A DNA stretch of 64,000 bases from an uncultured virus (IMG/VR IMGVR_UViG_3300031134_000596) (taxonomy: Duplodnaviria > Heunggongvirae > Uroviricota > Caudoviricetes): the IMG/VR virus record IMGVR_UViG_3300031134_000596; one strand, written 5' to 3'. Below the pieces are notes generated by a model. It was given only the letters and a program-made list of their open reading frames with translations. It was not told the origin of the DNA and made no database searches. Numbering within the stretch: the first letter of the stretch is position 1; each line of letters opens with the position of its first letter. Position numbers and translations under genes: made by a program. Below are positions 1-64,000 of this stretch, in pieces.

Positions 1-183
1 CTATTTGTTCTTTTTAGCAGCCTTCTTCGCTTTCCTGAAAGCCCCCTCGTAGATGCTGTAATCAACAAGTCTATGTTCAGCGCCCTTACGACTCTTTCCT
101 TGAGCTACTTTAGCTGCATCTTCTCTTCCTTTGAGAATTAACCGCCTAATTTCTGCATAACGTTTCGTTTTTCTACTCATCAT
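1..183 (-). CDS. small basic hypothetical protein
   Basis: 60-aa K/R-rich ORF, AAGGAA SD-like sequence upstream. Confidence 0.5.
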   Translation of the reverse strand: MMSRKTKRYAEIRRLILKGREDAAKVAQGKSRKGAEHRLVDYSIYEGAFRKAKKAAKKNK

Positions 184-338
184 TATTCCTTCTTTTCCTT
201 ATCTCTATCTTACCACTTTAAAAGCCATAAAAGAAGGGGCATACAGTCAATTTTGGGAATGGTTTGACCCCCAGAATGGTTACATTTAGAGAAGATAAGT
301 TGGCTACAAATTGTATTCAACGGACATGGACAGGACAC

Positions 339-827
339 ATGCAAACCTTTTTACCTTACGCAGATTTCGAAGCATCAGTTCAAGCTCTTGATTACAAAAG
401 GTTAGGAAAACAAAGAGTAGAGACTTACCAGATTCTCAAAGCTCTTCTTGGTTCACAAGGAGGTCTACATGGCGGATGGGCTCGTCACCCAGCTTCCCGT
501 ATGTGGGAAGGCTATGAATTAGCTCTACTCAAATACCAAGAAGAAACCATCAAAGAATGGGTAGGTGTTAGAGGCTATAAAGATACCTGTTGGGAGAAAT
601 CTTGTGCACTGTTCACCCCAGAACAATTAGAAGACTATGCTGCAGGTAACTATGAAATGCCAGAATGGTTCGGCAACGAAGACTTCCACAACGCACACAT
701 TTCGAATTTGCTAAGAAAAGACTCTGAATTTTATGCGTTAGCTTTAGGTCGCCCTGTTCCTGACAATTTAGAATACATCTGGCCAGGCAAAACATTGGAA
801 GAAGCAAAAATAGCTCAAAACGTTTGA
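339..827 (+). CDS. MSMEG_6728-like / pyrimidine-dimer DNA glycosylase-like protein
   Basis: MQTFLPYADF..LDYKRLGKQRVETYQIL..HPASRMWEGYELAL signature; start moved to ATG 339 (CAGGA SD). Confidence 0.8.
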   Translation: MQTFLPYADFEASVQALDYKRLGKQRVETYQILKALLGSQGGLHGGWARHPASRMWEGYELALLKYQEETIKEWVGVRGYKDTCWEKSCALFTPEQLEDYAAGNYEMPEWFGNEDFHNAHISNLLRKDSEFYALALGRPVPDNLEYIWPGKTLEEAKIAQNV

Positions 828-902
828 CGCTAAGGTTGCTTTTACCCTTCTCTTCAGATAGCATATAACCAATAGCAGTCTTGGTTATCAACTTGGAGAG
901 AA

Positions 903-1472
903 ATGCCTGTCGCCACCACACGTGGATATCGTGTTGCCATCAGCTGGGATGAGTTTGACCATGACTTCATCTACCGTTACAGTGAGTGGTATGACATGGG
1001 TCACGGTATCAACAACCGAGACACAGCAATTGCTTCTGCTGAGAAGAACTATGGAGCGGATTCTCGCAACAGTGCGGTCTCTTACAAAATCGAAGAGAAG
1101 ACCACTATTACAACTACAGATGTTGACATCAGCGAAGATGAAGTGGTGACAGAAACTACCACTGTCGTTGTTCGTACTGAAGTTTTCTGCACTCGCTACC
1201 GTAAGCTTGCTGAGTACACTCAAAGTGTGCTGGTCCCGCGTCGTGCAGCTGAGCAGCGTCGAGTTGATTCAGGTGAAGCAGCTTTGGAAGAAGCCTACCT
1301 TCAAGAAATCGAAGACAACACGAAACGTCACAGTAACAACGAAGCTATGGTCTACACTGCAACAATTGCATACTTCAACTTCAAAGACATGGAAATCCCT
1401 GCCTACATGGTTCCTCCTGTAGCAACACCTAAGAAGAAGAATCTCATCAAGAAGGTACTCCGACTCAAATGA
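903..1472 (+). CDS. hypothetical protein
   Basis: GGAG SD, 189-aa ORF, followed by terminator. Confidence 0.75.
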   Translation: MPVATTRGYRVAISWDEFDHDFIYRYSEWYDMGHGINNRDTAIASAEKNYGADSRNSAVSYKIEEKTTITTTDVDISEDEVVTETTTVVVRTEVFCTRYRKLAEYTQSVLVPRRAAEQRRVDSGEAALEEAYLQEIEDNTKRHSNNEAMVYTATIAYFNFKDMEIPAYMVPPVATPKKKNLIKKVLRLK

Positions 1473-1477
1473 GAATC

Positions 1478-1525
1478 AAATAGCAAAGTCCCTCCAAATT
1501 CTGGTTTGGAGGGACTTTGCTATTT
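1478..1525. terminator. bidirectional intrinsic terminator
   Basis: 21-bp perfect inverted repeat between convergent genes. Confidence 0.85.
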
Positions 1526-1544
1526 AACTCGGGCTCAGCTGACT

Positions 1545-1853
1545 TTAGCCGTTAGCCTTCTTAGTGAGCTCAGCTGCTTTAGCCTGAAGAACAGCTGCCT
1601 GAGCCAACAGTTCAGCACGGAGCTGTTCAGCAGCTGACTGCCCTGTCTCAAACTGCTCAATCTCGTCAAGAGTCTTCGCTACATCAGAGTAATCGTTGCC
1701 ACCCTGCATGAAAGCGTCGCTGTCCCTGACATCTACCTGAAGAAGAGCACTGATTCGCTCGTCAATCAGATAATGGTCGCCAACTTTGTCCAGTTTGCCG
1801 TCAACATACAGTGCTGACCAATCGCTTGATCCTGAATAACGTACAAGTTCCAT
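1545..1853 (-). CDS. hypothetical protein (phage-like)
   Basis: ORF with AAAAGG SD upstream of MELVRYS. Confidence 0.7.
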   Translation of the reverse strand: MELVRYSGSSDWSALYVDGKLDKVGDHYLIDERISALLQVDVRDSDAFMQGGNDYSDVAKTLDEIEQFETGQSAAEQLRAELLAQAAVLQAKAAELTKKANG

Positions 1854-2001
1854 AACATCAACCTTTTCTCTCAACACTTCTTCACAATAGAAGAAATAAC
1901 CTCATCATTGTACCAGGAAAACAAAGATGCGTCCACCCTAAAAGCGGATTAGGATAGTGATGGTTTTTGCTTTATACTCTGAGTAAAAGAAAGGTTGAAC
2001 T

Positions 2002-2226
2002 ATGATTTTCGCTGTATGGTCTGAAGGTTATAACGCAACAGGTGAGAACTCGCCGGCTGTTCTTTTAGGGACGGCAGACACTCCTGATTTTGATTCTGCT
2101 GTCCGTTTTGTTCAAGCTCGGTCAGATTCCCCTGAACTGTACCACCAGCATGATGACGGGCATTGGACTTACTGGGGTTGTCGCTTGTTTGATAACCGCA
2201 CAGAAGCTGTTATCTCATTCGGTTAA
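2002..2226 (+). CDS. hypothetical phage-like protein
   Basis: VWSEGY..TG...YWGCRLFDN motif; AAAGG SD. Confidence 0.7.
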   Translation: MIFAVWSEGYNATGENSPAVLLGTADTPDFDSAVRFVQARSDSPELYHQHDDGHWTYWGCRLFDNRTEAVISFG

Positions 2227-2232
2227 GATAAG

Positions 2233-3048
2233 CTACTTTGCAAACATTTTTGCTGGTATTGTGTTGTTTGGCCAGCGGACATAAAAACCAGTCTGGGATA
2301 GGAACTGTCTGGCTGGTTCATTGAACTTCGCTTCCCATTCAGAGTTGGTAGGAAAACGCTCTTTAGTCAACCAATCAACAGATAAAGCTGACCTGTAGCA
2401 GTAGTTGTACTCATACCCTGTATCCAAGTAGAACTTCACCAACCTGTTGCGATGAGATAACGCATTCGCATGCTTCGCTTCAGCACGGTCTGAATTTTCT
2501 GGGATGGTTCCATCTCCTACGTTGGTAGGTACTCCAGATAAGAATTTGCCGTTCTCATCTGCATGCTTCATCAGAATACTCCGCAAATGACGCCCAATTC
2601 CGTAACTTCTCAAATCAGCATCGACTTTGATGTCTACAGTTACTGAGGTGTATCCATTCAGCGTGTCCTCATACAGTTGATAACGTAGGCCTTCAGGGTA
2701 TGTTGCATAAGCGTAGGCTTCTATGTCTTCAACGTTATCAAAAGAAGGTATGACGGTTTTGTCTACCGCTTGTACTTGCTCAACTAAATCTGGGCGAGTC
2801 AAAGGAACATGGACAAGAGCTCTTCCGCCAGTGACAGCATCTTTCAGCCTCAAAGCTGCAAAACCATCCTGCTCCATAAGCATGACAGCTTCAGGGTTGC
2901 TCATCTCTTTGGCTTTTAGGTAAGTGCTAATGTCTTGATCTTTCAGGGCTTTATCCATCGCATGTTTGATAGATAGTCCTTCAGGACAGCGAGGATCACC
3001 GCATCCACCCATCTGATGCTTTTTGGATCGGCATTTTTGTATTCCCAT
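2233..3048 (-). CDS. Cys-tag protein with GNAT acetyltransferase-like domain
   Basis: N-term KCRSKK..CGDPRCPEG; GNAT motif-A-like VDADLRSYGIGRHL and LVKFYLDTGY. Confidence 0.65.
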   Translation of the reverse strand: MGIQKCRSKKHQMGGCGDPRCPEGLSIKHAMDKALKDQDISTYLKAKEMSNPEAVMLMEQDGFAALRLKDAVTGGRALVHVPLTRPDLVEQVQAVDKTVIPSFDNVEDIEAYAYATYPEGLRYQLYEDTLNGYTSVTVDIKVDADLRSYGIGRHLRSILMKHADENGKFLSGVPTNVGDGTIPENSDRAEAKHANALSHRNRLVKFYLDTGYEYNYCYRSALSVDWLTKERFPTNSEWEAKFNEPARQFLSQTGFYVRWPNNTIPAKMFAK

Positions 3049-3121
3049 GCAATGTATCTAACAGATCAAGAAAGAGAAAAAGGAGAAGCTTCGAAACAAG
3101 CTTCTCCTTTTTCTCAGGGTT

Positions 3122-3436
3122 TTACCTCGAAATGGTCTGCAGCATCAGTACGGTCTCTTTCTGCCTACGCATGATTTCGTGAGCTGTGTGAGCAACAGCC
3201 TGACGATTGTTCACCTGAATGGTTCCCATGTTGGTAACCATATCAACTGAGTAATGGACATCTACGTAGCACTTGTTATCAGGACCAATCTCGTCTGAGA
3301 CAGGTACGAAGCTGGGGTCAAGAATGACCTGAATCAAGCCAAGCGGGATGTTGGGCGTAGTCCAGTCAGAGTGACGAAGTTCGCAAGACAGAGTGACTGA
3401 ACTACCATCAGGGTAAGAGTAAGTGTTCTTGTACAT
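3122..3436 (-). CDS. hypothetical protein
   Basis: AGGAGG SD, 104 aa. Confidence 0.7.
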   Translation of the reverse strand: MYKNTYSYPDGSSVTLSCELRHSDWTTPNIPLGLIQVILDPSFVPVSDEIGPDNKCYVDVHYSVDMVTNMGTIQVNNRQAVAHTAHEIMRRQKETVLMLQTISR

Positions 3437-3576
3437 TATGCCTCCTGGGGTCTGTAGGTACTGATGCTAACGAGGATCAACCTATCAGGGTTAGTAGCCC
3501 AATGCAAGTTCTAGTCATAGTCCGTTTCCTGGTTTCTATGAGTAATTGCAGTAAGTCAGAAAAACAAACAAAATCA

Positions 3577-3873
3577 TTATGACTTAGCAGAGTTCCCTTG
3601 TGGCTGACGTATAGCTGGAATTGGTAGGGTAGGGTTCCATGTAGAAGGATCATGAGTGTAGATGATTCTTACATCAGGAAAAGAAGCTAAGTCTTTAGCG
3701 TTGAATTCCCCTGGAACGAAAGCACTAACAAAATCGCGGAAGTAGTTGTCTTCAGCTGCACGCACAACTAAGTGTTCCAAAGCAGGTAACAGTTCTGGAT
3801 CGTCAACATCAGCAGGAACGCTGAATCCAACAATACTTCCAGTGGGTAATGCCAATAGTTCTTCAACAGTCAT
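3577..3873 (-). CDS. hypothetical protein
   Basis: AAGGAG SD, 98 aa. Confidence 0.7.
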   Translation of the reverse strand: MTVEELLALPTGSIVGFSVPADVDDPELLPALEHLVVRAAEDNYFRDFVSAFVPGEFNAKDLASFPDVRIIYTHDPSTWNPTLPIPAIRQPQGNSAKS

Positions 3874-4006
3874 GAGGACTCCTTTTTAGGTGGGTTACTA
3901 CTGTACCATTTTAGCCCTTGTCGACTCAAAATGGGAGTTATATTATATAGATAACTCGCCTCTCATCAGGAAAAATATTTTTGTAAACTAATTTTGGGGA
4001 TCAGAG

Positions 4007-4035
4007 TTGACAACCAGATTTTGGAGGAGTATAGT
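4007..4035 (+). promoter_or_regulatory. sigma-70/sigma-A type promoter
   Basis: TTGACA-N17-TATAGT. Confidence 0.85.
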
Positions 4036-4054
4036 CTCACTTGTAAGAAACCAA

Positions 4055-4090
4055 CGGGGTTACTTGAACGCCCGACAAAACAACAAGAAA
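4055..4090 (+). promoter_or_regulatory. conserved 5' leader hairpin, copy 1
   Basis: CGGG-GTT-ACTTG-AAC-G-CCCG then AAAACAACAAGAAA; repeated at 30506 and 30911. Confidence 0.75.
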
Positions 4091-4100
4091 TGAAAATCTA

Positions 4101-4559
4101 ATGGCTATTCGCAATGACCAGATTCGTCCCGCTCTCACCTCGGCAATGGATGCTCTTCCTATCCATTCGTATGGTGAAAGGGGACTCGGCAACTACCGCA
4201 TCTTCCTCGAAGGACTTGTTCCTTATCCTTTCGGTCTTGCAGCTCGCAAGCTGAAGAACGGTCGCATGAAGCTGACTCTTTCGGCTGATGCTTACTACGG
4301 ACTTTACGGCACGAACCTTTTCGAGGGTATTCCTACTGTTGAACTCACCGCAGGTCAGTTCATGGACCCTGATACGCTGGGTGAAGCTATCCTGGCTCTT
4401 ATCGAGCAGGAGAAGGCAATGTTCATCCCTCGGGTTGCTCCAGTGAACACTGCAGACCTTGCTTACCCTGATTTGGTTCTCGACTACATTTACCGCAACG
4501 GTTACACCGGAACAGAGAAGAACCAGGAATACCTTCGCTCGTTTGGTATGACTGTCTAA
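4101..4559 (+). CDS. hypothetical protein
   Basis: 152-aa ORF between strong promoter and terminator. Confidence 0.8.
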   Translation: MAIRNDQIRPALTSAMDALPIHSYGERGLGNYRIFLEGLVPYPFGLAARKLKNGRMKLTLSADAYYGLYGTNLFEGIPTVELTAGQFMDPDTLGEAILALIEQEKAMFIPRVAPVNTADLAYPDLVLDYIYRNGYTGTEKNQEYLRSFGMTV

Positions 4560-4658
4560 CCACTAAAGCCTGAAGCCCCATATAACAGTGGGGCTTCAGG
4601 CTTTTAATGATGAAACAGGTTGGGTCTGACAGAATTTCGTGCTGTCAGACCCAACCTG

Positions 4659-5390
4659 CTAGGAGAGTTTATATGAACGAGGAACGGCAACATTCCAACC
4701 GCTGGCAATTTCAACATAACCAGCAGCATTCAAAAGCTTGGTCATTCCAGGAATGTGTCCAGCTCCCCACACAAGAGTGACTGGCTTGGTCTCTTTCAAA
4801 GCTGCCTCGATGGCAATCTCGTTCCGGTAATCAAGAATCGCCGGGTCCGTATTCAGAGCAGCAGGACTGAAAGTTTTGAAGAACTTCTGAATGATTTGAA
4901 CCCAACCCATGTTCTTAATAACCCAGACCATGACCTTGCCTACTTCAGATTCAGACTCTTTTAACTCTTCAAACTTGTCGACTGCTTCTGACATGTTTTT
5001 CAGAGATTCAACCGTCATTCGCCTAGCGACAGAAAGAACATCCGCGTCGATGTTTTTAGCGTTCAGGCCTTCGATTTTCAAGCCAGCTTTCTGGAAAGTC
5101 AACTTAGTAACTTCAGCCATCTTCAGAGAAATTGAAGCCATGCTCTTCAGGCTTTCAACCTTCTCACTCTCCTCCTCTGACAAAGGACCAACAAATCCTT
5201 TGACTCCTTCGAGGTGGAGAACTCCCTCTTTCGAAGCCTGGTTCATGAAATCTTGCAAGTTAGCCCAAAAGCTGTCATGAGCAAGATGCATAACACCAGC
5301 AATATTAATGACATGCTGAGTGGCAGGGTTCTGGAACCGTACTGTCTTCACTTCCAAACCTGCGAAGGTGGAACGAACAGATGAAGGCAT
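4659..5390 (-). CDS. TraB/GumN-like protein
   Basis: GVMHLA..LEGV..RNEIAI..VWGAGHIPGM motif pattern. Confidence 0.55.
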   Translation of the reverse strand: MPSSVRSTFAGLEVKTVRFQNPATQHVINIAGVMHLAHDSFWANLQDFMNQASKEGVLHLEGVKGFVGPLSEEESEKVESLKSMASISLKMAEVTKLTFQKAGLKIEGLNAKNIDADVLSVARRMTVESLKNMSEAVDKFEELKESESEVGKVMVWVIKNMGWVQIIQKFFKTFSPAALNTDPAILDYRNEIAIEAALKETKPVTLVWGAGHIPGMTKLLNAAGYVEIASGWNVAVPRSYKLS

Positions 5391-5486
5391 TGATGACCTA
5401 ACTTTTAGAGTAGTGATGTTGAGAACATTCTACCAACAAATAGGGGGTACGTCAAACCTGGTTCGACGTACCCCTTGCCTCATTTG

Positions 5487-5927
5487 TTAGTAGATTCTAA
5501 TCGATACACCACTCATGAGGTCTTGACCAGTGTATTTTTCAGGACACTCTGCTTTGGATTCGAGGAAGAAATCCCCAAATCTTCCTTGGTCTGAACTATC
5601 ACGTTCACGGAAGTAAAAGTCATCACTGGATCGGAATGTTACCTCAGTTCCTTCAAGTAATTCAAGGTCTTCCAAAAGCCAATCATCGTTGCATCCATCT
5701 GCATAGGAGTAAGTATCGACAAGCCATTTTTTCAGATAAGCCAGAGCTGTTTGCTCATCCGAAGTTCCTTCAACATACCAATAACCGCCATCTTCACCAA
5801 ACTCCTCGGCAGTCAGCTTAGGAGTTGGCTCTCCTTTAGCGACATGCTGTAAAGCTACAATGTAAGATTCGCCAGTTTCAGCTGCCCGAGCTCGAACAGT
5901 TTTCTTTAGGGAGTTGTTCTTCGTCAT
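5487..5927 (-). CDS. hypothetical protein with N-terminal RxRxAxTGE motif
   Basis: MTKNNSLKKTVRARAAETGESYIVA; same N-terminal motif as 31646..32710. Confidence 0.7.
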   Translation of the reverse strand: MTKNNSLKKTVRARAAETGESYIVALQHVAKGEPTPKLTAEEFGEDGGYWYVEGTSDEQTALAYLKKWLVDTYSYADGCNDDWLLEDLELLEGTEVTFRSSDDFYFRERDSSDQGRFGDFFLESKAECPEKYTGQDLMSGVSIRIY

Positions 5928-5944
5928 AATTTTCTCATTCAATC

Positions 5945-6081
5945 CTGCAAACACCCCACGCCTGCTCACATATGTCTATGAGGAAACGGAACGAACAGGA
6001 TTCACAGGGAACCTTCCTTCTCATTAACGTCAGCTACGTGGGAGCTTTGACGTTTCAAAGATGGGCTGCTGTTACAGCCAT
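5945..6081 (-). ncRNA. candidate structured pseudoknotted 5'-leader RNA, copy A
   Basis: shares sequence blocks and covarying stems with 31505..31630; TATTAT -10 at 6088-6093. Confidence 0.65.
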
Positions 6082-6123
6082 GAGAAAATAATACCATGAG
6101 GTGGAACAGCGGGTGAGAAAACG

Positions 6124-6561
6124 TTACCTGTTCAGTTTGAGGTGGAATGTAGAGGATGGAAGAATTTCTTTCAGGTCTTCTCTTACATAGAGGTTGTTGT
6201 TGTATCTCCATGTGTCTAAAGTTTCATGAACTGCGACCTGCCAATTTCCTTGAACGTCTTGCCACATGTAGTGTTCATCCACTGCTATGTTTTTACCGGT
6301 CTGAATGATTTCGATTTTCCAGTCATCATGTTCGTACAGTGTAACTCGGGACCCGTCTTCAAGCTTGAGGTCTAACACCGGACCAAAATTGTTGGTGGTG
6401 TAGACCCTTGAGACGGTTCCTGTAAGTTCTGGGATTCGGGCGTCTTCTTCATCCCAGGGTAGATCGATGTCAGGAAGGTAGAGGTCTTTGTTGTATTCAG
6501 GATTAAACATGCGAACATTGTCGTTTTCCCGAAGGGCAGAGAAATAGTGGTGAATAGTCAT
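6124..6561 (-). CDS. hypothetical protein
   Basis: GGAG SD before MTIHHYF. Confidence 0.65.
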   Translation of the reverse strand: MTIHHYFSALRENDNVRMFNPEYNKDLYLPDIDLPWDEEDARIPELTGTVSRVYTTNNFGPVLDLKLEDGSRVTLYEHDDWKIEIIQTGKNIAVDEHYMWQDVQGNWQVAVHETLDTWRYNNNLYVREDLKEILPSSTFHLKLNR

Positions 6562-6750
6562 AGTAGAAGCTCCAATTAGTAGATGATGAGGAAAGTAGGT
6601 ATACACATCTCATCTTTGGAGGAGCTCTGGAACTGATCTACAAGAAAATATTCATGTGTAAACCATATCATGAAAGTATTTCTAAAGTCAACAAAAGATA
6701 GTTGATCTACCACTTAGTGGCACCTGGCTTACAACTGTTAGAAATCTCAC

Positions 6751-7518
6751 ATGATGAAAAGTTTTTTCAAAAGTAGAGCCATCCGATCAGAAATACGCAA
6801 ATGTCGTTCAGTTGATCCTTCACAGTGTCGATACCATAGTCTTTACACTGGTCTGGCTGCTGCCGTGGAAGAAAAGGATATGAGCCGCTACTTAGACCTG
6901 AAAACAGCAATCTCAGAAGCAAATCGTGAAGCAGAACTGAAAGGGTTTATTGACGAGTCCAGCATCAGTTCAGAACCCGAATCAGCAATAGGCAAAAATG
7001 AAGAAGCTGAAAAATTGCTTGCAATTGGTGACTTCTTGACTGATGACAAGGGAATCATCCAGGTGTACAGCAAAGACACTATAAGTTTTGAAAAAGATTA
7101 CAGCGCCATGTATACTTTTGGAGAGTTTACTGACTTGGAAACGGCTAAACAACTTCATCAAGATGACCTCTACAAGAAACTCCAAAATGGTGACTGTGCT
7201 GACTTAGCTCATGAGTTGTACAATAACAACCCACATGTTGTGAACATCTCAGAAGTCAATATTGGAGAAAGAATGCCAGGTATGGAAGAAGATGAATCCA
7301 TTCATGTCATTGCTTTACTCAAAGACGGTAACTATGTGGACAGCCTTGGAATCTGGAGCAAAGAAACGATGGAAGCCGCTTGGAAGCAAATCGACCCTAC
7401 ATCCCGTGTTACAGATTTCCCTTCCTTTGAAAAGAAAAAACCTTCACCAAATAACCTCCATCCCATCAACAATACAATTCGCAGAATGACGGATGCTTAT
7501 TTCGAGAACAAGCAATAA
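6751..7518 (+). CDS. Cys-tag protein with papain/transglutaminase-like C-H-D domain
   Basis: N-term KCRSVDPSQCRYHS; C-term GDCADLAHEL...HVIALLKDGNYVDSLG. Confidence 0.6.
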   Translation: MMKSFFKSRAIRSEIRKCRSVDPSQCRYHSLYTGLAAAVEEKDMSRYLDLKTAISEANREAELKGFIDESSISSEPESAIGKNEEAEKLLAIGDFLTDDKGIIQVYSKDTISFEKDYSAMYTFGEFTDLETAKQLHQDDLYKKLQNGDCADLAHELYNNNPHVVNISEVNIGERMPGMEEDESIHVIALLKDGNYVDSLGIWSKETMEAAWKQIDPTSRVTDFPSFEKKKPSPNNLHPINNTIRRMTDAYFENKQ

Positions 7519-7543
7519 GTTCACCAGCGATGCACGTAACTAC

Positions 7544-7597
7544 AACAAATAGGTAATGCCCAAGCTTTGTGTATAGCTTGGGCATTACCTATTTGTT
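7544..7597. terminator. bidirectional intrinsic terminator
   Basis: 23-bp inverted repeat between convergent genes. Confidence 0.8.
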
Positions 7598-7781
7598 ATT
7601 TATTGTACAGTCTCTGTTCTCTTCGAGCTTTCATCCGAAGAAGAATCAGCCCTTGCGGAGGAGCAATGAACTTATGGCTTATACCAAGTTCACTTACCCA
7701 CAGTCCGCTGGCTCCATGTGACCAGCTTTCACCACACACAGCACATGAGTTAGGGTCAGGGATAACGATGTCCTTCGACAT
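7596..7781 (-). CDS. small Zn-binding hypothetical protein
   Basis: CAVC..H...H motif; GGAAAG SD. Confidence 0.55.
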   Translation of the reverse strand: MSKDIVIPDPNSCAVCGESWSHGASGLWVSELGISHKFIAPPQGLILLRMKARREQRLYNK

Positions 7782-7975
7782 GTTTTCATCTTTCCGCACC
7801 AGTCAACAGTTTAGGATTAACCAATTCAATCCTACGTGACAAAAGATAATTTACCACAGAGTTGTAGCAGTAGTCAACAAATATCTAGGGTTTTCGTCAA
7901 AATGACTAAAAATGAACCGATACTTAGAAATGAGTTACAATTAGACTATCAACAAACGATGAAAGGAACACTATC

Positions 7976-8980
7976 ATGGGATACGGAACCTACTCAACAA
8001 GAGCTTACGCAGCCACAACAGGAGCAAAGATTGCTTCTGGTTCAACCTTCGGATACGACCGCACAGCTCGTTCAACCGGACGCTACGAAGCCCACGATTC
8101 ACTTGACCCTAAGAAACTGAACGCTGAAGGCAAGAACCTCCGCGAATCTCGTGATGGTGCAGACCACCCTAATGCTGTACCTATCGTAGTCGGATTCGAC
8201 AGCACAGGCTCAATGGCTAACACTCCCCGAATCGTGCAGGAGAAACTTGCCAACCTGTTCGGTCTTCTCCTCCGTAAAGGCTACGTAGAAGACCCACAGA
8301 TTTCCATTGCCACATACGGTGATGCATACTGTGACCGTGTGCCACTCCAGATTTCACAGTTCGAGTCAGACAACAAGATTGACGACAACCTCGACAACCT
8401 TCTTCTCGAAGGTGGCGGTGGTGGAAACGGTGGCGAGACCGCAACCCTTCTCTGGTACTACCTCAACAACCATGTGGCTACTGACGCTTGGGACAAGCGT
8501 GGCAAGAAAGGCTACCTGTTCTTGATTGCTGACGAAGTTGCCCTGGATTTGCGTCCTGACCAGATTACCAAATTCGTTGGTGCCACAGAAGCCCCTGCAG
8601 CTTCTGAACTGACAGCTGAGAAGCTTGCTTCGAAGTTGCAGGAGAAGTGGGAAGTGTTTGTTCTCCTCCTCGACAACCTTAGTGCTCACAGCCAGGGTTC
8701 GAAGAAGTTCTACGAGAACCTCTTCGGAGCCAAGAACCTCATCATCCTTGAAAACGATGAAACAGTCAGTGAGACCATCGGTGCTGTTCTGGGTCGCATG
8801 GAGAATGATGACTTGGATGATGACGAACTCATCGATGACCTTGTTTCTGAGGGTGCTACTAAAGCTATTGCAGAGAAGACTGCAACTGCTGTCGCTCGTC
8901 TTGGTAACGCTCCTCGCGGGTCTGTTGCGAAGACTAACGTTCGCGTAGACACTTCCGACACAGGTGTTGAGTTCCTGTAA
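7976..8980 (+). CDS. vWA (MIDAS) domain protein
   Basis: FDSTGSM MIDAS, EGGGGGNGGE, FLIADE; AAAGGA SD. Confidence 0.85.
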   Translation: MGYGTYSTRAYAATTGAKIASGSTFGYDRTARSTGRYEAHDSLDPKKLNAEGKNLRESRDGADHPNAVPIVVGFDSTGSMANTPRIVQEKLANLFGLLLRKGYVEDPQISIATYGDAYCDRVPLQISQFESDNKIDDNLDNLLLEGGGGGNGGETATLLWYYLNNHVATDAWDKRGKKGYLFLIADEVALDLRPDQITKFVGATEAPAASELTAEKLASKLQEKWEVFVLLLDNLSAHSQGSKKFYENLFGAKNLIILENDETVSETIGAVLGRMENDDLDDDELIDDLVSEGATKAIAEKTATAVARLGNAPRGSVAKTNVRVDTSDTGVEFL

Positions 8981-9110
8981 GAATTCATGAAAGAGGGGAC
9001 TAATCATTTCAATATGGTTAGTCCCCTCTTTTTCGTTGATTGTTTGTCCGATACAGACTGAACTATTACCCAACCTTGCGCGATATAGCTATCTCAGTTA
9101 TACTACAATT

Positions 9111-9956
9111 ATGACAATGTACTCTGCATACCTGGAAGAAGACCAAGCTTTTGTTCAGCTGTCTTCTCAGCAGATCAATCAAACTGTTCAAGACAGAGGA
9201 ATTCTTTTACTGAAAGAAATTTTGGCTCTTTTCCCACAACAGGATGTTAACTTAACTCCGAATGCACAGGGACAAGCCAGAGAAGCACTCTTGAAAGTGC
9301 TAACCCGCAAACCAACACGACCTGAGAAAAACAACCAGCTTGTTGTTGAACATCTGTACTCCTACAATGCTGACTTTGATAATTTCACTGCCTCTTTCTT
9401 CTACGCATACAGACAAGGTGTACTATATTTCAAGTATTCAGTTGATGGAAAAGCTGGACCGAGCAGAATTTTGTCGGAAGACCTTCTCAGCTTAGGTCAT
9501 TGGCAGTCATACAAAAATGGTGAGATTACCATTCACCCGTCATCTCTGTCGGAGAATAAAACCAATCTTCAGTTGCTGCCAACTCCTGATGTTGTTCTGC
9601 CTTCGAAAAGCAAAACGCAGGTAGAAGTAGAAATCCTTCTTGATGGCTTGTATGCACAAGAGAGAAAGCTCAGGACCGGAACTCTGTCAATCGAACAGGA
9701 GCATGTCCTTGATTCAACTATGGCTTCATGCCAGCAGATTGAAACTCTTATCTCAGGCAGTCGAGATTTTGCTACAAAAGACCAACAAGAAAAAGTCTAT
9801 TCGAACGCTATTCCAGCTTTGGACATGTTAGCTGTGCAACTTGATGTTGTCCGACAAGAGCTGAATGCAGATGTGCTGCGTGAACTCACTATCATGCAGA
9901 GCTACTTGGTGTCCAAGCGCAGCAATCTGACCCTGCCGGATAGTTCTGATGAATAG
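9111..9956 (+). CDS. hypothetical protein with C-terminal helical domain (paralog of 10055..10840)
   Basis: leaderless TATACT-N6-ATG; C-term KLR..LS.EQ ... DVLREL..MQSYL shared with next gene. Confidence 0.7.
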   Translation: MTMYSAYLEEDQAFVQLSSQQINQTVQDRGILLLKEILALFPQQDVNLTPNAQGQAREALLKVLTRKPTRPEKNNQLVVEHLYSYNADFDNFTASFFYAYRQGVLYFKYSVDGKAGPSRILSEDLLSLGHWQSYKNGEITIHPSSLSENKTNLQLLPTPDVVLPSKSKTQVEVEILLDGLYAQERKLRTGTLSIEQEHVLDSTMASCQQIETLISGSRDFATKDQQEKVYSNAIPALDMLAVQLDVVRQELNADVLRELTIMQSYLVSKRSNLTLPDSSDE

Positions 9957-10054
9957 GTTCTTCCAAATAAGATAAACAGGTGATGCTCCACTTCTGCATG
10001 ATAAAGTGGAGCATCACCTGTTTTCAGTTTGATCGAATGAGAAAGTTTTTATAG

Positions 10055-10840
10055 ATGATCCCTAAGTTCCATATAGAAAGAGCTAAGTCGCGTTATGCGA
10101 TTCTCATCTATTTGACCGAACAGCAAATGGCTCCTTCTAATATTGAGAATGGCAATCAGATTTTCTGCGAGCAAATCTACCGAGCAACTCAAGAATTTTT
10201 CCCAGCTTCTGATTATGCCGCTGACCATATAGTATCGATGATACGTTCTTTACTTTTTCCATCTAAACGTTGGCTATGGAAATCAGTAGAACAAGGCAAT
10301 AACGTCCGCTCTTACTCTTGGGGTAGTGACTCCCAGATTACTGTCACCATTAAGTTAGACAGAGAAACTCGCACTTTGCGATACCAGTATGTAAGCACTC
10401 CTTCAGCTGACTACAATTACGGTTCGGGCGGTCCAGTGGAAAATGAGAGTTTGAAAAACCTTACAAACGTTTTGACTGAACAAGATCAGCAAAAAACATT
10501 AGCACCTCAGATAGGTCAGAACATTTTAGTTACATTACATGGTTTGCAAAGACACATTGACAAGTTGAGGTCAAAGAAACTCTCTGTTGAGCAGCAGTTT
10601 GATTTAGAAAGACTGGCAGATGCTTGCAGAACTGTTGACAGGCTTTTGATCGAACTGAGCCAGAATGATAGTTCTGAGGATGTTCAGCAAGAAACCGTCT
10701 TAACGGCTGAGAAGTCCCTGGCTCAGATAGGCTCTTCAGTGTCTTCTTTAGAGAAGGAACTATCTGAGGATGTCCTCCGTGAGATGAAGGTTCTGCAAAT
10801 CTATTTGAACATGAGAAAAAATTCACTCGAAATTGAGTAA
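10055..10840 (+). CDS. hypothetical protein with C-terminal helical domain
   Basis: C-term KLRSKKLSVEQ...DVLREMKVLQIYL. Confidence 0.7.
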   Translation: MIPKFHIERAKSRYAILIYLTEQQMAPSNIENGNQIFCEQIYRATQEFFPASDYAADHIVSMIRSLLFPSKRWLWKSVEQGNNVRSYSWGSDSQITVTIKLDRETRTLRYQYVSTPSADYNYGSGGPVENESLKNLTNVLTEQDQQKTLAPQIGQNILVTLHGLQRHIDKLRSKKLSVEQQFDLERLADACRTVDRLLIELSQNDSSEDVQQETVLTAEKSLAQIGSSVSSLEKELSEDVLREMKVLQIYLNMRKNSLEIE

Positions 10841-10852
10841 GTCGAAACAAAC

Positions 10853-10892
10853 ACTGAAGGGTCCCGCCTTAGTTTTAGGCGGGACCCTTCAG
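10853..10892. terminator. intrinsic terminator
   Basis: GC-rich inverted repeat between convergent genes. Confidence 0.75.
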
Positions 10893-10911
10893 TTGACTAT
10901 CGAGTAGAGGT

Positions 10912-11379
10912 TCAATAAACATCCTCTTCGTACCCTCGGTTCCTGTTGTTGATTTCAGGAGCATGTTTTTCAGACTTGCTCAAAATTGTCTGCATTGCAA
11001 TGTAGTACGCGGCGATTACAGCAAGAATGACAATTACAACACCAATGAAGTTCAAACCAGTGAATAAGCGAATGATGCTGAAGTACAAGCCGAAACCAGT
11101 CAGAACAAGACCTGCAACCGTCATACCTGAAACTGGAGCTTTCTTAGCAGACCCAACAGGCTTTGTGGTTGTCTTTGCACTCTTATGCAGGTAGAAGTTT
11201 ACTACTCCTGTCAGAAGCCCAAGGAACGGAGCGATAAACGCCAGCACAAGTGTAACCGCACCCGCGATGAGAGCTCCTTTAGGGGAGGACCATGCTCCGA
11301 GGAACCTGAAGAACTTTGTTTTAGCAAGTTTCTCTGTTGAAGAATCTCCATTGAGATTGGATGGGTTTTCAGAAGTCAT
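10912..11379 (-). CDS. membrane protein
   Basis: 3-4 hydrophobic segments; AAGGAA SD. Confidence 0.75.
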   Translation of the reverse strand: MTSENPSNLNGDSSTEKLAKTKFFRFLGAWSSPKGALIAGAVTLVLAFIAPFLGLLTGVVNFYLHKSAKTTTKPVGSAKKAPVSGMTVAGLVLTGFGLYFSIIRLFTGLNFIGVVIVILAVIAAYYIAMQTILSKSEKHAPEINNRNRGYEEDVY

Positions 11380-11499
11380 AGCTGTTCCTTAGTTTTTGTG
11401 TTCAGGTTTTGGATGTCTATATTTTAGTGTATCTGAGTATATCGATTTTTTGCACAAATAAGGGGAGAACAGCTGCAACAACTGTTCTCCCCTTATTTG

Positions 11500-11823
11500 T
11501 TACTTGCTCAGCTTCCTAAGAATGCTGGTGTTCAGCTCATCCCAGGGGGTTTCCCCTGTTCCCAGGTTTGCCTTCATGATGATGTCAGCACCGGTGGTTG
11601 CTGTCAAAGAATGAGTGTAAGCAATTTCACGTAACTGCCTCTTGAGCTTGTTACGAGTGACAGCGTTACCTGTCTTCTTTGTGATGATGAAACCGTAACG
11701 TGTTACGTCATCGTCACGCTTGCGGATAAAAATGGTTACGGCAGGAGTGTGTACACGCTTGCCCTTACGCATGGTGAGCGTGAAATCCTGCGGAGCCGTG
11801 ATTCGGTTCTTCTTGGGTAACAT
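11500..11823 (-). CDS. rnpA: ribonuclease P protein component
   Basis: MLPKKNRI..DF, RYGFIITKKTGNAVTRNKLKRQLRE (RNR-motif region); AAGGAGGT SD. Confidence 0.92.
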   Translation of the reverse strand: MLPKKNRITAPQDFTLTMRKGKRVHTPAVTIFIRKRDDDVTRYGFIITKKTGNAVTRNKLKRQLREIAYTHSLTATTGADIIMKANLGTGETPWDELNTSILRKLSK

Positions 11824-11939
11824 CGTGTTACACCTCCTTCGTAGATTTGACTGTAACAGACGATTATCTCTTTGTCAACCATTGCCTCTTCTATGCAAGA
11901 CATGGTATGATTGAAGAAGTAAATCGCAGGAGAAAACTT

Positions 11940-12233
11940 ATGACGCAAGAAAATATCACTACTGAAGCTTTAACTGTTGCCGGCTACCCTCTCGCAGAAG
12001 AGATGGTGAATCTGGTAAACACTGACATGCTTCAGTTCTGGGATGAACACGAGCCAGTTGAATACCTTTGGACGGAGAAACGTAAAGTTGTTTCTTTGAT
12101 TGATGAACAGGGTAAAGACTTCATCTTCAAACGTGAAGATGGCGGACAGCTTGGTGTTTGGAAAGAGTACTTCCTGGACCCAGAGCAATGGAAAAAGAAT
12201 CGTGTACTGAAGATGCAAGGTATCACGTACTAA
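11940..12233 (+). CDS. hypothetical protein
   Basis: AGGAG SD before MTQENI. Confidence 0.65.
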   Translation: MTQENITTEALTVAGYPLAEEMVNLVNTDMLQFWDEHEPVEYLWTEKRKVVSLIDEQGKDFIFKREDGGQLGVWKEYFLDPEQWKKNRVLKMQGITY

Positions 12234-12411
12234 ACGTAATTCTGTTAATGCAGAAATGAACGCCTACTTACCATGGCGTTCATTTCTGCATTTTGCTATT
12301 CTGATATATTGAATGTACATTTACACATTACACATTTACACATCGGATGTAATGAAATGTTTATTATATAGGTAAAGCCCAACCGAATCTGGTTGGGCTT
12401 TACCTATGGCA

Positions 12412-12912
12412 TTACCACTCTTTCTTGGGTCCATGCAGTTTCAGCTCAATGGCTGCGAAAGTAGGAGCAAGCTTCTCGTTAGCCTCAGCTACCAGCTGCG
12501 ACTTAGCCTGAGTGTAGAAGCTGAAGTGTTCGTTTGTCATGTCTTTCGACCAGAGCGTATCTTCATGAGAAGGGTAGCCTGCCTCAGCAAGTAGTACGTT
12601 CAGCTTCTCGAAGATGCCCTTGAACGCCTCCACATGAAGGTTGTACCGCTCAGCGATAATGTCCAAAGGCTCATCAGAGTAGCCCCGGCTTTCAGCCCAG
12701 TCATGAAGTTCGCTGCTGCCGCGTTCGATTTTGTAGAAAGCATCCTCCGCAGGGGTACCCTTCCAAGAATCAGACACTCCGAAAGGCTGCGAGAACTTCG
12801 TCGGAATGCGGATAACCCAGGTCTCGTCGTAGTCAAGCTCAACAATGGCGTCAGGATGCACATTTTTGGCGTAGGCCAGCATCTGCTGGTGGCTCTTGGG
12901 TGAAGTGTCCAT
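12412..12912 (-). CDS. hypothetical protein
   Basis: open frame with phage-like composition, followed by hairpin 12371-12405. Confidence 0.65.
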   Translation of the reverse strand: MDTSPKSHQQMLAYAKNVHPDAIVELDYDETWVIRIPTKFSQPFGVSDSWKGTPAEDAFYKIERGSSELHDWAESRGYSDEPLDIIAERYNLHVEAFKGIFEKLNVLLAEAGYPSHEDTLWSKDMTNEHFSFYTQAKSQLVAEANEKLAPTFAAIELKLHGPKKEW

Positions 12913-13081
12913 TATCTTGTCTTTCATAGGCGAATATATGTTTACCACCATACACCATGATTCAAAATAAGTCTACCCTCCCTCGAACAGGGGTCATGAC
13001 CCGAATTGACAGTATGAGTGTTATATTGTAATATAAAAGGTGTTGAAGCACAGTGCTTCCAAGAACCACCACTGGAGAACC

Positions 13082-13438
13082 ATGTCCCCCGAAACGAAGA
13101 CCTCAGCAGAAGAAGCTTACTGGGCTGCCGCTTCTGAAGCTTTCAAAGCAACTGAGAAATTCGGGAAGAAGCTACGTAAAGACGCTCTTTCTATCTCACC
13201 TCGAAAATTCGACACCGAAATCCATTCACTTCAGAAATTCCGTGAGCAGTCTGAAGCTTTTTCTGACCAGCTGGCTGAAGAAATTTCTACGCTCAGCGAG
13301 CAGCTTTCAGTTGAAGAACTTTCCTCCAAAGTGCAGCTGTTTTTCACAGTTCAGAAGCTCAGTGACAATGTGGATATGGTAGCAGCTTCCACTGCAAACA
13401 CTCGTGACCGTATTCAGCTTATCAAAGCTATGTACTAA
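13082..13438 (+). CDS. hypothetical helical protein
   Basis: GGAG SD before MSPETK. Confidence 0.65.
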   Translation: MSPETKTSAEEAYWAAASEAFKATEKFGKKLRKDALSISPRKFDTEIHSLQKFREQSEAFSDQLAEEISTLSEQLSVEELSSKVQLFFTVQKLSDNVDMVAASTANTRDRIQLIKAMY

Positions 13439-13496
13439 TACAGTCTATTCATTTGACGGCTGACCTGTGGTAGACTGAGAAACGGAAAGGGTTACT

Positions 13497-14786
13497 ATGA
13501 GGAAAGATGATATTGTCACAGGACTATTCTTAGGTGACGAAGGAAAAGGGACCGCTGTCGACTACCTTGCACACCTGAACCGACCAGTTTCTGTTGTTCG
13601 AACAGGTGGCCCGCAAGCTGCTCACAATGTTGTTAACCCTGACGGGACTCACCACACCTTTGCCCAGTTCGGCTCTGCTTCATTGCAGGAAGTTCCCACT
13701 ATCCTGTCCAAGTACATGCTTGTCAATCCTTTCAACCTGGTCACAGAAGGCGACCTTTTGTATTCGAAAACTGGAGGATGGAATCCTTTCAGTGACCTTC
13801 TCATCAGCGATAACTCTCTCCTCATCACGCCCCTCCATATTTTCCTGAACAAGAAAAGAGAAGATGCCCGAGGTAGCACTGCTCATGGTTCCACAGGTGA
13901 AGGCATCGGAGAAACACGGCTGTTCCACATTCGCCATCCTGAGTATGCCCCAGTCATGGGTGATTTGCAGCTTGGGAACTTGGACCGCCTGAAAACAAAG
14001 CTGCAGGTTTTGTACGAATACGTTGAAGAGGAATGTTCCAGCATCTGGGACGAAGGAACTGTCGACTCGCTTCATCAGGAATACGTGAACTTAGCGACAG
14101 ATGAATTTCTCAACATCGTAGATGACGAGAAAATATCTGAACGCATCCGAGAGGGTTATACTATCTTCGAATGCTCACAAGGCGTTCTCCTGGACGAATC
14201 CTTAGGTTTCCACCCACATACCACCTGGACTGGTTCAACGTCTCAGAACGCCCAGCAGCTGCTATCAGACGCGAATAAGCCTGCCGGTACAGTCGTTGGA
14301 GTAACAAGGACGTACGCCACAAGACATGGTAATGGTCCTTTGCCCTCTGAACTCCCTAACACGGATGCAAACATTTCCAGAATGCCTGAAGACCACAACG
14401 CGTACGGTCATTACCAAGGAGGTTGGCGTCGAGGACACCTTGACCTGCCCTTGCTTGAGTATGCAGTTCGCGCTAACAAAAAAGTAGACTTACTGTTCCT
14501 CACTCATTGTGATTTGGTCACTAAGGACTTCCAAGTAGTGACTAACTACAAGGACTGGAAAGACATTCCTTCAACGTTTTACGACCGTGATAGAGTCAAA
14601 CAAGAAGAGGTCACCTCCCATCTCATGGCTTTGTCCTTAGATGATGCCGAATTGACACAAGTTGAGTCTTTGGAAGAGTTGGAAGAACTTCTCGAACAGA
14701 AACTTGAAGTCCCAGTTGGTTACCGTTCGTTCGGTAAAACTTACGATGATAAGACTGTTGTTCAGGTAGGTTTTCAGCCTTCTTGA
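13497..14786 (+). CDS. purA: divergent adenylosuccinate synthetase-like protein
   Basis: GLFLGDEGKG, GGPQAAHNV, HGSTGEGIGET, FECSQGVLLD, TRTYATRHGNGPLPSE, RRGHLDL. Confidence 0.8.
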   Translation: MRKDDIVTGLFLGDEGKGTAVDYLAHLNRPVSVVRTGGPQAAHNVVNPDGTHHTFAQFGSASLQEVPTILSKYMLVNPFNLVTEGDLLYSKTGGWNPFSDLLISDNSLLITPLHIFLNKKREDARGSTAHGSTGEGIGETRLFHIRHPEYAPVMGDLQLGNLDRLKTKLQVLYEYVEEECSSIWDEGTVDSLHQEYVNLATDEFLNIVDDEKISERIREGYTIFECSQGVLLDESLGFHPHTTWTGSTSQNAQQLLSDANKPAGTVVGVTRTYATRHGNGPLPSELPNTDANISRMPEDHNAYGHYQGGWRRGHLDLPLLEYAVRANKKVDLLFLTHCDLVTKDFQVVTNYKDWKDIPSTFYDRDRVKQEEVTSHLMALSLDDAELTQVESLEELEELLEQKLEVPVGYRSFGKTYDDKTVVQVGFQPS

Positions 14787-14796
14787 GTTCCTGATT

Positions 14797-14833
14797 CAAG
14801 TAACGCCCCTCTAAGTTAGAGGGGCGTTACTTG
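14797..14833 (+). terminator. intrinsic terminator
   Basis: 18-bp perfect inverted repeat. Confidence 0.75.
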
Positions 14834-14850
14834 TTGTTAGAAATACTGTT

Positions 14851-15759
14851 ATGACAAGAATGAGATATCCAAGAGTTGCTGTAGGTAACGGCAGCTACTG
14901 TTACGCAGGACCTAATTGTAAGCTGCATGGTAAGGCTGCTAATATAAAAGCCGAATCATCTGATCTATCTACTGAAAGTTCACCAGTACAAGCAGATGAA
15001 TGGTCACGTCAAGATTTTGCTTCGAAGCTGGAAACCTGCAACAAAGCCTATGACAAAGCAGTCAAAGCTTCCAAGTTTGTGGAAAATCTTTCCGATTTGA
15101 AAGGTAACGCCCTTATGAAGGGGTACCTTGCAAGAGAATCAGACGACGGCACTGGCTACCATGTGTACAAAGCTGACGCTTCTTTGTTGGCGACTGGAAC
15201 AAAAGTTCTGTACCAGGAAATTGCGTCTGCCGCAGCTGACGGCGTGTTGGCTCCTAAGAAAGCTAACGACCTCAGGAAAGAGCTGTCTGAGTATTCCAAT
15301 CAAGTGTTAAGACCCCAAGCTTTTGAGGATAAAAAGCTGATGGAGAAACTCCAGAGTCGTTACATCAAAGAAGGTGCCAACCAAGGAGCGATTCATAACC
15401 GCCAGCAACAGCTTGCCTCTGCTCGTATTCGTCAAGGATTGCCTGCAGTCTTAGATAAAGACACAGTTACTCCAGCTTTGTACCCAGTGACTGAGCTCAG
15501 CAACAAACAATTATTGGAATACTACCAGTGTGGTAGGAAGAAATCTTTCAACTCTGAACAAGAAGCCCAGTATTCCATCTCAGTTGTCGGTGACCCTTCT
15601 TTGCAGTCATACAAATGCTCTCATTGCGACAAAACACATACTGGTCATGGCGGCGGCCAGAACTCTGAAGAAGAACAACTGCTCAGTGCTGCACGGCATT
15701 GGGAGAAGTTCCCCGAAAAGTCCAACCTGTTCGCTTTTGCTAAAGGTCTCATCAATTAG
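14851..15759 (+). CDS. Cys-tag protein with C-terminal Zn-binding domain (paralog 1)
   Basis: N-term YCYAGPNCKLHG; C-term CGRKKSF..YKCSHCDKTHTGHG..NLFAFAKG. Confidence 0.8.
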   Translation: MTRMRYPRVAVGNGSYCYAGPNCKLHGKAANIKAESSDLSTESSPVQADEWSRQDFASKLETCNKAYDKAVKASKFVENLSDLKGNALMKGYLARESDDGTGYHVYKADASLLATGTKVLYQEIASAAADGVLAPKKANDLRKELSEYSNQVLRPQAFEDKKLMEKLQSRYIKEGANQGAIHNRQQQLASARIRQGLPAVLDKDTVTPALYPVTELSNKQLLEYYQCGRKKSFNSEQEAQYSISVVGDPSLQSYKCSHCDKTHTGHGGGQNSEEEQLLSAARHWEKFPEKSNLFAFAKGLIN

Positions 15760-15778
15760 GAACTGTTAGAAATAGTTC

Positions 15779-16633
15779 ATGACAAGAACTCGCTATCCAC
15801 GTGTACCAGTAGGTAATGATAGCTACTGCTATGCAGGACCTACGTGCAAAATCCATTCTGCTTCCTCCGCTGGCTACCATATCCGGAAAATGGATGAAGC
15901 TAACGCAGAAAGTGTCAAAACTTTTCAGCGTTTGGTCAAAGAAGAAGGGCAGTTTGTTCCTGCTTTAGAAGACTTAGGTGATGAAGCTCTTTTGCGTGGA
16001 AGAGCTGCCTACTATTCAGAAAAAGATAAAGGCTTCTACGTATACAACTCATCCGACATCAATGTTGCTGTTGTAGAGATAGTCAAAAAGCCGTTGAAAG
16101 ATTTCAACCAAGCTGTAGTAGATGGTGTTTTCCCTAAAGACCAGGCTCAGGATACAAGGAACAAGCTTCTCGCAATCTCAAAAATTCCTGGTTACAAAAG
16201 TCTACAAACTGAAAACCGAAAGACATTGACTGACTTCCAAAACGGTTTCGATGCTTCTGAAGCTGCCATTGAGAAAAGAAACAAACAACGAGAATTAGCT
16301 CGTAGTCTTTCTATCATACAGCCAAAAGTAGTTTATGACAGACCCGTTATGGTTCCTGAGAGTAAAATCGATGATGCAACCATGTTGGAATACTGGAGAT
16401 GTGGTCGCAAAACAAAATTTGAGGATGCTACTGCTGGTACTAAAATGATTCAAGAACTCAACGAGACTGAAACTATGAGTACTTACATGTGTGACTACTG
16501 TCCTAAAGTTCACATTGGTCATGGTTTTGGTAAAGGTCCTGAAGATGAAGCTTTAGTCAAAGCTCGTGCTCATTGGACAGAGAATGCAGAAAAAGCCAAC
16601 CTTTTCGCTTTCGCTAAAGGTTGGCTTAACTAA
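15779..16633 (+). CDS. Cys-tag protein with C-terminal Zn-binding domain (paralog 2)
   Basis: N-term YCYAGPTCKIHS; C-term CGRKTKF..YMCDYCPKVHIGHG..NLFAFAKG. Confidence 0.8.
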   Translation: MTRTRYPRVPVGNDSYCYAGPTCKIHSASSAGYHIRKMDEANAESVKTFQRLVKEEGQFVPALEDLGDEALLRGRAAYYSEKDKGFYVYNSSDINVAVVEIVKKPLKDFNQAVVDGVFPKDQAQDTRNKLLAISKIPGYKSLQTENRKTLTDFQNGFDASEAAIEKRNKQRELARSLSIIQPKVVYDRPVMVPESKIDDATMLEYWRCGRKTKFEDATAGTKMIQELNETETMSTYMCDYCPKVHIGHGFGKGPEDEALVKARAHWTENAEKANLFAFAKGWLN

Positions 16634-16642
16634 TTTCTGCAG

Positions 16643-17020
16643 TTAGAGGATGGACTGTCTAATCTGTCCGCTGTTAGCTTCCTGAACTTGGTCATTCAGA
16701 GTGACTGCTTCGTAAATCCAGTAGACGAACAAAGCCAGACCAATGATTCCACCAATGAAGATGGCTGACGTGATTGCTGCGATGGCCCATGCGGCAAGAA
16801 TGAAGAGACCGCGTTTCATGTTCCCGATGTAATACTGGTGAACACCGAAGATTCCCAAGAAGAACCACAGAACATAAGCTAAGACAACATTCTTAGGAGC
16901 TGCTGGTACTGGATGGGAAACTAAGTTCTTCTCCCAGGTGAGACCGAAGATGTTGAAACCTTTCTTTGGCTCTTGAGAGTTTGATGCTTGTTGGTACCCA
17001 TATGGGCTTTGGTCTGACAT
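16643..17020 (-). CDS. TM2 domain membrane protein
   Basis: KNVVLAYVLWFFLGIFGVHQYYIG signature. Confidence 0.85.
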   Translation of the reverse strand: MSDQSPYGYQQASNSQEPKKGFNIFGLTWEKNLVSHPVPAAPKNVVLAYVLWFFLGIFGVHQYYIGNMKRGLFILAAWAIAAITSAIFIGGIIGLALFVYWIYEAVTLNDQVQEANSGQIRQSIL

Positions 17021-17097
17021 GAGGTTCCTTCCTACTCAGGTACAAAAGTTATCGACTGTTTCAGGGTTTACAGAGAAAACATTCAGTTTATGTTCAA

Positions 17098-17427
17098 TCA
17101 GTGGAAAGAATCTCCACAAGCACAGCTGCCGGCAGCGTTAGGGTTGTCAATAGTGAACCCTTGTTTTTCGATGGTATCCTGGAAATCCACAACCGCTCCT
17201 TCAAGATAAGGGCTGCTCATTTTGTCTACAATGACTTCAAGTTCACCAAAGTTTTGGATGAAGTCGCCGTCATGTTCTCTTTCGTCAAAGAACAATGCAT
17301 AAATAAGCCCAGAACACCCTCCAGGACTAACTTGGACTCTGAGCCTCATGTCTTCACGATTCTGGTCGGAAAGAAGTTGCCAAGCTTTATTTGAGGCCTG
17401 CTCTGTAAGATTGATGGGGAATGACAT
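17098..17427 (-). CDS. iscA: A-type Fe-S cluster carrier, IscA/HesB family
   Basis: GGCSGL, VDKMSSPYLEGA, DNPNAAGSCACGDSF. Confidence 0.92.
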   Translation of the reverse strand: MSFPINLTEQASNKAWQLLSDQNREDMRLRVQVSPGGCSGLIYALFFDEREHDGDFIQNFGELEVIVDKMSSPYLEGAVVDFQDTIEKQGFTIDNPNAAGSCACGDSFH

Positions 17428-17461
17428 TGATTTTCCTTTCAGTACCTGTTATTATCAGTAC

Positions 17462-18007
17462 ATGTCTTCTATTTCTAAGGATACCGGAGTGTATCAGTCT
17501 TACTCATTTAGCATTTCTCCTCGGGTTAAGCGTAAGCAGTATGTCGTGGCGGAGAGCTACACCATCCCAGCTGAATCGACTGACCTGGTAGAGAAGTACA
17601 ACCTGGAGCGAGACCTTACTTCGATGACGAAGTTGTTCCTTTCCATCGACCACATCATGAGCGGCTTGGATGAGAAGGACGAAGATTATGTGGGTCTTTA
17701 CTACATCATCAAAATCATTCTCATCCAGCGTAGCGGTTCCGTGTTCCGTGAGGTCTTGGAGAATGTTCCTGTCGACCTTATCTCTGACCGACTGTGGTAT
17801 GCGTTCAACATGTTTGGGGACTGGCGTTCCTCCACTGGTCCGAGCTTTGCCTACATGCCTAAGCCTGCACTCAAGCGTTTCCTGAAGGCTCATGGCGAGG
17901 AGCGAATGCGAACCATGCATTGGGATGAGGTTAGACCTTACCTGCTGATGCGTGGAGATAACATGTCGAAGAAGAGCAAGTTCTACAAGGCTCTTGACTT
18001 GGCGTAA
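17462..18007 (+). CDS. hypothetical protein
   Basis: leaderless TATTAT-N6-ATG; strongly biased codon usage. Confidence 0.7.
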   Translation: MSSISKDTGVYQSYSFSISPRVKRKQYVVAESYTIPAESTDLVEKYNLERDLTSMTKLFLSIDHIMSGLDEKDEDYVGLYYIIKIILIQRSGSVFREVLENVPVDLISDRLWYAFNMFGDWRSSTGPSFAYMPKPALKRFLKAHGEERMRTMHWDEVRPYLLMRGDNMSKKSKFYKALDLA

Positions 18008-18079
18008 CACTTAGGTAAACAAATAGCTTCCAACTTTTCAATTATGAGGTTGGAAGCTATTTGTTGTTAGACTCTGCGT

Positions 18080-18451
18080 ATGAAGAAAATCCTTATTATC
18101 AGTGCTGCTGGTCTTGTTGTCGTAGGTATTATCGTTGCGATTTTTGTGATGTTCAAAATAGAGCATGACAAGATTATGGCAGAAGGCGTTGACACCCAGA
18201 GTGTCTCTGCTGTAGTCGAATCCAGGAGAGAATCACACAGTACAGGCACAGGTAACACTCGTCGTACCACATACGATACCGTCTACTATGTTGAGTATTC
18301 CTATGAAGCTAACGGTAGAGGATACGAAATTTCTAGCCAGAAATTCCAGACAAAAAGTTCAGCTGAAGCTCGTAAAGCTGAAGGTGCAGTGACCATCCGC
18401 TATCTGGAAGAGAACCCTGATAGAGCTATCCTTTTTGACGCCAAGAAGTAA
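18080..18451 (+). CDS. DUF3592-like membrane-anchored protein
   Basis: N-term TM, YYVEYSY, VTIRYLEENP. Confidence 0.7.
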   Translation: MKKILIISAAGLVVVGIIVAIFVMFKIEHDKIMAEGVDTQSVSAVVESRRESHSTGTGNTRRTTYDTVYYVEYSYEANGRGYEISSQKFQTKSSAEARKAEGAVTIRYLEENPDRAILFDAKK

Positions 18452-18502
18452 GACAGTTAGTAAAACGAAGAAGCCCCTCAAGTTCTGAGGGGCTTCTTCG
18501 TT

Positions 18503-19402
18503 TTACTTCCAACTCCAAGTGCGGGACGGGCGTCCACGACTGGTTGAGTATGAAGTAGTCGACACATCATTTTGGGTGATGTAGTCGGAGGAACGGCTCA
18601 CAGAGACTGCTGAGGCGGACCTGATAGCGGGTACTGTACCATAGTTGGGAGTCTCTTCAACTGCAGTGTCAACCCAACCAGTGCTTTTCAGCTGACGAGT
18701 CAGGTTTGAAGGGTCGTACGAATGGTCAGTGTCAGAATCGATGTTGCTCATCTGAGTAAGAATGCCTCGAACAACTTTGGTGGTGAACACATCACCCAGG
18801 ACGGACTTTGTGAACGTCTTAGATGACAGGAACTTCTCACCGAACATGGTCACAGCTGCACGAACAATTGTGTTGTGGTCAAAAGGCAGTTTCACTTCAT
18901 CTGACGCAATGAGGTGAATAGGAATACGTCGAACTTTCTGGCCGTCTACTTCCACGTTGGGGTCGATGATGGCCAGTTTAGCAATTGCTACGGTAGCACC
19001 ACGAGGGTCACGGTCAGGGTTATCAAAAGTCCCAAGGTCAAACACTGCACGCACGGTGTGGGCAGCGATGAGAGTCTTGCTGGCAAGAGCTCGAAGAGCA
19101 GCCTCTTCAAGCTGCTCGTGCGGAGTGAGAAGCACTCCAGGAAGGGCTGGCTCGCCCAGGTAAGGCTCGTAGAGTCGTTCAGCAACGAATACTTCAAGCT
19201 GGTTTGTTCGCTCGTTCACAGCCAACGGAATGACATCAACACTGATGTTTGGGAGGTCGTACTTAGGTGCGATGAGGTCAACAGCAGCAGATGCGTAATC
19301 CTCAGGGTTGGCGGTACGCCAGTCCACACCGTCCAGGTTCTCTGACCAATGGGCGGTGAGCTTTTCTGTGAGCTGACGCTTGCGAGCGTTAATTTCAGTC
19401 AT
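18503..19402 (-). CDS. NUDIX domain transcriptional regulator, NrtR-like
   Basis: ALPGVL..EQLEEAALR, TFDNPDRDPRG, LPFDH..IV, C-term RGRPSRTW. Confidence 0.8.
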   Translation of the reverse strand: MTEINARKRQLTEKLTAHWSENLDGVDWRTANPEDYASAAVDLIAPKYDLPNISVDVIPLAVNERTNQLEVFVAERLYEPYLGEPALPGVLLTPHEQLEEAALRALASKTLIAAHTVRAVFDLGTFDNPDRDPRGATVAIAKLAIIDPNVEVDGQKVRRIPIHLIASDEVKLPFDHNTIVRAAVTMFGEKFLSSKTFTKSVLGDVFTTKVVRGILTQMSNIDSDTDHSYDPSNLTRQLKSTGWVDTAVEETPNYGTVPAIRSASAVSVSRSSDYITQNDVSTTSYSTSRGRPSRTWSWK

Positions 19403-19474
19403 AATGGAATCCTAACATGCTTTATCATGCAATCATACCACAATTATCGTCACTTTGAAGTAAATACAGTGATG

Positions 19475-19957
19475 TTAGTTCTTTTTCTTGGAAGAACGCG
19501 ACTTTCGACCATTTTTGCGGACATCTGCTGATCGAATAGCGGTTTTGCGTTTCCTCAAACGGCTATTATCAGGTCGGGAAGAAGGCTTAGTCTTAGGTGC
19601 GGATGACATAATATCAACCACTGAAGCCAGCCTTCTGGGCGGACCAGCTGCCAACCGAATGAAGCCTTTGTTAGCTAAGCCAACAACGATTTTTTCTGCG
19701 TTGGTTGAGAGGAGAATACTGGGAATAGCATTCTCTTCTACCCAGTCCTCCTGAGCTACGAAAGTCTCCAACTCATCTAACTCTTTTTGTTGAGCAGGAG
19801 ATAATGAGAACCAGAAAGAGTTGCTGGCTGAATCCAAATTAGATGCTGCTACATTCTCTTGTTTGTGGTTCCTGAAACTGCTATAACCAGTAAGAAACCA
19901 GCCTACAACCACGATGAGGATGCAGATAAAAGCGAATAGTAATACAGGGGTTTCCAT
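19475..19957 (-). CDS. membrane-anchored hypothetical protein
   Basis: N-term TM, basic C-terminus. Confidence 0.6.
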   Translation of the reverse strand: METPVLLFAFICILIVVVGWFLTGYSSFRNHKQENVAASNLDSASNSFWFSLSPAQQKELDELETFVAQEDWVEENAIPSILLSTNAEKIVVGLANKGFIRLAAGPPRRLASVVDIMSSAPKTKPSSRPDNSRLRKRKTAIRSADVRKNGRKSRSSKKKN

Positions 19958-19961
19958 GTTT

Positions 19962-20555
19962 TCAGTCCCAGCTAAAAGGTAAGTTGACGGATTCAAGTAC
20001 ACGCACAATCTGCCCATGTTCACCATGTTCGCAGAAAGCCAGCTTCCTGAAAGGAACCCTCATCTGCTCCAGCTCAGGGACAGTAGGAAGTTCATCTACT
20101 TTATCCGCTACTCCTACTGTGAAATGTGGAGAATATGACTCCAAGTTGTAACGGTAACCTGTCTTTTCATAACTGATACGCTCAGCTTCATTACGGAACT
20201 CAGTCTTTTTCGGTGCAGCATCAACATCAATCCAGTCAGCAACTGAGTGGACAATAAGCTCATTCAGTTGTTTCAACCAGCTTGGGTTGGTGACCTCAAA
20301 GAAAAGCCAATGATCGTTGACATATTTCAAAGAACTGAGATTTGCTTTAGGTTCACGATTCAGCAGGTCAGAGTTTTTGAACTCTTCCAGGAAAGGAGTT
20401 GCAGTAAAGCCGGAGCGGATAGGAGCTTGAAGGACTGTGACATGAGGAACAGCTGTATGGTTGTTCAAAGCTAAAGGCTCTCTGAAGTATTTCTGGTTCA
20501 GATGGATGAGCTTAGCTTCAGTCTTCTTGTCAGGGAGTAAAGTAAAACCGTGCAT
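19962..20555 (-). CDS. 2H phosphoesterase family protein
   Basis: two HxT motifs PHVTV and PHFTV. Confidence 0.75.
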   Translation of the reverse strand: MHGFTLLPDKKTEAKLIHLNQKYFREPLALNNHTAVPHVTVLQAPIRSGFTATPFLEEFKNSDLLNREPKANLSSLKYVNDHWLFFEVTNPSWLKQLNELIVHSVADWIDVDAAPKKTEFRNEAERISYEKTGYRYNLESYSPHFTVGVADKVDELPTVPELEQMRVPFRKLAFCEHGEHGQIVRVLESVNLPFSWD

Positions 20556-20673
20556 ACATTCATTATAGGTGCAGTAACCATTCCAGGTGAAGAAAACGTT
20601 GTTCTGGCTTTGAGAACGTGGTATAGTTGGCGTTAGCAGTGCAACTCTGCAATTTAACCGAGAAGGAAATATT

Positions 20674-21255
20674 ATGACACAGAATTACCATACCCTGTCC
20701 ACCCTCACCGCTCTCGCCATCGAAAATAATGTAGACTTCGAAGTCTGGCATGGTGTTACCACTGCTGCAGACCAGCGAACCCGAGCTCACATGATTATCA
20801 GTCCTGCCTACGCTCCCGCTGTTCAGGTGACTTTCGGAGATAAGAAGCACGACCAGCGTGTCTCCCGTTTGGTCCTCGCAAGTGGCGACCTTCAGGTGAA
20901 GCTTGCAGACCTCACTCGCACGATGAGTGAGAACACGGTTCGAAACCGTTGGAAGCATGACCTTCCGACAGAGGACTTCTCCTACCAGAAGAAGTTCGAA
21001 GGTAAGGATGACACAATTGCAATTGACGGTCAGGTTGTCGAGTATCTTGGCAAAGAGGGGATTATTCACTCTTACAAGGTGCTGATGAGGAACTTCATCC
21101 AGACAGCTTCAGGAACCATTGAGGAAGCAAGTCCGAGCGAGTTCCTGTACCAGGACACCATTGTTGTACTGCCTTTAAAGAAGCTCAGAGGTGAGGGCAA
21201 GTACCAGTACCCGAACGTCATTACCGAGTTCCAGGGTACAATCACTGACGATTAA
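20674..21255 (+). CDS. hypothetical protein
   Basis: AAGGA SD, 193 aa. Confidence 0.75.
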   Translation: MTQNYHTLSTLTALAIENNVDFEVWHGVTTAADQRTRAHMIISPAYAPAVQVTFGDKKHDQRVSRLVLASGDLQVKLADLTRTMSENTVRNRWKHDLPTEDFSYQKKFEGKDDTIAIDGQVVEYLGKEGIIHSYKVLMRNFIQTASGTIEEASPSEFLYQDTIVVLPLKKLRGEGKYQYPNVITEFQGTITDD

Positions 21256-21343
21256 CAGCAGGTTCTAAATCTGACTTTAGGCTTCCAGTATGCAGTTTTT
21301 CCTGCTATACTGGAAGCCTAAAGCATTTAAAAGGAGTAATTCC

Positions 21344-22435
21344 ATGGGTAGTTTTGACATTGGTTGTGGTGTAAGCAACCTGCACATTGATTCAGGAAAT
21401 CGTACAGGCGTATATCTCGTATCCACACGCCGGCGGGATCGTTACTCTATCAGAGATACAGAGACTAAACTCTGCTACATCAACAACACTGATGTCTACA
21501 AGCCCATCTTCCCTCCTGTATTCGGAACTTACGATGACTATGGTCAGTTGACCAACATTGAGGACAGCCTGACCACAAAAATGCTGGAGAAGATTTTCAA
21601 CCGTCCTATCCAGGTCATTACGGACTGCATCGGCAACTCTTTCCGAGGTGGGGCTTATGACAGCTCTGGTCCTATCCTGAAAAACTATGGACCTCAGGAC
21701 AATAAGTTGCTGTCAAGCTATTCAGCCAGCACTTCAGACATTCTCAAATCAGTAGGATTCGTCCAAGAATCTGAGGATGTCTACAACTTTGGTAAGTACC
21801 AGCTTGCACTTGTAGGTGGATACAAAGCTCAGGTGAAGAATGCTGAAACTGGCGAGGTTCTTGCTGATAATAGAACCTACAGCTCATCTGGCCCTTTGAA
21901 TGTTTTCAGCGACGCTACAGGTATCTACCCTGGTTTTCAGCCTGAAGACTACGAAGCTGTTGACCTTTTAAACAACTCCAGTGCCATGTTCTTCCTTCCT
22001 TCAATGGTTGAAGGGGTTTATGAAGAAATTCAGAACGAGTACCTGGCTAAGAGAGACCTGGATTATCTTGTGGATGATTGGGAAGGTTTCCAGAAGCAGC
22101 ATGAACCTAAAGAAGAACCTGGTTCTTTCAACTTCTCCCGTCTGGGTGAGCGTGTCTCTGAAACCCTGACGAGGGAGACACATCTTCCTCACCAGTATTT
22201 CTCTGCATTCGCCAATGAGCTCAGCTTGGATGAACTGCTTTCGATTCAGAAATTACTCACTGTTACAACAGCTGTGAATCGTATGATTCAGCCTTCCTAC
22301 TGTGGTGAACAGAATGGAAACGACGAAGCTTCTTTGGCTTTGAGTAAGCTGTCGGTAGCGTTCCTTGAAGCTCGCAGAGCAGAATGGGATGAAGAAAACG
22401 GTGAATATTATGATGAAGATGGTGACGAAGACTGA
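21344..22435 (+). CDS. hypothetical phage-like protein
   Basis: AAGGAG SD; MGSFDIGCGVSNL..PVFGTYDDYG. Confidence 0.75.
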   Translation: MGSFDIGCGVSNLHIDSGNRTGVYLVSTRRRDRYSIRDTETKLCYINNTDVYKPIFPPVFGTYDDYGQLTNIEDSLTTKMLEKIFNRPIQVITDCIGNSFRGGAYDSSGPILKNYGPQDNKLLSSYSASTSDILKSVGFVQESEDVYNFGKYQLALVGGYKAQVKNAETGEVLADNRTYSSSGPLNVFSDATGIYPGFQPEDYEAVDLLNNSSAMFFLPSMVEGVYEEIQNEYLAKRDLDYLVDDWEGFQKQHEPKEEPGSFNFSRLGERVSETLTRETHLPHQYFSAFANELSLDELLSIQKLLTVTTAVNRMIQPSYCGEQNGNDEASLALSKLSVAFLEARRAEWDEENGEYYDEDGDED

Positions 22436-22436
22436 A

Positions 22437-22862
22437 TTATCGTAGTTGATTACGGTTGTAGCTTTGGTCTTGCAAAAATAGCAAATCAGCTATGATACGG
22501 TTCACGTTTTCTCGGTTCACATCCAGCTTCTCCAGGAGAAGTTCTTTGGTGTTGGTTATTCTCAACGTGTAAATTTCGCAACCGAAAAGAACTGCGTTGA
22601 ATACTTCTGAAATGCACCCACGAGCTTCAATCCAGTTGCCAAACAGGACCAGCACGTCAGCTTCAGTAAGGGCGTTCATCTGCTCTCTGAAGCCGTTAGA
22701 AGGCTTCCCAGTGAACCTGGGGTCATCGTAGGTCACTGATGACGGATTGAAGATGTTTGTGTATCCTGCTGACTTTAATGTTGCTTCGGTGACGTTGAAA
22801 GCATCAGTTGACAAGTCATTGTTCATTGACCCTGAAAGGTAGATGCGGGAGTTTGTTTTCAT
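22437..22862 (-). CDS. DUF4406 / nucleoside deoxyribosyltransferase-like protein
   Basis: IYLSGSM..FN..FNP..ADVL..W..ARGC..E. Confidence 0.7.
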   Translation of the reverse strand: MKTNSRIYLSGSMNNDLSTDAFNVTEATLKSAGYTNIFNPSSVTYDDPRFTGKPSNGFREQMNALTEADVLVLFGNWIEARGCISEVFNAVLFGCEIYTLRITNTKELLLEKLDVNRENVNRIIADLLFLQDQSYNRNQLR

Positions 22863-23698
22863 TTCGAAAGTCTACCTGCTTCAATGTCTGCCCAGGTGGG
22901 TGTCACTAAGTCAGCTCGGACATCATAGTGTTCAGGCTTCCAGTCATAGTCAAGCATGCTGTTTCGTGTGTTCTCAGCACGGTCGAACAGCTTTTTCTCC
23001 CAAGTCAAACGAACGAATAGTCTGGACCCATCTCGTGCGTTACCGCCGGCTTCATGCACAGCGTAAGCATCGAAGAAGTAGAACATCTTTTCTTCAGCGA
23101 TTCCATACACTGGATTGCCGTCATCGTCTTTAGCTACTTGAAGGTCGAAACCTTCAAACACGTTGAACTTGCTTGCATCTAAGTTAGCTACAAAAGGCTG
23201 TGGGTAATATCTGGTCCCACCATTGGTGACTGCCACATACGAACGTGAAGTTTTTGTTCGTTCAGCGACACGCACTCCTTGAAACCCGTCAGTGTGACAA
23301 CCAGCATGACGCTGCTGTTCACCTGCAGTCAGGAAAGGCGTGTAATGCACACTCAGGTAGGTGTAATATTCTTGCCAATTGGGATTGTTGGTGTGTTCGA
23401 TGTCAATGATGTCTTGCAAAGCAGGTACCAATCCGACCCAGTTGTCAGGGATCGAATACTCTGTATCTCCTGCCATCCGCACTGGCATGTCTAAACAGTC
23501 AGCAACTTGGGCGTCAAACTCTTTCTCGTTTTCAATTCCCAGAACCGGTACTGGAGCATGGATTTCAGTTTCATGGTACAAAACATCGAATGGACGTTCA
23601 TCTTCTTTGATGTCGTCAACCACCCACATCACGTGAGGTTCTGCGGTGAGAACAGTACCAGTGGAAAGGGAGCGTGCAGGACGTTGAACAAAACTCAT
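22859..23698 (-). CDS. 2OG-Fe(II) oxygenase-like protein
   Basis: QQRHAGCHTDGFQG (HxD), VHE, RLFVRLTW. Confidence 0.6.
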   Translation of the reverse strand: MSFVQRPARSLSTGTVLTAEPHVMWVVDDIKEDERPFDVLYHETEIHAPVPVLGIENEKEFDAQVADCLDMPVRMAGDTEYSIPDNWVGLVPALQDIIDIEHTNNPNWQEYYTYLSVHYTPFLTAGEQQRHAGCHTDGFQGVRVAERTKTSRSYVAVTNGGTRYYPQPFVANLDASKFNVFEGFDLQVAKDDDGNPVYGIAEEKMFYFFDAYAVHEAGGNARDGSRLFVRLTWEKKLFDRAENTRNSMLDYDWKPEHYDVRADLVTPTWADIEAGRLSK

Positions 23699-23806
23699 AA
23701 TAGAATTCTTATCGGGTCTCGATTGCCGTTTAAACAGCTGACATGAACCATCCTCAGCATATTTGAAGGATAGCCCACGTCAGGGTTGTTACGCAAAGCT
23801 CGTTTT

Positions 23807-24022
23807 TTAGTTTACAGTCTCTCCACCGTAGATTTCGAACCCCTCGCCACCCTCTTCTTCCTGGTAGTCACTTTCGAGTTCAGTAATGAAAGTGTTGGTG
23901 TCTCCAGTGCTGTCAATGTCAATCTTGTCAGCAACCTCTTCAGCCTTCTCCCGACTAAAAGGTCCGTAAACATTGACGCTTCCGCCTTCGTCCACTGCAA
24001 CGACTACAGTTTTGTTCGCCAT
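23807..24022 (-). CDS. small acidic hypothetical protein
   Basis: GGAG SD; VYGPF motif. Confidence 0.6.
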   Translation of the reverse strand: MANKTVVVAVDEGGSVNVYGPFSREKAEEVADKIDIDSTGDTNTFITELESDYQEEEGGEGFEIYGGETVN

Positions 24023-24099
24023 GATGTATGTCTCCAAAAAATAGTGAGGGTAGAACCGAATCAGTTCTACCCTCACTATACTACAACGCTACTGAATTA

Positions 24100-25212
24100 T
24101 CAAGGCACGTAAGTGTATGATGTTGCCCAGTCAACCTGAAGGTTTCCCTTCAAGGAAGGGTCTGGAATTCGGGCGTTCCATGTTTCTGTTTCAGCCTGTA
24201 AAGTCCAACGGAAATCAGTGCTTGGGGACTTTGTGGTGTAGTTCACCAATTCACCATCCCAGTACCATTTGACTCCAGAAGGAGTCCATTCAGTGGTGGC
24301 TACATGCCAGTTTGTAGCGTTTGTTTTAGAGAAAATTTCCTGAGCAGGTTCGAAATTCATGCCAGAGTTTGTGAGAGTGCCTGGTACAGCCAAACCTGGA
24401 CGCATGTGACCGTCAAGGTTTCCTTCTGGCCAGTCAATTTCTCCTTCGTTCCAGTTATCACTACTTGGCCACTGCATGAACGCAATTTTGTAACCAACGA
24501 GTGTGTCTGAGCGGAAACGAATCGAGTAACGACCATAGGTTTGTCCTTTGTAGTCGTTCAATACAGGAGTTGCAACTAAAGGTCGACCGTTCTCGGTGTG
24601 AAGGTTGTAGTTCAGCATTCCGTTTGATGTGGTGAGTACTTTATCAGGAGCATAGGTGCCGTTTCCTGAAGTGTCATTGAATCCATCGTAACCTCGCATG
24701 GAGGCTCCGTATACTTCATCAATCTGACCCAGCCCAGCATTTTTGGTAAAGTCTTCTTTGAAGTTCTGCTTCCAGTTAGGCAAATCTCCAACTGGCATCG
24801 TGGTACTGACTGACGTTGTGGGGGCTTTCACCGTGAACTGCTTTTTAGTACCTTCCCACCATACGTTCTGATACTGAACACAAGGGAAATACGTGTAGGT
24901 TCCAGGAGAGAAAGACTTAGATGCTTTTGCTACGGTTCCAGTGGTGGTGATTGCAATTTTCTGCTGGGAGGCGAAATCCAGGTTTCGGTTGCTACTGTCA
25001 CGAACACAAACGCCGTAGTTTTGTGTGGTGACTTTCTGTGTTGATTTCACAACAGCTGCAACGGAAACGTTGAGACCTGAAACAGTGGCACTGGATGACA
25101 CTGTGGTGAATCGTGCTGCTGCGTTAGCTGGTGCCGCACCTGTAACAAGAAGGGCAGGGAGCATAATGGCAGTAGCGAGGGTAAATAGAATTTTTCGTTT
25201 TTGCGAGTTCAC
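24100..25212 (-). CDS. secreted glycoside hydrolase family 16 protein
   Basis: signal peptide (APANA), YGRYSIRFR, GEIDWPEG catalytic motif, WHVATTEWTP. Confidence 0.85.
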   Translation of the reverse strand: MNSQKRKILFTLATAIMLPALLVTGAAPANAAARFTTVSSSATVSGLNVSVAAVVKSTQKVTTQNYGVCVRDSSNRNLDFASQQKIAITTTGTVAKASKSFSPGTYTYFPCVQYQNVWWEGTKKQFTVKAPTTSVSTTMPVGDLPNWKQNFKEDFTKNAGLGQIDEVYGASMRGYDGFNDTSGNGTYAPDKVLTTSNGMLNYNLHTENGRPLVATPVLNDYKGQTYGRYSIRFRSDTLVGYKIAFMQWPSSDNWNEGEIDWPEGNLDGHMRPGLAVPGTLTNSGMNFEPAQEIFSKTNATNWHVATTEWTPSGVKWYWDGELVNYTTKSPSTDFRWTLQAETETWNARIPDPSLKGNLQVDWATSYTYVP

Positions 25213-25342
25213 GGGTGTCCTTTTCTCGGGTTATTGAACTTATCTGTAGATTACCCCATTATGAGGGTCAATGTCAAAACGGTTTTCCGTAAACGTACAT
25301 ATAACTATGGTATTTGTATCGAAATCATGGTAGAATAATAAT

Positions 25343-25906
25343 ATGCCTCACATTCATACAGCCCCTGGACAGCATGATCTAACAGCTTCGGCGTATATCT
25401 TCAAGAAGAGTCCTGAAGAAGCCGATCACCGCCTTCTTCTTCACATGCACAAAAAGGTGAAGAAACTCATGCAGCCAGGTGGTCATGTCGAGTTAGATGA
25501 AAGTCCTTGGCAGTCGATTCAGCATGAACTGTTAGAAGAAACAGGTTATGAACTCACTCAGTTGAGTTTGATGCAGCCAGCACATTTGACTCATATCATC
25601 TTGTCTAACCCTAAAGTGACTGTTCACCCTTATCCTCTCATCATGAACACTCATGAAGTGAACGACGGTCACAATGTTCACGCACACAACCATACAGATG
25701 TTAGCTACATGTTCTTCACAGAACAGGAGCCTTTGCATCTTCCTGGTGAAGGTGAATCTCAGGATTTGCGTTGGATGACCAAAGAAAACATCCAAGCTTT
25801 GACTTATGATGAAATTAGCTCGGTTGCGTGTGAAGTCAGTTTGGCAGCGTTCGCCATGCTTGAATCAAACCTTTGGTCTCCAACAAAGTTGGATCTTTTC
25901 AACTGA
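25343..25906 (+). CDS. NUDIX hydrolase
   Basis: QPGGHVELDESPWQSIQHELLEETG Nudix box; leaderless TAGAAT-N6-ATG. Confidence 0.88.
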   Translation: MPHIHTAPGQHDLTASAYIFKKSPEEADHRLLLHMHKKVKKLMQPGGHVELDESPWQSIQHELLEETGYELTQLSLMQPAHLTHIILSNPKVTVHPYPLIMNTHEVNDGHNVHAHNHTDVSYMFFTEQEPLHLPGEGESQDLRWMTKENIQALTYDEISSVACEVSLAAFAMLESNLWSPTKLDLFN

Positions 25907-25967
25907 CAAAACAAGGTCTGACCAGCAATTATGGTAGAATTATAGTACGAAAACAAACTCTCAAAGG

Positions 25968-26306
25968 ATGATTATGGCTGAAGATGTTGTATTAGATGAA
26001 CTGACCGAACTCTTAACTGATGATTATTACGAGCTTTCCACGAAAGGCGACAAGATTGAGGCAGAGAAAAGTTCTGGCTTCTTTGAAACTGTTGCCGTAA
26101 TCGAAGGCGATGACCGTCGTTGGGTACGAACAAATACAGTTATTACCTTACTTCCTGATGGTCGCTATGTTTCCTGGACATATGACCATGGTCTGACTGA
26201 ATCTCAAGACAACACTGGTCCTGCCGAGTATGGTAAGCCTGAGTATACTTTTGTCACTCCACGCGAAGTAGTCGTAACGACTACAGTCTGGGACGAAGTT
26301 TCCTGA
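25968..26306 (+). CDS. hypothetical phage-like protein
   Basis: acidic ORF, GLTESQD motif. Confidence 0.7.
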   Translation: MIMAEDVVLDELTELLTDDYYELSTKGDKIEAEKSSGFFETVAVIEGDDRRWVRTNTVITLLPDGRYVSWTYDHGLTESQDNTGPAEYGKPEYTFVTPREVVVTTTVWDEVS

Positions 26307-26359
26307 AAATAGAAGAAGCCCCGCAACAGTATGAGTTACGGGGCTTCTTCTATATGGAA

Positions 26360-26812
26360 TTACCTGTGGTTGATGATGATTTCATCACCGTTCATGAGTA
26401 GAACATGGTCGGGGAGGTTCACCAGCTGACCTTCATACAGGCTGATTGCAACTGCAACACTCACTTCGATGTCTTCGAGTTTCAGAGCTGGAATGGTGTA
26501 CTGTGTGGCGAACGCCTGCTTGCGGAACAGAGTGTCTTTCTCGATGCTGGCAGTGTAAAGTTCTGTCACCCACTTACGAACACCCACGTTTGCTGCACCA
26601 GAGAGCAGAAGCAGCCAGACGATGAAAGCCGCAACGCTGTTCATCACAATCAGACCAAGAATGATGCTGGCAACTGCAACCACAGCCCCGACCAGGCTTG
26701 CACGCTGCACGAGGTTGATACTGGCAACACGTGAGGCTCGACCAGCAAAGTCGAATGGCGAACTTTCGACATTGATTGTAGTCGTCTCTTTATCCTGCGA
26801 AATAATGTTCAT
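26360..26812 (-). CDS. membrane protein
   Basis: two TM segments; GAGGAG SD. Confidence 0.7.
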   Translation of the reverse strand: MNIISQDKETTTINVESSPFDFAGRASRVASINLVQRASLVGAVVAVASIILGLIVMNSVAAFIVWLLLLSGAANVGVRKWVTELYTASIEKDTLFRKQAFATQYTIPALKLEDIEVSVAVAISLYEGQLVNLPDHVLLMNGDEIIINHR

Positions 26813-26940
26813 TTTTCTCCTCTAAAACCTTTGTCAACCATAAGTGTTACGAACAGAATGATAGTAACAGAAGCCCCTCCAGAATGCAACTGGTACAGCT
26901 TCTGGTTGACAAGAGGAAAGGTTCGGAGTAGAGTTCAGAA

Positions 26941-27222
26941 ATGAACGATTTCATCTACATCATCCAGCGGTATTTTGACCCGCTTATGTCGAACAATAAC
27001 ATCATTCTCGTCGGACTGGTTTTCGAAGAGGAGGAAGCTATCAGCATCGCTGAGGGCATTGACAGCTACTACAGCCCGAGTGTCCACCGTGTTCCTCTGA
27101 ATATCTTCGAAGGTCCTGATGGCACGAACCTGGCGAACCGTGAGAGCGAAATCTACGGTTACCGAAAGGCAGCTGACGGCGGCTGGCGTTGTGGGCGGAT
27201 TCTCAACGGCGTTGCTGTCTGA
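26941..27222 (+). CDS. hypothetical protein
   Basis: 93-aa ORF, TGATG coupling to next gene. Confidence 0.65.
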   Translation: MNDFIYIIQRYFDPLMSNNNIILVGLVFEEEEAISIAEGIDSYYSPSVHRVPLNIFEGPDGTNLANRESEIYGYRKAADGGWRCGRILNGVAV

Positions 27223-27689
27223 TGCGTAAAGTTGATGTTCAGACCCCTGAGATGACTGAACTACTTGCTGTTGCTCCTCTTATGGACAAAGTAGGTGAGG
27301 TTATCGCCCGACAGGTTGAGGTGCTCACCCCGGTCTCCACAGTTATCAACGGTGAGTTTGTTGAAACAGAGAACTTCGCCCAGCCAGGTGACTTCATCGT
27401 CACCAACCCTGGCGGAGAAGACTATGTGCTCACAGAAGCTAATTTCTGGACACGTTACAACGCTAGTGAGCGCCATGGAATCTATGTCCCTAAGGGTTCG
27501 ATTCGGGTGATTCCGAATCCTTATAACGATGATATTGAGATTGACGCTCCTTGGGGCGCCCCGCAGTTCGGTGAGAAGGACTGTTACATTGCTGTGTCCA
27601 TCACTTCAGACATCAACGATATCAGCACTGACCGCTACATCATCGCTGCTGATGCTCTGGCTGAAACTTACGCTTTTCGTTCCAACTAA
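27222..27689 (+). CDS. PGDYG-like domain protein
   Basis: AQPGDFIVTNPGGEDY, APWG. Confidence 0.6.
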   Translation: MRKVDVQTPEMTELLAVAPLMDKVGEVIARQVEVLTPVSTVINGEFVETENFAQPGDFIVTNPGGEDYVLTEANFWTRYNASERHGIYVPKGSIRVIPNPYNDDIEIDAPWGAPQFGEKDCYIAVSITSDINDISTDRYIIAADALAETYAFRSN

Positions 27690-27795
27690 GTAACCGAGAA
27701 GGACCTTCCTGAATAGGTGAAGGTCCTTCTCTCTTTTAAGGCTCATTTCCGGCAAGATCAGGTATTATTGTAGTACAAGAAAAGGAACGACATAC

Positions 27796-28326
27796 ATGAC
27801 TATCGTAGCTATCACAGGACACCGCCCAGAGAAAATTTTGAACCAAGACTGGGTTCATAAAACGTTAGCTGGCGTACTTCAGGAACTTGAACCTGAGAAG
27901 CTTATCCAAGGAATGGCTGCCGGCGTTGACTTGCTCTCCGCTGTAGTTGCCCATGAATGCGGTATTCCTTTCCTTTCAGCTCGTCCCTGGGCAGGTCACT
28001 CTCCTCGCGTGCAGGACAGCAACTTATACGCCTGGGCAATTGACAACTCTGCTGAAGTTGTGAACGTTGACCCAGCCCAGCATTACGCTGGACCTTGGGT
28101 TTACCAGAAACGTAACGAATACATGGTGGACCATGCAACCATTGTTGTTGCTGTGTGGGATGGAACGTCAGGTGGTACGAAGAACTGTGTCATGTATGCC
28201 AAACGCAGGAAAGTTCCTTTGGTTGTCATCAACCCTGAAACGATGACTGTTACTTACCCTGCTGGGCATGGACCTAATGCCAAGCCTGTGGAACCTGTTG
28301 AGGACGAAGCGAACTTCTTGTTCTAA
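27796..28326 (+). CDS. SLOG/YspA-like protein
   Basis: AITGHRP, QGMAAGVD, QKRNEYMVDH, AVWDGTSGGT. Confidence 0.85.
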   Translation: MTIVAITGHRPEKILNQDWVHKTLAGVLQELEPEKLIQGMAAGVDLLSAVVAHECGIPFLSARPWAGHSPRVQDSNLYAWAIDNSAEVVNVDPAQHYAGPWVYQKRNEYMVDHATIVVAVWDGTSGGTKNCVMYAKRRKVPLVVINPETMTVTYPAGHGPNAKPVEPVEDEANFLF

Positions 28327-28390
28327 ACAGCTATAAAGTGTGATAGAATGAGGCATGTAAGCAAGCCAGCTTTTATGTTAGGAAAAAATC

Positions 28391-28918
28391 ATGACATTCG
28401 ACCACACTCTTTACCTGGACTTCGATGGAGTTCTGAACGCTGTCGAACCTCAGCATGACAAGGTTGAGAACTTCGTCATCAAGATTGAGAACAGCCTTAA
28501 CTTCCTGCCTGAAACTTTCATTGTGTACTCCCCAAACGTGGTTGAGACTCTTGAGCGTCTTCGTGAGCAGTACAAGATGGAGCTGGTGTGGCTGACTACC
28601 TGGAATGAGAACAACACTGTCCTCCGTCTTGCCGAGCATCTCAAAGGTCTGGACCATGGTCGTGTTCTGCCTGCGAATCTTCACACTGCCAAAGTTGGTA
28701 AGCGTGAATGGACTCAGTGGAAAGCTGAAGCTATCCTTGAAGACCAGAAGGCTTCTGAGCGTCCTTTCATCTGGGTTGATGACAATGCTCACAAGTACTG
28801 GGGTGAGGCTGTCAATGAAGGCACGGTGGCTTCCAGCCTCTTTGTGACACCGAACTCCACCTGGGGTCTTACCAAGAACAACCTTGACAAAATGGAGCAG
28901 TTCCTTAGCCAGAACTGA
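28391..28918 (+). CDS. HAD-superfamily protein (RNA-repair HAD type)
   Basis: LDFDGVLN, WLTTW, FIWVDD. Confidence 0.85.
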   Translation: MTFDHTLYLDFDGVLNAVEPQHDKVENFVIKIENSLNFLPETFIVYSPNVVETLERLREQYKMELVWLTTWNENNTVLRLAEHLKGLDHGRVLPANLHTAKVGKREWTQWKAEAILEDQKASERPFIWVDDNAHKYWGEAVNEGTVASSLFVTPNSTWGLTKNNLDKMEQFLSQN

Positions 28919-28926
28919 AAAATCTT

Positions 28927-29535
28927 ATGATGCATTTCACTTCAGACCACCATGCGGGTCACACAAACATCCTTCATCTGGGTGATGGTCGAGACTTCAA
29001 AAGCATCAGCCATATGCATGCAGAGATTATCAACAGGCACAACAGTGTAGTTGGTTTCGATGATGATGTGTACTTCCTTGGTGACATTGCTATGGGCACT
29101 CTGGAAGACTCACTGAAAATCTTCTCAGGAATGATGGGCAACAAGTTCCTCATCCCTGGCAACCATGAGAAGATTTTCAGTGGGACTAACTCCAAGACTC
29201 GAATTCAGACATATACCCCTGTCTATGAAGATGCAGGGTTTACTGTCCTGCCCGAAAACACTTCAGTTGTGATTGACGGCCAAGAAGTTCTTCTTAGTCA
29301 TTTTCCTTACTCCGAGAAACTGTTCAATAAAACACAGACAGACAAGTTTGCTAAGAACCGTCCTGTAGATACAGGTCTTCCGCTTATTCATGGTCACACT
29401 CATCAGCGTCACCAGCATCAGGATGACAGAAAACGCATGTTCCATGTTGGAATGGATTCAACCAATTTCACTCCTGTGTCGGAAGTTGAAATCATTGACT
29501 GGTTAAACCGCCTTAGGTCGAATAAGATTCTCTGA
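28927..29535 (+). CDS. calcineurin-like metallophosphoesterase
   Basis: FTSDHHAGH, LGDI, PGNHE, HGHTH. Confidence 0.88.
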   Translation: MMHFTSDHHAGHTNILHLGDGRDFKSISHMHAEIINRHNSVVGFDDDVYFLGDIAMGTLEDSLKIFSGMMGNKFLIPGNHEKIFSGTNSKTRIQTYTPVYEDAGFTVLPENTSVVIDGQEVLLSHFPYSEKLFNKTQTDKFAKNRPVDTGLPLIHGHTHQRHQHQDDRKRMFHVGMDSTNFTPVSEVEIIDWLNRLRSNKIL

Positions 29536-29922
29536 CCTTTTAGCTGGCACAAGGATGTTCTGAGTCAGCTCTGCAGGCACTTTATCCATGTCGAATTCTT
29601 TGAGACTGCCATCCCTGTTCTTCCCTAAAGTTCGAACGTAGGCTTTCTTGGTTTGATTCCAGATGATGTAATCACCTACACTGACAACAGTGTGAGTATA
29701 GTAATCAATCGAATCTCCATAAGCAGAAACACCTTTCTGCCAGGTGATTGAATTTCCGTCTTTGCTGAGCTCCATCGAGTGAGGTGCAGGACCACCGACG
29801 AAATGAAGAAGCCGACTGTTTGATTTTTGATTCTTTAGCAACTCAACCAAATCTTCTTTGGATTCAACGTAAGCAACACGGATTCGGGGCAGTTCGATAG
29901 TGTAAGAAGCAATCTCTTTCAT
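29503..29922 (-). CDS. hypothetical protein
   Basis: open frame, start uncertain. Confidence 0.6.
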   Translation of the reverse strand: MKEIASYTIELPRIRVAYVESKEDLVELLKNQKSNSRLLHFVGGPAPHSMELSKDGNSITWQKGVSAYGDSIDYYTHTVVSVGDYIIWNQTKKAYVRTLGKNRDGSLKEFDMDKVPAELTQNILVPAKRSENLIRPKAV

Positions 29923-30033
29923 GATTTCTTTCATGTAGGGTTGGTTAACAAGCATACCAAGAGGTGAACCATCATTGAACTTTTTGATGTTTCTTGGTAT
30001 AATTGAACCACCTCACATGACGAAAGATTGCTT

Positions 30034-30437
30034 ATGCTTGCCCGAAGTGCCAAATTTACGAAATCCAAATTCTTTTACGCTTTAGACTTCGACAACCCTT
30101 ACTCTCTTGAACTCAACGAAGGTACATCAGCGTAACTTACCCTGCAATCTGGTTCAAAACTAAAGCCGGGGTGCTGACAGTTACAGAAGGCTCCCTGTCT
30201 CATAACACAAAGCAGGACACTGAGTTCAACCTGCAAGCAGTCAAAGAAGATGCTTTACGACATTTTGACGGTCGTTACGGTGGAAGCGTTGACTTCCAAT
30301 GGAATGGCGACAGCATGTGGTGTAGACAGAAGACTCTTGCTGAGATGAATGAAGCCCAAGAACGACTTGACCAGCACCTGAAAAGGTTCCCTCTTGCTCC
30401 TGAAGGATACGAGGGTTGGTACAGTATTAAGGATTAG
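30034..30437 (+). pseudogene. probable frameshifted hypothetical gene
   Basis: ATG 30034 frame (MLARSAKF..LNEG) stops at 30135; second frame open from 30111 continues YISVTYPAIW.. into ORF 30171..30437. Confidence 0.4.
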
Positions 30438-30451
30438 TTTCCAGAAACGAT

Positions 30452-30480
30452 TTGCTTTTTCTGATGGCAGGGTGTATGCT
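30452..30480 (+). promoter_or_regulatory. sigma-A type promoter
   Basis: TTGCTT-N17-TATGCT followed by the same CTTGTAAGAAA start as at 4040. Confidence 0.65.
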
Positions 30481-30505
30481 CATGCTTGTAAGAAACAAAA
30501 ACCAA

Positions 30506-30543
30506 CGGGGTTACTTGAACGCCCGCTCTAAAACAACAAGAAA
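30506..30543 (+). promoter_or_regulatory. conserved 5' leader hairpin, copy 2
   Basis: CGGGGTTACTTGAACGCCCG plus AAAACAACAAGAAA. Confidence 0.75.
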
Positions 30544-30554
30544 GAATAGAAACC

Positions 30555-30890
30555 ATGTTTGATGTAGTGCTTGATGCAACTACCGAAGTTACCAAGCTTG
30601 AAACTCAGCTCGCTGAGGCTCGTGCTAACCTAGCAAAGAAGGAAGCCCTCACTCCTGCTCAGCGTCTTGCTGAAGCAATTCATGAGGCTAAGGGTGGTAC
30701 TGACGGTCACCCTGATTGCTACTGGCGTGGTGAGTTCGCTTACAACGAAACCCCCGAAGGGTTCCATGCCTGGGAGCATGAGCGTTTCCTCGGCAAGGCT
30801 GAGAAGGTTCTTGCTCTTGTCAACAACGACCTTGCTGCTGCGTTGAAGATTGTGGGCATCATCACCCGCGATGACACCTACTTCGACTGA
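30555..30890 (+). CDS. hypothetical protein
   Basis: 111-aa ORF after conserved leader. Confidence 0.75.
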   Translation: MFDVVLDATTEVTKLETQLAEARANLAKKEALTPAQRLAEAIHEAKGGTDGHPDCYWRGEFAYNETPEGFHAWEHERFLGKAEKVLALVNNDLAAALKIVGIITRDDTYFD

Positions 30891-30910
30891 ACCTCACCCA
30901 CATTAATTCT

Positions 30911-30949
30911 GCAGGGTTACTTGAACGCCTGCTATAAAACAACAAGAAA
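30911..30949 (+). promoter_or_regulatory. conserved 5' leader hairpin, copy 3
   Basis: GCAGG-GTTACTTGAACG-CCTGC (compensatory stem) plus AAAACAACAAGAAA. Confidence 0.75.
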
Positions 30950-30960
30950 GAACTACAACC

Positions 30961-31437
30961 ATGTTGATTGAATTCACTCACGACCACGTTACAACCCGGC
31001 TTTTCTTCCAAGATGACGCTGGCCGCCGCAGAGCTCTACTGCGAGCTATGGCTGCAGCACCTTTTACCGTCAACGCTCCTAACGAAGAGCTGACCAACCT
31101 TGGTGTCATGCGTGAATACGTCGATGCTTACAAGCTACCTCAGGCAATGGTGGACATGGCTGGTCCTGCACTGAAGGCTCAGCTGGAGAAGCAGCGCAAC
31201 TTCACCGCAAGCATTGTTGCACGCAAGGAGGAGGAACACGACCTCACTCTGCACCGAGACCAGCTGCTTGCCCTGCCAGTAGCTGAAGCCATCACTAAGG
31301 TGTTCTTCGTCAACGGTGAAGTCCAGAACGCTGTTGACTACATTGCTGTTGAGCTGGATAAGCTCTACACGAAGGTCACTTCGGATGGTTACACGTCGAA
31401 GAAAATTTACACACTGCACGAAGCTGAGATGGCGTAG
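30961..31437 (+). CDS. hypothetical protein
   Basis: 158-aa ORF after conserved leader. Confidence 0.75.
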   Translation: MLIEFTHDHVTTRLFFQDDAGRRRALLRAMAAAPFTVNAPNEELTNLGVMREYVDAYKLPQAMVDMAGPALKAQLEKQRNFTASIVARKEEEHDLTLHRDQLLALPVAEAITKVFFVNGEVQNAVDYIAVELDKLYTKVTSDGYTSKKIYTLHEAEMA

Positions 31438-31448
31438 CCTGATTTTGA

Positions 31449-31482
31449 ACGAAACGACCAGTATAAAAACTGGTCGTTTCGT
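31449..31482 (+). terminator. intrinsic terminator
   Basis: ACGAAACGACCAGT / ACTGGTCGTTTCGT inverted repeat. Confidence 0.75.
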
Positions 31483-31504
31483 CGTTAAGTGCTAACCTTG
31501 TACA

Positions 31505-31630
31505 CAGAGGCATCCACACAGCTGCCCGTCTCAGATGTTCCTTCCTACGCAAGGGCATCGTTGAGAGCAAGGTTTTAGAAATCCTGTGTCATACAAACCT
31601 TTAACCATTTCGGTTGAGCGTAGGTTGACT
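31505..31630 (+). ncRNA. candidate structured pseudoknotted 5'-leader RNA, copy B
   Basis: homologous architecture to 5945..6081 with compensatory changes. Confidence 0.65.
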
Positions 31631-31645
31631 GAGAATGGAAATCAA

Positions 31646-32710
31646 ATGACGAACGACCGCACCCGAAAACTCAAAATTCGGGACCGCATGGCAGCTACTG
31701 GAGAAGTCTTCTCTGTTGCTGCGAAAAGCATTGACGCTGAAACTGCTATCCACAAACCAGGCTGGCAGGCTTTCCTCGAAGGATTTGGGAACACGAACCC
31801 AATCAAAGTGTGGCGTCCTGAAGGACTCAACTCTTGGACACAGCCGGTGTATTCTCTTGTAACTTCAGCCTGGGAAGGTGACACTACATCGCTACATGCT
31901 TTAGGTGCAGCTTACAAAGCTTTGGAAATGAAAGGTCATTACTTCTGCTTCCATCACTACATTGTAGAATACATTCAGTCCTGGTTCAGTCAGAAGCAAA
32001 TTAGCCCATCAATGGACCAACTGCGGAAGACCTTCAACCAGATGCATGACACTTTTCAGTATTTGGAAGACCATCGCTGGTTTGATTCAGCTTTAGCTGA
32101 TGAAGCCACAGTTGAAGCTGCTCAAAAACTTGTGCAGTTCACAGAGAAAGACATCATCACCCGTATCAACGAATCTTTACAACAAGATGTCCGGACAGCT
32201 AAGAATACAAACTTCTACACTACTGACGGCATTATCATGATGAGCCTTCTCTGGTCGGTGCTTCCACAGGATGAACGAATCATATTCGTGGAAGGACTAA
32301 CAAAGCTTCTACAAAACCTTCCATCAGTAGAAGAAGCTAACACTGATGACATCATCTACAACAGGTACTACGCTCAACCTCCAATTGCTCGCCCAGAGCT
32401 TGCAGTGGGGGATGAAGTGAAGTTCAAAAAAGACGGTCAAAGGTGGACTGTTCGTGGCTTTTCTGAGAACTACACAGTTCTGACTCGTGTGTCTAAAAGT
32501 AAAACCACGTTAGGTCAAGATCAGTACACTATTGTGGACTGGTCAACAAGCAACCGTGGAGCTCACAGCAGCTACGGTCATGCTGTGAAAACTGATGCTG
32601 AGGTACAGACCATTCTTGAAGTTTTGGAGGACTCTACTAACGATATTGAGCTGAGTCGTAATCAGGTACCGTGCCGCATCGAGCTGGTAAAGAAAGTCAA
32701 ACAGGGATAA
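31646..32710 (+). CDS. hypothetical protein with N-terminal RxRxAxTGE motif
   Basis: MTNDRTRKLKIRDRMAATGEVFSVAA. Confidence 0.75.
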   Translation: MTNDRTRKLKIRDRMAATGEVFSVAAKSIDAETAIHKPGWQAFLEGFGNTNPIKVWRPEGLNSWTQPVYSLVTSAWEGDTTSLHALGAAYKALEMKGHYFCFHHYIVEYIQSWFSQKQISPSMDQLRKTFNQMHDTFQYLEDHRWFDSALADEATVEAAQKLVQFTEKDIITRINESLQQDVRTAKNTNFYTTDGIIMMSLLWSVLPQDERIIFVEGLTKLLQNLPSVEEANTDDIIYNRYYAQPPIARPELAVGDEVKFKKDGQRWTVRGFSENYTVLTRVSKSKTTLGQDQYTIVDWSTSNRGAHSSYGHAVKTDAEVQTILEVLEDSTNDIELSRNQVPCRIELVKKVKQG

Positions 32711-32771
32711 CTTGTCAGGTTAAACAGTTGAGCCCGCCTAGTGTTTGCTAGGCGGGCTCAACTGTTTTGAT

Positions 32772-33095
32772 TCAGATGGTGGGAATCTCAGTTTCGATGA
32801 ACTCATCGATTTCAGAGATGGACAATCCGTAGCGAATGGAGACTTTATTGTCGTCCACTCCTTCTGTCCGAACAGTGACCTGGTTCTGGTAAGAAACCAT
32901 GATTTCTGCATTGACATCAGGGTAATCCCATACGATGCGGATGCTGTTGTCGTTCACAATGAACAAATCAGTGGGCCAAGCTTTGTCTTTGCTATTGGCA
33001 ATGAGAAGAATGTTGTTAGCATACTCTTCCAGATATTCAACCTCATCAGACGCTAAATGCTGGCTCAACTCATTAATCTGCTGTTGTGTAATCAT
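32772..33095 (-). CDS. hypothetical acidic protein
   Basis: leaderless TAGGAT-N7-ATG; weak similarity to 34607-family (WPTDLF..IRIVW). Confidence 0.6.
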   Translation of the reverse strand: MITQQQINELSQHLASDEVEYLEEYANNILLIANSKDKAWPTDLFIVNDNSIRIVWDYPDVNAEIMVSYQNQVTVRTEGVDDNKVSIRYGLSISEIDEFIETEIPTI

Positions 33096-33153
33096 GTCCA
33101 TAATCCTATCAGGAGGAAGCTGTATAGCGGCGAAAATACAGTTTTGAACTGTT

Positions 33154-33471
33154 TTATAGTTTAGATTCAAAGCCAGCAAGAGCAAGTAATTGTGAGGCCT
33201 GCTCAAATCCGTTATCAATCATGATTATACAAATCGGTGGGAAATACTCATCTTGCCAGAAATCTTCCCATTTAGGAATTCCATCCTTGGAATGACTTTC
33301 GATAATGGATTTTAGTTTAGGACTAACTTTAGGGTCTTTAGCCAACTGTTTCAGAGCATCATCATATCTAAGAGTGTAATTAGTCTGAAGTTGGGTAGCG
33401 TAAACCATTCCTCTTTTCAGGAATGATAAAAATTCTACTTCTTCTGAGTAGCTATCAAAAAATGTGTACAT
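33154..33471 (-). CDS. hypothetical protein (AT-rich)
   Basis: 105-aa ORF, CCGATA motif upstream. Confidence 0.55.
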   Translation of the reverse strand: MYTFFDSYSEEVEFLSFLKRGMVYATQLQTNYTLRYDDALKQLAKDPKVSPKLKSIIESHSKDGIPKWEDFWQDEYFPPICIIMIDNGFEQASQLLALAGFESKL

Positions 33472-33552
33472 AGTGTTATTTCTTTCTCGGTAGAGGTAAT
33501 TCTCTTATCGGATAAATGACTGGTTTGTTGGACATGGTTTAGACTTGCATGT

Positions 33553-33702
33553 ATGACAGACACTAAAGAGACCTTCGCTCAAGACGAAAAAGAGTACGTG
33601 GACAGCCCTGAACTGATGGACTCCAGACTATGGGTATTCTTCGGAACCGCCACAGCTGTTGCTTTAGTAGCAGGAGCTGGTGTTCTCGCATTGTTCCTTT
33701 AA
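33553..33702 (+). CDS. small C-terminally anchored membrane protein (49 aa, not in ORF track)
   Basis: MTDTKETFAQDEKEYVDSPELMDSRLWVFFGTATAVALVAGAGVLALFL; leaderless TAGACT-N7-ATG; terminator follows. Confidence 0.65.
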   Translation: MTDTKETFAQDEKEYVDSPELMDSRLWVFFGTATAVALVAGAGVLALFL

Positions 33703-33757
33703 CTGAGTTGACCCTCCCAGATGCAAATGTCTGGGAGGGTCAACTTACTGGAACGAG

Positions 33758-34249
33758 TTAGGACTGGCTAATTCCTGCATACTGGCTCAGAAGGTCCCGA
33801 AGAGCCTTCTCATCAGCAGGCGGAGCGTACAGGACGGTCTTGCCATGCTCGACAGCAACAGCAATCTCAGCTGCTGTACCAACAGCTTCTGTGTCCGCCG
33901 GGGTCACAACCACAACAACATCAGAGTTGATGATGGCTGAATCGTTCACCTTCTGAGCCTTCTCATGCCAGGCACCCTGCCAAGCCTTGTGAGGAGAGTA
34001 AACCAGGTGACCTGCATGGATGGTTGCAGTGCGAACTGCTTCACGCCAGGTGGAATACTCAAGGTACTCAGGGGAGTCAAGCCGGCCCCACCAGGTGCGG
34101 ATGGGACCTACGATGACAACAATGAGCGGCTCACCATCAGGCAGATGAGCCTCCACAGCTCCGTTACCCTCCTGAGCAAGAAGCTTGATGAACTCAGGGT
34201 TGGTGTTCTCGCCAGCAGAGAGAACAGAATCTTCAATTGAGATGGGCAT
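33758..34249 (-). CDS. nucleoside deoxyribosyltransferase-like protein
   Basis: YSPH..ND.AI..SDVVVVV....AVGTAAEI..A...GK. Confidence 0.65.
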   Translation of the reverse strand: MPISIEDSVLSAGENTNPEFIKLLAQEGNGAVEAHLPDGEPLIVVIVGPIRTWWGRLDSPEYLEYSTWREAVRTATIHAGHLVYSPHKAWQGAWHEKAQKVNDSAIINSDVVVVVTPADTEAVGTAAEIAVAVEHGKTVLYAPPADEKALRDLLSQYAGISQS

Positions 34250-34356
34250 TGACTTCCAAAGTTTGAAATGGTTACGAATACAGTGAGAGTATCAGCTTTT
34301 CACAGAAAAAGCAACACCTGGCAGATAACACTTGCAATCATATGTAAGGAGATACC

Positions 34357-34605
34357 ATGTCCATCGTAAAAGACATCGTGTTAGAAAGTACAAATTATGA
34401 GTTAGCTGTCCCTGTAACAGCTAAACAAAGCAACGAAGAGCTTACCCTTAGTGTCATCTTCCAAGCCGAAGATGACTGCGAAGCAAAGATGCTGTCTGTC
34501 GACATTCTCAACATCTGGTTAGGCTCCAACGTGAACCACCCTAAAAGGTATGCATCTTTGAATAACTCTGATGAGGGTTCTTTTGTTGCTCAACTGAACT
34601 GGTAG
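34357..34605 (+). CDS. hypothetical protein
   Basis: AAGGAG SD. Confidence 0.65.
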   Translation: MSIVKDIVLESTNYELAVPVTAKQSNEELTLSVIFQAEDDCEAKMLSVDILNIWLGSNVNHPKRYASLNNSDEGSFVAQLNW

Positions 34606-34606
34606 T

Positions 34607-34987
34607 TCAGGATTCGATGGCTACATCGATGAACGCTTTAGCCTGCTCCAAAGTAGAATCTTCAAGAGTTGTAATCTTGTCATGTGATGCAGGATGTAAG
34701 TCGAAAAGACTCATGACAGTTCCACCAGGCTGAACTTCGATGTTCGTTACTGCTGTAGGGCTGGACCATTCAACCAGAACGCCACCATCTTCCATAGGAA
34801 ACACTCCAGGCATTTCAGCTTTGGTGTCCCAAGCGTAAACTGCAAGTTCCCAGGCAGTGGTGATTGCACCTTCATCGATAGTCTCAGCGACAGCGCCTTC
34901 ATCCCAGCCTTCAGGTAAATCTCTCAGGTAGTTGAAGCGTTCGAAAAGCTGACCTACAGGTCCCTGTGGTTCAAAATCTTTCATCAT
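34607..34987 (-). CDS. GW..P..GG..W family protein, paralog 1
   Basis: LPEGWD...MPGVFPMEDGGVLVEW. Confidence 0.7.
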   Translation of the reverse strand: MMKDFEPQGPVGQLFERFNYLRDLPEGWDEGAVAETIDEGAITTAWELAVYAWDTKAEMPGVFPMEDGGVLVEWSSPTAVTNIEVQPGGTVMSLFDLHPASHDKITTLEDSTLEQAKAFIDVAIES

Positions 34988-34998
34988 AATCTCATCTT

Positions 34999-35409
34999 TC
35001 AATGTTGTTTGGCCAAGCTGCTTTGAGGTATTTTACTGTACTGTTCAACCAGCTGTTGAACAGTTGTTTTACGGACGCCTTCCCTCATGAGAGTGTATTC
35101 TCCACCGGCTTCAGTGTAATAAACATCCCATTTGATTGTAGAGCTGTAAGAGTGTCTGGGGTTTGCTTCAATGGCATGCAAGCTGCCGTCGAGACCATCC
35201 CATTGAAAACACAGCCCACCTGGAGACATTGGAATAATGGTCGGAAAATGACCACCTGCTTCACGAATTTGCTGCAACAGGAAAACTGTTTTCTTCAGGA
35301 AAAAGTCAGAGAAGCTTCGGTCAGTTCGTTCGCCATTCCATCCATCTGGGAAGGATCTAAACTTCTCATACTCCCAATACCATGGGTCATCCAGTTCAAC
35401 ATAAGCCAT
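34999..35409 (-). CDS. GW..P..GG..W family protein, paralog 2
   Basis: FPDGWNG...FPTIIPMSPGGLCFQW. Confidence 0.7.
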   Translation of the reverse strand: MAYVELDDPWYWEYEKFRSFPDGWNGERTDRSFSDFFLKKTVFLLQQIREAGGHFPTIIPMSPGGLCFQWDGLDGSLHAIEANPRHSYSSTIKWDVYYTEAGGEYTLMREGVRKTTVQQLVEQYSKIPQSSLAKQH

Positions 35410-35422
35410 AATCTATGTCCCT

Positions 35423-35857
35423 CTACCTTTTCTTCTGCACCTGTTGAGATGATCTGTACATGTTCTCTACTTCACGTTCAGTGAATTTCTCAACCAGCAA
35501 ACTGACAACCTCGTCAGGGTCGGTTGTAATTTTTGATTCCATTAAGTTTGTTCTCAGGTCCCAGTGGGTGAAACAAATTTTAGACAGAGGTAAATCAGGG
35601 TCATGTTCTACTTGCACGGAAACAGTAGTCAAGGTTGCAGCATCCTGCCAACTCATAACCATTCCTCGCCCTGCAGCTGCAACACGAACAGGTTCAGGGA
35701 ACCCTAAATCAGAGCAAAAACCAATCACACTTTCAGCAACGTTCAAAGAACTGACAGCTACTGCAGGTTCTGCGGTTTCACCCCACCCCTCTTGGAGTTC
35801 ACCGAAGAGAGCAAATCTATCAACCCAGTCTTGGGTGCTTGATCGAACAGTACTCAT
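35423..35857 (-). CDS. GW..P..GG..W family protein, paralog 3
   Basis: LQEGWG...FPEPVRVAAAGRGMVMSW; AGGAG SD. Confidence 0.7.
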   Translation of the reverse strand: MSTVRSSTQDWVDRFALFGELQEGWGETAEPAVAVSSLNVAESVIGFCSDLGFPEPVRVAAAGRGMVMSWQDAATLTTVSVQVEHDPDLPLSKICFTHWDLRTNLMESKITTDPDEVVSLLVEKFTEREVENMYRSSQQVQKKR

Positions 35858-36019
35858 TCTTCTCCTAAATGGGTGGCTTTCGCCTTACTCAATTGTAACA
35901 CAAAACAAAGAAGTAACAAAGCTTCAAAGGTCACAAGATTATGGTCCGTCTCAACAAATACGTCAAACTATAAATTACTGGTATGCTTGGTTCTCAAGCC
36001 CCTATAAGGAGTGAGTATC

Positions 36020-36424
36020 ATGAGTGTTTCCCCTGTCCCTGATAAAAGCAACATCAGTAGCGAACATGTTTACTATGATGTTCCACTGAAAGATTCTCGA
36101 ACTGGTTACCGAACGAGGGACTTCAGTGAAGCTCAGAAAGCTGCAGCAGGTGAATTTGGTGACGGGTCTGGTCGGATTACTAAAATCACCAATTCAACCC
36201 ACCGTTTCGACAACTCTGAAGGTAACTCTGTTTACGCTACAGTGAAAACTCAGGAAGAGCTAAAGCCGGTGAAGAAGTTTGACACTGACGGCAAGAAGCG
36301 TAACAAAGAGTATGCCGACCGACAAAGTTGTAGCCACTCGCAGACAAAAGAAGTCATGGTCGGTGCCGGCTGCAACAAAGACTACTACAGCCAATGCGTC
36401 AAATGTGGTAGGACTGTCGGATAG
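36020..36424 (+). CDS. hypothetical protein with C-terminal Zn ribbon
   Basis: AAGGAG SD; CSH...C...CVKCG. Confidence 0.65.
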   Translation: MSVSPVPDKSNISSEHVYYDVPLKDSRTGYRTRDFSEAQKAAAGEFGDGSGRITKITNSTHRFDNSEGNSVYATVKTQEELKPVKKFDTDGKKRNKEYADRQSCSHSQTKEVMVGAGCNKDYYSQCVKCGRTVG

Positions 36425-36537
36425 CCCTGTAAGGCTCTGTAACGGCTCAAGCTAAAAACTCGTGACGTTGTTCACGAAGACCAGTAAAACCCCTCTGATA
36501 GTCTCCTGCGACCGTTCAGAGGGGTTTTAGGCTTATA

Positions 36538-37317
36538 TCACCAGGATGTTTCAGGTAGAACAGACTCCAGGAACATTCCATGCTCTTTGAGGCTCCCGGA
36601 CCTGTTCCGGCTGCGAGGGATAAGCTCGCCCATATCCTCAACAAGGTCTTTTACGCTGATAAAATCCAAGTCGTTTGTGATAATCAAAGAGACCTGCTGA
36701 ATGTCGAACTTCCAAGTGAAGCAAAGACCAGAGCGAGGAATCGCTTCAATCGCAGTCGGGACAATACGGTTGTTCTCGCCACACAAACTGGAGAGTAACT
36801 CTTCAGCATGTCCAATCATCTGATAACGAGTTTCAGGGTCAACTCCATACCAACTGTTATCTTCATCGTCATCAATAAGCTGGAAAGCATCACACCAGAC
36901 ATCCCACCAAGCTTCCCGAGTGTCGTCCTCCAAAGACAGCTTAGCTGTAACCACATACTTGAGCAAATGACTTTCCAGCGACTCAAAATTTAGGGCAACC
37001 AAACTGGAGCTATCCAGCTCAGGATGGGTGGTATAAATCGAATAGTCTGAATTGCCTGTAATAGTGACAGCGATGCGAGAACCGTTGGTTCCATCCCATT
37101 CCATCACCACCAAATACCCAGGAATATTAGGATAACGCGGGTTACTCATTTTCAGTTCAGGTCGTGGCTTGTCATTAACAACCATCACATTAGTGAGTCG
37201 TGAAACTGTTTCAAGAATGACTTCAGAGCTGATAACTCCTTCGAGACGGGAGGACATTTCTTCGTGGGAGACGACAACCATTGGATCAGCTTCTGTACTG
37301 CTCATTATGCTATTCAT
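36538..37317 (-). CDS. hypothetical protein, distant member of the 34607 family
   Basis: SWYG..AEELL..VPTAIEAIPRSGLCFTW. Confidence 0.65.
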   Translation of the reverse strand: MNSIMSSTEADPMVVVSHEEMSSRLEGVISSEVILETVSRLTNVMVVNDKPRPELKMSNPRYPNIPGYLVVMEWDGTNGSRIAVTITGNSDYSIYTTHPELDSSSLVALNFESLESHLLKYVVTAKLSLEDDTREAWWDVWCDAFQLIDDDEDNSWYGVDPETRYQMIGHAEELLSSLCGENNRIVPTAIEAIPRSGLCFTWKFDIQQVSLIITNDLDFISVKDLVEDMGELIPRSRNRSGSLKEHGMFLESVLPETSW

Positions 37318-37361
37318 AGAACTTTGGTCTCCTTGACTACAGTCTTTCCGTACAGTCTACC

Positions 37362-38582
37362 CTATTTGAGGCTTTCAGGCTCAGGCTGGTCAGAAAAGAC
37401 TTCTGACAAAGGTAGCCCTGCTTGTGTAGCAAATTCTTCAGCTATTCCTCTAAAGCAGTTGTTGATTATTGGTGTCTGCGAATGGTCGTCTTTTCCAAAT
37501 TGTTCTAAAGCCATAGCTAAAAGAGCCACATTGTAGTCAACCTGAATGTATTTTTGTTTTACTGGTAAATAACTTCCAGCCTCCGCTACAAACTCTATGA
37601 GTTCATAATAAATAAGTGTTTCTAAAGTTGCACTACTAAACTGGAACAATTTCTTCAAGTCGACTATTTGTTGTTGTTTCAATAATTCTTTATGTATCAC
37701 CCCAGCTATAAGTTGCAGTGCAACGTTGTGAGCTACTTTTTCGGGTGGGACTTGCTTTACCTTTGTGGGAGAATCTAAGCTAACTTGGTTTGAGAAAAAT
37801 TTCCATGACCTACTCCGAGGCAACTCAACATTATTTTCTCTGTTATCTTTTATGGAAATTTTTAGAAGTGCTGGTTGTTTCAGTTTTTTCACTAATTTCT
37901 CGTTGCTGGTAATTTTAGGCACAAACTCTACTATAAAATCATTCCACATGCTATGCCTAAAGTTGGCTGTTGTAGCCCTTGCTAAATCAACTATATTGTA
38001 GTAAAAATCTAAAACTTCTCCTGATTTTAGTTCAAAATATGTTTGATCTGAAGCTTCTTTAATAAGAACCCCGTTTTTTCGACACTCGATATAATTGACA
38101 GGTATTGTATTTTGGGAAGAGCCAAATACTGGAAGACTAAATCTCAACTCCCCTCTACCAGTGTTTCTTATTCTTAACTGCCCAATGGTCAATGCGTTAT
38201 ATGCAATTGGGAAAGAGCTGTCTTTGTGTTTTTGAAAACGTGTTTCGATATCCATAAGCTGAGGATTATATCCTGTTACTAAACTTGAAGTATTAGCGTA
38301 CTTTGAACGGAAAATACCCGTAGATTTTAACGCGTTATACTCACTAGCTCTCTGAAATCCAAAGTTTAAAGATAGATGAGCTTTCCATTCTCCTGAACGA
38401 TAACTCATGTATGCAATCAACGCGCTAGTTATCGTGACAGATACTGTCAAGCCAGTTGTGAGAAGAACGAGTGTGTTAGCTTTAGCCATAGGAATAAGTA
38501 TTTGCCAATAAATCTCATTCCACATTGTTATAATTGCTAACACTGAGGCTAAACTCAAAACAAAAATAACTTTTTTCATCAA
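37362..38582 (-). CDS. AT-rich membrane-anchored hypothetical protein
   Basis: two N-term TM segments, 406 aa, markedly AT-rich. Confidence 0.65.
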   Translation of the reverse strand: MMKKVIFVLSLASVLAIITMWNEIYWQILIPMAKANTLVLLTTGLTVSVTITSALIAYMSYRSGEWKAHLSLNFGFQRASEYNALKSTGIFRSKYANTSSLVTGYNPQLMDIETRFQKHKDSSFPIAYNALTIGQLRIRNTGRGELRFSLPVFGSSQNTIPVNYIECRKNGVLIKEASDQTYFELKSGEVLDFYYNIVDLARATTANFRHSMWNDFIVEFVPKITSNEKLVKKLKQPALLKISIKDNRENNVELPRSRSWKFFSNQVSLDSPTKVKQVPPEKVAHNVALQLIAGVIHKELLKQQQIVDLKKLFQFSSATLETLIYYELIEFVAEAGSYLPVKQKYIQVDYNVALLAMALEQFGKDDHSQTPIINNCFRGIAEEFATQAGLPLSEVFSDQPEPESLK

Positions 38583-38836
38583 ACATCTTTCTGATTCTGC
38601 ATATGTCCCAACTGAAGCCGAGTATGTAAATTCCGTGCAAATCCCTTTTTATCTGTATCTTCAGAGATTTTCCAGAAAGTTAGCATGACACGAACAAATT
38701 CAGAAGCGTTGGATACTCCAGCTTTCTCAGCTTCCTCTAAAAGCTGTTCATAGGAAGATTCAGGCATGGAAATTGTTAAACGAGCTGCTTTTTCTCCTTC
38801 AGGGTACTTTCTACGACGGTCATGTTTTTCAGGCAT
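38579..38836 (-). CDS. ribbon-helix-helix/CopG-like DNA-binding protein
   Basis: RLTISMPESSYEQLLEEAEKAGVSNASEFVR; AAGGAG SD. Confidence 0.65.
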   Translation of the reverse strand: MPEKHDRRRKYPEGEKAARLTISMPESSYEQLLEEAEKAGVSNASEFVRVMLTFWKISEDTDKKGFARNLHTRLQLGHMQNQKDV

Positions 38837-38897
38837 TACAGGCTCCTTAGCCGATACTGTTAGGTAAGATATATCATACTTATCGGCAGGAATATAC

Positions 38898-40346
38898 ATG
38901 ACTCAAGTGAATCGTAGACGCAACTCAAAATCAGTAAGAACTACTCATCCTCTTCTGGTGCAAGAATGGCATAAATCTAAAAATAGTTTGACACCAGATG
39001 ACATCGCTGCAGGTGGCAAGCATATTATCTGGTGGAGCGGCACCTGCAGCCATGAATGGGAAGCCAGCATAAGGGATAGGGCAATTAAAGAATTCGGCTG
39101 TCCTTTTTGCTCTAACCAGAGGCTTCTACCTGGATACAATGACTTTGCTACTACTCATCCACAAGTTGCTCAAGAATGGCATCCAGTCAACAATACAACT
39201 ACACCTCAAGAAGTTTTTGCTGGTACCGAGAAGAAAGCTTGGTGGTTTCGAAAAGAGTGTGGTCATGAATGGGAAGCTTCTATCCGAAGACGAGCTGCCG
39301 GTTCTGGTTGCAATGTATGTCTCAACAGGCAACTTGTGCGAGGCGTAAATGATTTACAAACTGCAGAACCAAAAATTGCAGAACAGTGGAGTTCACAAAA
39401 TGAACTTTTACCAAGTCAAGTCACAAGAGGTCATAGCAAATTTGTGTTATGGGAATGTGACCAGGGGCATAGCTGGAAAGCGACACCTTACGAGAGAGTC
39501 AAAAGACAAACAGGATGTCCCACCTGTGAAGGGTATCAGTTATTAACTGGTTACAATGACTTAGCCACAAATAATCCAGAGCTTGCCCAGCAGTGGCATC
39601 CGACTAAAAATAAGTTAGCTCCTACTGAAGTAGGTCCAGGCTCTCATCTAAACGCGTTCTGGATTTGCTCATATGGTCATGAATGGCGTACAGCTGTTGT
39701 TCATAGAGCTTATTCAGGTACAAATTGCCCAGTGTGTACAAACCGTATAATTGTAAAAGGTTTTAATGATTTGTCATCCCAAAAGCCTAATCTAGCTAAA
39801 GAATGGCACCCCACAAAAAATGACAAGAATCCTGATGAAGTGGGAATTGGCTTTATCTACAAAGCTTGGTGGAAATGCTCTCAAGGGCACGAATGGGAAG
39901 CTTCTGTTTGTAACAGGTCAAAAGGTCAAGGATGTTCTTCTTGCCAAGTCAGTTCAACCTCAAAAGTGGAACAAGCTTTTCGTTCCTATTTTGACACTTA
40001 CCTGAAGCTTGATCGTACAGACCATCTTGCTCGAATTCCATTACCTGGGTATAGTCGCAATGTCCAGATAGACATACTTGCTATTACAACGAAAACCAAA
40101 GTCATTATAGAATACGATGGAGCTTACTACCACAAAGACAAGACTGCTCTAGACCTGCAGAAAACAAAAGATTTTCTTGCTGCAGGCTATGTAGTAATTC
40201 GTATCAGAGAAAAAGGTATAGACCAACTTCAATTTGACGACCCTTTGTTCTATCAGATTTCCTATCGATGGTCTTTGGATCAGGATAAAATCGCTGCAGC
40301 AGGACAACGTGTTATGAAATGGTTGAAAGATAATGAGTTGCTCTGA
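38898..40346 (+). CDS. zinc-ribbon repeat (DUF4379-like) protein with C-terminal Vsr/PD-(D/E)xK nuclease
   Basis: five W.C..GHEW...CPxC repeats; IDIL..IIEYDGAYYH..D..K..GYVVIRIRE. Confidence 0.8.
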   Translation: MTQVNRRRNSKSVRTTHPLLVQEWHKSKNSLTPDDIAAGGKHIIWWSGTCSHEWEASIRDRAIKEFGCPFCSNQRLLPGYNDFATTHPQVAQEWHPVNNTTTPQEVFAGTEKKAWWFRKECGHEWEASIRRRAAGSGCNVCLNRQLVRGVNDLQTAEPKIAEQWSSQNELLPSQVTRGHSKFVLWECDQGHSWKATPYERVKRQTGCPTCEGYQLLTGYNDLATNNPELAQQWHPTKNKLAPTEVGPGSHLNAFWICSYGHEWRTAVVHRAYSGTNCPVCTNRIIVKGFNDLSSQKPNLAKEWHPTKNDKNPDEVGIGFIYKAWWKCSQGHEWEASVCNRSKGQGCSSCQVSSTSKVEQAFRSYFDTYLKLDRTDHLARIPLPGYSRNVQIDILAITTKTKVIIEYDGAYYHKDKTALDLQKTKDFLAAGYVVIRIREKGIDQLQFDDPLFYQISYRWSLDQDKIAAAGQRVMKWLKDNELL

Positions 40347-40396
40347 TTGAAAGCTTGTGCTATAGTCGCAAATGACCTAAAAACTTAGAGAAAGGA

Positions 40397-41044
40397 ATGG
40401 TCATGAGTCTGAAAAAATTTCCCAGAACGGGCCATTTGCCTTCTTCTCGGAGTAAATCCAGTGATGACAAGACCGTTACCCCTGAAACTTTGGCGTACCT
40501 CAACTCAGGCATTGAACTTTGCACCACTGAAAAGCTCGACGGTTCAAATTATAATATGACCTGCGAGCGAGCATACGCACGCAGTATTGATGGAACTAAC
40601 CATCCTTGGGATGCTTACGCTCGTCGAATTTGGTCACGGGTGCGTTGGGACCTGCCTGAAAACATTCGTTTATCTGGTGAGTCTCTTCAGGGTCGCCGTT
40701 CTGTAAGCTATGACAACTTGGCTTCACCTTTCATGCTTTTCGCTGTTTGGGAAGATGACCGTCTCCTCAGCTGGGACGAAATGACTGAATGGGCCGAGCT
40801 GCTCGAACTTAAAACCGTACCCCTGCTTTATAGAGGAACGAGCTTCAAAGAAGCTACCACTGTCTGGGAAACTGCTCATAATGAAGAATCTTCTGAAGGT
40901 TTCGTAGTTCGTGATGCTGGGAGCTTTGCCTATGATGAATACGGTACTCACGTTGCAAAGTGGGTCCGAGAAAATCATGTTAGAACTGATGATTCATTTA
41001 GACGACGTGATGATTTTAGTGAAAATCAATTTAGTAATCTATAA
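40397..41044 (+). CDS. RNA ligase family protein
   Basis: KFPRTGHL, TEKLDGSN, LSGE, EGFVVR, AKWVR nucleotidyltransferase motifs. Confidence 0.85.
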   Translation: MVMSLKKFPRTGHLPSSRSKSSDDKTVTPETLAYLNSGIELCTTEKLDGSNYNMTCERAYARSIDGTNHPWDAYARRIWSRVRWDLPENIRLSGESLQGRRSVSYDNLASPFMLFAVWEDDRLLSWDEMTEWAELLELKTVPLLYRGTSFKEATTVWETAHNEESSEGFVVRDAGSFAYDEYGTHVAKWVRENHVRTDDSFRRRDDFSENQFSNL

Positions 41045-41049
41045 TAAAA

Positions 41050-42624
41050 TCAAGTCACGTCTAACATTTGAGTTACTCTCAGTGTTAGGTACAAAACAGC
41101 AAAATATTCTTGAGATGAATACTCTCGTGTCTCGAATCCATGAAATAAATTATTACGGATATTCATACCCCAACCGCATAAAGTTCTAAAATATAACGAT
41201 TGGAGGTATTTATGCTTTTTTGCTATAGTAATGTCTTCTTGTTTTTCTGTTTTGGAGAGTACCACTCTATTAGAAGGCATATTGGATATTAAAGTGCCTA
41301 AAGTTAAATATTTCTGAACACTACCTTTATTTGGTTTTTCTAAAATGGCATATTCCCCTTTATCGTTTTTGACTCCAATCCTAATTAGAGGTTCGATTTG
41401 AGCAGTAAGAATATAGCATGCTGCTTCTGTTTCTCCCTTCAAAAAAAGTTCGAACGATTTTTTTATTCTTTGCTTTACTTCTTCATTGGATATCGATAAA
41501 TCATCCACGTAAGCATTGAAATTATACTCAAAATCAGGATATCGAGCTATCAAATACTCGATTTCTCTACCAATTTTTTCGTAAAAATGACCATAAAGAA
41601 TATTCAAATAAGTATCCCGAAGCTGAGCTTTTTGAGCTTTTTTAGTTGCAGCAACATTGATAATCATACCGTTGCTATCTTCTACTATCCAGGCACTATG
41701 AGGAGCTGCTATCTTTTCAATTTGCGTAGCTACTGCTTTCACAACTTTATCTATCTCAGGACCGTTTTCATCGATTGCAGGGACTGAAAAATTATATAAA
41801 AGTGTAAAAATATTGTGTAACTTGTTCCGATTTTTAACTTTCCTTTTTATTGTTTCACTAAGTCTGAGATATTCTTTATCATTTTCCCATTTGTCTTCTA
41901 CTAAAATTTTTTCATTATCGTATAGAGAGCGAATTTCCTTATTGTAGTACAAAGGGTATATACCTAAAGAGTTTGTTATAGAGCGAAAAAATAAAGGCTT
42001 GCAACAGGTTTCGTAAGGTTTTTTTAAGGATGACAAACATGGACAAAGTTTTTCATTTGAGTAAGAAGCAATGTGGTTATAAATAGCTTCTCCTGTAAGT
42101 ACGTTCTTTTCTCTAAAACTCGTAACGAACCTTCCATTTACAGTCATTGTATAGGGAGCTGGACCAAGTTCAATTATTTCCTCTGTAGATTTTTCAGTTA
42201 AAATCAAGGTAAACACCCATCTGTTCACATACAGACGAGCTTCAGTTTTTGAAAACTGTTCTACTAATAACTGCGGTTGTGGAACAGTCCAATTCATCTG
42301 TTCTAAGTATTTTTCGTTAAATAAAAAAGACTTTTCTACCTTACTTAACCTCAGGCTACTCTTATCATACTTAAATAAATCTTCAGTGATAAGAAAATTG
42401 ATTCTTTGTTTGAAAGTAGGGTTTAGAGAATTTTGACCTATTTTATGGAACATAATAATGAGGTCTCTAAACCAGTTTGCCTGTACTCCCTGCATTAGAA
42501 TTTGACCAGGATAAGAACCACTATACGATTCTGGATTTGGGGATTGAGTAATTTCTTTACTAGTCAAATTCCAAATATAGTTAGAAAATAGATTAGCTTC
42601 AGAAATTTCAAAGTTTTTTGGCAT
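41050..42624 (-). CDS. DUF4209-like/HEPN protein with SEC-C motif
   Basis: CPCLSSLKKPYETCC SEC-C-like; QIEPLIR; GMNIRNNLFHG (RxxxxH); AT-rich. Confidence 0.65.
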   Translation of the reverse strand: MPKNFEISEANLFSNYIWNLTSKEITQSPNPESYSGSYPGQILMQGVQANWFRDLIIMFHKIGQNSLNPTFKQRINFLITEDLFKYDKSSLRLSKVEKSFLFNEKYLEQMNWTVPQPQLLVEQFSKTEARLYVNRWVFTLILTEKSTEEIIELGPAPYTMTVNGRFVTSFREKNVLTGEAIYNHIASYSNEKLCPCLSSLKKPYETCCKPLFFRSITNSLGIYPLYYNKEIRSLYDNEKILVEDKWENDKEYLRLSETIKRKVKNRNKLHNIFTLLYNFSVPAIDENGPEIDKVVKAVATQIEKIAAPHSAWIVEDSNGMIINVAATKKAQKAQLRDTYLNILYGHFYEKIGREIEYLIARYPDFEYNFNAYVDDLSISNEEVKQRIKKSFELFLKGETEAACYILTAQIEPLIRIGVKNDKGEYAILEKPNKGSVQKYLTLGTLISNMPSNRVVLSKTEKQEDITIAKKHKYLQSLYFRTLCGWGMNIRNNLFHGFETREYSSQEYFAVLYLTLRVTQMLDVT

Positions 42625-42645
42625 AGTATACCTATCTGCTTAACT

Positions 42646-43197
42646 TCACAGATCATAAGCAACAAGCTTGCCTGTTCTGTCATAACCAACTTGAGCACTG
42701 TCCACATAGCCTACTCAGTCAGGAAGTTCAGAGTACTTCGCTGAAGTTGGTCGAACTTTCTCCATGACAAGAACATCTACTCCGTCAATTTTGTCCCAAC
42801 TGTTAGTTGCAACTGGAATAAAAGGGTCCTCTTCTTGACCTGCACGGTATTCGTAACCGTTTGCAAGTTCACCTTCGTCAGTGAAAGGGACTTTGAGTAC
42901 GTTACCGTCTTTCATGTCAAACACTGCACGGGTCCGACCAATTTTTGGTGTCCCGTATGTGTCAACCATCTTCTTCATCAGGGCACGAACTTTTGTGGTG
43001 TAGTCTCCCCAATCACATCTGCTGAGGTTGTCTTCAATGTATGCTAAGCGAAGTTCACGAGTCTTCTGCTTCTGCTCCTGTTCTTCCCGTACCCGCAAAT
43101 ATTTGTCAGCGTCAGAAGTAACAGTGTTTGAAGATGGTGTTCCATGAGTGCGGCAGCGAGCAGGTTCTTTGGCCCGGCATCTCACTTTGGTTGTCAT
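42646..43197 (-). pseudogene. Cys-tag protein with minimal kinase-like domain, interrupted by in-frame TGA
   Basis: RCRAKEPARCRTHG; IGRTRAVF..VLKVP..VMEKV; TGA at 42715-42717 then VGYVDSAQVGYDRTGKLVAYDL to TGA 42646-42648. Confidence 0.6.
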
Positions 43198-43206
43198 GTG
43201 CTATTA

Positions 43207-43638
43207 CTAACGGTTTTGCTCAGCCCAGGTCGAAAGGGTCCCTTCGCAGACTGCCACAGCATGGTCGCCGCTGGCTGTGTTGTGGATGATGATGTCTTGG
43301 TAGCTGATTTGACATTCAGCTTCACCGTTAGTGGATAGTGATTCGACTGTCATTTTCACTTTGCCGCCGTAAGTACCGCCAGTTGTTTTGGTCCATGGAA
43401 CCAGAGTGTCTGTTCCCGGTTCACCTATCTGGTCTGTTGAGGTTGGAGCAATAGTCACTTTAACATCATCAGCACCGTCACCTGTTGTTCCGTCAGCTCG
43501 GTAGATTAGACCTTGGACTGTTTCGCTATTCTGGTAAATCTCTTGACCTGGTTTGGATTCCCCTGCACAGCCGGCTAAGAAAACTGTGGCCATCAATGGA
43601 ATTGACACAATCATTGTGCGTTTAAAAAAGTTCTGCAT
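43207..43638 (-). CDS. lipoprotein, MmpS-like C-terminal domain
   Basis: LAGC lipobox; PW..T...ECQI.......VAVC. Confidence 0.65.
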   Translation of the reverse strand: MQNFFKRTMIVSIPLMATVFLAGCAGESKPGQEIYQNSETVQGLIYRADGTTGDGADDVKVTIAPTSTDQIGEPGTDTLVPWTKTTGGTYGGKVKMTVESLSTNGEAECQISYQDIIIHNTASGDHAVAVCEGTLSTWAEQNR

Positions 43639-43684
43639 GGTTACCAGTTTATCGGTAATCATGCAGAACTCCAGTTTTTACTGT

Positions 43685-44149
43685 TTAGCGGTTTTCTTGC
43701 TCCGCAAGTACAGCTACGTCGTTACGGAAGAGGACCACACGGTCATGACTGATGTGAATCATGTCGCCTTCTTCAAGAGTTGGCTGAATTGAACGGTAGA
43801 GGAACTCGAACATGAGTGTGATGCCCAGGTTATCAACATCGATTTTACGTTTTTCAACTACAGTGTTGTAAGCAATCTGCACGTCTTTGATGAAGTCAAT
43901 TGCTTCTTGACCGTCGTACTGGAGCTCATAATAGTCTGGCTGGTATGCACGATCACTTGGGTCGTGGAAGAGGATGCCGCGAGGTTCAGGACCTTCTACG
44001 TTTTCGTCAACTACCATGTTGTTGAGCAGCTTTACACTGGTGCGTAAGTCACGGAAACGTTTGGCTTTCATGACTTCCCCTTGCTCAATTTCTTCTTCCG
44101 CTTTGACGCGGGCAAGGTAGATTTCACGCTCTTCTGAGGACTTCCACAT
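43685..44149 (-). CDS. hypothetical protein
   Basis: 154-aa ORF. Confidence 0.7.
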   Translation of the reverse strand: MWKSSEEREIYLARVKAEEEIEQGEVMKAKRFRDLRTSVKLLNNMVVDENVEGPEPRGILFHDPSDRAYQPDYYELQYDGQEAIDFIKDVQIAYNTVVEKRKIDVDNLGITLMFEFLYRSIQPTLEEGDMIHISHDRVVLFRNDVAVLAEQENR

Positions 44150-44343
44150 GGGGGGTTCACTTTCATATAGTTAGATACTGTAACAATCGGCGGTTACCAC
44201 CTAATTAGTGCATCTAATGCAGATGATTCACAGTAAAGTTCGGGTTGTGTCATATCGCTAACAAGACAAAATACTGTGAGTGGTTTTCATGTGCAAGATA
44301 TGGTAGGATTGTGTCACTTATACAGAAAGATGTGGAACTGCTC

Positions 44344-44550
44344 ATGGCGGACGCTGCGGAAAGAATTGAACCCACTGTGTCAGATGACACAAATTCTGGT
44401 AACCCTGTTGTTGCCGCTATTCAGCAAGTCAAGGAAGACATTGCTAATGGGCGTGTTGCACAGATAGAAATCAATCAGAACTCAACTCGTCCGATTGACG
44501 AGTTGGATAAAGATTTCATGCAGTACGCTGCTGACAGATGGGATGACTAA
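44344..44550 (+). CDS. small hypothetical protein ending YAADRWDD
   Basis: GGA SD; C-term matches 45404..45565. Confidence 0.6.
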   Translation: MADAAERIEPTVSDDTNSGNPVVAAIQQVKEDIANGRVAQIEINQNSTRPIDELDKDFMQYAADRWDD

Positions 44551-44711
44551 TGTCTGGAAAACACAACGCTAAAGATGCTGTTGAAGCTGAGAAGACTGAG
44601 AAAGTCACTTCTTTGCGTACTTGGAAGGAAACGAAAGACACGTTCCAGAAAGTATGCGATGTCAGCAGTTCTGAAAGCCAAGCTGGAGCAAGACCGGAGG
44701 ATGATGTCTGA
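44550..44711 (+). CDS. small hypothetical protein (53 aa, not in ORF track)
   Basis: TAATG overlap with previous gene; MSGKHNAKDAVEAEK...EDDV. Confidence 0.5.
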   Translation: MSGKHNAKDAVEAEKTEKVTSLRTWKETKDTFQKVCDVSSSESQAGARPEDDV

Positions 44712-44970
44712 GTTCTGGAAGCCTCATTACGGGGCAGCTCGTAAAGTTGCTTGGCGGCGAGTGAAGCAACTGTTCATTTGTGTAGTCGCCATGGTCGTTA
44801 GCTTGAACGTCTTACAGGATGCACCCAAGTTTATTCTGGGAGCTGTCCTTTTGGTTGGTCTTGGCGTTGTTGCTGTATTCTTTACCAGGTACCTTATGGC
44901 TGAAGCTGACGCGTTTCAAGCTGCCATTTTAGATGAAGAGAAGAGTGTTACTGATGACCACAAGCATTGA
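44701..44970 (+). CDS. small membrane protein
   Basis: GGAGG SD before MMSEFWK; two TM segments. Confidence 0.6.
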   Translation: MMSEFWKPHYGAARKVAWRRVKQLFICVVAMVVSLNVLQDAPKFILGAVLLVGLGVVAVFFTRYLMAEADAFQAAILDEEKSVTDDHKH

Positions 44971-45160
44971 CCGTTTCAATGAAGACCAGCTGGTCCATTT
45001 TGTTGCCACATACCGCTGGTCTGGGTCAGCTTCTGACATGGACCTTCTGTATCAGGTAATGGATAGTGGCAACTTCAGCCATGAAGTTGATGAGCAGCTG
45101 ACTGGGGCTTATCCTACATGGCGTCGTGATGTAGTTGCTTACGGGAAAGAGAACTCCTAA
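44954..45160 (+). CDS. hypothetical protein
   Basis: overlapping operon arrangement. Confidence 0.55.
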   Translation: MTTSIDRFNEDQLVHFVATYRWSGSASDMDLLYQVMDSGNFSHEVDEQLTGAYPTWRRDVVAYGKENS

Positions 45161-45189
45161 CCCTGGGTAGGGTCCAAGGGCGGAATGAT

Positions 45190-45396
45190 ATGATGCTTAT
45201 GATGTGGATTGCAGTTGCTGTCAGTGCTGTTGCCTTGATTGGTTGTGTTTTTCTTTTGCTAACTGAAGCAACCCCGAAGAAAGTGGCAAAGTCACAACGG
45301 AAGGCGTTGAACTCTTCCCTTGCGTTAGAAAAAGCTCTTGAAAGGATTCATGGTACTCTGGGAGAAGAATCTCCGCAGAAGAACCAGAAGATGTAA
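45190..45396 (+). CDS. small membrane protein
   Basis: N-term TM. Confidence 0.55.
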   Translation: MMLMMWIAVAVSAVALIGCVFLLLTEATPKKVAKSQRKALNSSLALEKALERIHGTLGEESPQKNQKM

Positions 45397-45403
45397 ACAA
45401 GAC

Positions 45404-45565
45404 ATGGATTACCAAAAAAGAGCGACTCCTATTTTTGATGCCTTGCATAGGGACTATCAGAATGAGAATCCGCATCACACAATTGTCACGAGTGGTAATT
45501 TTCACCCAGTTGATGACAATGAAGAAGAATTTTTCAAATACCAAGCAGAACGATGGGATGATTAG
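45404..45565 (+). CDS. small hypothetical protein ending YQAERWDD
   Basis: C-term matches 44344..44550. Confidence 0.55.
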   Translation: MDYQKRATPIFDALHRDYQNENPHHTIVTSGNFHPVDDNEEEFFKYQAERWDD

Positions 45566-45566
45566 C

Positions 45567-45818
45567 ATGACTAATTTTGACAAGAACGCAGCCAAGGGTT
45601 TCCTGAAAGCTGTAGTGAACGAAGCTAAAGTACAGAAGGAAAAGCTGCCTGAGTACACTCAGAAGGCTAAAGAAGTTGCTGCAGAACAGAAGGCAAACCT
45701 TCCTGGCAACATCGAGAAAGCTAAAGTTGTTGCGGCTCAGCAGAAGGCTAACATGCCTGAAAACATCGACAAGGCAAAAACTGTTGCTGGTCAGATCAAG
45801 CGTGGCTTGTTCAAGTAA
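45567..45818 (+). CDS. hydrophilic repeat protein
   Basis: three ~18-aa repeats (QKANLP.NIEKAK.VAA). Confidence 0.65.
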   Translation: MTNFDKNAAKGFLKAVVNEAKVQKEKLPEYTQKAKEVAAEQKANLPGNIEKAKVVAAQQKANMPENIDKAKTVAGQIKRGLFK

Positions 45819-45825
45819 AGCTGTA

Positions 45826-45881
45826 CAGAAATAGGGAAGCCCTCCAAACATTTGATAGTTTGGAGGGCTTCCCTATTTCTG
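45826..45881. terminator. bidirectional intrinsic terminator
   Basis: 24-bp perfect inverted repeat between convergent genes. Confidence 0.85.
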
Positions 45882-45884
45882 GGT

Positions 45885-47039
45885 TTAGCCTAATACGAAG
45901 CTAAATGTCTTTGTGTTTGTGTGGGCGGTAATGGTTGCACCTTTGAGGTGTTCCTGCATCTGGCTGTATGTCTTGTAAGGAGATTTAGCCTGGAAACCGA
46001 AGTAGTCCAAAGTGATTGACTTGATTGTCTTATCCTCGTTCAACACAATCTTCATACGGTCATTGTAGTTGACACTACTGTTGTAGTCAGTTGGCTTGAG
46101 GTCTGACCTGTCTCCTACCTGAGTGTACACAGTGCCATCAGTAGCAGTCATTGTGATACCTTTACCGTAACGGTCAAGGTAGAATTCTGACTCCCATTCA
46201 CCGGCTTCGTTCTTGAAGAACATTTCATTTGAAAGGTCAGTGAAACCAGAAACCTGTTCGGCTGAAGGGTTTTCAACTACAGCGTTCATTGTCCAGTAAA
46301 CCTCTTGACGGTTCTGAGCTTTGATTGCGTCAATCTCAGCTCGTGTACCGTAAGCACTACCGTTCATCTGGTTGAGTGGGTCCATGGAGAAAGTTGCATT
46401 AGTCACGGAACCTTCTGAAGCTCCGCCACCTACTGGGCCATAAGCGATGCTGTCATCAGGTTCAGCGGGCTGTCCACCACCGTCGTCGCCACCATCTCCA
46501 GGTGGAGCTGGTTCTGTCTTTGTAGGAGTTGCTCCGTATCGGGTGTCAACAGTGAAAATGTTCCCTGAAGCAGAAGTCACGTAAGCGATGTAGAACGGCT
46601 TATTTTCTTCATCTTTGCCAGCGTAGATGTAAACTTTGTCATCGCCAAACTCTTTCAAGTCAAGCAAAGAGCCAACATCTTTACCCTTCAAAGGTGATTC
46701 CAGGTTCACAACTTCACCATCACCTGTTTGACCTTGAACATCTGCTTTAGGGTCTGCAAGAGCGTCTTTGTTTGCATAAGAATCCTGGCCAGCTTCTGAA
46801 GCGAAACCACGATAAGTGTTCTCTGCTGTTGCAATTGAGTCAAGTTGCTGTTTCGCTGCGTTGTCTTGAGACCAAGGGATTACTGCGAAGACTGTTGCTG
46901 CGATTACTCCACCAATCAAGCCAATGACGATGATACCCACCATGATTGAGGCAAGGTCGATGGCACCGTTTTCGTTGACGAATACTTCACGAGACAACTT
47001 TCGTTGACGCATTTTGTTCGTGATGGCATTTTTAGGCAT
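45885..47039 (-). CDS. type IV pilin-like surface protein, paralog 1
   Basis: basic leader, NENG|AIDLASIMVGIIVIGLIGGVIAATVF, QDNAAKQQL. Confidence 0.7.
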   Translation of the reverse strand: MPKNAITNKMRQRKLSREVFVNENGAIDLASIMVGIIVIGLIGGVIAATVFAVIPWSQDNAAKQQLDSIATAENTYRGFASEAGQDSYANKDALADPKADVQGQTGDGEVVNLESPLKGKDVGSLLDLKEFGDDKVYIYAGKDEENKPFYIAYVTSASGNIFTVDTRYGATPTKTEPAPPGDGGDDGGGQPAEPDDSIAYGPVGGGASEGSVTNATFSMDPLNQMNGSAYGTRAEIDAIKAQNRQEVYWTMNAVVENPSAEQVSGFTDLSNEMFFKNEAGEWESEFYLDRYGKGITMTATDGTVYTQVGDRSDLKPTDYNSSVNYNDRMKIVLNEDKTIKSITLDYFGFQAKSPYKTYSQMQEHLKGATITAHTNTKTFSFVLG

Positions 47040-47128
47040 AAAGGTAGAGCTCTTTCTAAGACGTTAGCGGAAGTTTATACGATTATCGGTAGTTCACCTG
47101 CTAAGCCATAAGACTGTCTAACTATTTT

Positions 47129-47183
47129 TAAACACAAGACGGTGGCATCCTTGTCGATGAAGGATGCCACCGTCTTGTGTTTA
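47129..47183. terminator. intrinsic terminator
   Basis: 24-bp perfect inverted repeat. Confidence 0.8.
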
Positions 47184-47193
47184 TGACCAGGAG

Positions 47194-47607
47194 TTACTCG
47201 TCAAAATCTACCATGATGTCAAGATTCAGCGACTGAGCCAGCTCTCGAAGCGGAACCAGCGAATCTTCATCAGGCACAGGGCCGTCCTCCTGCGCCATCA
47301 CGATGATGGTGGTCTTCATTGAGGTTTCAGGAGAAAAGACTTCGAACTGCTTAATGCCCATCGTCGTGAGGTCAGCGAGAATAGCCAGTACAACCTCGAC
47401 TGAAGCTTCCTTATCTACACCAGGCTTGTTGGCCGTGACGTAACGTGTCGTCAGCTCACCCTGAGTACTCAGCGACGAACCAGCCAGAAAGTCGTTGGCG
47501 AAGCCTTCGTCGTAGAACCCAGCTTTTGCCGACCAACCATAGTTGCCGCTGCCAGCGTAACCATAAGTCACGACGATGCTGTTGAACCAGTAGCCTGAAC
47601 CAATCAT
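47194..47607 (-). CDS. hypothetical protein (higher GC than flanks)
   Basis: GGAG SD; FYDEGF..STQGELTTRY. Confidence 0.65.
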   Translation of the reverse strand: MIGSGYWFNSIVVTYGYAGSGNYGWSAKAGFYDEGFANDFLAGSSLSTQGELTTRYVTANKPGVDKEASVEVVLAILADLTTMGIKQFEVFSPETSMKTTIIVMAQEDGPVPDEDSLVPLRELAQSLNLDIMVDFDE

Positions 47608-47670
47608 TTTCTCTCCAAAGATAGGGCGGATGATGGGATTCAGTCTATGACATATTCCTCGGATTGTCAA

Positions 47671-48750
47671 TCAGCTGAGTTTGAACGTGTACTTTTCTCC
47701 TGCACTTGTGTTCACTTCAACTGTAGAGTTCTTCAGCATAGCTTTGGTTTGGCTGTAAGTGAGAGTGCTTGGGTCTTTAGCTCTGAAACCTACATAGTTC
47801 ATCTCAATGGACTTTATCTTCATGTTGGTATCAAAATTCACCACTACTGCATCACTAAAAGTGAAAGGCCCGTCACCTGTTTGGAACCCGGAGCTTGCAC
47901 CTACCTGGGTGTACACATCACCTGTTGGTGTGGTGATGGTTATTCTGTTCATTCCGTCAACCCAAGCCAGTCCCGTGGTTCCACCACCCTGGACGCCTGT
48001 AAGCTGAATGTTTGACATGTCAGGAAGTGTTTGAACGTCAGCTTCGGTGAGGTCTGACACGCTCATGTTGATTGACCAAGCAGTAGAACTTCGGTCAGCT
48101 GCCTTCAAAGCGTCAATCTCAGCTTGTGTAGGGAATCCTGCAAGCTGACCTGTTCTGTCATCGGCTGGGTTGATTTCCCAGGTGAGAGGTTTGTCCAGCG
48201 AACCTACTTTTGTTCCATTATTCACTGGACCTTTGACAGGGCTATGAGGGTTGGAGCTGGTCCCTATCAGAGTAGGCTTACGATTAGTGGAAGAAATCAT
48301 CCAGACGTTACCGCTGGGAGAAAGGATAGCTGCCTGGTATTGGGGGTTTCCTTTGTCATCAGAGTAAGCATAAATTTCAGCTTGTCCTGAAGCTGCCATT
48401 TCTTCAATGTCAAGGAGAGAGCCAACGTCTTTGCCGTGTAAAGGAGAAGCCTCTGAGTCTGGGTTTGCTAAAAAGTCAACTGAACCGTATTGAGGTTTCT
48501 CTGCATCAGAGGTCAGCCCGAGGAAAGCATCCTGGGCTGTTGCGATTGAATCAAGCTGCTGTTTAGCTGCGTTATCCTGAGCCCATGGGATAATAGCGAA
48601 AACTGTTGCAGCAATAACGCCGCCAATAAGACCTATGACAATAATGCCAACCATGATCGAGGCCAAATCGATGGCACCGTCTTCGTTGACGAATACTTCA
48701 CGGGACAATTTTCTTGTTCTAATTTTTGTTGCAAGAGCATGTTTAGACAT
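47671..48750 (-). CDS. type IV pilin-like surface protein, paralog 2
   Basis: near-identical N-terminus to 45885..47039, homologous C-terminal domain. Confidence 0.7.
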   Translation of the reverse strand: MSKHALATKIRTRKLSREVFVNEDGAIDLASIMVGIIVIGLIGGVIAATVFAIIPWAQDNAAKQQLDSIATAQDAFLGLTSDAEKPQYGSVDFLANPDSEASPLHGKDVGSLLDIEEMAASGQAEIYAYSDDKGNPQYQAAILSPSGNVWMISSTNRKPTLIGTSSNPHSPVKGPVNNGTKVGSLDKPLTWEINPADDRTGQLAGFPTQAEIDALKAADRSSTAWSINMSVSDLTEADVQTLPDMSNIQLTGVQGGGTTGLAWVDGMNRITITTPTGDVYTQVGASSGFQTGDGPFTFSDAVVVNFDTNMKIKSIEMNYVGFRAKDPSTLTYSQTKAMLKNSTVEVNTSAGEKYTFKLS

Positions 48751-48926
48751 ATAAAGAAAGTTCCTTGAGAGAATATTTATGTTACTTTTATTTTCTTATC
48801 GGTGGTTATGAGGAACTCTCATTATAAATAATACATAGTGATACAACTAACGAAGCTATTAGCCTGATAAACGAACATTGTCATAAAAATTAGTTCGTTC
48901 ACCAGGCTAACATTGTCAACAGTGAG

Positions 48927-49337
48927 TTATGATTTAGCGTTTGCTGGTTCAAAACCAAGGGATATGCTGTTCATGCAGAACCTATCTCCGGTTGGTGTTT
49001 GGTAAGCGTCATCGAACAGATGCCCTAAATGTGAACCGCATGTTGCACAGAGAACTTCTGCTCGTGTCATGAGCCAGGAACGGTCTGTTTTCAGTTCAAC
49101 TGCTTCAGGAGTGATGGGTTCATAGAAAGAAGGCCACCCTGAGCCGGATTCGAATTTTGTTGTTGACTTGAACAGAGGAGCTTTGCAAGCTTTGCAGTGG
49201 AACACCCCGTCATTGTGTTCGTCTAACAAAATGCCAGTCCATGGTCGTTCAGTTCCTGCTTTGCGAAGTACGTCAAACTCTTCAGCTGTTAGTTCTTCTT
49301 TCCATTCTGATTCAGTTTTGTCAACTTTGTATGACAT
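48927..49337 (-). CDS. msrB: peptide methionine-(R)-sulfoxide reductase
   Basis: GTERPW, CKAC, KFESGSGWPSF, CGSHLGHLF, RFCMNS; GGAGG SD. Confidence 0.95.
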   Translation of the reverse strand: MSYKVDKTESEWKEELTAEEFDVLRKAGTERPWTGILLDEHNDGVFHCKACKAPLFKSTTKFESGSGWPSFYEPITPEAVELKTDRSWLMTRAEVLCATCGSHLGHLFDDAYQTPTGDRFCMNSISLGFEPANAKS

Positions 49338-49448
49338 TGTATAACCTCCATGGTTGTTTGTGTCATAGGTATAACAATTGCACTCACTGAAAAGTTCCCT
49401 TAAACGACTTTGACCCTCCCCTGTATGAGGGAGGGTCAAAGTTTATTC

Positions 49449-49682
49449 TTAGTTCAAAGTTGTTTCACGGAGGGTCAGCTCCTGCTTAGAAGGTTCAACT
49501 ACTGCAGGCACAGAGAACAACATCTTGTCCATCAAAGTGGAGATGAGTTCCATGGGCACTGAAGTCCTTGAAACCTCCCGACGAGGAGAATCACCCTGGT
49601 ACTCAACAATCTGAGCCCACCCGCTGTAATCAGAACGATGAATGATTTCGTATCGACCGTCGATGCTTTTGATGGTTTCCAT
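49449..49682 (-). CDS. hypothetical protein
   Basis: 77-aa ORF, AAGGAG upstream. Confidence 0.6.
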   Translation of the reverse strand: METIKSIDGRYEIIHRSDYSGWAQIVEYQGDSPRREVSRTSVPMELISTLMDKMLFSVPAVVEPSKQELTLRETTLN

Positions 49683-49765
49683 TTTACTTCTCAGGCTCCT
49701 TTGCCGTGTTGAGTAATCTCTATCGGTTTAACCCGTTAGTTGATGCAAGGTCAGCGTCTTTGCTG

Positions 49766-50398
49766 TTAGTTGGAAGCATACTGAGTGTTGAAAGAGAAGT
49801 CAAGATTTTTCTCAACTTCTTCTTGAGTAAACATCTCACGTCCGACCACTTTGAACATCCAGCGGTTACCCATGATGCTGATAGTTCCAGGGTCTTCGTA
49901 AGCGTTCACATAACGCTGGACGCCTGGCATGTATCCATGGCTTGCATGAGTTCTTTCATCCACCATGATGCGACGTGCTAAAGGAGCAAACTTGCGAATC
50001 TTCAACTCATACACATGAACAGGAGCATCATGCTGGTACTGCAGATTGGCATGAACCAACTGGTTTGCCCGAGCCAACGCCGTGTCATGAGTGCCAGCAT
50101 GAATGATGGTGTCATCCGTCATCTTGAACGCTGCATCCCAGTGTTCATTTCTGGAGGAATGGTACCAAGAACCAGACTTAGCGATATCAAAGTCAAGCAA
50201 GGCTGCTGCAGAAGATAAGACGTTGATTCCACTATGAATTACCTCTGAAGTCCACAGATAGTAACCACAGGGGCAGTCTGACCTTTGACGATTCACCATG
50301 TAGTAGCTTCGAGGGAAGACCTCAGCACATCCAGGACAGACAATGCCTGACATGTCAGGATTGCTTTCCACTGGGAGAGTGCTGCTGAGAACCTTCAT
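49766..50398 (-). CDS. hypothetical protein with N-terminal Zn finger
   Basis: CPGC..CPC; WYHSS..HAGT..A..R; RYVNAYEDPG. Confidence 0.65.
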   Translation of the reverse strand: MKVLSSTLPVESNPDMSGIVCPGCAEVFPRSYYMVNRQRSDCPCGYYLWTSEVIHSGINVLSSAAALLDFDIAKSGSWYHSSRNEHWDAAFKMTDDTIIHAGTHDTALARANQLVHANLQYQHDAPVHVYELKIRKFAPLARRIMVDERTHASHGYMPGVQRYVNAYEDPGTISIMGNRWMFKVVGREMFTQEEVEKNLDFSFNTQYASN

Positions 50399-50576
50399 AC
50401 TGTGACCCTACACCTACATTTGAAAAGAGTCAATGCCTCTGTAAGCGATTCTAAGAGGGCAGAGGCTTACTACTCACACGTAGACCATAAGACGATCAGC
50501 TACAGGGAGAACGGCTCACAGGAGGGTTTAGAGGCAATTCAGAGCTGTTCAACGGATGGCTGGTATTATCAGAGTT

Positions 50577-51059
50577 ATGACTGTGTACACATCTCCTGAA
50601 GTTCTTCCAGAGCATCTCGAACTGCCTATCTTTTTAGCCGGCGGGATTAGTAACTGTCCTGACTGGCAAGCAGAACTAATTTCTCAGTTAGATGGTCCTA
50701 CCATCACGCTTATCAATCCTCGTAGAAAAAAATATGAAGACAGCGAAGACATTGCCCGTGCACAGATCAAATGGGAGTATGACGCTTTCAAGCAAGTCGA
50801 AAACGACCCTGTAGTTGACAGGGTGAGCAACTGGGGTTCTGTACTGTTTTGGTTCCCTGAAGAGACTCTTTGCCCTATCACTTTGCTTGAACTCGGCAAA
50901 CTCACACAGCAACGAACACCTATTTTTGTGGGTGTCCATCCAAACTATGCCCGCAGGCTTGATGTTGAAGTACAGCTGGAGCTTTCTCGCCCTGAAGTAA
51001 CTGTTGTTTACTCCTTGGAGGACCTCGCCCAGCAAATCAAAGACCATTACGTCCTATAA
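50577..51059 (+). CDS. nucleoside 2-deoxyribosyltransferase-like protein (Nuc_deoxyri_tr2 type)
   Basis: IFLAGGISNCPDWQ, NPRR, QIKWE, CPITLLELG. Confidence 0.85.
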   Translation: MTVYTSPEVLPEHLELPIFLAGGISNCPDWQAELISQLDGPTITLINPRRKKYEDSEDIARAQIKWEYDAFKQVENDPVVDRVSNWGSVLFWFPEETLCPITLLELGKLTQQRTPIFVGVHPNYARRLDVEVQLELSRPEVTVVYSLEDLAQQIKDHYVL

Positions 51060-51074
51060 CCGAAAGAAGAGACC

Positions 51075-51485
51075 ATGTTCAGCGACGGACAGAAACTCCA
51101 GATCAATGGAGACCGAAAAAGTATGCTTTTCAAAGCAATTGAGTTTGCTTTGGACTATGCGGACTTCAAAGTAGTCAGCTACAAAGTAGAGGGAGATAAA
51201 ATTACCTTCTACTGGCACGCAGTAGAAGGTTCCTACCCTCTACCTCCTACAAAGAACTTTGAAACAATCAGCAACATGGCGTGGGACCATCTTCAGTCAG
51301 AGGAGGCTCAAGCTGCTGGTGACAAAAAAGATGATATCGATGGTAGCATCAGCAAAGGCTGGGAGATTTTCATCCCTCAGTCCTACATCTACCAGGAAAC
51401 AGAGCATAACAAAACATACAAAGACCCTCAGGCTTTTTACGCGATCTTCGCAGTGAAATTTGCTTGGATGTACTACGGCAAGTAG
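51075..51485 (+). CDS. hypothetical phage-like protein
   Basis: DIDGSISKGW, AWMYYGK terminus. Confidence 0.7.
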   Translation: MFSDGQKLQINGDRKSMLFKAIEFALDYADFKVVSYKVEGDKITFYWHAVEGSYPLPPTKNFETISNMAWDHLQSEEAQAAGDKKDDIDGSISKGWEIFIPQSYIYQETEHNKTYKDPQAFYAIFAVKFAWMYYGK

Positions 51486-51538
51486 CACCAAAAACAAAGA
51501 AGCAGGAAAGGAATTTTACCCTTTCCTGCTTCTTTGTT

Positions 51539-51997
51539 TTAACGAGTCAGTTCGACACCATAGTACACTCTACGCAGTGTCCACTTTTCTCTCTTATCTA
51601 TCGCCATATACCTTTGAGCCTCTTCCGCAGACGGGAAGAAGAACACGTTTGTTAGTTCAATGTCTCTACCAAACTGTCTACCAATTGTGTGAACAATCCA
51701 AGCTTCAGTACCGGTAGTTTCAGTCACTGGAAATCCAGGAGCCACATACCGAACGTTCTTATGGTCATTCATTTCCCATCCGTGGCGCAGCATCCGCCCA
51801 AAAGGAAGAAAGCTAACTTTTACCCCAACGTTACGAGTATCAGATGCAACAAAATTAGTTGCTGCTTCCTGGGTGAGAAACACTCGCAGTAACGAAGCGT
51901 TGAAGTCGTTGTCCCTTACTCCTGTACGCATTCCTTCATAGAAGGCTACCCAGACACCAAGAGTATTGTTGAATCCTGTTGGAAAAACTGTGTTCAT
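51539..51997 (-). CDS. hypothetical protein
   Basis: AAGGGAG SD. Confidence 0.65.
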   Translation of the reverse strand: MNTVFPTGFNNTLGVWVAFYEGMRTGVRDNDFNASLLRVFLTQEAATNFVASDTRNVGVKVSFLPFGRMLRHGWEMNDHKNVRYVAPGFPVTETTGTEAWIVHTIGRQFGRDIELTNVFFFPSAEEAQRYMAIDKREKWTLRRVYYGVELTR

Positions 51998-52055
51998 GAT
52001 AATGCTCCCTTTTCGGAACTATATCAGGCTTTTTCCTTGTATGCAAACCCTTGCT

Positions 52056-52580
52056 TTAGCGGGTGATACGGACCACTTCACATCGGCTGACTTTTGGTTC
52101 ACCATATAGAGTGTTCAATTTTGTCAATGTGCTTTCCTGAAGAGGGGCAAAAGAGTCAACAATGATGTGTGTTGTTGATAGCTGGGCTCCAGGGACTCCT
52201 GCTTCAACTAATTCTTGAATGACGAACATAGGGTCTTTGTTCGCAGCAGAGAACCTGTACCTGAGATGAGTTTCATTTCCTGGTTTGTACACAACTCGTA
52301 CAGCATCTTGATTGAAGAGTTCACGCAAAGCAGCTGCAACTTTTTCTATGTCCTTGCGACTACCTGAAATTTTTGTTGTCACTGACGGTTCATGTGAGCC
52401 TTCCCAAATACCAATTGTTTTGTGGAGAACATTCGACTGGATGTTGTTGCTTGAAACCAGTTTGTTGTAAGTATCAACAAAGGTACTGTACTTGAAGGAA
52501 GAGTAAAAGGGGTCGTCAAAAGAAGGTTTGACACTCACATCTGTATCAGTGAACGGGGTAAGACTGTAGTAAGCTTTCAT
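52056..52580 (-). CDS. hypothetical protein
   Basis: IGIWEGSHEPS..FNQDAV; ATGA overlap with upstream gene. Confidence 0.65.
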   Translation of the reverse strand: MKAYYSLTPFTDTDVSVKPSFDDPFYSSFKYSTFVDTYNKLVSSNNIQSNVLHKTIGIWEGSHEPSVTTKISGSRKDIEKVAAALRELFNQDAVRVVYKPGNETHLRYRFSAANKDPMFVIQELVEAGVPGAQLSTTHIIVDSFAPLQESTLTKLNTLYGEPKVSRCEVVRITR

Positions 52581-53257
52581 GACCAATCAGTAATAATCAT
52601 CGGACGTAAACGTTTCCATGAGTCAACATTCACGAAAAGTTCTAACCATTCGCAAACGTTGACTACATCTGTAGGAACATTCGGAACCTTGCGGGAAATC
52701 GCTTGCTCAATGGACTCATATCCGCTTTCAGCAGCAGCTCTGCGAGAGTAGTCATTGTCCAGGTTGAACCTCAAAGCGTCCATAATCTCTTTGGAAAGAA
52801 CTTGACCAGTTTCAGAGTCCATGTAAGACCCTGAATAAGGGAACTGGCCGTACTTCAAAAGACGGTAACTGTTCTCACCCATAAGTTCATCATCAATATC
52901 TTCAGCTTCAGCATAATCGATGGCGTCATCTGAGTGCTTCCATTCATTGATAACGATAAATGGAGTCACAACTACTGCAGTTTTGCCATCTGGCATGTCT
53001 GCAATGGTTACAAAGTCTCGGCTGGTGATTTTGTTGAAACTACCGTTGATGTCATTCTGCAACCAACTGATGTCGTTACCTGGAAGGTCAAGCCCTTCTT
53101 TCTCAGTAGGGTTAGCTTCTTTCCTTTCCAAGAACTCCAAGTATTCAGACATGGACAAGTTCTTGCGACCTTTGTGGTTAGTGTTGATTACAGAATCATA
53201 CTCTTCTTCTGTGAGGACAAAACCGTACCCCATCACCTTGTGAATCCTGATCCCCAT
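52577..53257 (-). CDS. hypothetical phage-like protein
   Basis: MGIRIHKVMGYG..LRPMIITDWS; GGAG SD. Confidence 0.7.
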   Translation of the reverse strand: MGIRIHKVMGYGFVLTEEEYDSVINTNHKGRKNLSMSEYLEFLERKEANPTEKEGLDLPGNDISWLQNDINGSFNKITSRDFVTIADMPDGKTAVVVTPFIVINEWKHSDDAIDYAEAEDIDDELMGENSYRLLKYGQFPYSGSYMDSETGQVLSKEIMDALRFNLDNDYSRRAAAESGYESIEQAISRKVPNVPTDVVNVCEWLELFVNVDSWKRLRPMIITDWS

Positions 53258-53348
53258 GTTTACTCCAGTAGAAATTGCGGCTGTTAAAATGTCTCAGTTG
53301 TGAGACACTTCGTAGGAGGTGTCTCACAACTGAGATGTGGAAGGAAAA

Positions 53349-53825
53349 TTATTCCAAATTCTCCAGGTCGTACCCTTCGTACTCACCATCGGCACGGTAG
53401 TCGATGACAGCCAGGGCAAGAGGAGCAGGGTTGCGCTGCTTGAAACCTTCAGCGTCATCAGTAGTGAACTGATGGGCGTCTTCAGGGGCAACGCTGACGA
53501 CCTTCTCCAACGCTGCAAACCATGCGTCTTCGTTCTTCTTCTCACGCTCCCAAACAGCACGACGCTTCTGAATAGCAGCCCGCTTCTTCTTTGTTTCACT
53601 CAAGAAAGGCTCAGGCAAAGCTTCAACCTGTGCGTCAGTGAAAGCAGCAAGCTTCTGCTCTTCACTGTTCAAAGGAAACTCACCGTCGTATTCACGGTGG
53701 TACCAGTAACCTTCTTCGACTCTCTGCTTCAGAATCACAGCACATGCTCGTGCCAGCTTCTGGTTGTCAGAAGCATCAAAATACCGCTCACCATACTTTT
53801 CTCGGAAGATGATAACGCGTCCCAT
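53349..53825 (-). CDS. hypothetical phage-like protein
   Basis: EKYGERYFDAS..YRADGEYEG; AAGGA SD. Confidence 0.7.
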   Translation of the reverse strand: MGRVIIFREKYGERYFDASDNQKLARACAVILKQRVEEGYWYHREYDGEFPLNSEEQKLAAFTDAQVEALPEPFLSETKKKRAAIQKRRAVWEREKKNEDAWFAALEKVVSVAPEDAHQFTTDDAEGFKQRNPAPLALAVIDYRADGEYEGYDLENLE

Positions 53826-53920
53826 ATTAGAGTCCTTTGTGTAGAAAATATACTTACGATTAGTGCCATTCTACCACTCTTTCCTTGCTGTTTCAAGCCA
53901 TAACTGGTAGAATAACAACT

Positions 53921-54298
53921 ATGAGTACAGAGTACAGTGGGTATGTCGGATATGGTTTCTATGTCAACTATTCAGCTGACTCTTTCAACATACTAAAAGA
54001 GTTCTATGAGGAAATCACTGGCAATGAATATCTTCTGAACAAAGACCCTGACTGGGCTCACTGGTATGTTGAAGCTCTTGATTTTGGTTTACCTGTCCAA
54101 GTCAGTGTCGAAAAAGATGGAGAAAATCGAATCATCTTAGTGCTGGCGGATAAGCATTCCTGGTTTGATACTACTTTGGTAGGTGCCAGACACGTCAGGA
54201 CGCCAGATGCAGAAAACCCTTCCAGGAAACTGGTGGATGACCTTGCTAAGAAAATGGATGTCGAAGCCGGCATCATCATGTACGCAACATACGAATGA
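53921..54298 (+). CDS. hypothetical protein (paralog of next gene)
   Basis: leaderless TAGAAT-N7-ATG; YSGYVGYGF. Confidence 0.7.
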   Translation: MSTEYSGYVGYGFYVNYSADSFNILKEFYEEITGNEYLLNKDPDWAHWYVEALDFGLPVQVSVEKDGENRIILVLADKHSWFDTTLVGARHVRTPDAENPSRKLVDDLAKKMDVEAGIIMYATYE

Positions 54299-54310
54299 GA
54301 AGAGAAAATA

Positions 54311-54691
54311 ATGGGATTAGATTACAGCGGTAGCGTTGGTTTTGGATTTGTTTCACCTTACAACAAAGAGGTGTTTGAGATTCTCAAAAGCTTCTACGAA
54401 AAGAAGACCAGCGAAACATACGAACCTGAGGACGAGTATGACGGCATGGACCAGAACATCTCTCATCGCATGTTCCCTGGTGTGATGGTTCAGACTGTCT
54501 GGTTTGAAAGCACTGGTAACCGTCAGATTTTTGTCATGTACGACAAAACTCGTGTTTCCTTGGAACGAACAGACATGGAAGGACGCTACATCACGATTCC
54601 CGAAAACAACTCAGCTATCGACATCATCGAAGAACTTGCTGACTTGCTTGGAGTGGACACAGGAATGGTAATCTACTCCGAATATTCGTGA
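54311..54691 (+). CDS. hypothetical protein (paralog of previous gene)
   Basis: YSGSVGFGF, similar C-terminus. Confidence 0.7.
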   Translation: MGLDYSGSVGFGFVSPYNKEVFEILKSFYEKKTSETYEPEDEYDGMDQNISHRMFPGVMVQTVWFESTGNRQIFVMYDKTRVSLERTDMEGRYITIPENNSAIDIIEELADLLGVDTGMVIYSEYS

Positions 54692-54692
54692 G

Positions 54693-55469
54693 TTAACGGC
54701 TTTCCACTAAAGTAACTATTGTGGCATGAGCAGAGCTTCTTCTTGCTGTTTTAGAAGGGTTGCTTATTCTGCGATGCGGGAGTACTTGCTCCACGACAAA
54801 CTCTTTGTCTCGTGGGTGCAGGTACTCCTGTTCTTTTTCACTGAAAGTCTGTCCGTAGTTTGACACTGGAGCTCCAGGACGGGTCTTCATAACGAAGACA
54901 AGGTTACCTAAACCTCTGTCTGGTTCATCCGCAAGGTATTCTTCCCAGTCAGCTTGTGTTGGGAACGTAGATGTGCCAATAGGTGGCTGCAAGTCTGCAT
55001 GGGACTCTGGAAGGAAGTCGAAAAGAGCGTCAGGGTTTGGTGTGGTTGAGGTGAACCCAGCAAGTTTTACTCGACCTTTGACAGGGAACTGCTGCTTTAC
55101 CCATGCTTCAGCTTCTTCTTTGTTTCGGAAATCTTGGTAGCATTTTGTGGCACGGTAAGTGATGACTGTTTCTGCTGGAGCAATCTCTTCGTATTTTTTC
55201 AACGCACTGTCAAGCTGTTTGATTCGCTCAAGAGTATCTGCAGAAGGAGTCAAATCCGCACCATGCAGGTGGGCGTTCATTTCCATGTAGCTCTGGTCCA
55301 AATAATCTGTAACTGCTGCTACTTCGTATTTGTTGAGGAACAGCTTCAGCTTTTCCGATTCCCGAGTATGGGTGTTGTAGTCGAGGCTGGTTGAGGTGAA
55401 AACGTACTCGCCAGTCTCACCATGCACACGGCAAGCGGAGGGGTTCTTTGCTCGGCATTTTCTTTTCAT
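54693..55469 (-). CDS. Cys-tag protein with ADP-ribosyltransferase (VIP2/Alt-like, R-S-E) domain
   Basis: KCRAKNPSACRVHG; Y..MN..L, YRA, FTSTT, EQEYL. Confidence 0.8.
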   Translation of the reverse strand: MKRKCRAKNPSACRVHGETGEYVFTSTSLDYNTHTRESEKLKLFLNKYEVAAVTDYLDQSYMEMNAHLHGADLTPSADTLERIKQLDSALKKYEEIAPAETVITYRATKCYQDFRNKEEAEAWVKQQFPVKGRVKLAGFTSTTPNPDALFDFLPESHADLQPPIGTSTFPTQADWEEYLADEPDRGLGNLVFVMKTRPGAPVSNYGQTFSEKEQEYLHPRDKEFVVEQVLPHRRISNPSKTARRSSAHATIVTLVESR

Positions 55470-55537
55470 GGAGAATTCCTAACAAAAAGATTGGGACCCC
55501 TCCCATTTGAGGGGTCCCAATTGCTTCATTCTGTCAA

Positions 55538-56287
55538 CTATTTCTGGGTTCCATCCAAAATAGCCCGCATTTCATCCTCAGTTTTGCCGTCAAACTTCTT
55601 ACGCCACATCTCCTGCTGGTTTTCAAAGTAAGCTTTGCTGGCATCCAATCCTTCATACAGCCAAACCCTGTCCATCTCTGACAGCTGCTTATCTTCAGGC
55701 ACATCTTCGAGCTTCGCAACCAAGGTTGAGAAAATTTCAAACGCTTCATCGTTAGTAAGGAACCCGTTATAGCTGTTGTCCTGACCTTCATGCTCAGGGC
55801 CAGAAGTGGAAGCAGCTTTTGCAATGAGAGTAGGTGAGAACTGAGTCTCATTCTCTGCCGTTACTCCAGCATAGGAAGTTTTATGACCGAGAAGGTTTTT
55901 GCTCATTTCATAGTCGTTTTGACTAATTTCCTCATTCAAGTAACGCTGTTCAAGCTTCTCCAAATTCTGAATCAGGCTTTCTTTTTCCCTCAACGCTTTA
56001 AGTTCTTCAATCTCCACATCGTAAGGGCCCAATCTGAGACGAGCATGGTTATGACGGAACCGGAAGTAGAAGCGGAGACCATCAAGGTGACCGAAAGCCT
56101 GAACAGGCATGGCTCCGTAGAAAGGAGCTGTGAACTTCAAACCCCTGTCAGCAAACTTAGATTCCAGTTTTTCAACCATCACTGCAGTTGCTGCACGTTC
56201 AGCTGCCAGGTTCTCCAAAACATCAGCGTCGATGTCTAAGATCATCTTAAAAGCATTCTCAGTGTTGTCATCCATCATATTAGGCAT
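55538..56287 (-). CDS. hypothetical protein
   Basis: PVQAFGHLDGLRFYFRFRH motif. Confidence 0.7.
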   Translation of the reverse strand: MPNMMDDNTENAFKMILDIDADVLENLAAERAATAVMVEKLESKFADRGLKFTAPFYGAMPVQAFGHLDGLRFYFRFRHNHARLRLGPYDVEIEELKALREKESLIQNLEKLEQRYLNEEISQNDYEMSKNLLGHKTSYAGVTAENETQFSPTLIAKAASTSGPEHEGQDNSYNGFLTNDEAFEIFSTLVAKLEDVPEDKQLSEMDRVWLYEGLDASKAYFENQQEMWRKKFDGKTEDEMRAILDGTQK

Positions 56288-56339
56288 AAGCTTAATTCTA
56301 ACACAATAACAGTTACAGGACAAGCCCGATAGCGTTAGT

Positions 56340-57083
56340 ATGACTACTGCTATTTCTCATATGGATTGCCTCGAATTTCTGGCAACCTTACCTGACGACA
56401 GTGTTGATTTGGTTCTCACTGACCCTCCTTACCAGATTGGGTTTGACGGAGGTAAAGGTTGGGACAAGCAGTGGAAAACTGAAGCAGAGTACTTGTCATG
56501 GTGCAAGCAATGGACTGCAGAATGTGTAAGAGTCCTCAAACCTGGACGCATGCTTATTGTCTGGGGAACGTTGAAAACGGATACTTTTTTACGGTACAAA
56601 CTGGATGTTCTGAACAGCTTCGAAGAACTTGCTGGCCAGAATGAAATTATCTGGTCCTACAACTGGGGTGGACGCAGCAAGAAGAACTTTGCACGCAAAC
56701 ATGAATACGCTTGGTGTTACTCAAAAGGGAAAGAGTTCCTGTTTAACGCTGATGAAGTGCGGGTTGAACGTAAGATGAAAACCAGCATGAGAACAGGAAC
56801 AGCTCATGACAAAGGAACCATTCCTACTCTCATCTGGGAGAAAAACAACCACACCATGTCCAAAGATTTTATCAACTGGCATCCCACGACAAAAAACGTG
56901 GATATCCTTCAAAGAATTATTGCGGCTTACACTAACGAAGGCGATACAGTTCTTGATATTTTCATGGGCTCAGGATCGACAGCTGTCGCAGCTCACCATC
57001 TGAACAGGAACTCAATCGGATGTGAAAGAGATGATGAGTATTTCGAAAAACTGCAAACACGCATCGCTGGTCTTGAAGGTTAA
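56340..57083 (+). CDS. orphan N6-adenine/N4-cytosine DNA methyltransferase (beta class)
   Basis: DPPY before HPT.K and LDIFMGSGST. Confidence 0.9.
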   Translation: MTTAISHMDCLEFLATLPDDSVDLVLTDPPYQIGFDGGKGWDKQWKTEAEYLSWCKQWTAECVRVLKPGRMLIVWGTLKTDTFLRYKLDVLNSFEELAGQNEIIWSYNWGGRSKKNFARKHEYAWCYSKGKEFLFNADEVRVERKMKTSMRTGTAHDKGTIPTLIWEKNNHTMSKDFINWHPTTKNVDILQRIIAAYTNEGDTVLDIFMGSGSTAVAAHHLNRNSIGCERDDEYFEKLQTRIAGLEG

Positions 57084-57478
57084 GACGCTATTGCTCCGTA
57101 GATAATCCACACTACCGCAGTTACAGGAATAGCTGCTACCGGCCACCAGGCAGCTAAACGGCAGACTGCCCGTGATACTGGCTTGCCTGTTGTGCGACTG
57201 ATTTCGTTTCTTATTCCGTAGATGATGAAACCGTAAGCAACCAGCCACACAAGTGGACTGATGAATGTACCAAAAACAAGGATGAAGGAATCGAATCCGT
57301 TTTTGTCTCCAGCAGCGGAACTTCCAAAAGCTGCTGGGTAAAACAATCCGAGGATGAAAGTCAAGGCAAAGAGTCCCACAGCAATCCATCCAGCATTATC
57401 ACGCTCTTTTAAGGCGTTTTCGTAAGATGGTTCTTGGGAGAAGATTCTGTCATGTGCTGAGCCAGGCATGTTGGTCAT
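57080..57478 (-). CDS. membrane protein
   Basis: three TM segments. Confidence 0.7.
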   Translation of the reverse strand: MTNMPGSAHDRIFSQEPSYENALKERDNAGWIAVGLFALTFILGLFYPAAFGSSAAGDKNGFDSFILVFGTFISPLVWLVAYGFIIYGIRNEISRTTGKPVSRAVCRLAAWWPVAAIPVTAVVWIIYGAIAS

Positions 57479-57505
57479 AAGAGCGTCTCTAACATTCGGG
57501 GTGGT

Positions 57506-57889
57506 TTAGAATATCCATGTGGCGAAAAGAAAAGTTGACAGACATGTAAGTACGCCCCAGATCACTAACCCAGTACTTTTGATTGCTGAGTTGAAAAAAT
57601 ACAGTCTTGCTGATTGGGGCACGAATCGCATGGTTCCAAAGAATACTGCAGCCAGACCGGAAAAGGTGCCGTACAAAATGTATGCACCTGAGAAACACAG
57701 TGAAGCGAGAGCGAACAAGACAACAATTGGGGTTGCTTCAACTTTGAACACAGTCAGCAGCGTGTATGCCAAAGGTCCAGCCGCAAATAGGAACATGCTA
57801 ATACCCAGCAAAGGTAAAGTGAGAACTCCGAGCCTGTTGTTTTGTGTCTCCACAAAGGTATCTGTGTCAGCAGTCAGTTCTAAAGTCAT
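57506..57889 (-). CDS. membrane protein
   Basis: 3-4 TM segments. Confidence 0.65.
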   Translation of the reverse strand: MTLELTADTDTFVETQNNRLGVLTLPLLGISMFLFAAGPLAYTLLTVFKVEATPIVVLFALASLCFSGAYILYGTFSGLAAVFFGTMRFVPQSARLYFFNSAIKSTGLVIWGVLTCLSTFLFATWIF

Positions 57890-58047
57890 GGTAGAGGAAT
57901 GTATCGGCTTTACCCAATGCCCACATAGAAGACGCTGTAAGCGGTTCTAACGGGCTGAACCCAACTGGCAACACGTTGCTCACAGACTACTCTAAAGACG
58001 CTCCTGAGTCATCTGGGAGCCACGCAGAGGTGTTCTACGGATTATTG

Positions 58048-58695
58048 TCAGACGTAGAGAACGTGCGGGGAGTTCTGGCGTACTGTAACTCGCATGGGCT
58101 TGAGCTTAGCAACGGTAGCATCCTCTACAAACAGCCCCGCCCAGCGAGCGAACTGGACGACCTCAGCAGGCACCCCAAGTCTGGTCTGGTTCAGGAAAGC
58201 CGCACCACCAGAGAAACCGAACTGCTTCGCAAAGCTATCAACCTTGTTCTTTTCTTGAACATCACCATAGGTGAACATGGCGAGGAGGTTCTGGTACGGC
58301 TCTTCAGCCAGGTGCTGCATTCGACCTTCAGGCAGACGAACATAACGCTTGGTCTGGTACGGTGCAGGAGCCTGATTCAGCTCTACTGCTTCCACAGAAT
58401 TCTCAGACTGAAGAGTGTAGTCAACAATGTTATCCACTCGAACACCAGGCTTACCCGCGAACGGCGACAGCACCATGAGAAGACCTTCGGTTTCACTCAC
58501 AGGAATGATTCGGAAGAACTCATTAGCTTTTCCCGAAGCGAGACGAACACCATTGAAGACGGCTGTCTTAGCATAATCCGCGAGGTCAGCCAGTCCAGTC
58601 AGAGCCGGTGAAAACGAGTTCACCCGGGCGTCAGAAAGAACGCCATTAGTCAGACGAACGCGAACAGCGTATCCGACGTAACTGGTTGTAGTCAA
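58048..58695 (-). CDS. hypothetical protein
   Basis: GAGG SD, TTG start, 215 aa. Confidence 0.6.
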   Translation of the reverse strand: MTTTSYVGYAVRVRLTNGVLSDARVNSFSPALTGLADLADYAKTAVFNGVRLASGKANEFFRIIPVSETEGLLMVLSPFAGKPGVRVDNIVDYTLQSENSVEAVELNQAPAPYQTKRYVRLPEGRMQHLAEEPYQNLLAMFTYGDVQEKNKVDSFAKQFGFSGGAAFLNQTRLGVPAEVVQFARWAGLFVEDATVAKLKPMRVTVRQNSPHVLYV

Positions 58696-58759
58696 AGTTC
58701 CTCATCAAGTCTAAAGGCGGTGGAGCTTGAATATATCAAAGCCCACCGCCTTTGTCAAC

Positions 58760-59038
58760 TCAGGAGATAGCGTTCTCAACTTCATGAACCAAAGAAGGGA
58801 TTGTTTCCCACCCTGTGATGAGGTAACTGTTACCTGTACCTCTAATTTTCATGTCCATGAGAGTGTACTGCCCTTGCAATGCTTTCAAAGAAAGCCGGCG
58901 TTTTGAGTTTTCAGGGAAGGTCACTCGTTTCTGAGTAACTAAAGTGCCTTTCACTTCAGCGAACCTAAAATGTTCACCATCCTTTGCTGAAGAGTACTCC
59001 CAGGTTGCTTTGTAGAGGTCTTTTTCACATATATCCAT
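58760..59038 (-). CDS. hypothetical protein
   Basis: GGAG SD, last gene of operon. Confidence 0.6.
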   Translation of the reverse strand: MDICEKDLYKATWEYSSAKDGEHFRFAEVKGTLVTQKRVTFPENSKRRLSLKALQGQYTLMDMKIRGTGNSYLITGWETIPSLVHEVENAIS

Positions 59039-59049
59039 GATTTACTCCG

Positions 59050-60039
59050 TTACCAAATCCTGTTGGAAGGATATTCAATGTGGAACGGTGTTTGCTCCCC
59101 ATCGACAGTCAAAGTGGTAGTGAAAGCAGAAGGTGTCGCAATGTCAGGGTCTGCAGCCGACTTCTCTTTGAAATCGTTCGTGAAAGTCCCTTTGTCTGTC
59201 CCTGCCGGCACTGTCAAAGAAATGGTGTTCTGGTTTGTTCCTGCAGCGCCTGAAAGGTAGACGGTTGTCTTCTCAACGCTGTAAGTGGAGGTTCCAAATC
59301 GACCCATGTAGGCGGTAGAGTTACCCCAAATTGTTGCATCTGGCGTAGCAATAGCATTTTTCTCGTCTTCTGTTGAGAAAGCCCCTTCTACTGTAACTCC
59401 ACCATCGGTTTTTAGAGTAACTTTGTAGGAAGTGTTTTCAATCACAGGGAGCGATTTGATGATGCTATCCCATGCACTGGCCAGGACCTCTCCACCTCCA
59501 TTGTTGCTGCTAACCATTTCAATGGTCACAATTCTATGTCCCGAAGCGTCAATATTTGAAGAGTACTTCAAAGAAGAGTAGCCAACGCCTGATGCCAGGT
59601 CATTGAAAGAACTGTAAGCATTCTGGTAAGTATCATCCATGTAATCTGAAGGTGACACACTTTCGAAATCAAAAGCGTACTGGTCATCTACGGAAGTGCC
59701 TCGCACATTGTAGATGTGAGGCTCCTCTTGAATTTCTTGCTGGATGTTAGTACCCAGAACACTCAACCCACCTTCACCCAAAGCAGCTGAAGCTGTTCCG
59801 TTAGTGTCTGCAAATTTGAAGACAACATCACTGGAAGGTAAACCAGTTGCCACTTCACGGTCAGTGGTTTCAAGCTCAAGACCCTGCAAACCATAAGGAA
59901 TATAGTTGTCACTGCGGAAGTTGTTTGTTGGGAAGATTTCGAGCGTGAACGCCCACAGTAGGATGACTACTCCCATGGCTACAGCCACAATACCTAAACC
60001 AGTGACAACGAAGGCCTGTTTTGTTTTTGTTCTAATCAT
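59050..60039 (-). CDS. membrane-anchored extracellular protein
   Basis: N-term TM, S/T-rich acidic body. Confidence 0.7.
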   Translation of the reverse strand: MIRTKTKQAFVVTGLGIVAVAMGVVILLWAFTLEIFPTNNFRSDNYIPYGLQGLELETTDREVATGLPSSDVVFKFADTNGTASAALGEGGLSVLGTNIQQEIQEEPHIYNVRGTSVDDQYAFDFESVSPSDYMDDTYQNAYSSFNDLASGVGYSSLKYSSNIDASGHRIVTIEMVSSNNGGGEVLASAWDSIIKSLPVIENTSYKVTLKTDGGVTVEGAFSTEDEKNAIATPDATIWGNSTAYMGRFGTSTYSVEKTTVYLSGAAGTNQNTISLTVPAGTDKGTFTNDFKEKSAADPDIATPSAFTTTLTVDGEQTPFHIEYPSNRIW

Positions 60040-60043
60040 GTTC

Positions 60044-62656
60044 TCAGTTCCCTTCAGAAATCAACGGTAAAGCGTAAGGAGTGTTCTGGGTGGAAGATGA
60101 ACCTAACACGTTGTATGAGTTGGAACCCCAACCCCATACAACACCGTTCTTGTCAACTCCTAAAGCGTAACCATTGGCAATGGAAATTTGCTCGAAGTTC
60201 AGTGTCACCTGTGTTTCCTGCTCACTGTTAAGCTGGAGAACATTGTTTGCGTTGTCTCCCCAACCTTTCAGCTCGCCATCTGTAGTGATACCGAAAGTGG
60301 TCCCATTACCAGCAGCAACAAAACTGTATGATGTTGCCGTGTCTGCTTCAGTCAAAGTACGCTGCTCTTCCTGATTCTGGACACCCAAAGAGTCATCGCC
60401 CCAGTTCCACAGTTTGCCTTCCTCAGTCAAAGCAAGCACATGTTTGTTACCTGCTGCAACTTGCTTCACTCCAGCCAAAGGATACTGCTGAACCTCATCA
60501 CCTAAGCTTGAACCCCAAATGAAAACAGTGTCTTTGCTGGCGGCAATCGCTACTTGCTGACCTGCTGCCAGGTAGTCAAGGTTGCTTCCAATTGGGACAG
60601 GAACAGGGTATAGACTGTTAGCTGTGGCAAGAGGTCCGAGGAGTTTGGATTCGCCAGAACCCCAGCCCCACATCTGACCTGTTTCATCTACAGCCAAAGT
60701 GTACAGATACCCAGCTTTAGCTTGTTTGAATGTGTCAATAATTTTTGCAGTGACAGCAGGTACAGTTTTGTCTGAGGCAGCACCGTTACCGAATTCACCA
60801 TCAGTGTTCTGACCCCAACCCACTAACTGGTTTGAAACATCCAAACCAACAGCACCATTATTGTAAGGTGCGACTGTTCTCAACTGACTGGTCAAGTCAA
60901 CTGGGGCAAAAGCTTGCTTCTCAGTGCTGTTCGCACCCAGCTGACCTTTAGTGTTGTCACCCCAAGCTCGAACAGTTGTACCTGTTGTAGCGTACACAGT
61001 TCCGATTCCAGCAACTACAGTGTCATAGCCTGAAGCTCGTTTCTGAGGCGTCAAAACTTTCGCTTCCTGAGCAGGGTCAGTAAGCAGTTCACCGTTAGTG
61101 TTTTTACCCCAGACGTAGACATCAGTAGTTGACACTGCAGCAGCGAACTTGTTTCCTGCCGTAATTGAGGAGGCTTTTGCAAGAATGCTCACAGGAACCT
61201 GTGTGTGAGCGTTAGCGTCATCCACGTTGATACCTGTCTGACCATCAGCGTCAGAACCCCAAGCGTAAAGGCGGTTTAAAGCGTCAATGGCGTAACCGTT
61301 CTCGCTACCCAAAGCAATTTTGGTGAACTTCAGCTGCTGTGTGATGATTTCAGGTGCAACAGCGTTGCCTCTCAGTGCAGGTTCTGCGATGACAGCAGGT
61401 TTGATGCCTGAAGTGTCAGTTGCCTGGAAAGTAGCATCAACCTGCGTGGTGCACTCAGCAACATAGTCATCAGGGTCAACAGGAGTTGGCTGAATAGGTG
61501 CAGGCGAAGGAGCTACTGTCGGTTCTGGGCTTCTTGTTGGTGCAGGTGTTGCTGTAGGGTTAGGTGTTGGAGTAGGCGTAGCAGAAGGTCGAGGTGTAGG
61601 GTTTGCTGCTTTGTAAGCTGCATCCTGCTCAGTCTGTTTGCGGTCAGCTTCTGCCTGAGCTGCTTCACGAGCGTCAGCTACTTTAGCTGCTACACAAGCG
61701 TTGATGAGACCCTGACGACGGCTTGCGTCGTTTGCTTTGATTCGAGCAATCTCTCGTTCGACTCGTTCGTTTTCTTCAACCTGAAGCTGGCGCCAGTCAG
61801 TACCAAGTCCAAGTTCTCCATGAGCGTTCTCACCCCATGAATACATGTAACCATTAGAACTCAAAGCAAGCACAGTCTGCGACTGAATGTTTGTTGCTAC
61901 AGCGTTCCAGCTGTTACCTGCAGCGGTCGGAGCTGGTGTGTTTCGTGCGGTGTTGGTTCCGTCACCAAGCTGTCCAGCATCGTTGTTACCCCAGGAGTAA
62001 AGTTCACCTGCTGCTGTTCGTGCGAAGCTAAAATTCTTTCCAGCGTAGACATCTGTGAAGCGGGCATCAGTTGAAGCAACACCTGGTGTGTTTCGTGCGG
62101 TGTTGGTTCCGTCACCAAGCTGTCCAGCATCGTTGTTACCCCAGGACCAAAGGCGTCCTTCTCCGTCCAAGGCAAGAGTGAAGTCTGCACCTGCAGCAAT
62201 TTTATTGTAACGTAAAGCTGCTGTCACCTGAGTGGGGGTGTAAGTAGGATTGGTTGTACCGTTACCAGATTGCCCGATGTCGTTAGGACCCCAGGTAAAG
62301 ATGTGGCCGCTTTCGCTGGTCGCAACACTGTGGTCGTAAGGAGAGTCAATGCTGGAGATTTTCTCAGGCAGTTCAACTTTGTTCCAACCAGAGATGTTTA
62401 CAGTCTGACCTGCAGTAATACCCAGCTGACCTTGACTGTTCCAGCCTCGTGAGTAGACGGTGCCGTCGCTGGCGATGACAGTTGCGAAAGTCTCACCAGC
62501 GGATACCTCTGCGGCTTTGATGAAGTTCTGCTCTTCAGAGGCTTGCACGTTGGTAAGGTTCTGCGAAAGTACTAAAGCAGCACCTGTTACGAAAATCGCA
62601 CCGATGGTGAGAAGCTTCTTCCCAGTAGTGGCTAAAGGCTTTGTTGTGGCATCCAT
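60044..62656 (-). CDS. secreted RCC1/BLIP-II repeat beta-propeller protein
   Basis: signal peptide, many WG.N..GQLG repeats, central coiled coil and PT-rich linker. Confidence 0.88.
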   Translation of the reverse strand: MDATTKPLATTGKKLLTIGAIFVTGAALVLSQNLTNVQASEEQNFIKAAEVSAGETFATVIASDGTVYSRGWNSQGQLGITAGQTVNISGWNKVELPEKISSIDSPYDHSVATSESGHIFTWGPNDIGQSGNGTTNPTYTPTQVTAALRYNKIAAGADFTLALDGEGRLWSWGNNDAGQLGDGTNTARNTPGVASTDARFTDVYAGKNFSFARTAAGELYSWGNNDAGQLGDGTNTARNTPAPTAAGNSWNAVATNIQSQTVLALSSNGYMYSWGENAHGELGLGTDWRQLQVEENERVEREIARIKANDASRRQGLINACVAAKVADAREAAQAEADRKQTEQDAAYKAANPTPRPSATPTPTPNPTATPAPTRSPEPTVAPSPAPIQPTPVDPDDYVAECTTQVDATFQATDTSGIKPAVIAEPALRGNAVAPEIITQQLKFTKIALGSENGYAIDALNRLYAWGSDADGQTGINVDDANAHTQVPVSILAKASSITAGNKFAAAVSTTDVYVWGKNTNGELLTDPAQEAKVLTPQKRASGYDTVVAGIGTVYATTGTTVRAWGDNTKGQLGANSTEKQAFAPVDLTSQLRTVAPYNNGAVGLDVSNQLVGWGQNTDGEFGNGAASDKTVPAVTAKIIDTFKQAKAGYLYTLAVDETGQMWGWGSGESKLLGPLATANSLYPVPVPIGSNLDYLAAGQQVAIAASKDTVFIWGSSLGDEVQQYPLAGVKQVAAGNKHVLALTEEGKLWNWGDDSLGVQNQEEQRTLTEADTATSYSFVAAGNGTTFGITTDGELKGWGDNANNVLQLNSEQETQVTLNFEQISIANGYALGVDKNGVVWGWGSNSYNVLGSSSTQNTPYALPLISEGN
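61933..62146. repeat. exact 64-bp direct repeat (61933-61996 and 62083-62146)
   Basis: identical DNA encoding SWGNNDAGQLGDGTNTARNTP, 150-bp period. Confidence 0.9.
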
Positions 62657-62660
62657 GTTG

Positions 62661-63275
62661 TTACACTTCACTTTCTGCGAAGAACGATTTCATTTCTTCT
62701 ACGCCGTTATGGTCGTTTCGTTCTTCAATACGACGGGTTGCTCGTTGTCTGGCTTTGCCAATGTGTTTGATGGAGCGTTGGTCCTGCGATAAGCGTCCAT
62801 GCAGACCAAAAATGTAGACCAGTCCAAGGGCAAAAGCTGCAGAGAGAAGCAAGATGAGACCCAAAGGTGAGCTGGCGATGCTGAATAGGAACCCTACAGC
62901 GGGGACGCTGAACTGCTCTTTGTAAGTTACATCTCGGATTTTGTAAGGGAACTCATCAGGAAGAGCCCGCTGGTCACTTTTCAACGAAATGTTATAATAC
63001 TGCTCATCATCTGTGCTGATTTCAAGCACTCGTCCAATGAGGTTACGCTGGGACTCACCAACACCGATGGTAACAATGTCGCCAGCTTTGATTTCTTTCT
63101 CAGGGGTGAGCTTGGAAACGATCAACGACCCGTTGCGTACGTCAGGTGACATAGCACTGGTAGCAACAGGAGCAACACGCCATTCAGTAAATGAGTTCAC
63201 CCCTTGAATGCCTGCCGCTAAGACGCTAAAGACAGCAACTACACCCAGTAGAGCTGCAACTAATTTTCGTTTCAC
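62661..63275 (-). CDS. SipW/S26 signal peptidase-like protein with degenerate active site
   Basis: VATSAMSP..GSLI..IKAGDIVT..LIGRV..LKSD, VPAVG. Confidence 0.6.
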   Translation of the reverse strand: MKRKLVAALLGVVAVFSVLAAGIQGVNSFTEWRVAPVATSAMSPDVRNGSLIVSKLTPEKEIKAGDIVTIGVGESQRNLIGRVLEISTDDEQYYNISLKSDQRALPDEFPYKIRDVTYKEQFSVPAVGFLFSIASSPLGLILLLSAAFALGLVYIFGLHGRLSQDQRSIKHIGKARQRATRRIEERNDHNGVEEMKSFFAESEV

Positions 63276-63449
63276 TTTTTTCCTTACCCGAAATCCTGAA
63301 TGTTACTCTACCACAGGTTCGGGAAGAATGGAAGAACTTAAAGCTTTCATTCTAAAAAAGCATTTTCTGTAAAATAACAGATAAAAGGTTGACATTGCTG
63401 CGAATTGTGTTACCGTTATAGCATATACATACGTGAAAGGACAACATAA

Positions 63450-63641
63450 ATGCTAAGGCACCTGATTGGACGGGTACTTTTAGTCCTCGGTGTCGCCTTT
63501 TTCATCGCTGTTGTTTCACCAATCATTTTGACATCGCAAGCTGCGTTGATTATTCTGTCCGCAGCTCTGATTACTTTGTCAATCTCACTATTCACAGCAT
63601 TGATCGTGTCAAAAGAAGAAAAGGTGGTCCCTCATGCCTGA
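63450..63641 (+). CDS. small membrane protein
   Basis: TTGACA promoter upstream, AAAGGA SD, two TM. Confidence 0.65.
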   Translation: MLRHLIGRVLLVLGVAFFIAVVSPIILTSQAALIILSAALITLSISLFTALIVSKEEKVVPHA

Positions 63642-63840
63642 GCAGAACAACTGGAAGTTCAAGTATGTCGCCTGGTCCCGTAGATTAGTGTTTGACAGGA
63701 TGATCGGTTTCCTCTTCTTCGCCATCGGAATCCTTTTCTCAGCTCCTTTGCTGATTTGGTCCGGTTCAGTATTCTTCCTTCTTGCAGCAATCGATGCTCA
63801 TTATAAGAACAAAGCCGAAAAGCAAATCGAAATCGACTAA
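63634..63840 (+). CDS. small membrane protein
   Basis: overlaps previous gene, two TM. Confidence 0.6.
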   Translation: MPEQNNWKFKYVAWSRRLVFDRMIGFLFFAIGILFSAPLLIWSGSVFFLLAAIDAHYKNKAEKQIEID

Positions 63841-64000
63841 CTCATTCCGTACAGGTCTTCAACCAGATGGAATGGCAGCTGAATAGTTGTCGATAAGTCC
63901 TGCACAGGAACACCAAGGCGAATATACTTCAACGCATCCTGGTATTTGAAGTTAGGGTTACGTGCTTGGAGGTCTTCCAGAACTTCTAACCAAATCTCTG
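63837..64000 (-). CDS. 3' end of a hypothetical protein (partial)
   Basis: open frame EIWLEVLEDLQARNP...LYGMS-stop running off the window end. Confidence 0.5.
   Translation of the reverse strand, partial: EIWLEVLEDLQARNPNFKYQDALKYIRLGVPVQDLSTTIQLPFHLVEDLYGMS

Follow-up and report, generated by a model that had tools for sequence, protein, structure and literature searches.

A short Cys/His peptide at the start of dispersed genes of an uncultured virus: a possible address or processing junction for phage head cargo

The window analysed here, a stretch of 64,000 nucleotides from an uncultured virus (IMG/VR IMGVR_UViG_3300031134_000596), carries six flagged open reading frames (ORFs), each with a short Cys/His motif near its N-terminus and a common upstream element. 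The features are as follows, with the basis of each assignment in parentheses.

2233..3048, minus strand: P0001 (271 aa), with the class III variant tag KCRSKKHQMGGCGDPRCPEG at nt 2977-3033, a helix, and a GNAT-fold domain at about residues 90-266 (translation, hhalign, AF2, VIA)
3054..3062, minus strand: upstream element of P0001, GTTAGATAC, 14 nt ahead of its ATG (sequence)
6737..6745, plus strand: upstream element of P0002, GTTAGAAAT, 14 nt ahead of its ATG (sequence)
6751..7518, plus strand: P0002 (255 aa), with the divergent class I tag CRSVDPSQCRYHS at residues 18-30 (nt 6802-6840), a helix, and a domain in common with P0078 (translation, tag profile, BLASTP clusters)
14836..14844, plus strand: upstream element of P0005, GTTAGAAAT, 15 nt ahead of its ATG (sequence)
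14851..15759, plus strand: P0005 (302 aa), with the look-alike motif YCYAGPNCKLHG at nt 14899-14931 and a C-terminal Cys/His domain (translation, hhalign, family alignment)
15765..15773, plus strand: upstream element of P0006, GTTAGAAAT, 14 nt ahead of its ATG (sequence)
15779..16633, plus strand: P0006 (284 aa), in tandem with its paralog P0005 and carrying the motif YCYAGPTCKIHS at nt 15827-15859 (translation, family alignment)
42715..43197, minus strand: P0003 (160 aa), with a class I tag at residues 7-19 (nt 43141-43179), the helix D-K-Y-L-R-V-R-E, and a domain of no assigned family (translation, tag profile, AF2)
43203..43211, minus strand: upstream element of P0003, GTTAGTAAT, 14 nt ahead of its ATG (sequence)
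54693..55469, minus strand: P0004 (258 aa), with an ADP-ribosyltransferase domain after its class I tag at residues 5-17 (nt 55419-55457) (translation, Pfam, tag profile, Atlas)
55475..55483, minus strand: upstream element of P0004, GTTAGGAAT, 14 nt ahead of its ATG (sequence)

The Cys/His motifs of these ORFs are real, and the six ORFs form three groups. The strict pattern C.{3,4}P.{1,2}C[RK].H[GS] has five matches across the six frames of the window, compared with a mean of 0.01 in 100 shuffles, and all five sit 7-28 residues into a long ORF, counted from the stop codon before it. An earlier note on this DNA had read the six N-termini as a single shared tag. The translations place all six peptides at the ORF starts that it gave, but the six are not one family: three carry the true tag, one carries a homologous variant, and P0005 and P0006 are not demonstrable members by profile or by hhalign. 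When a profile of 66 tag members from outside the window was run on the window proteins as an independent test, the class I ORFs (6751+, 43197- and 55469-, encoding P0002, P0003 and P0004) scored 23.8, 35.3 and 39.3 bits, respectively. The next best match reached 8.6 bits, with P0001 at 3.0 and P0005 at -1.4 bits. Different codons are used for the same residues in the three window tags, so selection acts on the peptide and the tags do not represent a DNA repeat.

The N-terminus of P0001, combined with those of 3 relatives, aligns with 18 tag-plus-helix N-termini over 42 columns (hhalign probability 96%, E 4e-9), and the helix described earlier as common to ORFs 3048 and 6751 after the tag is thereby upheld. 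On this sequence comparison, ORF 3048- bears a homologous form of the tag, lengthened by a 7-residue insert; of 27 aligned homologs of P0001, 25 have this tag and 24 of those 25 retain its His. The motif of P0005 and P0006, which are 35% identical paralogs, aligns with the tag over CKLHG alone (hhalign probability 30%); of 6 family members that were aligned, the 5 of full length keep this motif. Judged from these alignments, ORFs 14851+ and 15779+ have a look-alike motif that is limited to their own family.

The true tag consists of 13 residues, C-R-A-K-[ND]-P-[SA]-x-C-R-x-H-G, and [KR] usually precedes the first Cys. A profile search of 1.84 billion (1.84e9) representatives returned 67 proteins at E<=1e-3, among them 66 further carriers; the full motif C-x4-P-x2-C-x2-H is present in 66 of the 67, and the tag lies inside the first 18 residues in 63. 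Among 70 analysed carriers, the C, P, C and H are invariant and the G is found in 69. The tag begins 4-18 residues from the N-terminus in 67 of these proteins, and the residue ahead of Cys1 is Lys or Arg in 51 of the 70 (67 of which are N-terminally tagged). [ND]-P is present in 66 tags, with Glu replacing N/D in the other four, P0003 among them. A subset of carriers also has the helix D-h-x-x-Y-L-x-x-R-E, located 27-38 residues after the tag. The tag motif was not found in the literature searched.

The DNA upstream of the flagged ORFs is also distinctive. GTTAG occurs 14-15 nt before the ATG of 6/6 flagged ORFs and of 11/92 window genes overall (hypergeometric P 6.5e-7), and the same element lies ahead of tagged genes on other contigs (L125, L127, L128, L129, L132, L145 and L149). 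Five more window genes of the GTTAG class are without any Cys motif. From these upstream sequences, the six flagged ORFs are co-regulated members of one putative expression class marked by GTTAG.

What follows the tag is highly variable. The C-terminal parts of the six window proteins are mutually unrelated in BLASTP comparisons, as had been claimed, and the post-tag sequences of 99 tagged proteins fall into 57 BLASTP clusters. Together with the 66 further carriers, this supports the view of the tag as a portable module on polymorphic, enzyme-like proteins. Pfam domains found behind the tag are ART, GGACT, HD, RNase_T (exonuclease), DUF3263, NUDIX and a DnaJ-type Zn finger, and 55 of 67 scanned tag-bearing proteins have no Pfam match at E<=0.01. 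ART, GNAT fold, NUDIX, PBECR1 and LPD3 among the tagged proteins make up an effector repertoire of the polyvalent type. Free-standing tagged genes sit among nucleotide-metabolism and accessory genes, away from head genes; for the neighbours of a 1178-aa tagged protein (L120, L121), no informative PHROG match was obtained.

The assignment of P0004 as an ADP-ribosyltransferase is confirmed by PF03496, at 42.4 bits over a curated cut-off of 23.4 (Pfam E 6e-11). Its translation shows YRAT, FTSTT and EQEY, corresponding to the R, S-T-T and E-x-E motifs of ARTs, and its Atlas structure matches are ARTs (TM 0.57-0.67), several of them fused to MuF or minor capsid domains. For P0001, the GNAT-like C-terminal half gains support from an AF2 model (pLDDT 82): the best 50 VIA matches are all of acetyltransferase/GNAT type with middling Z-scores of 5.0-7.0, the best of those listed being AcrVA5 (6iuf_B; Z 7.0, rmsd 3.1, 93 aligned), and the best Foldseek match is NatD (E 8e-3). 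P0001 has no Pfam match, and its RSYGIG fits the R/Q-x-x-G-x-G/A acetyl-CoA motif of GNATs. Other predictions fared less well. The 'kinase-like' label of P0003 is not borne out by Pfam or PDB sequence searches that included its 183-aa relative P0011, which has Trp where P0003 stops at an in-frame TGA. Nor do these searches recover the papain-like domain proposed for P0002, which forms one BLASTP cluster with the canonically tagged P0078; an Atlas search with P0002 gave scores of 0.87 or less, to be read as leads, including one papain-fold toxin family at 0.86. PDB sequence searches with P0001, P0002 and P0011 returned nothing meaningful. As for the Zn-binding domain suggested in P0005 and P0006, the matches are weak (RYYR-CCHC, E 0.093; phrog_14788, E 3e-4).

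A position-blind scan of viral, genome and metagenome DNA with a 17-base pattern located 32 loci (2 viral, 3 in genomes and 27 in metagenomes), in which the tag is N-terminal in 15, internal in 16 and spurious in 1. This pattern replaced a CG-rich 14-base version that had given at least 117 loci on viral contigs, all GC-rich off-frame chance matches. The internal tags directly follow PF06381 or PF06074 portal domains and precede a PBECR1, LPD3 or MuF-like domain, lying in disordered linkers exactly at the cargo boundary. Portal-tag-effector fusions of this kind are found on other contigs (P0024, L119, L123, L130, L135 and L136), and in three of the fusion-bearing contigs the portal gene comes after the large terminase gene. 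The residue before Cys1 is Glu in 5/8 internal-tag families.

These fusions bear on the proposed tie between the tag and the virion, which they support indirectly. The available text of Iyer et al. 2017 (PMC5512222) describes portal or MuF proteins that carry PBECR1, LPD3, MuF-like, NUDIX and ART domains, which are predicted to be packaged and injected; these domains match the tagged cargo types, and the internal tags lie in exactly such proteins. In the same portion of that paper, 'cysteine' and 'knuckle' have 0 occurrences. The FP_Brigit portal-NUDIX fusion is a known parallel of the tagged cargo types, and the structure matches of P0004 include ART-MuF and ART-minor-capsid clusters. A study of MuF polymorphic toxins reportedly also describes domains attached to MuF proteins. 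Unlike these fused effectors, the window proteins are free-standing, single-domain and dispersed, and neither Pfam nor PHROG detects a portal or MuF domain in the six ORFs. There are no structural genes in the window, so the phage label of the replicon derives from gene content only.

By analogy with the T4 capsid-targeting sequence (CTS), we propose that the short Cys/His tag is a head-cargo address or processing junction, a reading that we regard as quite possible while stopping short of calling it probable. The T4 CTS brings diverse internal proteins into the scaffolding core, as the available text of PMC3012670 describes. Like the CTS of IPI-III and Alt, the tag is a short N-terminal leader (67/70 tags in the first 18 residues) on otherwise unrelated, fast-evolving host-directed proteins (57 clusters), and one tagged class is an Alt-like ADP-ribosyltransferase (phrog_802). 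Unlike the CTS, it is Cys/His-rich, near-invariant and also internal at portal-cargo joints, and we know of no sequence likeness between the two. The 13-residue peptide would then be a portable 'cargo-start' module for proteins carried in tailed-phage heads. Phages of ordinary size have it in the disordered joint between a portal protein and the enzymes on the portal C-terminus, and in huge phage-like genomes, including that of the window, the same peptide opens many free-standing enzyme genes (ADP-ribosyltransferases, NUDIX, GNAT and others). Recognition in the assembling prohead by the portal, core or maturation protease could lead to loading of the tagged enzymes into the head, to their being cut free at the tag, or to both, and would be followed by their entry into the host alongside the DNA, the path that T4 internal proteins and Alt take by means of the CTS. 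The Cys-Cys-His set may hold a metal ion. A more specific version, which we consider doubtful, is a metal-dependent capsid-address system in which a Cys-Cys-His knuckle, its site completed by a portal or prohead-core residue, docks dozens of interchangeable effectors in the heads of 0.7-1 Mb phages and marks the release point of portal-fused cargo.

Several points count against a cargo address. A protein joined covalently to the portal needs no targeting signal, so release, or a step that comes only after injection, may be where the tag acts. Free-standing tagged genes have no head genes beside them, class I has three invariant candidate metal ligands and low AF2 confidence, and, if GTTAG marks early genes, packaging of tagged proteins would be unlikely. 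The needlessness of targeting in covalent fusions, and the scatter of tagged genes among early-type metabolic genes, would instead fit a small metal knuckle that binds nucleic acid or a host target (e.g. DNA or RNA polymerase) after delivery or expression, with head loading uninvolved and portal fusion as one delivery route. The tag has a short Cys/His spacing, a Pro-containing turn and basic residues in common with short zinc knuckles, among them that of ribosomal protein bL36 and the CCHC knuckle of the retroviral nucleocapsid. The tag peptide is indeed basic (R, K and R are conserved) around its Cys/Cys/His set, and in 24/25 tag-bearing homologs the class III variant offers C, H, C and C as four candidate ligands. 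Class I, however, has three invariant candidate ligands (C, C and H in 70/70) and no conserved fourth, and AF2 predicts no compact tag fold: confidence for the tag is pLDDT 64-70 in residues 1-60 of P0003, where a helix spans 26-59, and below pLDDT 50 in the P0001 model. Pfam and PHROG searches link the tag to no nucleic-acid-binding family, and its placement in disordered linkers exactly at the cargo boundary also disfavors this explanation, which we judge unlikely.

A purely proteolytic or self-cleaving junction with no address role is distinctly improbable in our estimate. Here a prohead protease would cut after the preceding Glu, or the [ND]-Pro bond would split, freeing the cargo from the portal; autocleavage of FlhB/YscU at NPTH offers a model for the latter. 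The position of tags at portal-cargo joints, the Glu ahead of Cys1 in most internal-tag families and the prevalence of [ND]-P are as expected for such a junction, but cleavage of a tag located 4-18 residues from the N-terminus, as in 67/70 cases, would remove almost nothing. Moreover, N-terminal tags are mostly preceded by Lys or Arg rather than Glu, and the N/D is replaced by Glu in P0003 and three other tags. It is very unlikely that the likeness of the six window ORFs is partly coincidental, with the common promoter or leader being what matters and the peptide a lineage-specific N-terminal cap without common function. The tag profile does miss P0005 and P0006, whose motif is limited to one family, and the five other GTTAG-class genes have no Cys motif; yet C, P, C and H are invariant in 66 independent carriers, and the tag is attached to 57 unrelated sequence clusters and occurs in phages that differ widely in size and portal family.

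If the tag does mark head cargo, a 13-residue pattern would reveal the injected effector arsenal of uncultured huge phages from sequence, and would join two routes of effector delivery, covalent portal fusion and free tagged proteins. It would also offer a compact, general and transplantable loading signal for engineering phage heads. Even without packaging, the motif is strongly conserved, tied to a specific upstream DNA element and new to the literature searched.

Searches for relatives of the locus itself met with limited success. Neither tblastn of P0004, a 27-residue tag stretch, P0020 and P0042 nor megablast of 10 kb of the window gave a match in cultured phages; a 13-residue match is near the tblastn detection limit, so absence of the tag from cultured phages is unproven. 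A search of sequencing runs gave no RNA-labelled run among those listed, and a related-locus search of viral contigs, run with P0004 and P0005, yielded 1 weak locus for the former and none for the latter. The DNA pattern scans did match a 98%-identical contig of 788,683 bases, of which three 10-kb pieces were examined. Contigs of the tag-bearing lineage reach 0.7-1.0 Mb.

The six peptides that the earlier note placed at ORF starts are all present there in the translations. The strict pattern C.{3,4}P.{1,2}C[RK].H[GS] matches five times in the six-frame translation of the window, each time in a long ORF and 7–28 residues past the preceding stop codon, and shuffled sequence gives a mean of 0.01 matches (100 shuffles). 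Among the three main tags of the window, identical residues are encoded by different codons, so that conservation is at the level of the peptide and not of a DNA repeat. When the six N-termini were used in a word search, the same peptide turned up on two outside proteins with different bodies, P0014 and P0018. These two, together with three window fragments, make up the main-form tag profile (alignment A4), with which a set of 1.84 billion representative proteins was searched. The profile finds further members: 67 matches at E ≤ 1e-3, of which 66 contain C-x4-P-x2-C-x2-H, the single exception (P0057) being a repeat protein.

The 70 tags analysed comprise the 66 motif-bearing matches, P0014 and three window proteins (P0002, P0003 and P0004), and their consensus is [KR]-C-R-A-K-[ND]-P-[SA]-x-C-R-[VYT]-H-G. 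All 70 keep the C, P, C and H, and 69 keep the G. Immediately before the first Cys, 51 carriers have Lys or Arg and four have Glu; one of these four, P0024, carries its tag internally. The tag starts at or before residue 18 in 67 of the 70; later starts are seen in P0027 (position 40, with a closer Met seven residues upstream), P0071 (84) and P0024 (412). About 20 of the 70 carriers also have a helix motif, D-h-x-x-Y-L-x-x-R-E, 27–38 residues past the first Cys.

Membership of the six flagged ORFs was assessed by a six-frame scan of the window with a profile built from the 66 non-window members only; the next best match scores 8.6 bits:

Flagged ORFs (start, strand, handle) and scores with the non-window tag profile
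3048, − strand: P0001, variant tag, 3.0 bits
6751, + strand: P0002, main form, 23.8 bits
14851, + strand: P0005, look-alike, −1.4 bits
15779, + strand: P0006, look-alike, tandem paralog of P0005
43197, − strand: P0003, main form, 35.3 bits
55469, − strand: P0004, main form, 39.3 bits

Judged by sequence comparison, the P0001 tag is homologous to the main form despite its 3.0-bit score: hhalign of the N-termini of P0001 and three relatives against 18 tag-plus-helix N-termini gives a probability of 96% (E 4e-9, 42 columns). The variant lacks R-x-H and gains a His and a Cys through a 7-residue insert. The motif K-K-C-x-S-x-[KR]-H-x3-4-G-C-x-[DN]-P-x-C-P-E-G occurs in 25 of 27 aligned P0001 homologs, and its His is kept in 24 of the 25. 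P0005 and P0006 (35% identity) carry R-Y-P-R-V-x-V-G-x-G-x-Y-C-Y-A-G-P-x-C-K-x-H-[GS], found in all five full-length members of the six aligned and seen in their own family only; hhalign relates it to the tag with a probability of just 30%. Profile scores and hhalign results therefore resolve the six into three proteins with the main form, one with a homologous variant and two look-alikes, and the proposal of a single shared tag is supported for P0002, P0003, P0004 and the variant P0001 but not for P0005 and P0006. We also note that P0003 stops at an in-frame TGA (42715–42717, − strand) where its 183-aa relative P0011 has Trp, and that the 22 codons beyond still encode a C-terminus matching P0011; the TGA is either a nonsense variant or a read-through site.

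Tags are also found inside proteins. The position-blind DNA pattern TGYMGNGCNAARRAYCCN7TGYMGN4CAYGG matches loci on viral contigs (2), in species-representative genomes (3) and on metagenome contigs (27). The tag is N-terminal in 15 of these loci and inside a long protein in 16; L140 was rejected as a chance match on reading its ORFs. Internal tags fall into two groups. Eight loci (L120, at 4840–8376, L121, L124, L126, L137, L141, L146 and L150) encode one family of acidic low-complexity proteins of 1178–1429 residues, which match no known family and carry the tag near residue 387; the contig of one member is 251,769 bases long, and another member is encoded on a MAG contig labelled Fibrobacter. 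The second group consists of portal proteins:

Portal proteins with an internal tag
L119 and L147: portal PF06381, tag at 517, then an open 3′ end
L135: portal PF06381, tag at 257 of a 5′-open ORF, no domain identified after the tag
P0024: portal PF06381, tag at 412, then a MuF-like domain (phrog_324)
L123: portal PF06074, tag at 526, then PBECR1
L130 and L133: portal PF06074, tag at 545, then LPD3 (seen in L130)
L136: portal PF06074, tag at 483, no domain identified after the tag

The genes in L119, L123 and L136 are the real portal genes of their phages, since each directly follows a large terminase gene. Low-complexity linkers flank the tag, and Glu precedes the first Cys in five of the eight internal-tag families.

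BLASTP (E ≤ 1e-5) sorts the post-tag sequences of 99 tagged proteins into 57 clusters, and Pfam names a minority of this cargo: ART (P0040, P0042, L125, L138 and P0004), GGACT (P0041), HD (P0059), RNase_T (P0080), DUF3263 (P0069), NUDIX (L134) and a DnaJ-type zinc finger (L128). The ADP-ribosyltransferase proposed for P0004 is borne out by an ART match of 42.4 bits (cut-off 23.4), and its Atlas structure neighbours are ARTs, several of these clusters being fused to Phage_Mu_F or minor-capsid domains. A GNAT-like fold is supported for P0001: for its predicted structure (mean pLDDT 82), all 50 matches listed in a Foldseek-independent structure search are acetyltransferase or GNAT-type, with middling Z values, the best being the anti-CRISPR acetyltransferase AcrVA5 (6iuf_B; Z 7.0, rmsd 3.1, 93 aligned). 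Foldseek by itself gives just E 8e-3. Pfam, PHROG and PDB sequence searches confirmed neither the 'kinase-like' label of P0003 nor the 'papain-like' label of P0002; an Atlas row for P0002 naming a papain-fold toxin family (score 0.86) is a lead only.

Effector domains fused to portal or MuF proteins are an established theme in text passages of PMC5512222, where head packaging and injection are predicted. A cultured portal–NUDIX fusion, FP_Brigit, lacks the tag. T4, as passages of PMC3012670 describe, loads diverse internal proteins by means of a short N-terminal capsid targeting sequence. The tag sits exactly where cargo begins, in portal-fused (covalent) and free-standing proteins alike, which makes a head-cargo address and/or processing junction its most economical reading, one to which we give slightly less than an even chance. 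The main weaknesses of this reading are that an address would be redundant within a covalent portal fusion and that the free-standing tagged genes are scattered, away from head genes. A tagged ART (L125) and a tagged NUDIX (L134) are two more free-standing genes, elsewhere on a 788,683-base contig that in part matches the window. It is also possible, if unlikely, that the tag is a target-binding knuckle acting after delivery, and that it serves as a cleavage junction only seems to us quite improbable. We consider it very unlikely that a peptide found ahead of so many cargo clusters, with four residues unchanged in every analysed carrier, has no common function.

There are three invariant candidate metal ligands in the main form and four in the variant, and metal binding by them is plausible. 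AlphaFold2 predicted no compact fold for the tag in P0003 residues 1–60 (21 aligned sequences) or in P0001: the P0003 tag has a pLDDT of 64–70, with one long helix predicted at residues 26–59, and the P0001 tag (residues 1–24) falls below 50, with two short helices after it. The strings CRAKNP, CRAKDP, RAKNPS and RAKDPS were not found in the literature searched, and text passages of the polyvalent-protein paper (PMC5512222) and of a jumbo-phage survey mention no cysteine motif or knuckle. Head-cargo tagging as such is known; the sharply conserved Cys/His motif proposed to serve it here is, by this literature, previously undescribed.

An upstream element independently ties all six ORFs, the two look-alikes included, into one expression class. 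GTTAG lies 14 or 15 nt before the ATG in 6/6, most commonly as TGTTAG[AG]AAT, and has this spacing in only 11 of 92 window genes (chance of all six falling among the 11, P = 6.5e-7); TGTTAGDAAT has four matches in the window against 0.31 expected. An AGGAGG-type Shine-Dalgarno motif is absent from all six leaders, read directly, and three of the six have inverted repeats upstream of the element. On other contigs, the distance from the element to the start codon (ATG) of the tagged gene is 14 nt in L125, L132, L145, L149, L127, L128 and L129 and 17 nt in L134 and L144; L138 and L142 have variants of the element, and L148 lacks it. Located at −14 to −6 from the ATG, the element would fit an extended −10-like promoter giving a leaderless mRNA. 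Five further genes with GTTAG at 14–15 nt lack the Cys tag (18080–18451, 18503–19402, 28391–28918, 55538–56287 and 57080–57478); they encode a DUF3592 protein, a HAD_SAK_2 phosphatase-like protein and three proteins of no known family, and may be co-regulated with the tagged genes. A second element, AAAACAACAAGAAA(G/T), at 4075–4100, 30529–30554 and 30935–30960, directly precedes genes 4101+, 30555+ and 30961+ and suggests another expression class.

The window (G+C 44–48%) holds about 92 non-overlapping ORFs on both strands. The majority have no Pfam or PHROG match, and the matches that occur are typical of large-phage accessory regions:

Pfam/PHROG matches in the window
13497–14786, + strand: adenylosuccinate synthetase, phage type
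60044–62671, − strand: RCC1-repeat protein, 875 aa (PF25390, E 7e-112)
elsewhere in the window: DenV-type glycosylase, NUDIX, RNA ligase, DNA methylase, HNH endonuclease and nucleoside deoxyribosyltransferase-like proteins

The window contains no tRNAs and no structural genes, and no cultured phage matches it closely. On the contig of 788,683 bases, a metagenome locus of 10 kb (L143) matches window positions 50420–60177 at 94–98% identity, and the contigs on which the protein database places the window's proteins reach 782,330 bases. From these lengths the replicon is a phage-like element of about 0.78 Mb, which its gene content suggests is a phage. Homologs of window proteins are also found on contigs of 725,246, about 880,000 and 1,000,729 bases; to our knowledge these, if phage genomes, would exceed the largest published ones. 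Near-identical DNA to window positions 52000–58000 occurs in runs labelled phyllosphere, straw and plant metagenomes, none RNA-labelled among the runs listed, and at least half of the sampled words of this segment are present in six sequencing runs. The synthetase homolog has its best PHROG match (E 4e-66) in a family annotated '2-aminooxy adenylosuccinate synthetase', and mycobacteriophage PurA-like genes are 40% identical to this homolog. Finally, the protein component of a bacterial-type RNase P (PF00825, E 1.5e-22) is encoded at 11500–11823 (− strand).

What the first reader, a model, noticed from the sequence alone, without database searches (positions are those of the whole stretch)
5945..6081. 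Conserved pseudoknotted RNA motif (copy A) upstream of an RxRxAxTGE-motif gene
Seen in sequence: this minus-strand leader and 31505-31630 share the blocks ACAGCWGCCCRTCT, TGAGA(A)GSAAGGTT, AATCCTGT and GCGTRGG, and the same stems with compensatory changes. The outer stem is AACAG/CTGTT versus ACACAG/CTGTGT. The long hairpin is AACGTCA..AGCT/AGCT..GACGTT versus GATGT..CCTT/AAGG..GCATC. Loop CCCACG (6037-6042) pairs with CGTGGG (5955-5960), versus CCTACGC/GCGTAGG in copy B, and a small hairpin precedes the pseudoknot 3' strand in both. The downstream proteins share only an N-terminal ~25-aa basic helix. Inference: a structured cis-regulatory RNA or RNP partner, perhaps bound by that N-terminal domain (autoregulation or a type III antitoxin-like pair). 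I do not recognise it as a named family.
Basis: partly seen in the sequence, partly recalled or inferred. Interest (0 to 1): 0.8.

Follow-up and report, generated by a model that had tools for sequence, protein, structure and literature searches.

The report
Pseudoknotted leader RNA with peptide tag
A folded RNA of about 130 bases with two long-range pairings lies in front of two phage genes, and the same RNA, always joined to the same 30-residue protein start, recurs in front of many unrelated bacterial genes, so it looks like a portable and so far undescribed control module.

Summary
Both window copies (5955-6079 minus; 31509-31624 plus) belong to one structured 5' leader family. I found it upstream of all 7 fetched homologues of the copy-B gene whose 5' end is held. 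Covariance models also found it upstream of 72 of 80 bacterial genes, mostly Actinomycetota, that were fetched only because they encode the same N-terminal ~30-residue domain. No Rfam 15 family matches. Covariation supports every helix: 93.6% of cells paired against 39-47% in slid controls, with 31 of 39 pairs changed on both sides. The N-terminal domain (MTxDxxFKxxVRARMAETGExYxxA, predicted helix-turn-helix) is found in 1194 protein clusters. It is fused to unrelated C-terminal domains, including kinase, DnaB-like ATPase, T2SSF, NUDIX, KH, DUF2087 and GDP-fucose synthase. Both new RNA matches found by RNA alone precede this domain. Best reading, inferred and not shown: a portable RNA-plus-peptide cassette for autogenous control of translation. 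Binding, transcription and regulation are untested. A type III antitoxin reading is not supported.

The parts
6088..6096 (-). Copy A: extended -10-like TGGTATTAT, 9 nt upstream of the first hairpin (predicted promoter element)
   Evidence: Read. Similar TGGTAnnnT elements lie 9-11 nt before the hairpin in L053, L054 and L058. The two-hexamer sigma-70 scan found nothing here, so this is read by eye only.
6064..6079 (-). Copy A: 5' hairpin S1 (GGCTG 6079-6075 / CAGCC 6068-6064). Its loop holds AACAG (6073-6069), the 5' strand of pseudoknot PK1.
   Evidence: Coordinates. S1 covaries: GGCTG/CAGCC, GGCAT/ATGCC, GGCAG/CTGCC, GGGCG/CGCCC. S1 is 92.5% paired on A12.
6014..6063 (-). Copy A: junction plus long hairpin P2, with the 7-nt loop CCCACGT (6042-6036), the 5' strand of pseudoknot PK2
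   Evidence: 9 of 10 P2 pairs change on both sides on A12.
5999..6013 (-). Copy A: small hairpin P3 (GGTTC / GAATC), preceded by the conserved purine-rich core GAGAAGGAAGG
   Evidence: 11 distinct P3 variants; 94.3% paired.
5994..5998 (-). Copy A: CTGTT, 3' strand of PK1 (pairs with AACAG in the S1 loop)
   Evidence: PK1 has 23 distinct complementary variants. All 5 PK1 pairs change on both sides on A12, although PK1 was not part of the model.
5962..5993 (-). Copy A: variable linker with a small hairpin (CTCA...TGAG)
   Evidence: The linker varies in length and is partly deleted in L051.
5955..5961 (-). Copy A: GCGTGGG, 3' strand of PK2 (pairs with loop CCCACGT; 7 pairs, one G-U)
   Evidence: PK2 is 99.7% paired on A12 and has 15 distinct variants.
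5928..5954 (-). Copy A: 27-nt spacer to the start codon, with a GAGAAA ribosome-site-like stretch
   Evidence: Similar stretches precede other ORFs of the window. The distance from PK2 to the start codon is 20-28 nt in nearly all parsed leaders.
5487..5927 (-). Copy A gene (P0001, 146 aa). Residues 1-30 (5838-5927) form the shared N-terminal domain.
31509..31526 (+). Copy B: 5' hairpin S1 (GGCA / TGCC). Its loop holds ACACAG (31516-31521), the 5' strand of PK1.
31527..31570 (+). Copy B: junction plus long hairpin P2 with loop CCTACGC (31544-31550)
31571..31583 (+). Copy B: hairpin P3 (GGTTT tag AAATC)
31584..31589 (+). Copy B: CTGTGT, 3' strand of PK1
31590..31617 (+). Copy B: linker with the small hairpin AACC/GGTT (31603-31615)
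   Evidence: helix 6: 79% paired, no covariation.
31618..31624 (+). Copy B: GCGTAGG, 3' strand of PK2. A possible enclosing hairpin is GTTGA 31613-31617 / TTGAC 31625-31629.
   Evidence: The enclosing hairpin is read by eye in this type. It is supported in the high-GC types.
31646..32710 (+). Copy B gene (P0002, 354 aa). Residues 1-30 (31646-31735) form the shared N-terminal domain.

Best explanation
The two elements are members of a widespread, previously uncatalogued family of structured 5' leader RNAs of about 125-150 nt. The family comes fused, as one cassette, to a conserved N-terminal domain of about 30 residues in the protein it precedes. The RNA appears to start at or near the transcript's 5' end. 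Its parts, in order, are as follows. (1) A 5' hairpin, S1. (2) A long hairpin, P2, with a 7-nt CC-loop. (3) A purine-rich core followed by a short hairpin, P3. (4) A strand pairing with the S1 loop (pseudoknot PK1). (5) A variable linker. (6) A strand pairing with the P2 loop (PK2), which in the high-GC types lies in the loop of a further hairpin, P5. (7) The ribosome site and start codon, about 20-28 nt further on. The fold and the RNA-domain linkage are shown. The function is inferred. I propose that the basic helix-turn-helix at the protein's N-terminus binds this leader and so represses or tunes initiation on its own mRNA. This could happen as soon as the domain emerges from the ribosome, and therefore preferentially in cis. 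Because RNA and peptide travel together, the cassette can be grafted onto any gene. That would explain its presence on unrelated enzymes, kinases and membrane proteins, and on two genes of this phage-like genome.
For: Fold. On 49 sequences aligned by model R2, 93.6% of cells are paired against 39-47% in slid controls, and 31 of 39 pairs change on both sides. The two pseudoknots were not in the model, yet PK2 is 99.7% and PK1 92.2% paired. On 21 Nocardioides-type leaders aligned by MAFFT, 94.0% of cells are paired against 31-50%. RNAalifold on its own picks the loop-to-PK2 pairing. On the 8 window-type sequences the figure is 90.6% against 28-46%. A strict architecture parser fits 62 of 91 real leaders and 2 of 1820 dinucleotide shuffles. 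It finds 23 PK1 and 15 PK2 complementary variants.

Linkage from the protein side. 80 bacterial loci were fetched only through the peptide. Of these, 72 have a covariance-model hit directly upstream on the same strand: 42 by R2 and 30 by R3.

Linkage from the RNA side. In 5 genomes R2 gave 8 matches. The 2 that were new (L150, L151) are both followed by an ORF beginning with the domain.

Position. The leaders follow -10-like hexamers by 6-13 nt (read by eye). PK2 ends 20-28 nt before the start codon in nearly all parsed cases. No intrinsic-terminator-like site lies on the leader's strand in either leader.

Domain. It sits at the extreme N-terminus in nearly all of the 150 listed hits, out of 1194 clusters. 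R12, R14, A16, T18, G19 and E20 are invariant, and it is K/R-rich. It is predicted as helix 3-18, turn, helix 22-31. Synonymous sites vary freely, so selection acts on the peptide.

Portability. The C-terminal parts are unrelated.
Against: No experiment or tool here shows that the domain binds RNA. It has no detectable similarity to any known RNA-binding domain by Pfam, PDB sequence search or Foldseek (best E 3). The ribosome site is not visibly sequestered by the conserved fold. The domain also occurs without the leader: L059 and L060 are translationally coupled to an upstream ORF, and L115, L127 and L129 show no leader. So the domain must have, or also have, another role. A 54-aa protein consisting of the domain alone with a leader exists (L113), for which pure self-regulation would be pointless. 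The transcription start is inferred only. The full sigma-70 scan found no promoter at either copy on the right strand.
Confidence: 0.5

Rival explanations
1. The leader is a riboswitch or the binding site of a separate trans-acting factor (a protein, sRNA, ion or metabolite). It would define a regulon. The N-terminal domain would be an independent feature of the regulon's proteins, for example a degradation, localisation or interaction tag answering to the same signal.
For: The leader has a compact double-pseudoknot fold with invariant junction nucleotides, like many aptamers. It lies at a fixed distance from the start codon. Several copies occur in one genome in front of different genes: at least 4 in G004.
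Against: The downstream genes share no metabolic or transport theme. The only common denominator is the peptide. The two new matches found by RNA alone, and every strong match among the loci fetched through the peptide, are followed by the domain. A ligand-sensing RNA would not need that. No expression platform, either terminator or anti-ribosome-site helix, is conserved.
Confidence: 0.2
2. The leader is not mainly a regulator but a stable RNA partner. After translation, and perhaps after cleavage from the mRNA, it stays bound to the N-terminal domain. The resulting RNP handle would serve localisation, assembly, packaging or protection of whatever protein carries it.
For: The RNA-peptide linkage is the same as above. 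The fold is far more elaborate than most repressor operators need. The cassette is found on membrane proteins (T2SSF) and on phage genes.
Against: There is no evidence of processing or of a stable RNA species. The fixed spacing to the start codon argues for a role in initiation.
Confidence: 0.12
3. The leader is a translation enhancer or standby site that recruits ribosomes through its Shine-Dalgarno-like purine-rich core (GAGGACAAGGG, GAAGGAGCAAGGG, GAAGGGGAG). The first codons would be conserved for initiation or early elongation.
For: The invariant core resembles a Shine-Dalgarno sequence. The second codon is almost always ACN, giving MT.
Against: The core is paired or buried in the conserved fold. 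Peptide conservation runs over 30 residues with free synonymous variation between 45% and 77% GC. That is protein-level selection, not selection on the codons around the start.
Confidence: 0.08
4. The shared block is the DNA-level end of a mobile or recombining element (a promoter, leader and N-terminus cassette spread by recombination) and has no RNA function.
For: The similarity between copies A and B stops abruptly after about 30 codons. The cassette sits on unrelated genes.
Against: Compensatory changes keep five helices and two long-range pairings over very divergent sequences. That pattern requires selection on a folded single strand. The copies are old and diverged, not recent transfers (copy A and copy B).
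Confidence: 0.03
5. It is a type III toxin-antitoxin-like pair, in which the RNA neutralises the downstream protein.
For: A structured RNA lies directly upstream of a small protein of unknown function in a phage-like genome.
Against: There is no tandem array of RNA repeats at either copy. There are no PADLOC or Pfam toxin matches. The same RNA precedes housekeeping-type enzymes such as GDP-L-fucose synthase.
Confidence: 0.02

Closest known systems
Autogenous translational operators of ribosomal-protein mRNAs (e.g. the E. coli L20 pseudoknot operator; PMC1888825, of which I saw only the abstract in a search listing)
   Same: A structured, often pseudoknotted 5' leader placed next to the ribosome site of the gene whose product is thought to bind it.
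   Different: There the RNA mimics an rRNA site and each operator serves one protein family. Here one RNA family goes with one small N-terminal domain that is fused to many unrelated proteins. Binding is not shown.
Phage T4 gp32 autogenous repression through a 5' pseudoknot (PMC535899 and PMC3014915, of which I saw only the abstracts in a search listing)
   Same: A phage gene with a pseudoknot at the 5' end of its leader, used for translational self-control.
   Different: gp32 is a general ssDNA-binding protein that spreads from the pseudoknot over an unstructured region. Here the whole leader is structured and the presumed binding part is a 30-residue tag.
Lambda N protein arginine-rich motif binding boxB in nutL, upstream of its own gene (recalled, not checked in any call)
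   Same: A short basic N-terminal peptide paired with an RNA structure encoded in the leader of its own mRNA.
   Different: boxB is a 15-nt hairpin and N acts on transcription antitermination. Here the RNA is a ~130-nt double-pseudoknot fold. The peptide is a helix-turn-helix with an invariant RxRxAxTGE and is attached to enzymes.
Pseudoknotted three-way-junction riboswitch aptamers. The TPP riboswitch shares the short words CUGAGA-like and GCGUAGG (recalled).
   Same: The size, the junction with invariant nucleotides, the long-range tertiary pairings and the position in a 5' UTR.
   Different: There is no Rfam hit to RF00059 or any other riboswitch, even at E up to 10. The topology differs. 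The downstream genes share no metabolic theme.
Type III toxin-antitoxin systems (ToxIN-like; recalled)
   Same: An RNA encoded directly upstream of a protein in a phage or defence context.
   Different: There are no tandem repeats and no toxin family match.

Membership tests
Any Rfam 15 family | Covariance-model score at or near the family's gathering threshold | tested here: not met
   There were 0 matches at gathering on the whole window. On the two copies, nothing relevant appeared at E up to 10 (chance-level snoRNA and viral hits far below threshold). On 3 viral loci and 16 bacterial loci with the leader, nothing overlapping the leader came anywhere near a gathering score at E up to 10 and up to 1 respectively (one sub-threshold snoRNA sR44 match at L064 1099-1156, 22.8 bits against gathering 45, E 0.15, overlaps the leader, and one tRNA lies elsewhere in L091).
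TPP riboswitch (RF00059) | A match to the THI-box model, and thiamine-related downstream genes | tested here: not met
   There was no RF00059 hit at E up to 10. The downstream genes are unrelated to thiamine. The resemblance of short words is recalled only.
Type III toxin-antitoxin | A tandem array of ~34-36-nt antitoxin RNA repeats upstream of the toxin gene | tested here: not met
   Tandem Repeats Finder at minimum score 30 found no array within 5925-6096 or 31505-31648.
Type III toxin-antitoxin | The downstream protein is an endoribonuclease toxin family member | tested here: not met
   P0001 and P0002 have no Pfam, PHROG-annotated, NCBIfam or PADLOC match of that kind.
Autogenous translational operator (works-like class, not a sequence family) | The encoded protein binds its own leader and lowers its own translation | not testable with these tools
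   Only the co-occurrence of RNA and domain is shown. The complex predictor takes no RNA chain.
Autogenous translational operator (works-like class) | A structured element in the 5' UTR close to the ribosome site of the regulated gene | tested here: met
   PK2 ends 20-28 nt before the start codon in nearly all of the 62 parsed leaders. In the high-GC types the P5 3' strand ends a few nt before the Shine-Dalgarno sequence.
H-type pseudoknot / loop-loop tertiary contacts (structural class) | Hairpin-loop nucleotides pair with a distal single strand, supported by compensatory changes | tested here: met
   For PK1, all 5 pairs show changes on both sides. For PK2, 3 of 7 pairs do, with 99.7% of cells paired. 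In the Nocardioides type, PK1 is 97.1% and PK2 98.0% paired. The hairpin enclosing the PK2 3' strand is 98.3% paired in 30 sequences and 93.3% in 21.

The most novel reading that the evidence does not exclude
The leader RNA and the N-terminal helical hairpin form a self-contained, portable feedback cassette. The nascent N-terminus captures the 5' leader of the very mRNA it is being made from, which limits each transcript to a set number of initiations. Evolution has grafted this RNA-plus-peptide unit onto more than a thousand unrelated protein families, from sugar-nucleotide enzymes and kinases to pilus membrane proteins and genes of very large phages.
Probability: 0.3. Interest if true: 0.9.

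Novelty: new variant of a known kind. Interest (0 to 1): 0.8.

Why it matters
If this holds, it adds a large structured RNA class with two tertiary pairings that is absent from Rfam 15. It also gives that class a built-in clue to its partner, which is rare for orphan RNA motifs. The RNA always travels with one small, uncatalogued protein domain found in 1194 protein clusters. A cis-acting RNA-peptide control unit that works on any gene would be a new principle of bacterial and phage gene control. It would also be a ready-made, compact part for synthetic biology. In addition, it offers a short peptide plus a ~130-nt RNA as a tractable pair for structural work.

Tried and rejected
1. None carried the flanking blocks, and the number fits chance.

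2. blastn of 2 kb around copy A against the phage and plasmid collections gave no match.

3. No whole genome is held for the window. The metagenome records behind L051-L056 cannot be searched whole, so the copy-A homologue seen as protein P0009 on the 883-kb contig could not be fetched.

4. P0001 and P0002 as single proteins, and the alignment A2 of P0002 homologues, found nothing in viral contigs.

5. A global MAFFT alignment of all leader types mis-registers the Nocardioides type. I therefore used two models, R2 and R3, instead of one.

6. R2 on 150 further genomes sampled from the phylum gave 0 matches. Only 22 first-look candidates per genome were scored, so this says little.

7. R3 on five Nocardioides genomes gave two weak extra hits (E 4e-4; L157, L158). 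They lie in apparently coding sequence with no domain ORF after them, and I treat them as false. One more hit lies on the wrong strand in L143.

8. No RNA holder was listed among the sequencing runs for the window stretch, so no reads were laid.

9. Domain searches gave nothing. These were Pfam at E up to 10, a PDB profile search, the ESM Atlas and Foldseek on the AlphaFold model (best E 3, generic helical hairpins).

10. The earlier-findings index returned nothing by place or by sequence.

11. Literature: four full-text searches and term look-ups in two motif-discovery papers (PMC11109978, PMC8632094; passages only) turned up no description of this RNA or domain. Their supplements were not read and may list motifs not named in the text.

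12. I considered whether the 3' strand of the last hairpin alternatively pairs with the start-codon region in the Streptosporangiales-type leaders (by eye). This is not kept in L136 or in other types, so I dropped it.

Full report
**The observation**

Copy A runs on the minus strand and copy B on the plus strand. The block ACAGCWGCCCRTCT occurs exactly twice in the window, once in each copy. The loop and its distal complement are CCCACG 6042-6037 with CGTGGG 5960-5955 in copy A. In copy B they are CCTACGC 31544-31550 with GCGTAGG 31618-31624. The downstream ORFs are P0001 (146 aa, ATG at 5927) and P0002 (354 aa, ATG at 31646). They align only over their first ~30 residues. Rfam 15 gives no match at gathering on the whole window and nothing relevant at E up to 10 on either region.

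**Context**

The window looks like part of a very large phage-like genome. Of 28 larger ORFs most have no Pfam family. The annotated ones are as follows:
- a PurZ-like adenylosuccinate synthetase
- an RCC1-repeat protein
- an HNH/DUF4379 endonuclease
- an Alt-like ADP-ribosyltransferase
- a DNA methylase

The window holds no tRNA. No whole genome is held for it, and it has no blastn relative among the phage or plasmid records.

**Relatives of the window copies**

P0002 has four homologues in the protein collection. One metagenome scan with their alignment returned 8 loci, on contigs of up to 788,683, 878,612 and 883,042 bp. In all 7 loci that hold the gene's 5' end, the leader is present directly upstream. 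The upper part of the long hairpin is rebuilt with different letters: ATGTT/GCATC, GCATC/GATGTC, GTTGG/CCAAC, ATGG/CCAT. On the 8-sequence alignment A4 the structure holds in 90.6% of cells, against 28-46% when the 3' partners are slid by 1-3 columns. Ten pairs change on both sides. Model R1, built from this alignment, finds exactly two copies in the window even with filters off. The third-best hit scores 10.3 bits.

**The N-terminal domain and the wider family**

A profile of the first 35 residues was searched against 1.84 billion cluster representatives. It found 1194 proteins at E up to 0.001. Nearly all of the 150 listed hits carry the match at residue 1, in proteins of 40 to about 600 residues. 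I scanned 106 of them against Pfam:

| Pfam family | Proteins |
|---|---|
| DnaB_C | 11 |
| T2SSF | 6 |
| NUDIX | 1 |
| Phage_integrase | 1 |
| DUF6292 | 1 |
| DUF4287 | 1 |
| no family | 85 |

A peptide-based scan of viral contigs gave 5 high-GC loci. One of them, L061, carries the RNA. A peptide-based scan of one genome per species gave 80 loci. Most are Actinomycetota: Nocardioides, Streptosporangiaceae/Trebonia, Solirubrobacteraceae, Frankia, Streptomyces and Amycolatopsis. There is also one Archangium, one Gemmatimonadaceae MAG and one Alphaproteobacteria MAG. Their upstream regions are visibly related leaders of several sequence types.

The downstream proteins are unrelated to each other:
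- KH_2
- DUF2087
- protein kinase with HA domains
- BtrH_N/DUF4872
- GDP-L-fucose synthase
- zf-UBP
- DUF4287

None of 16 bacterial and 3 viral loci matches an Rfam family at the leader.

**Revised architecture**

Its variants are GGCTG/CAGCC, GGCTT/AAGCC, GGCAT/ATGCC, GGCAG/CTGCC, GGGCG/CGCCC and GCGCT/AGCGC. That pairing is therefore an H-type pseudoknot (PK1) with 0-3 nt before and 0-2 nt after the loop strand. It covaries: CACAG/CTGTG, AGCGC/GCGCT, CGTCC/GGACG, CGTCC/GGGCG, CGCCC/GGGCG and CGTGC/GCACG.

It occurs in 15 complementary versions, among them:
- CCTACGC/GCGTAGG
- CCCGCGC/GCGCGGG
- CCCCAGT/ACTGGGG
- CCCCAGC/GCTGGGG
- CCCACAC/GTGTGGG
- CCCATGC/GCATGGG

In the two high-GC types the distal strand lies in the loop of a further hairpin, P5. 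P5 is 98.3% paired in 30 sequences, with G-C to A-U and U-A to C-G changes. It is 93.3% paired in 21 sequences. PK2 is therefore a loop-loop contact there. In the window type such a hairpin is possible (GTTGA/TTGAC around 31618-31624), but it competes with the small hairpin before it and has no decisive covariation.

**Tests of the fold**

A strict parser requires S1, PK1, the P2 loop and closing pairs, P3 and PK2 in the right order and spacing. It fits 62 of 91 leaders and 2 of 1820 dinucleotide-preserving shuffles. The parser was written after I had seen the sequences, and many leaders are close relatives, so this is a control rather than a probability.

| Alignment | Sequences | Cells paired | Slid controls | Further result |
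|---|---|---|---|---|
| A4 (window type, MAFFT) | 8 | 90.6% | 28-46% | 10 pairs change on both sides |
| A12 (aligned by R2) | 49 | 93.6% | 39-47% | 31 of 39 pairs change on both sides; 0 of 500 shuffles reach any of the five measures |
| A14 (Nocardioides type, MAFFT) | 21 | 94.0% | 31-50% | PK1 97.1% paired (U-A 8, U-G 8, C-G 4 at one pair); PK2 98.0% |

Model R2 was built from 23 sequences with S1, P2, P3 and a linker hairpin but without the pseudoknots. It finds 49 leaders at E below 1e-4. On its alignment A12 the pseudoknots, which the model could not have fitted, are 92.2% (PK1) and 99.7% (PK2) paired. RNAalifold, which knows nothing of my parse, pairs the P2 loop with the distal strand on A14.

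**Linkage of RNA and domain**

From the protein side, R2 hits 42 and R3 hits 30 further loci of the 80 genome loci. Every hit is directly upstream of the ORF and on its strand, giving 72 of 80. The other 8 break down as follows:
- L132 passes the parser.
- L114 has a weak R2 hit (E 0.12).
- L074, L097 and L121 show a loop with a distal complement by eye.
- L115, L127 and L129 show nothing.

The viral loci L059 and L060 have the domain gene overlapping the stop of an upstream ORF and no leader.

From the RNA side, R2 run on five whole genomes gave 8 matches. Six were the known loci. The two new ones (L150, L151) are each followed, 24 and 23 nt later, by an ORF beginning MTQDKARKAAIRHRMAETGEPY or VTNRDKKDSIRGRMADTGESF. 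R3 on five Nocardioides genomes gave the five known loci at E below 1e-28. It also gave two 30-bit hits without a domain ORF, which I take as false.

The search tool scores only 150 first-look candidates per genome, so copy numbers are lower bounds. A sample of 150 other genomes of the phylum gave no match, but with only 22 candidates scored each.

**What the anatomy says about function**

The leader follows a -10-like hexamer by 6-13 nt in every type: TGGTAnnnT in the window type, TAGCCT, GAGACT and TATCTT in the others. The two-hexamer scan found no promoter, so the start site is inferred. PK2 ends 20-28 nt before the start codon in nearly all parsed leaders. In the high-GC types the Shine-Dalgarno sequence follows the P5 hairpin by a few nt. 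Neither window leader has a terminator-like site on its own strand. Together this points to control at initiation rather than attenuation.

The domain is basic. R12, R14, A16, T18, G19 and E20 are invariant and K8 nearly so. It is predicted as two helices joined by the TGE turn (mean pLDDT 76). It is conserved at the protein level while codons vary freely between 45% and 77% GC. It resembles no catalogued domain.

The RNA was never seen without the domain in strong hits, whereas the domain is sometimes seen without the RNA. The simplest reading is that the RNA exists to serve the domain: it is its binding site on its own mRNA. I give this 0.5. The steps 'binds' and 'represses' are inference.

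**Rivals and comparison with known systems**

- A ligand- or factor-sensing leader with an independent tag (0.2) fails to explain why the peptide is always there.
- A stable RNP handle (0.12) is not excluded.
- A ribosome-recruiting enhancer built on the Shine-Dalgarno-like core (0.08) does not explain 30 residues of protein-level conservation.
- A DNA-level recombination cassette (0.03) is contradicted by the covariation.
- A type III antitoxin (0.02) lacks its defining tandem repeats and a toxin family.

The nearest known systems by mode of action are autogenous operators such as the L20 pseudoknot and the T4 gene 32 pseudoknot. For both I saw abstracts only, in the listing. A further comparison is the lambda N peptide with boxB, which I recall and did not check. 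None of them is a portable unit fused to unrelated proteins.

I found no description of this RNA or domain in four literature searches and two paper look-ups. Supplementary motif lists were not read.

**Verdict**

The feature is real and widespread, has an unusually intricate fold, and is absent from Rfam 15. Its function is open but directly testable, with a 35-residue peptide and a ~130-nt RNA. Interest 0.8.

Noticed in passing
window 1-64000; L051, L054, L056: Close and distant relatives of this window lie on metagenome contigs of 788,683, 878,612 and 883,042 bp. The window's gene content is phage-like and mostly unknown. It has no tRNA. If these contigs are phage genomes they would be exceptionally large. 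The sequencing runs that hold the stretch are phyllosphere, plant and straw metagenomes.
   Followed up: partly
window 13497-14786 (+): This is an adenylosuccinate-synthetase homologue. Its best PHROG match is the family named 2-aminooxy adenylosuccinate synthetase (PurZ-like; E 4e-66). That hints at 2-aminoadenine (Z) DNA in this genome.
   Followed up: no
window 54693-55469 (-) and 60044-62671 (-): One ORF has an ADP-ribosyltransferase exoenzyme domain with a weak Alt-like PHROG match. The other is an 875-aa RCC1-repeat protein.
   Followed up: no
window, 30 nt upstream of 28 ORF starts: Many ORFs are preceded by GTTAGAAAT, GTTAGGAAT or AAGGAAC about 7-10 nt before the ATG, rather than by a canonical AGGAGG. 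This suggests an unusual ribosome-site or late-promoter-like motif.
   Followed up: no
window 45632-45794: A 54-nt tandem repeat of 2-2.6 copies at ~76% identity, apparently inside coding sequence.
   Followed up: no
window 31448-31485 (+): A long perfect hairpin (AACGAAACGACCAG ... CTGGTCGTTTCGT) lies between the upstream gene (30961-31437) and copy B. It is probably that gene's terminator. It leaves only ~25 nt for the promoter of copy B (by eye).
   Followed up: no
L051:9885-10003 compared with window 31590-31603: The 97%-identical relative has a 14-nt deletion in the linker. The deletion removes the AACCTT stretch that could pair with the AAGGTT of P3. The linker and that alternative pairing are therefore dispensable.
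   Followed up: partly
L102:1117-1195, L123:1117-1182: This is a shortened leader variant (R3 hits, E ~1e-5). It has S1, the purine core and P3. P2 has a 3-nt loop and there is no room for PK2. It lies in front of a GDP-L-fucose synthase that carries the N-terminal domain as a 50-residue extension.
   Followed up: partly
L113:1201-1365; L075:1201-1398: These are complete ORFs of only 54 and 65 residues that consist of little more than the domain, and each has a leader. They may be stand-alone forms acting in trans, or truncated genes.
   Followed up: no
L086:1201-2493: The Solirubrobacteraceae carrier is a Ser/Thr kinase with helicase-associated domains. It matches the PD-T4-6 and Mad6 defence-kinase models of PADLOC (E 1e-33). 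Some carriers may therefore be defence genes.
   Followed up: no
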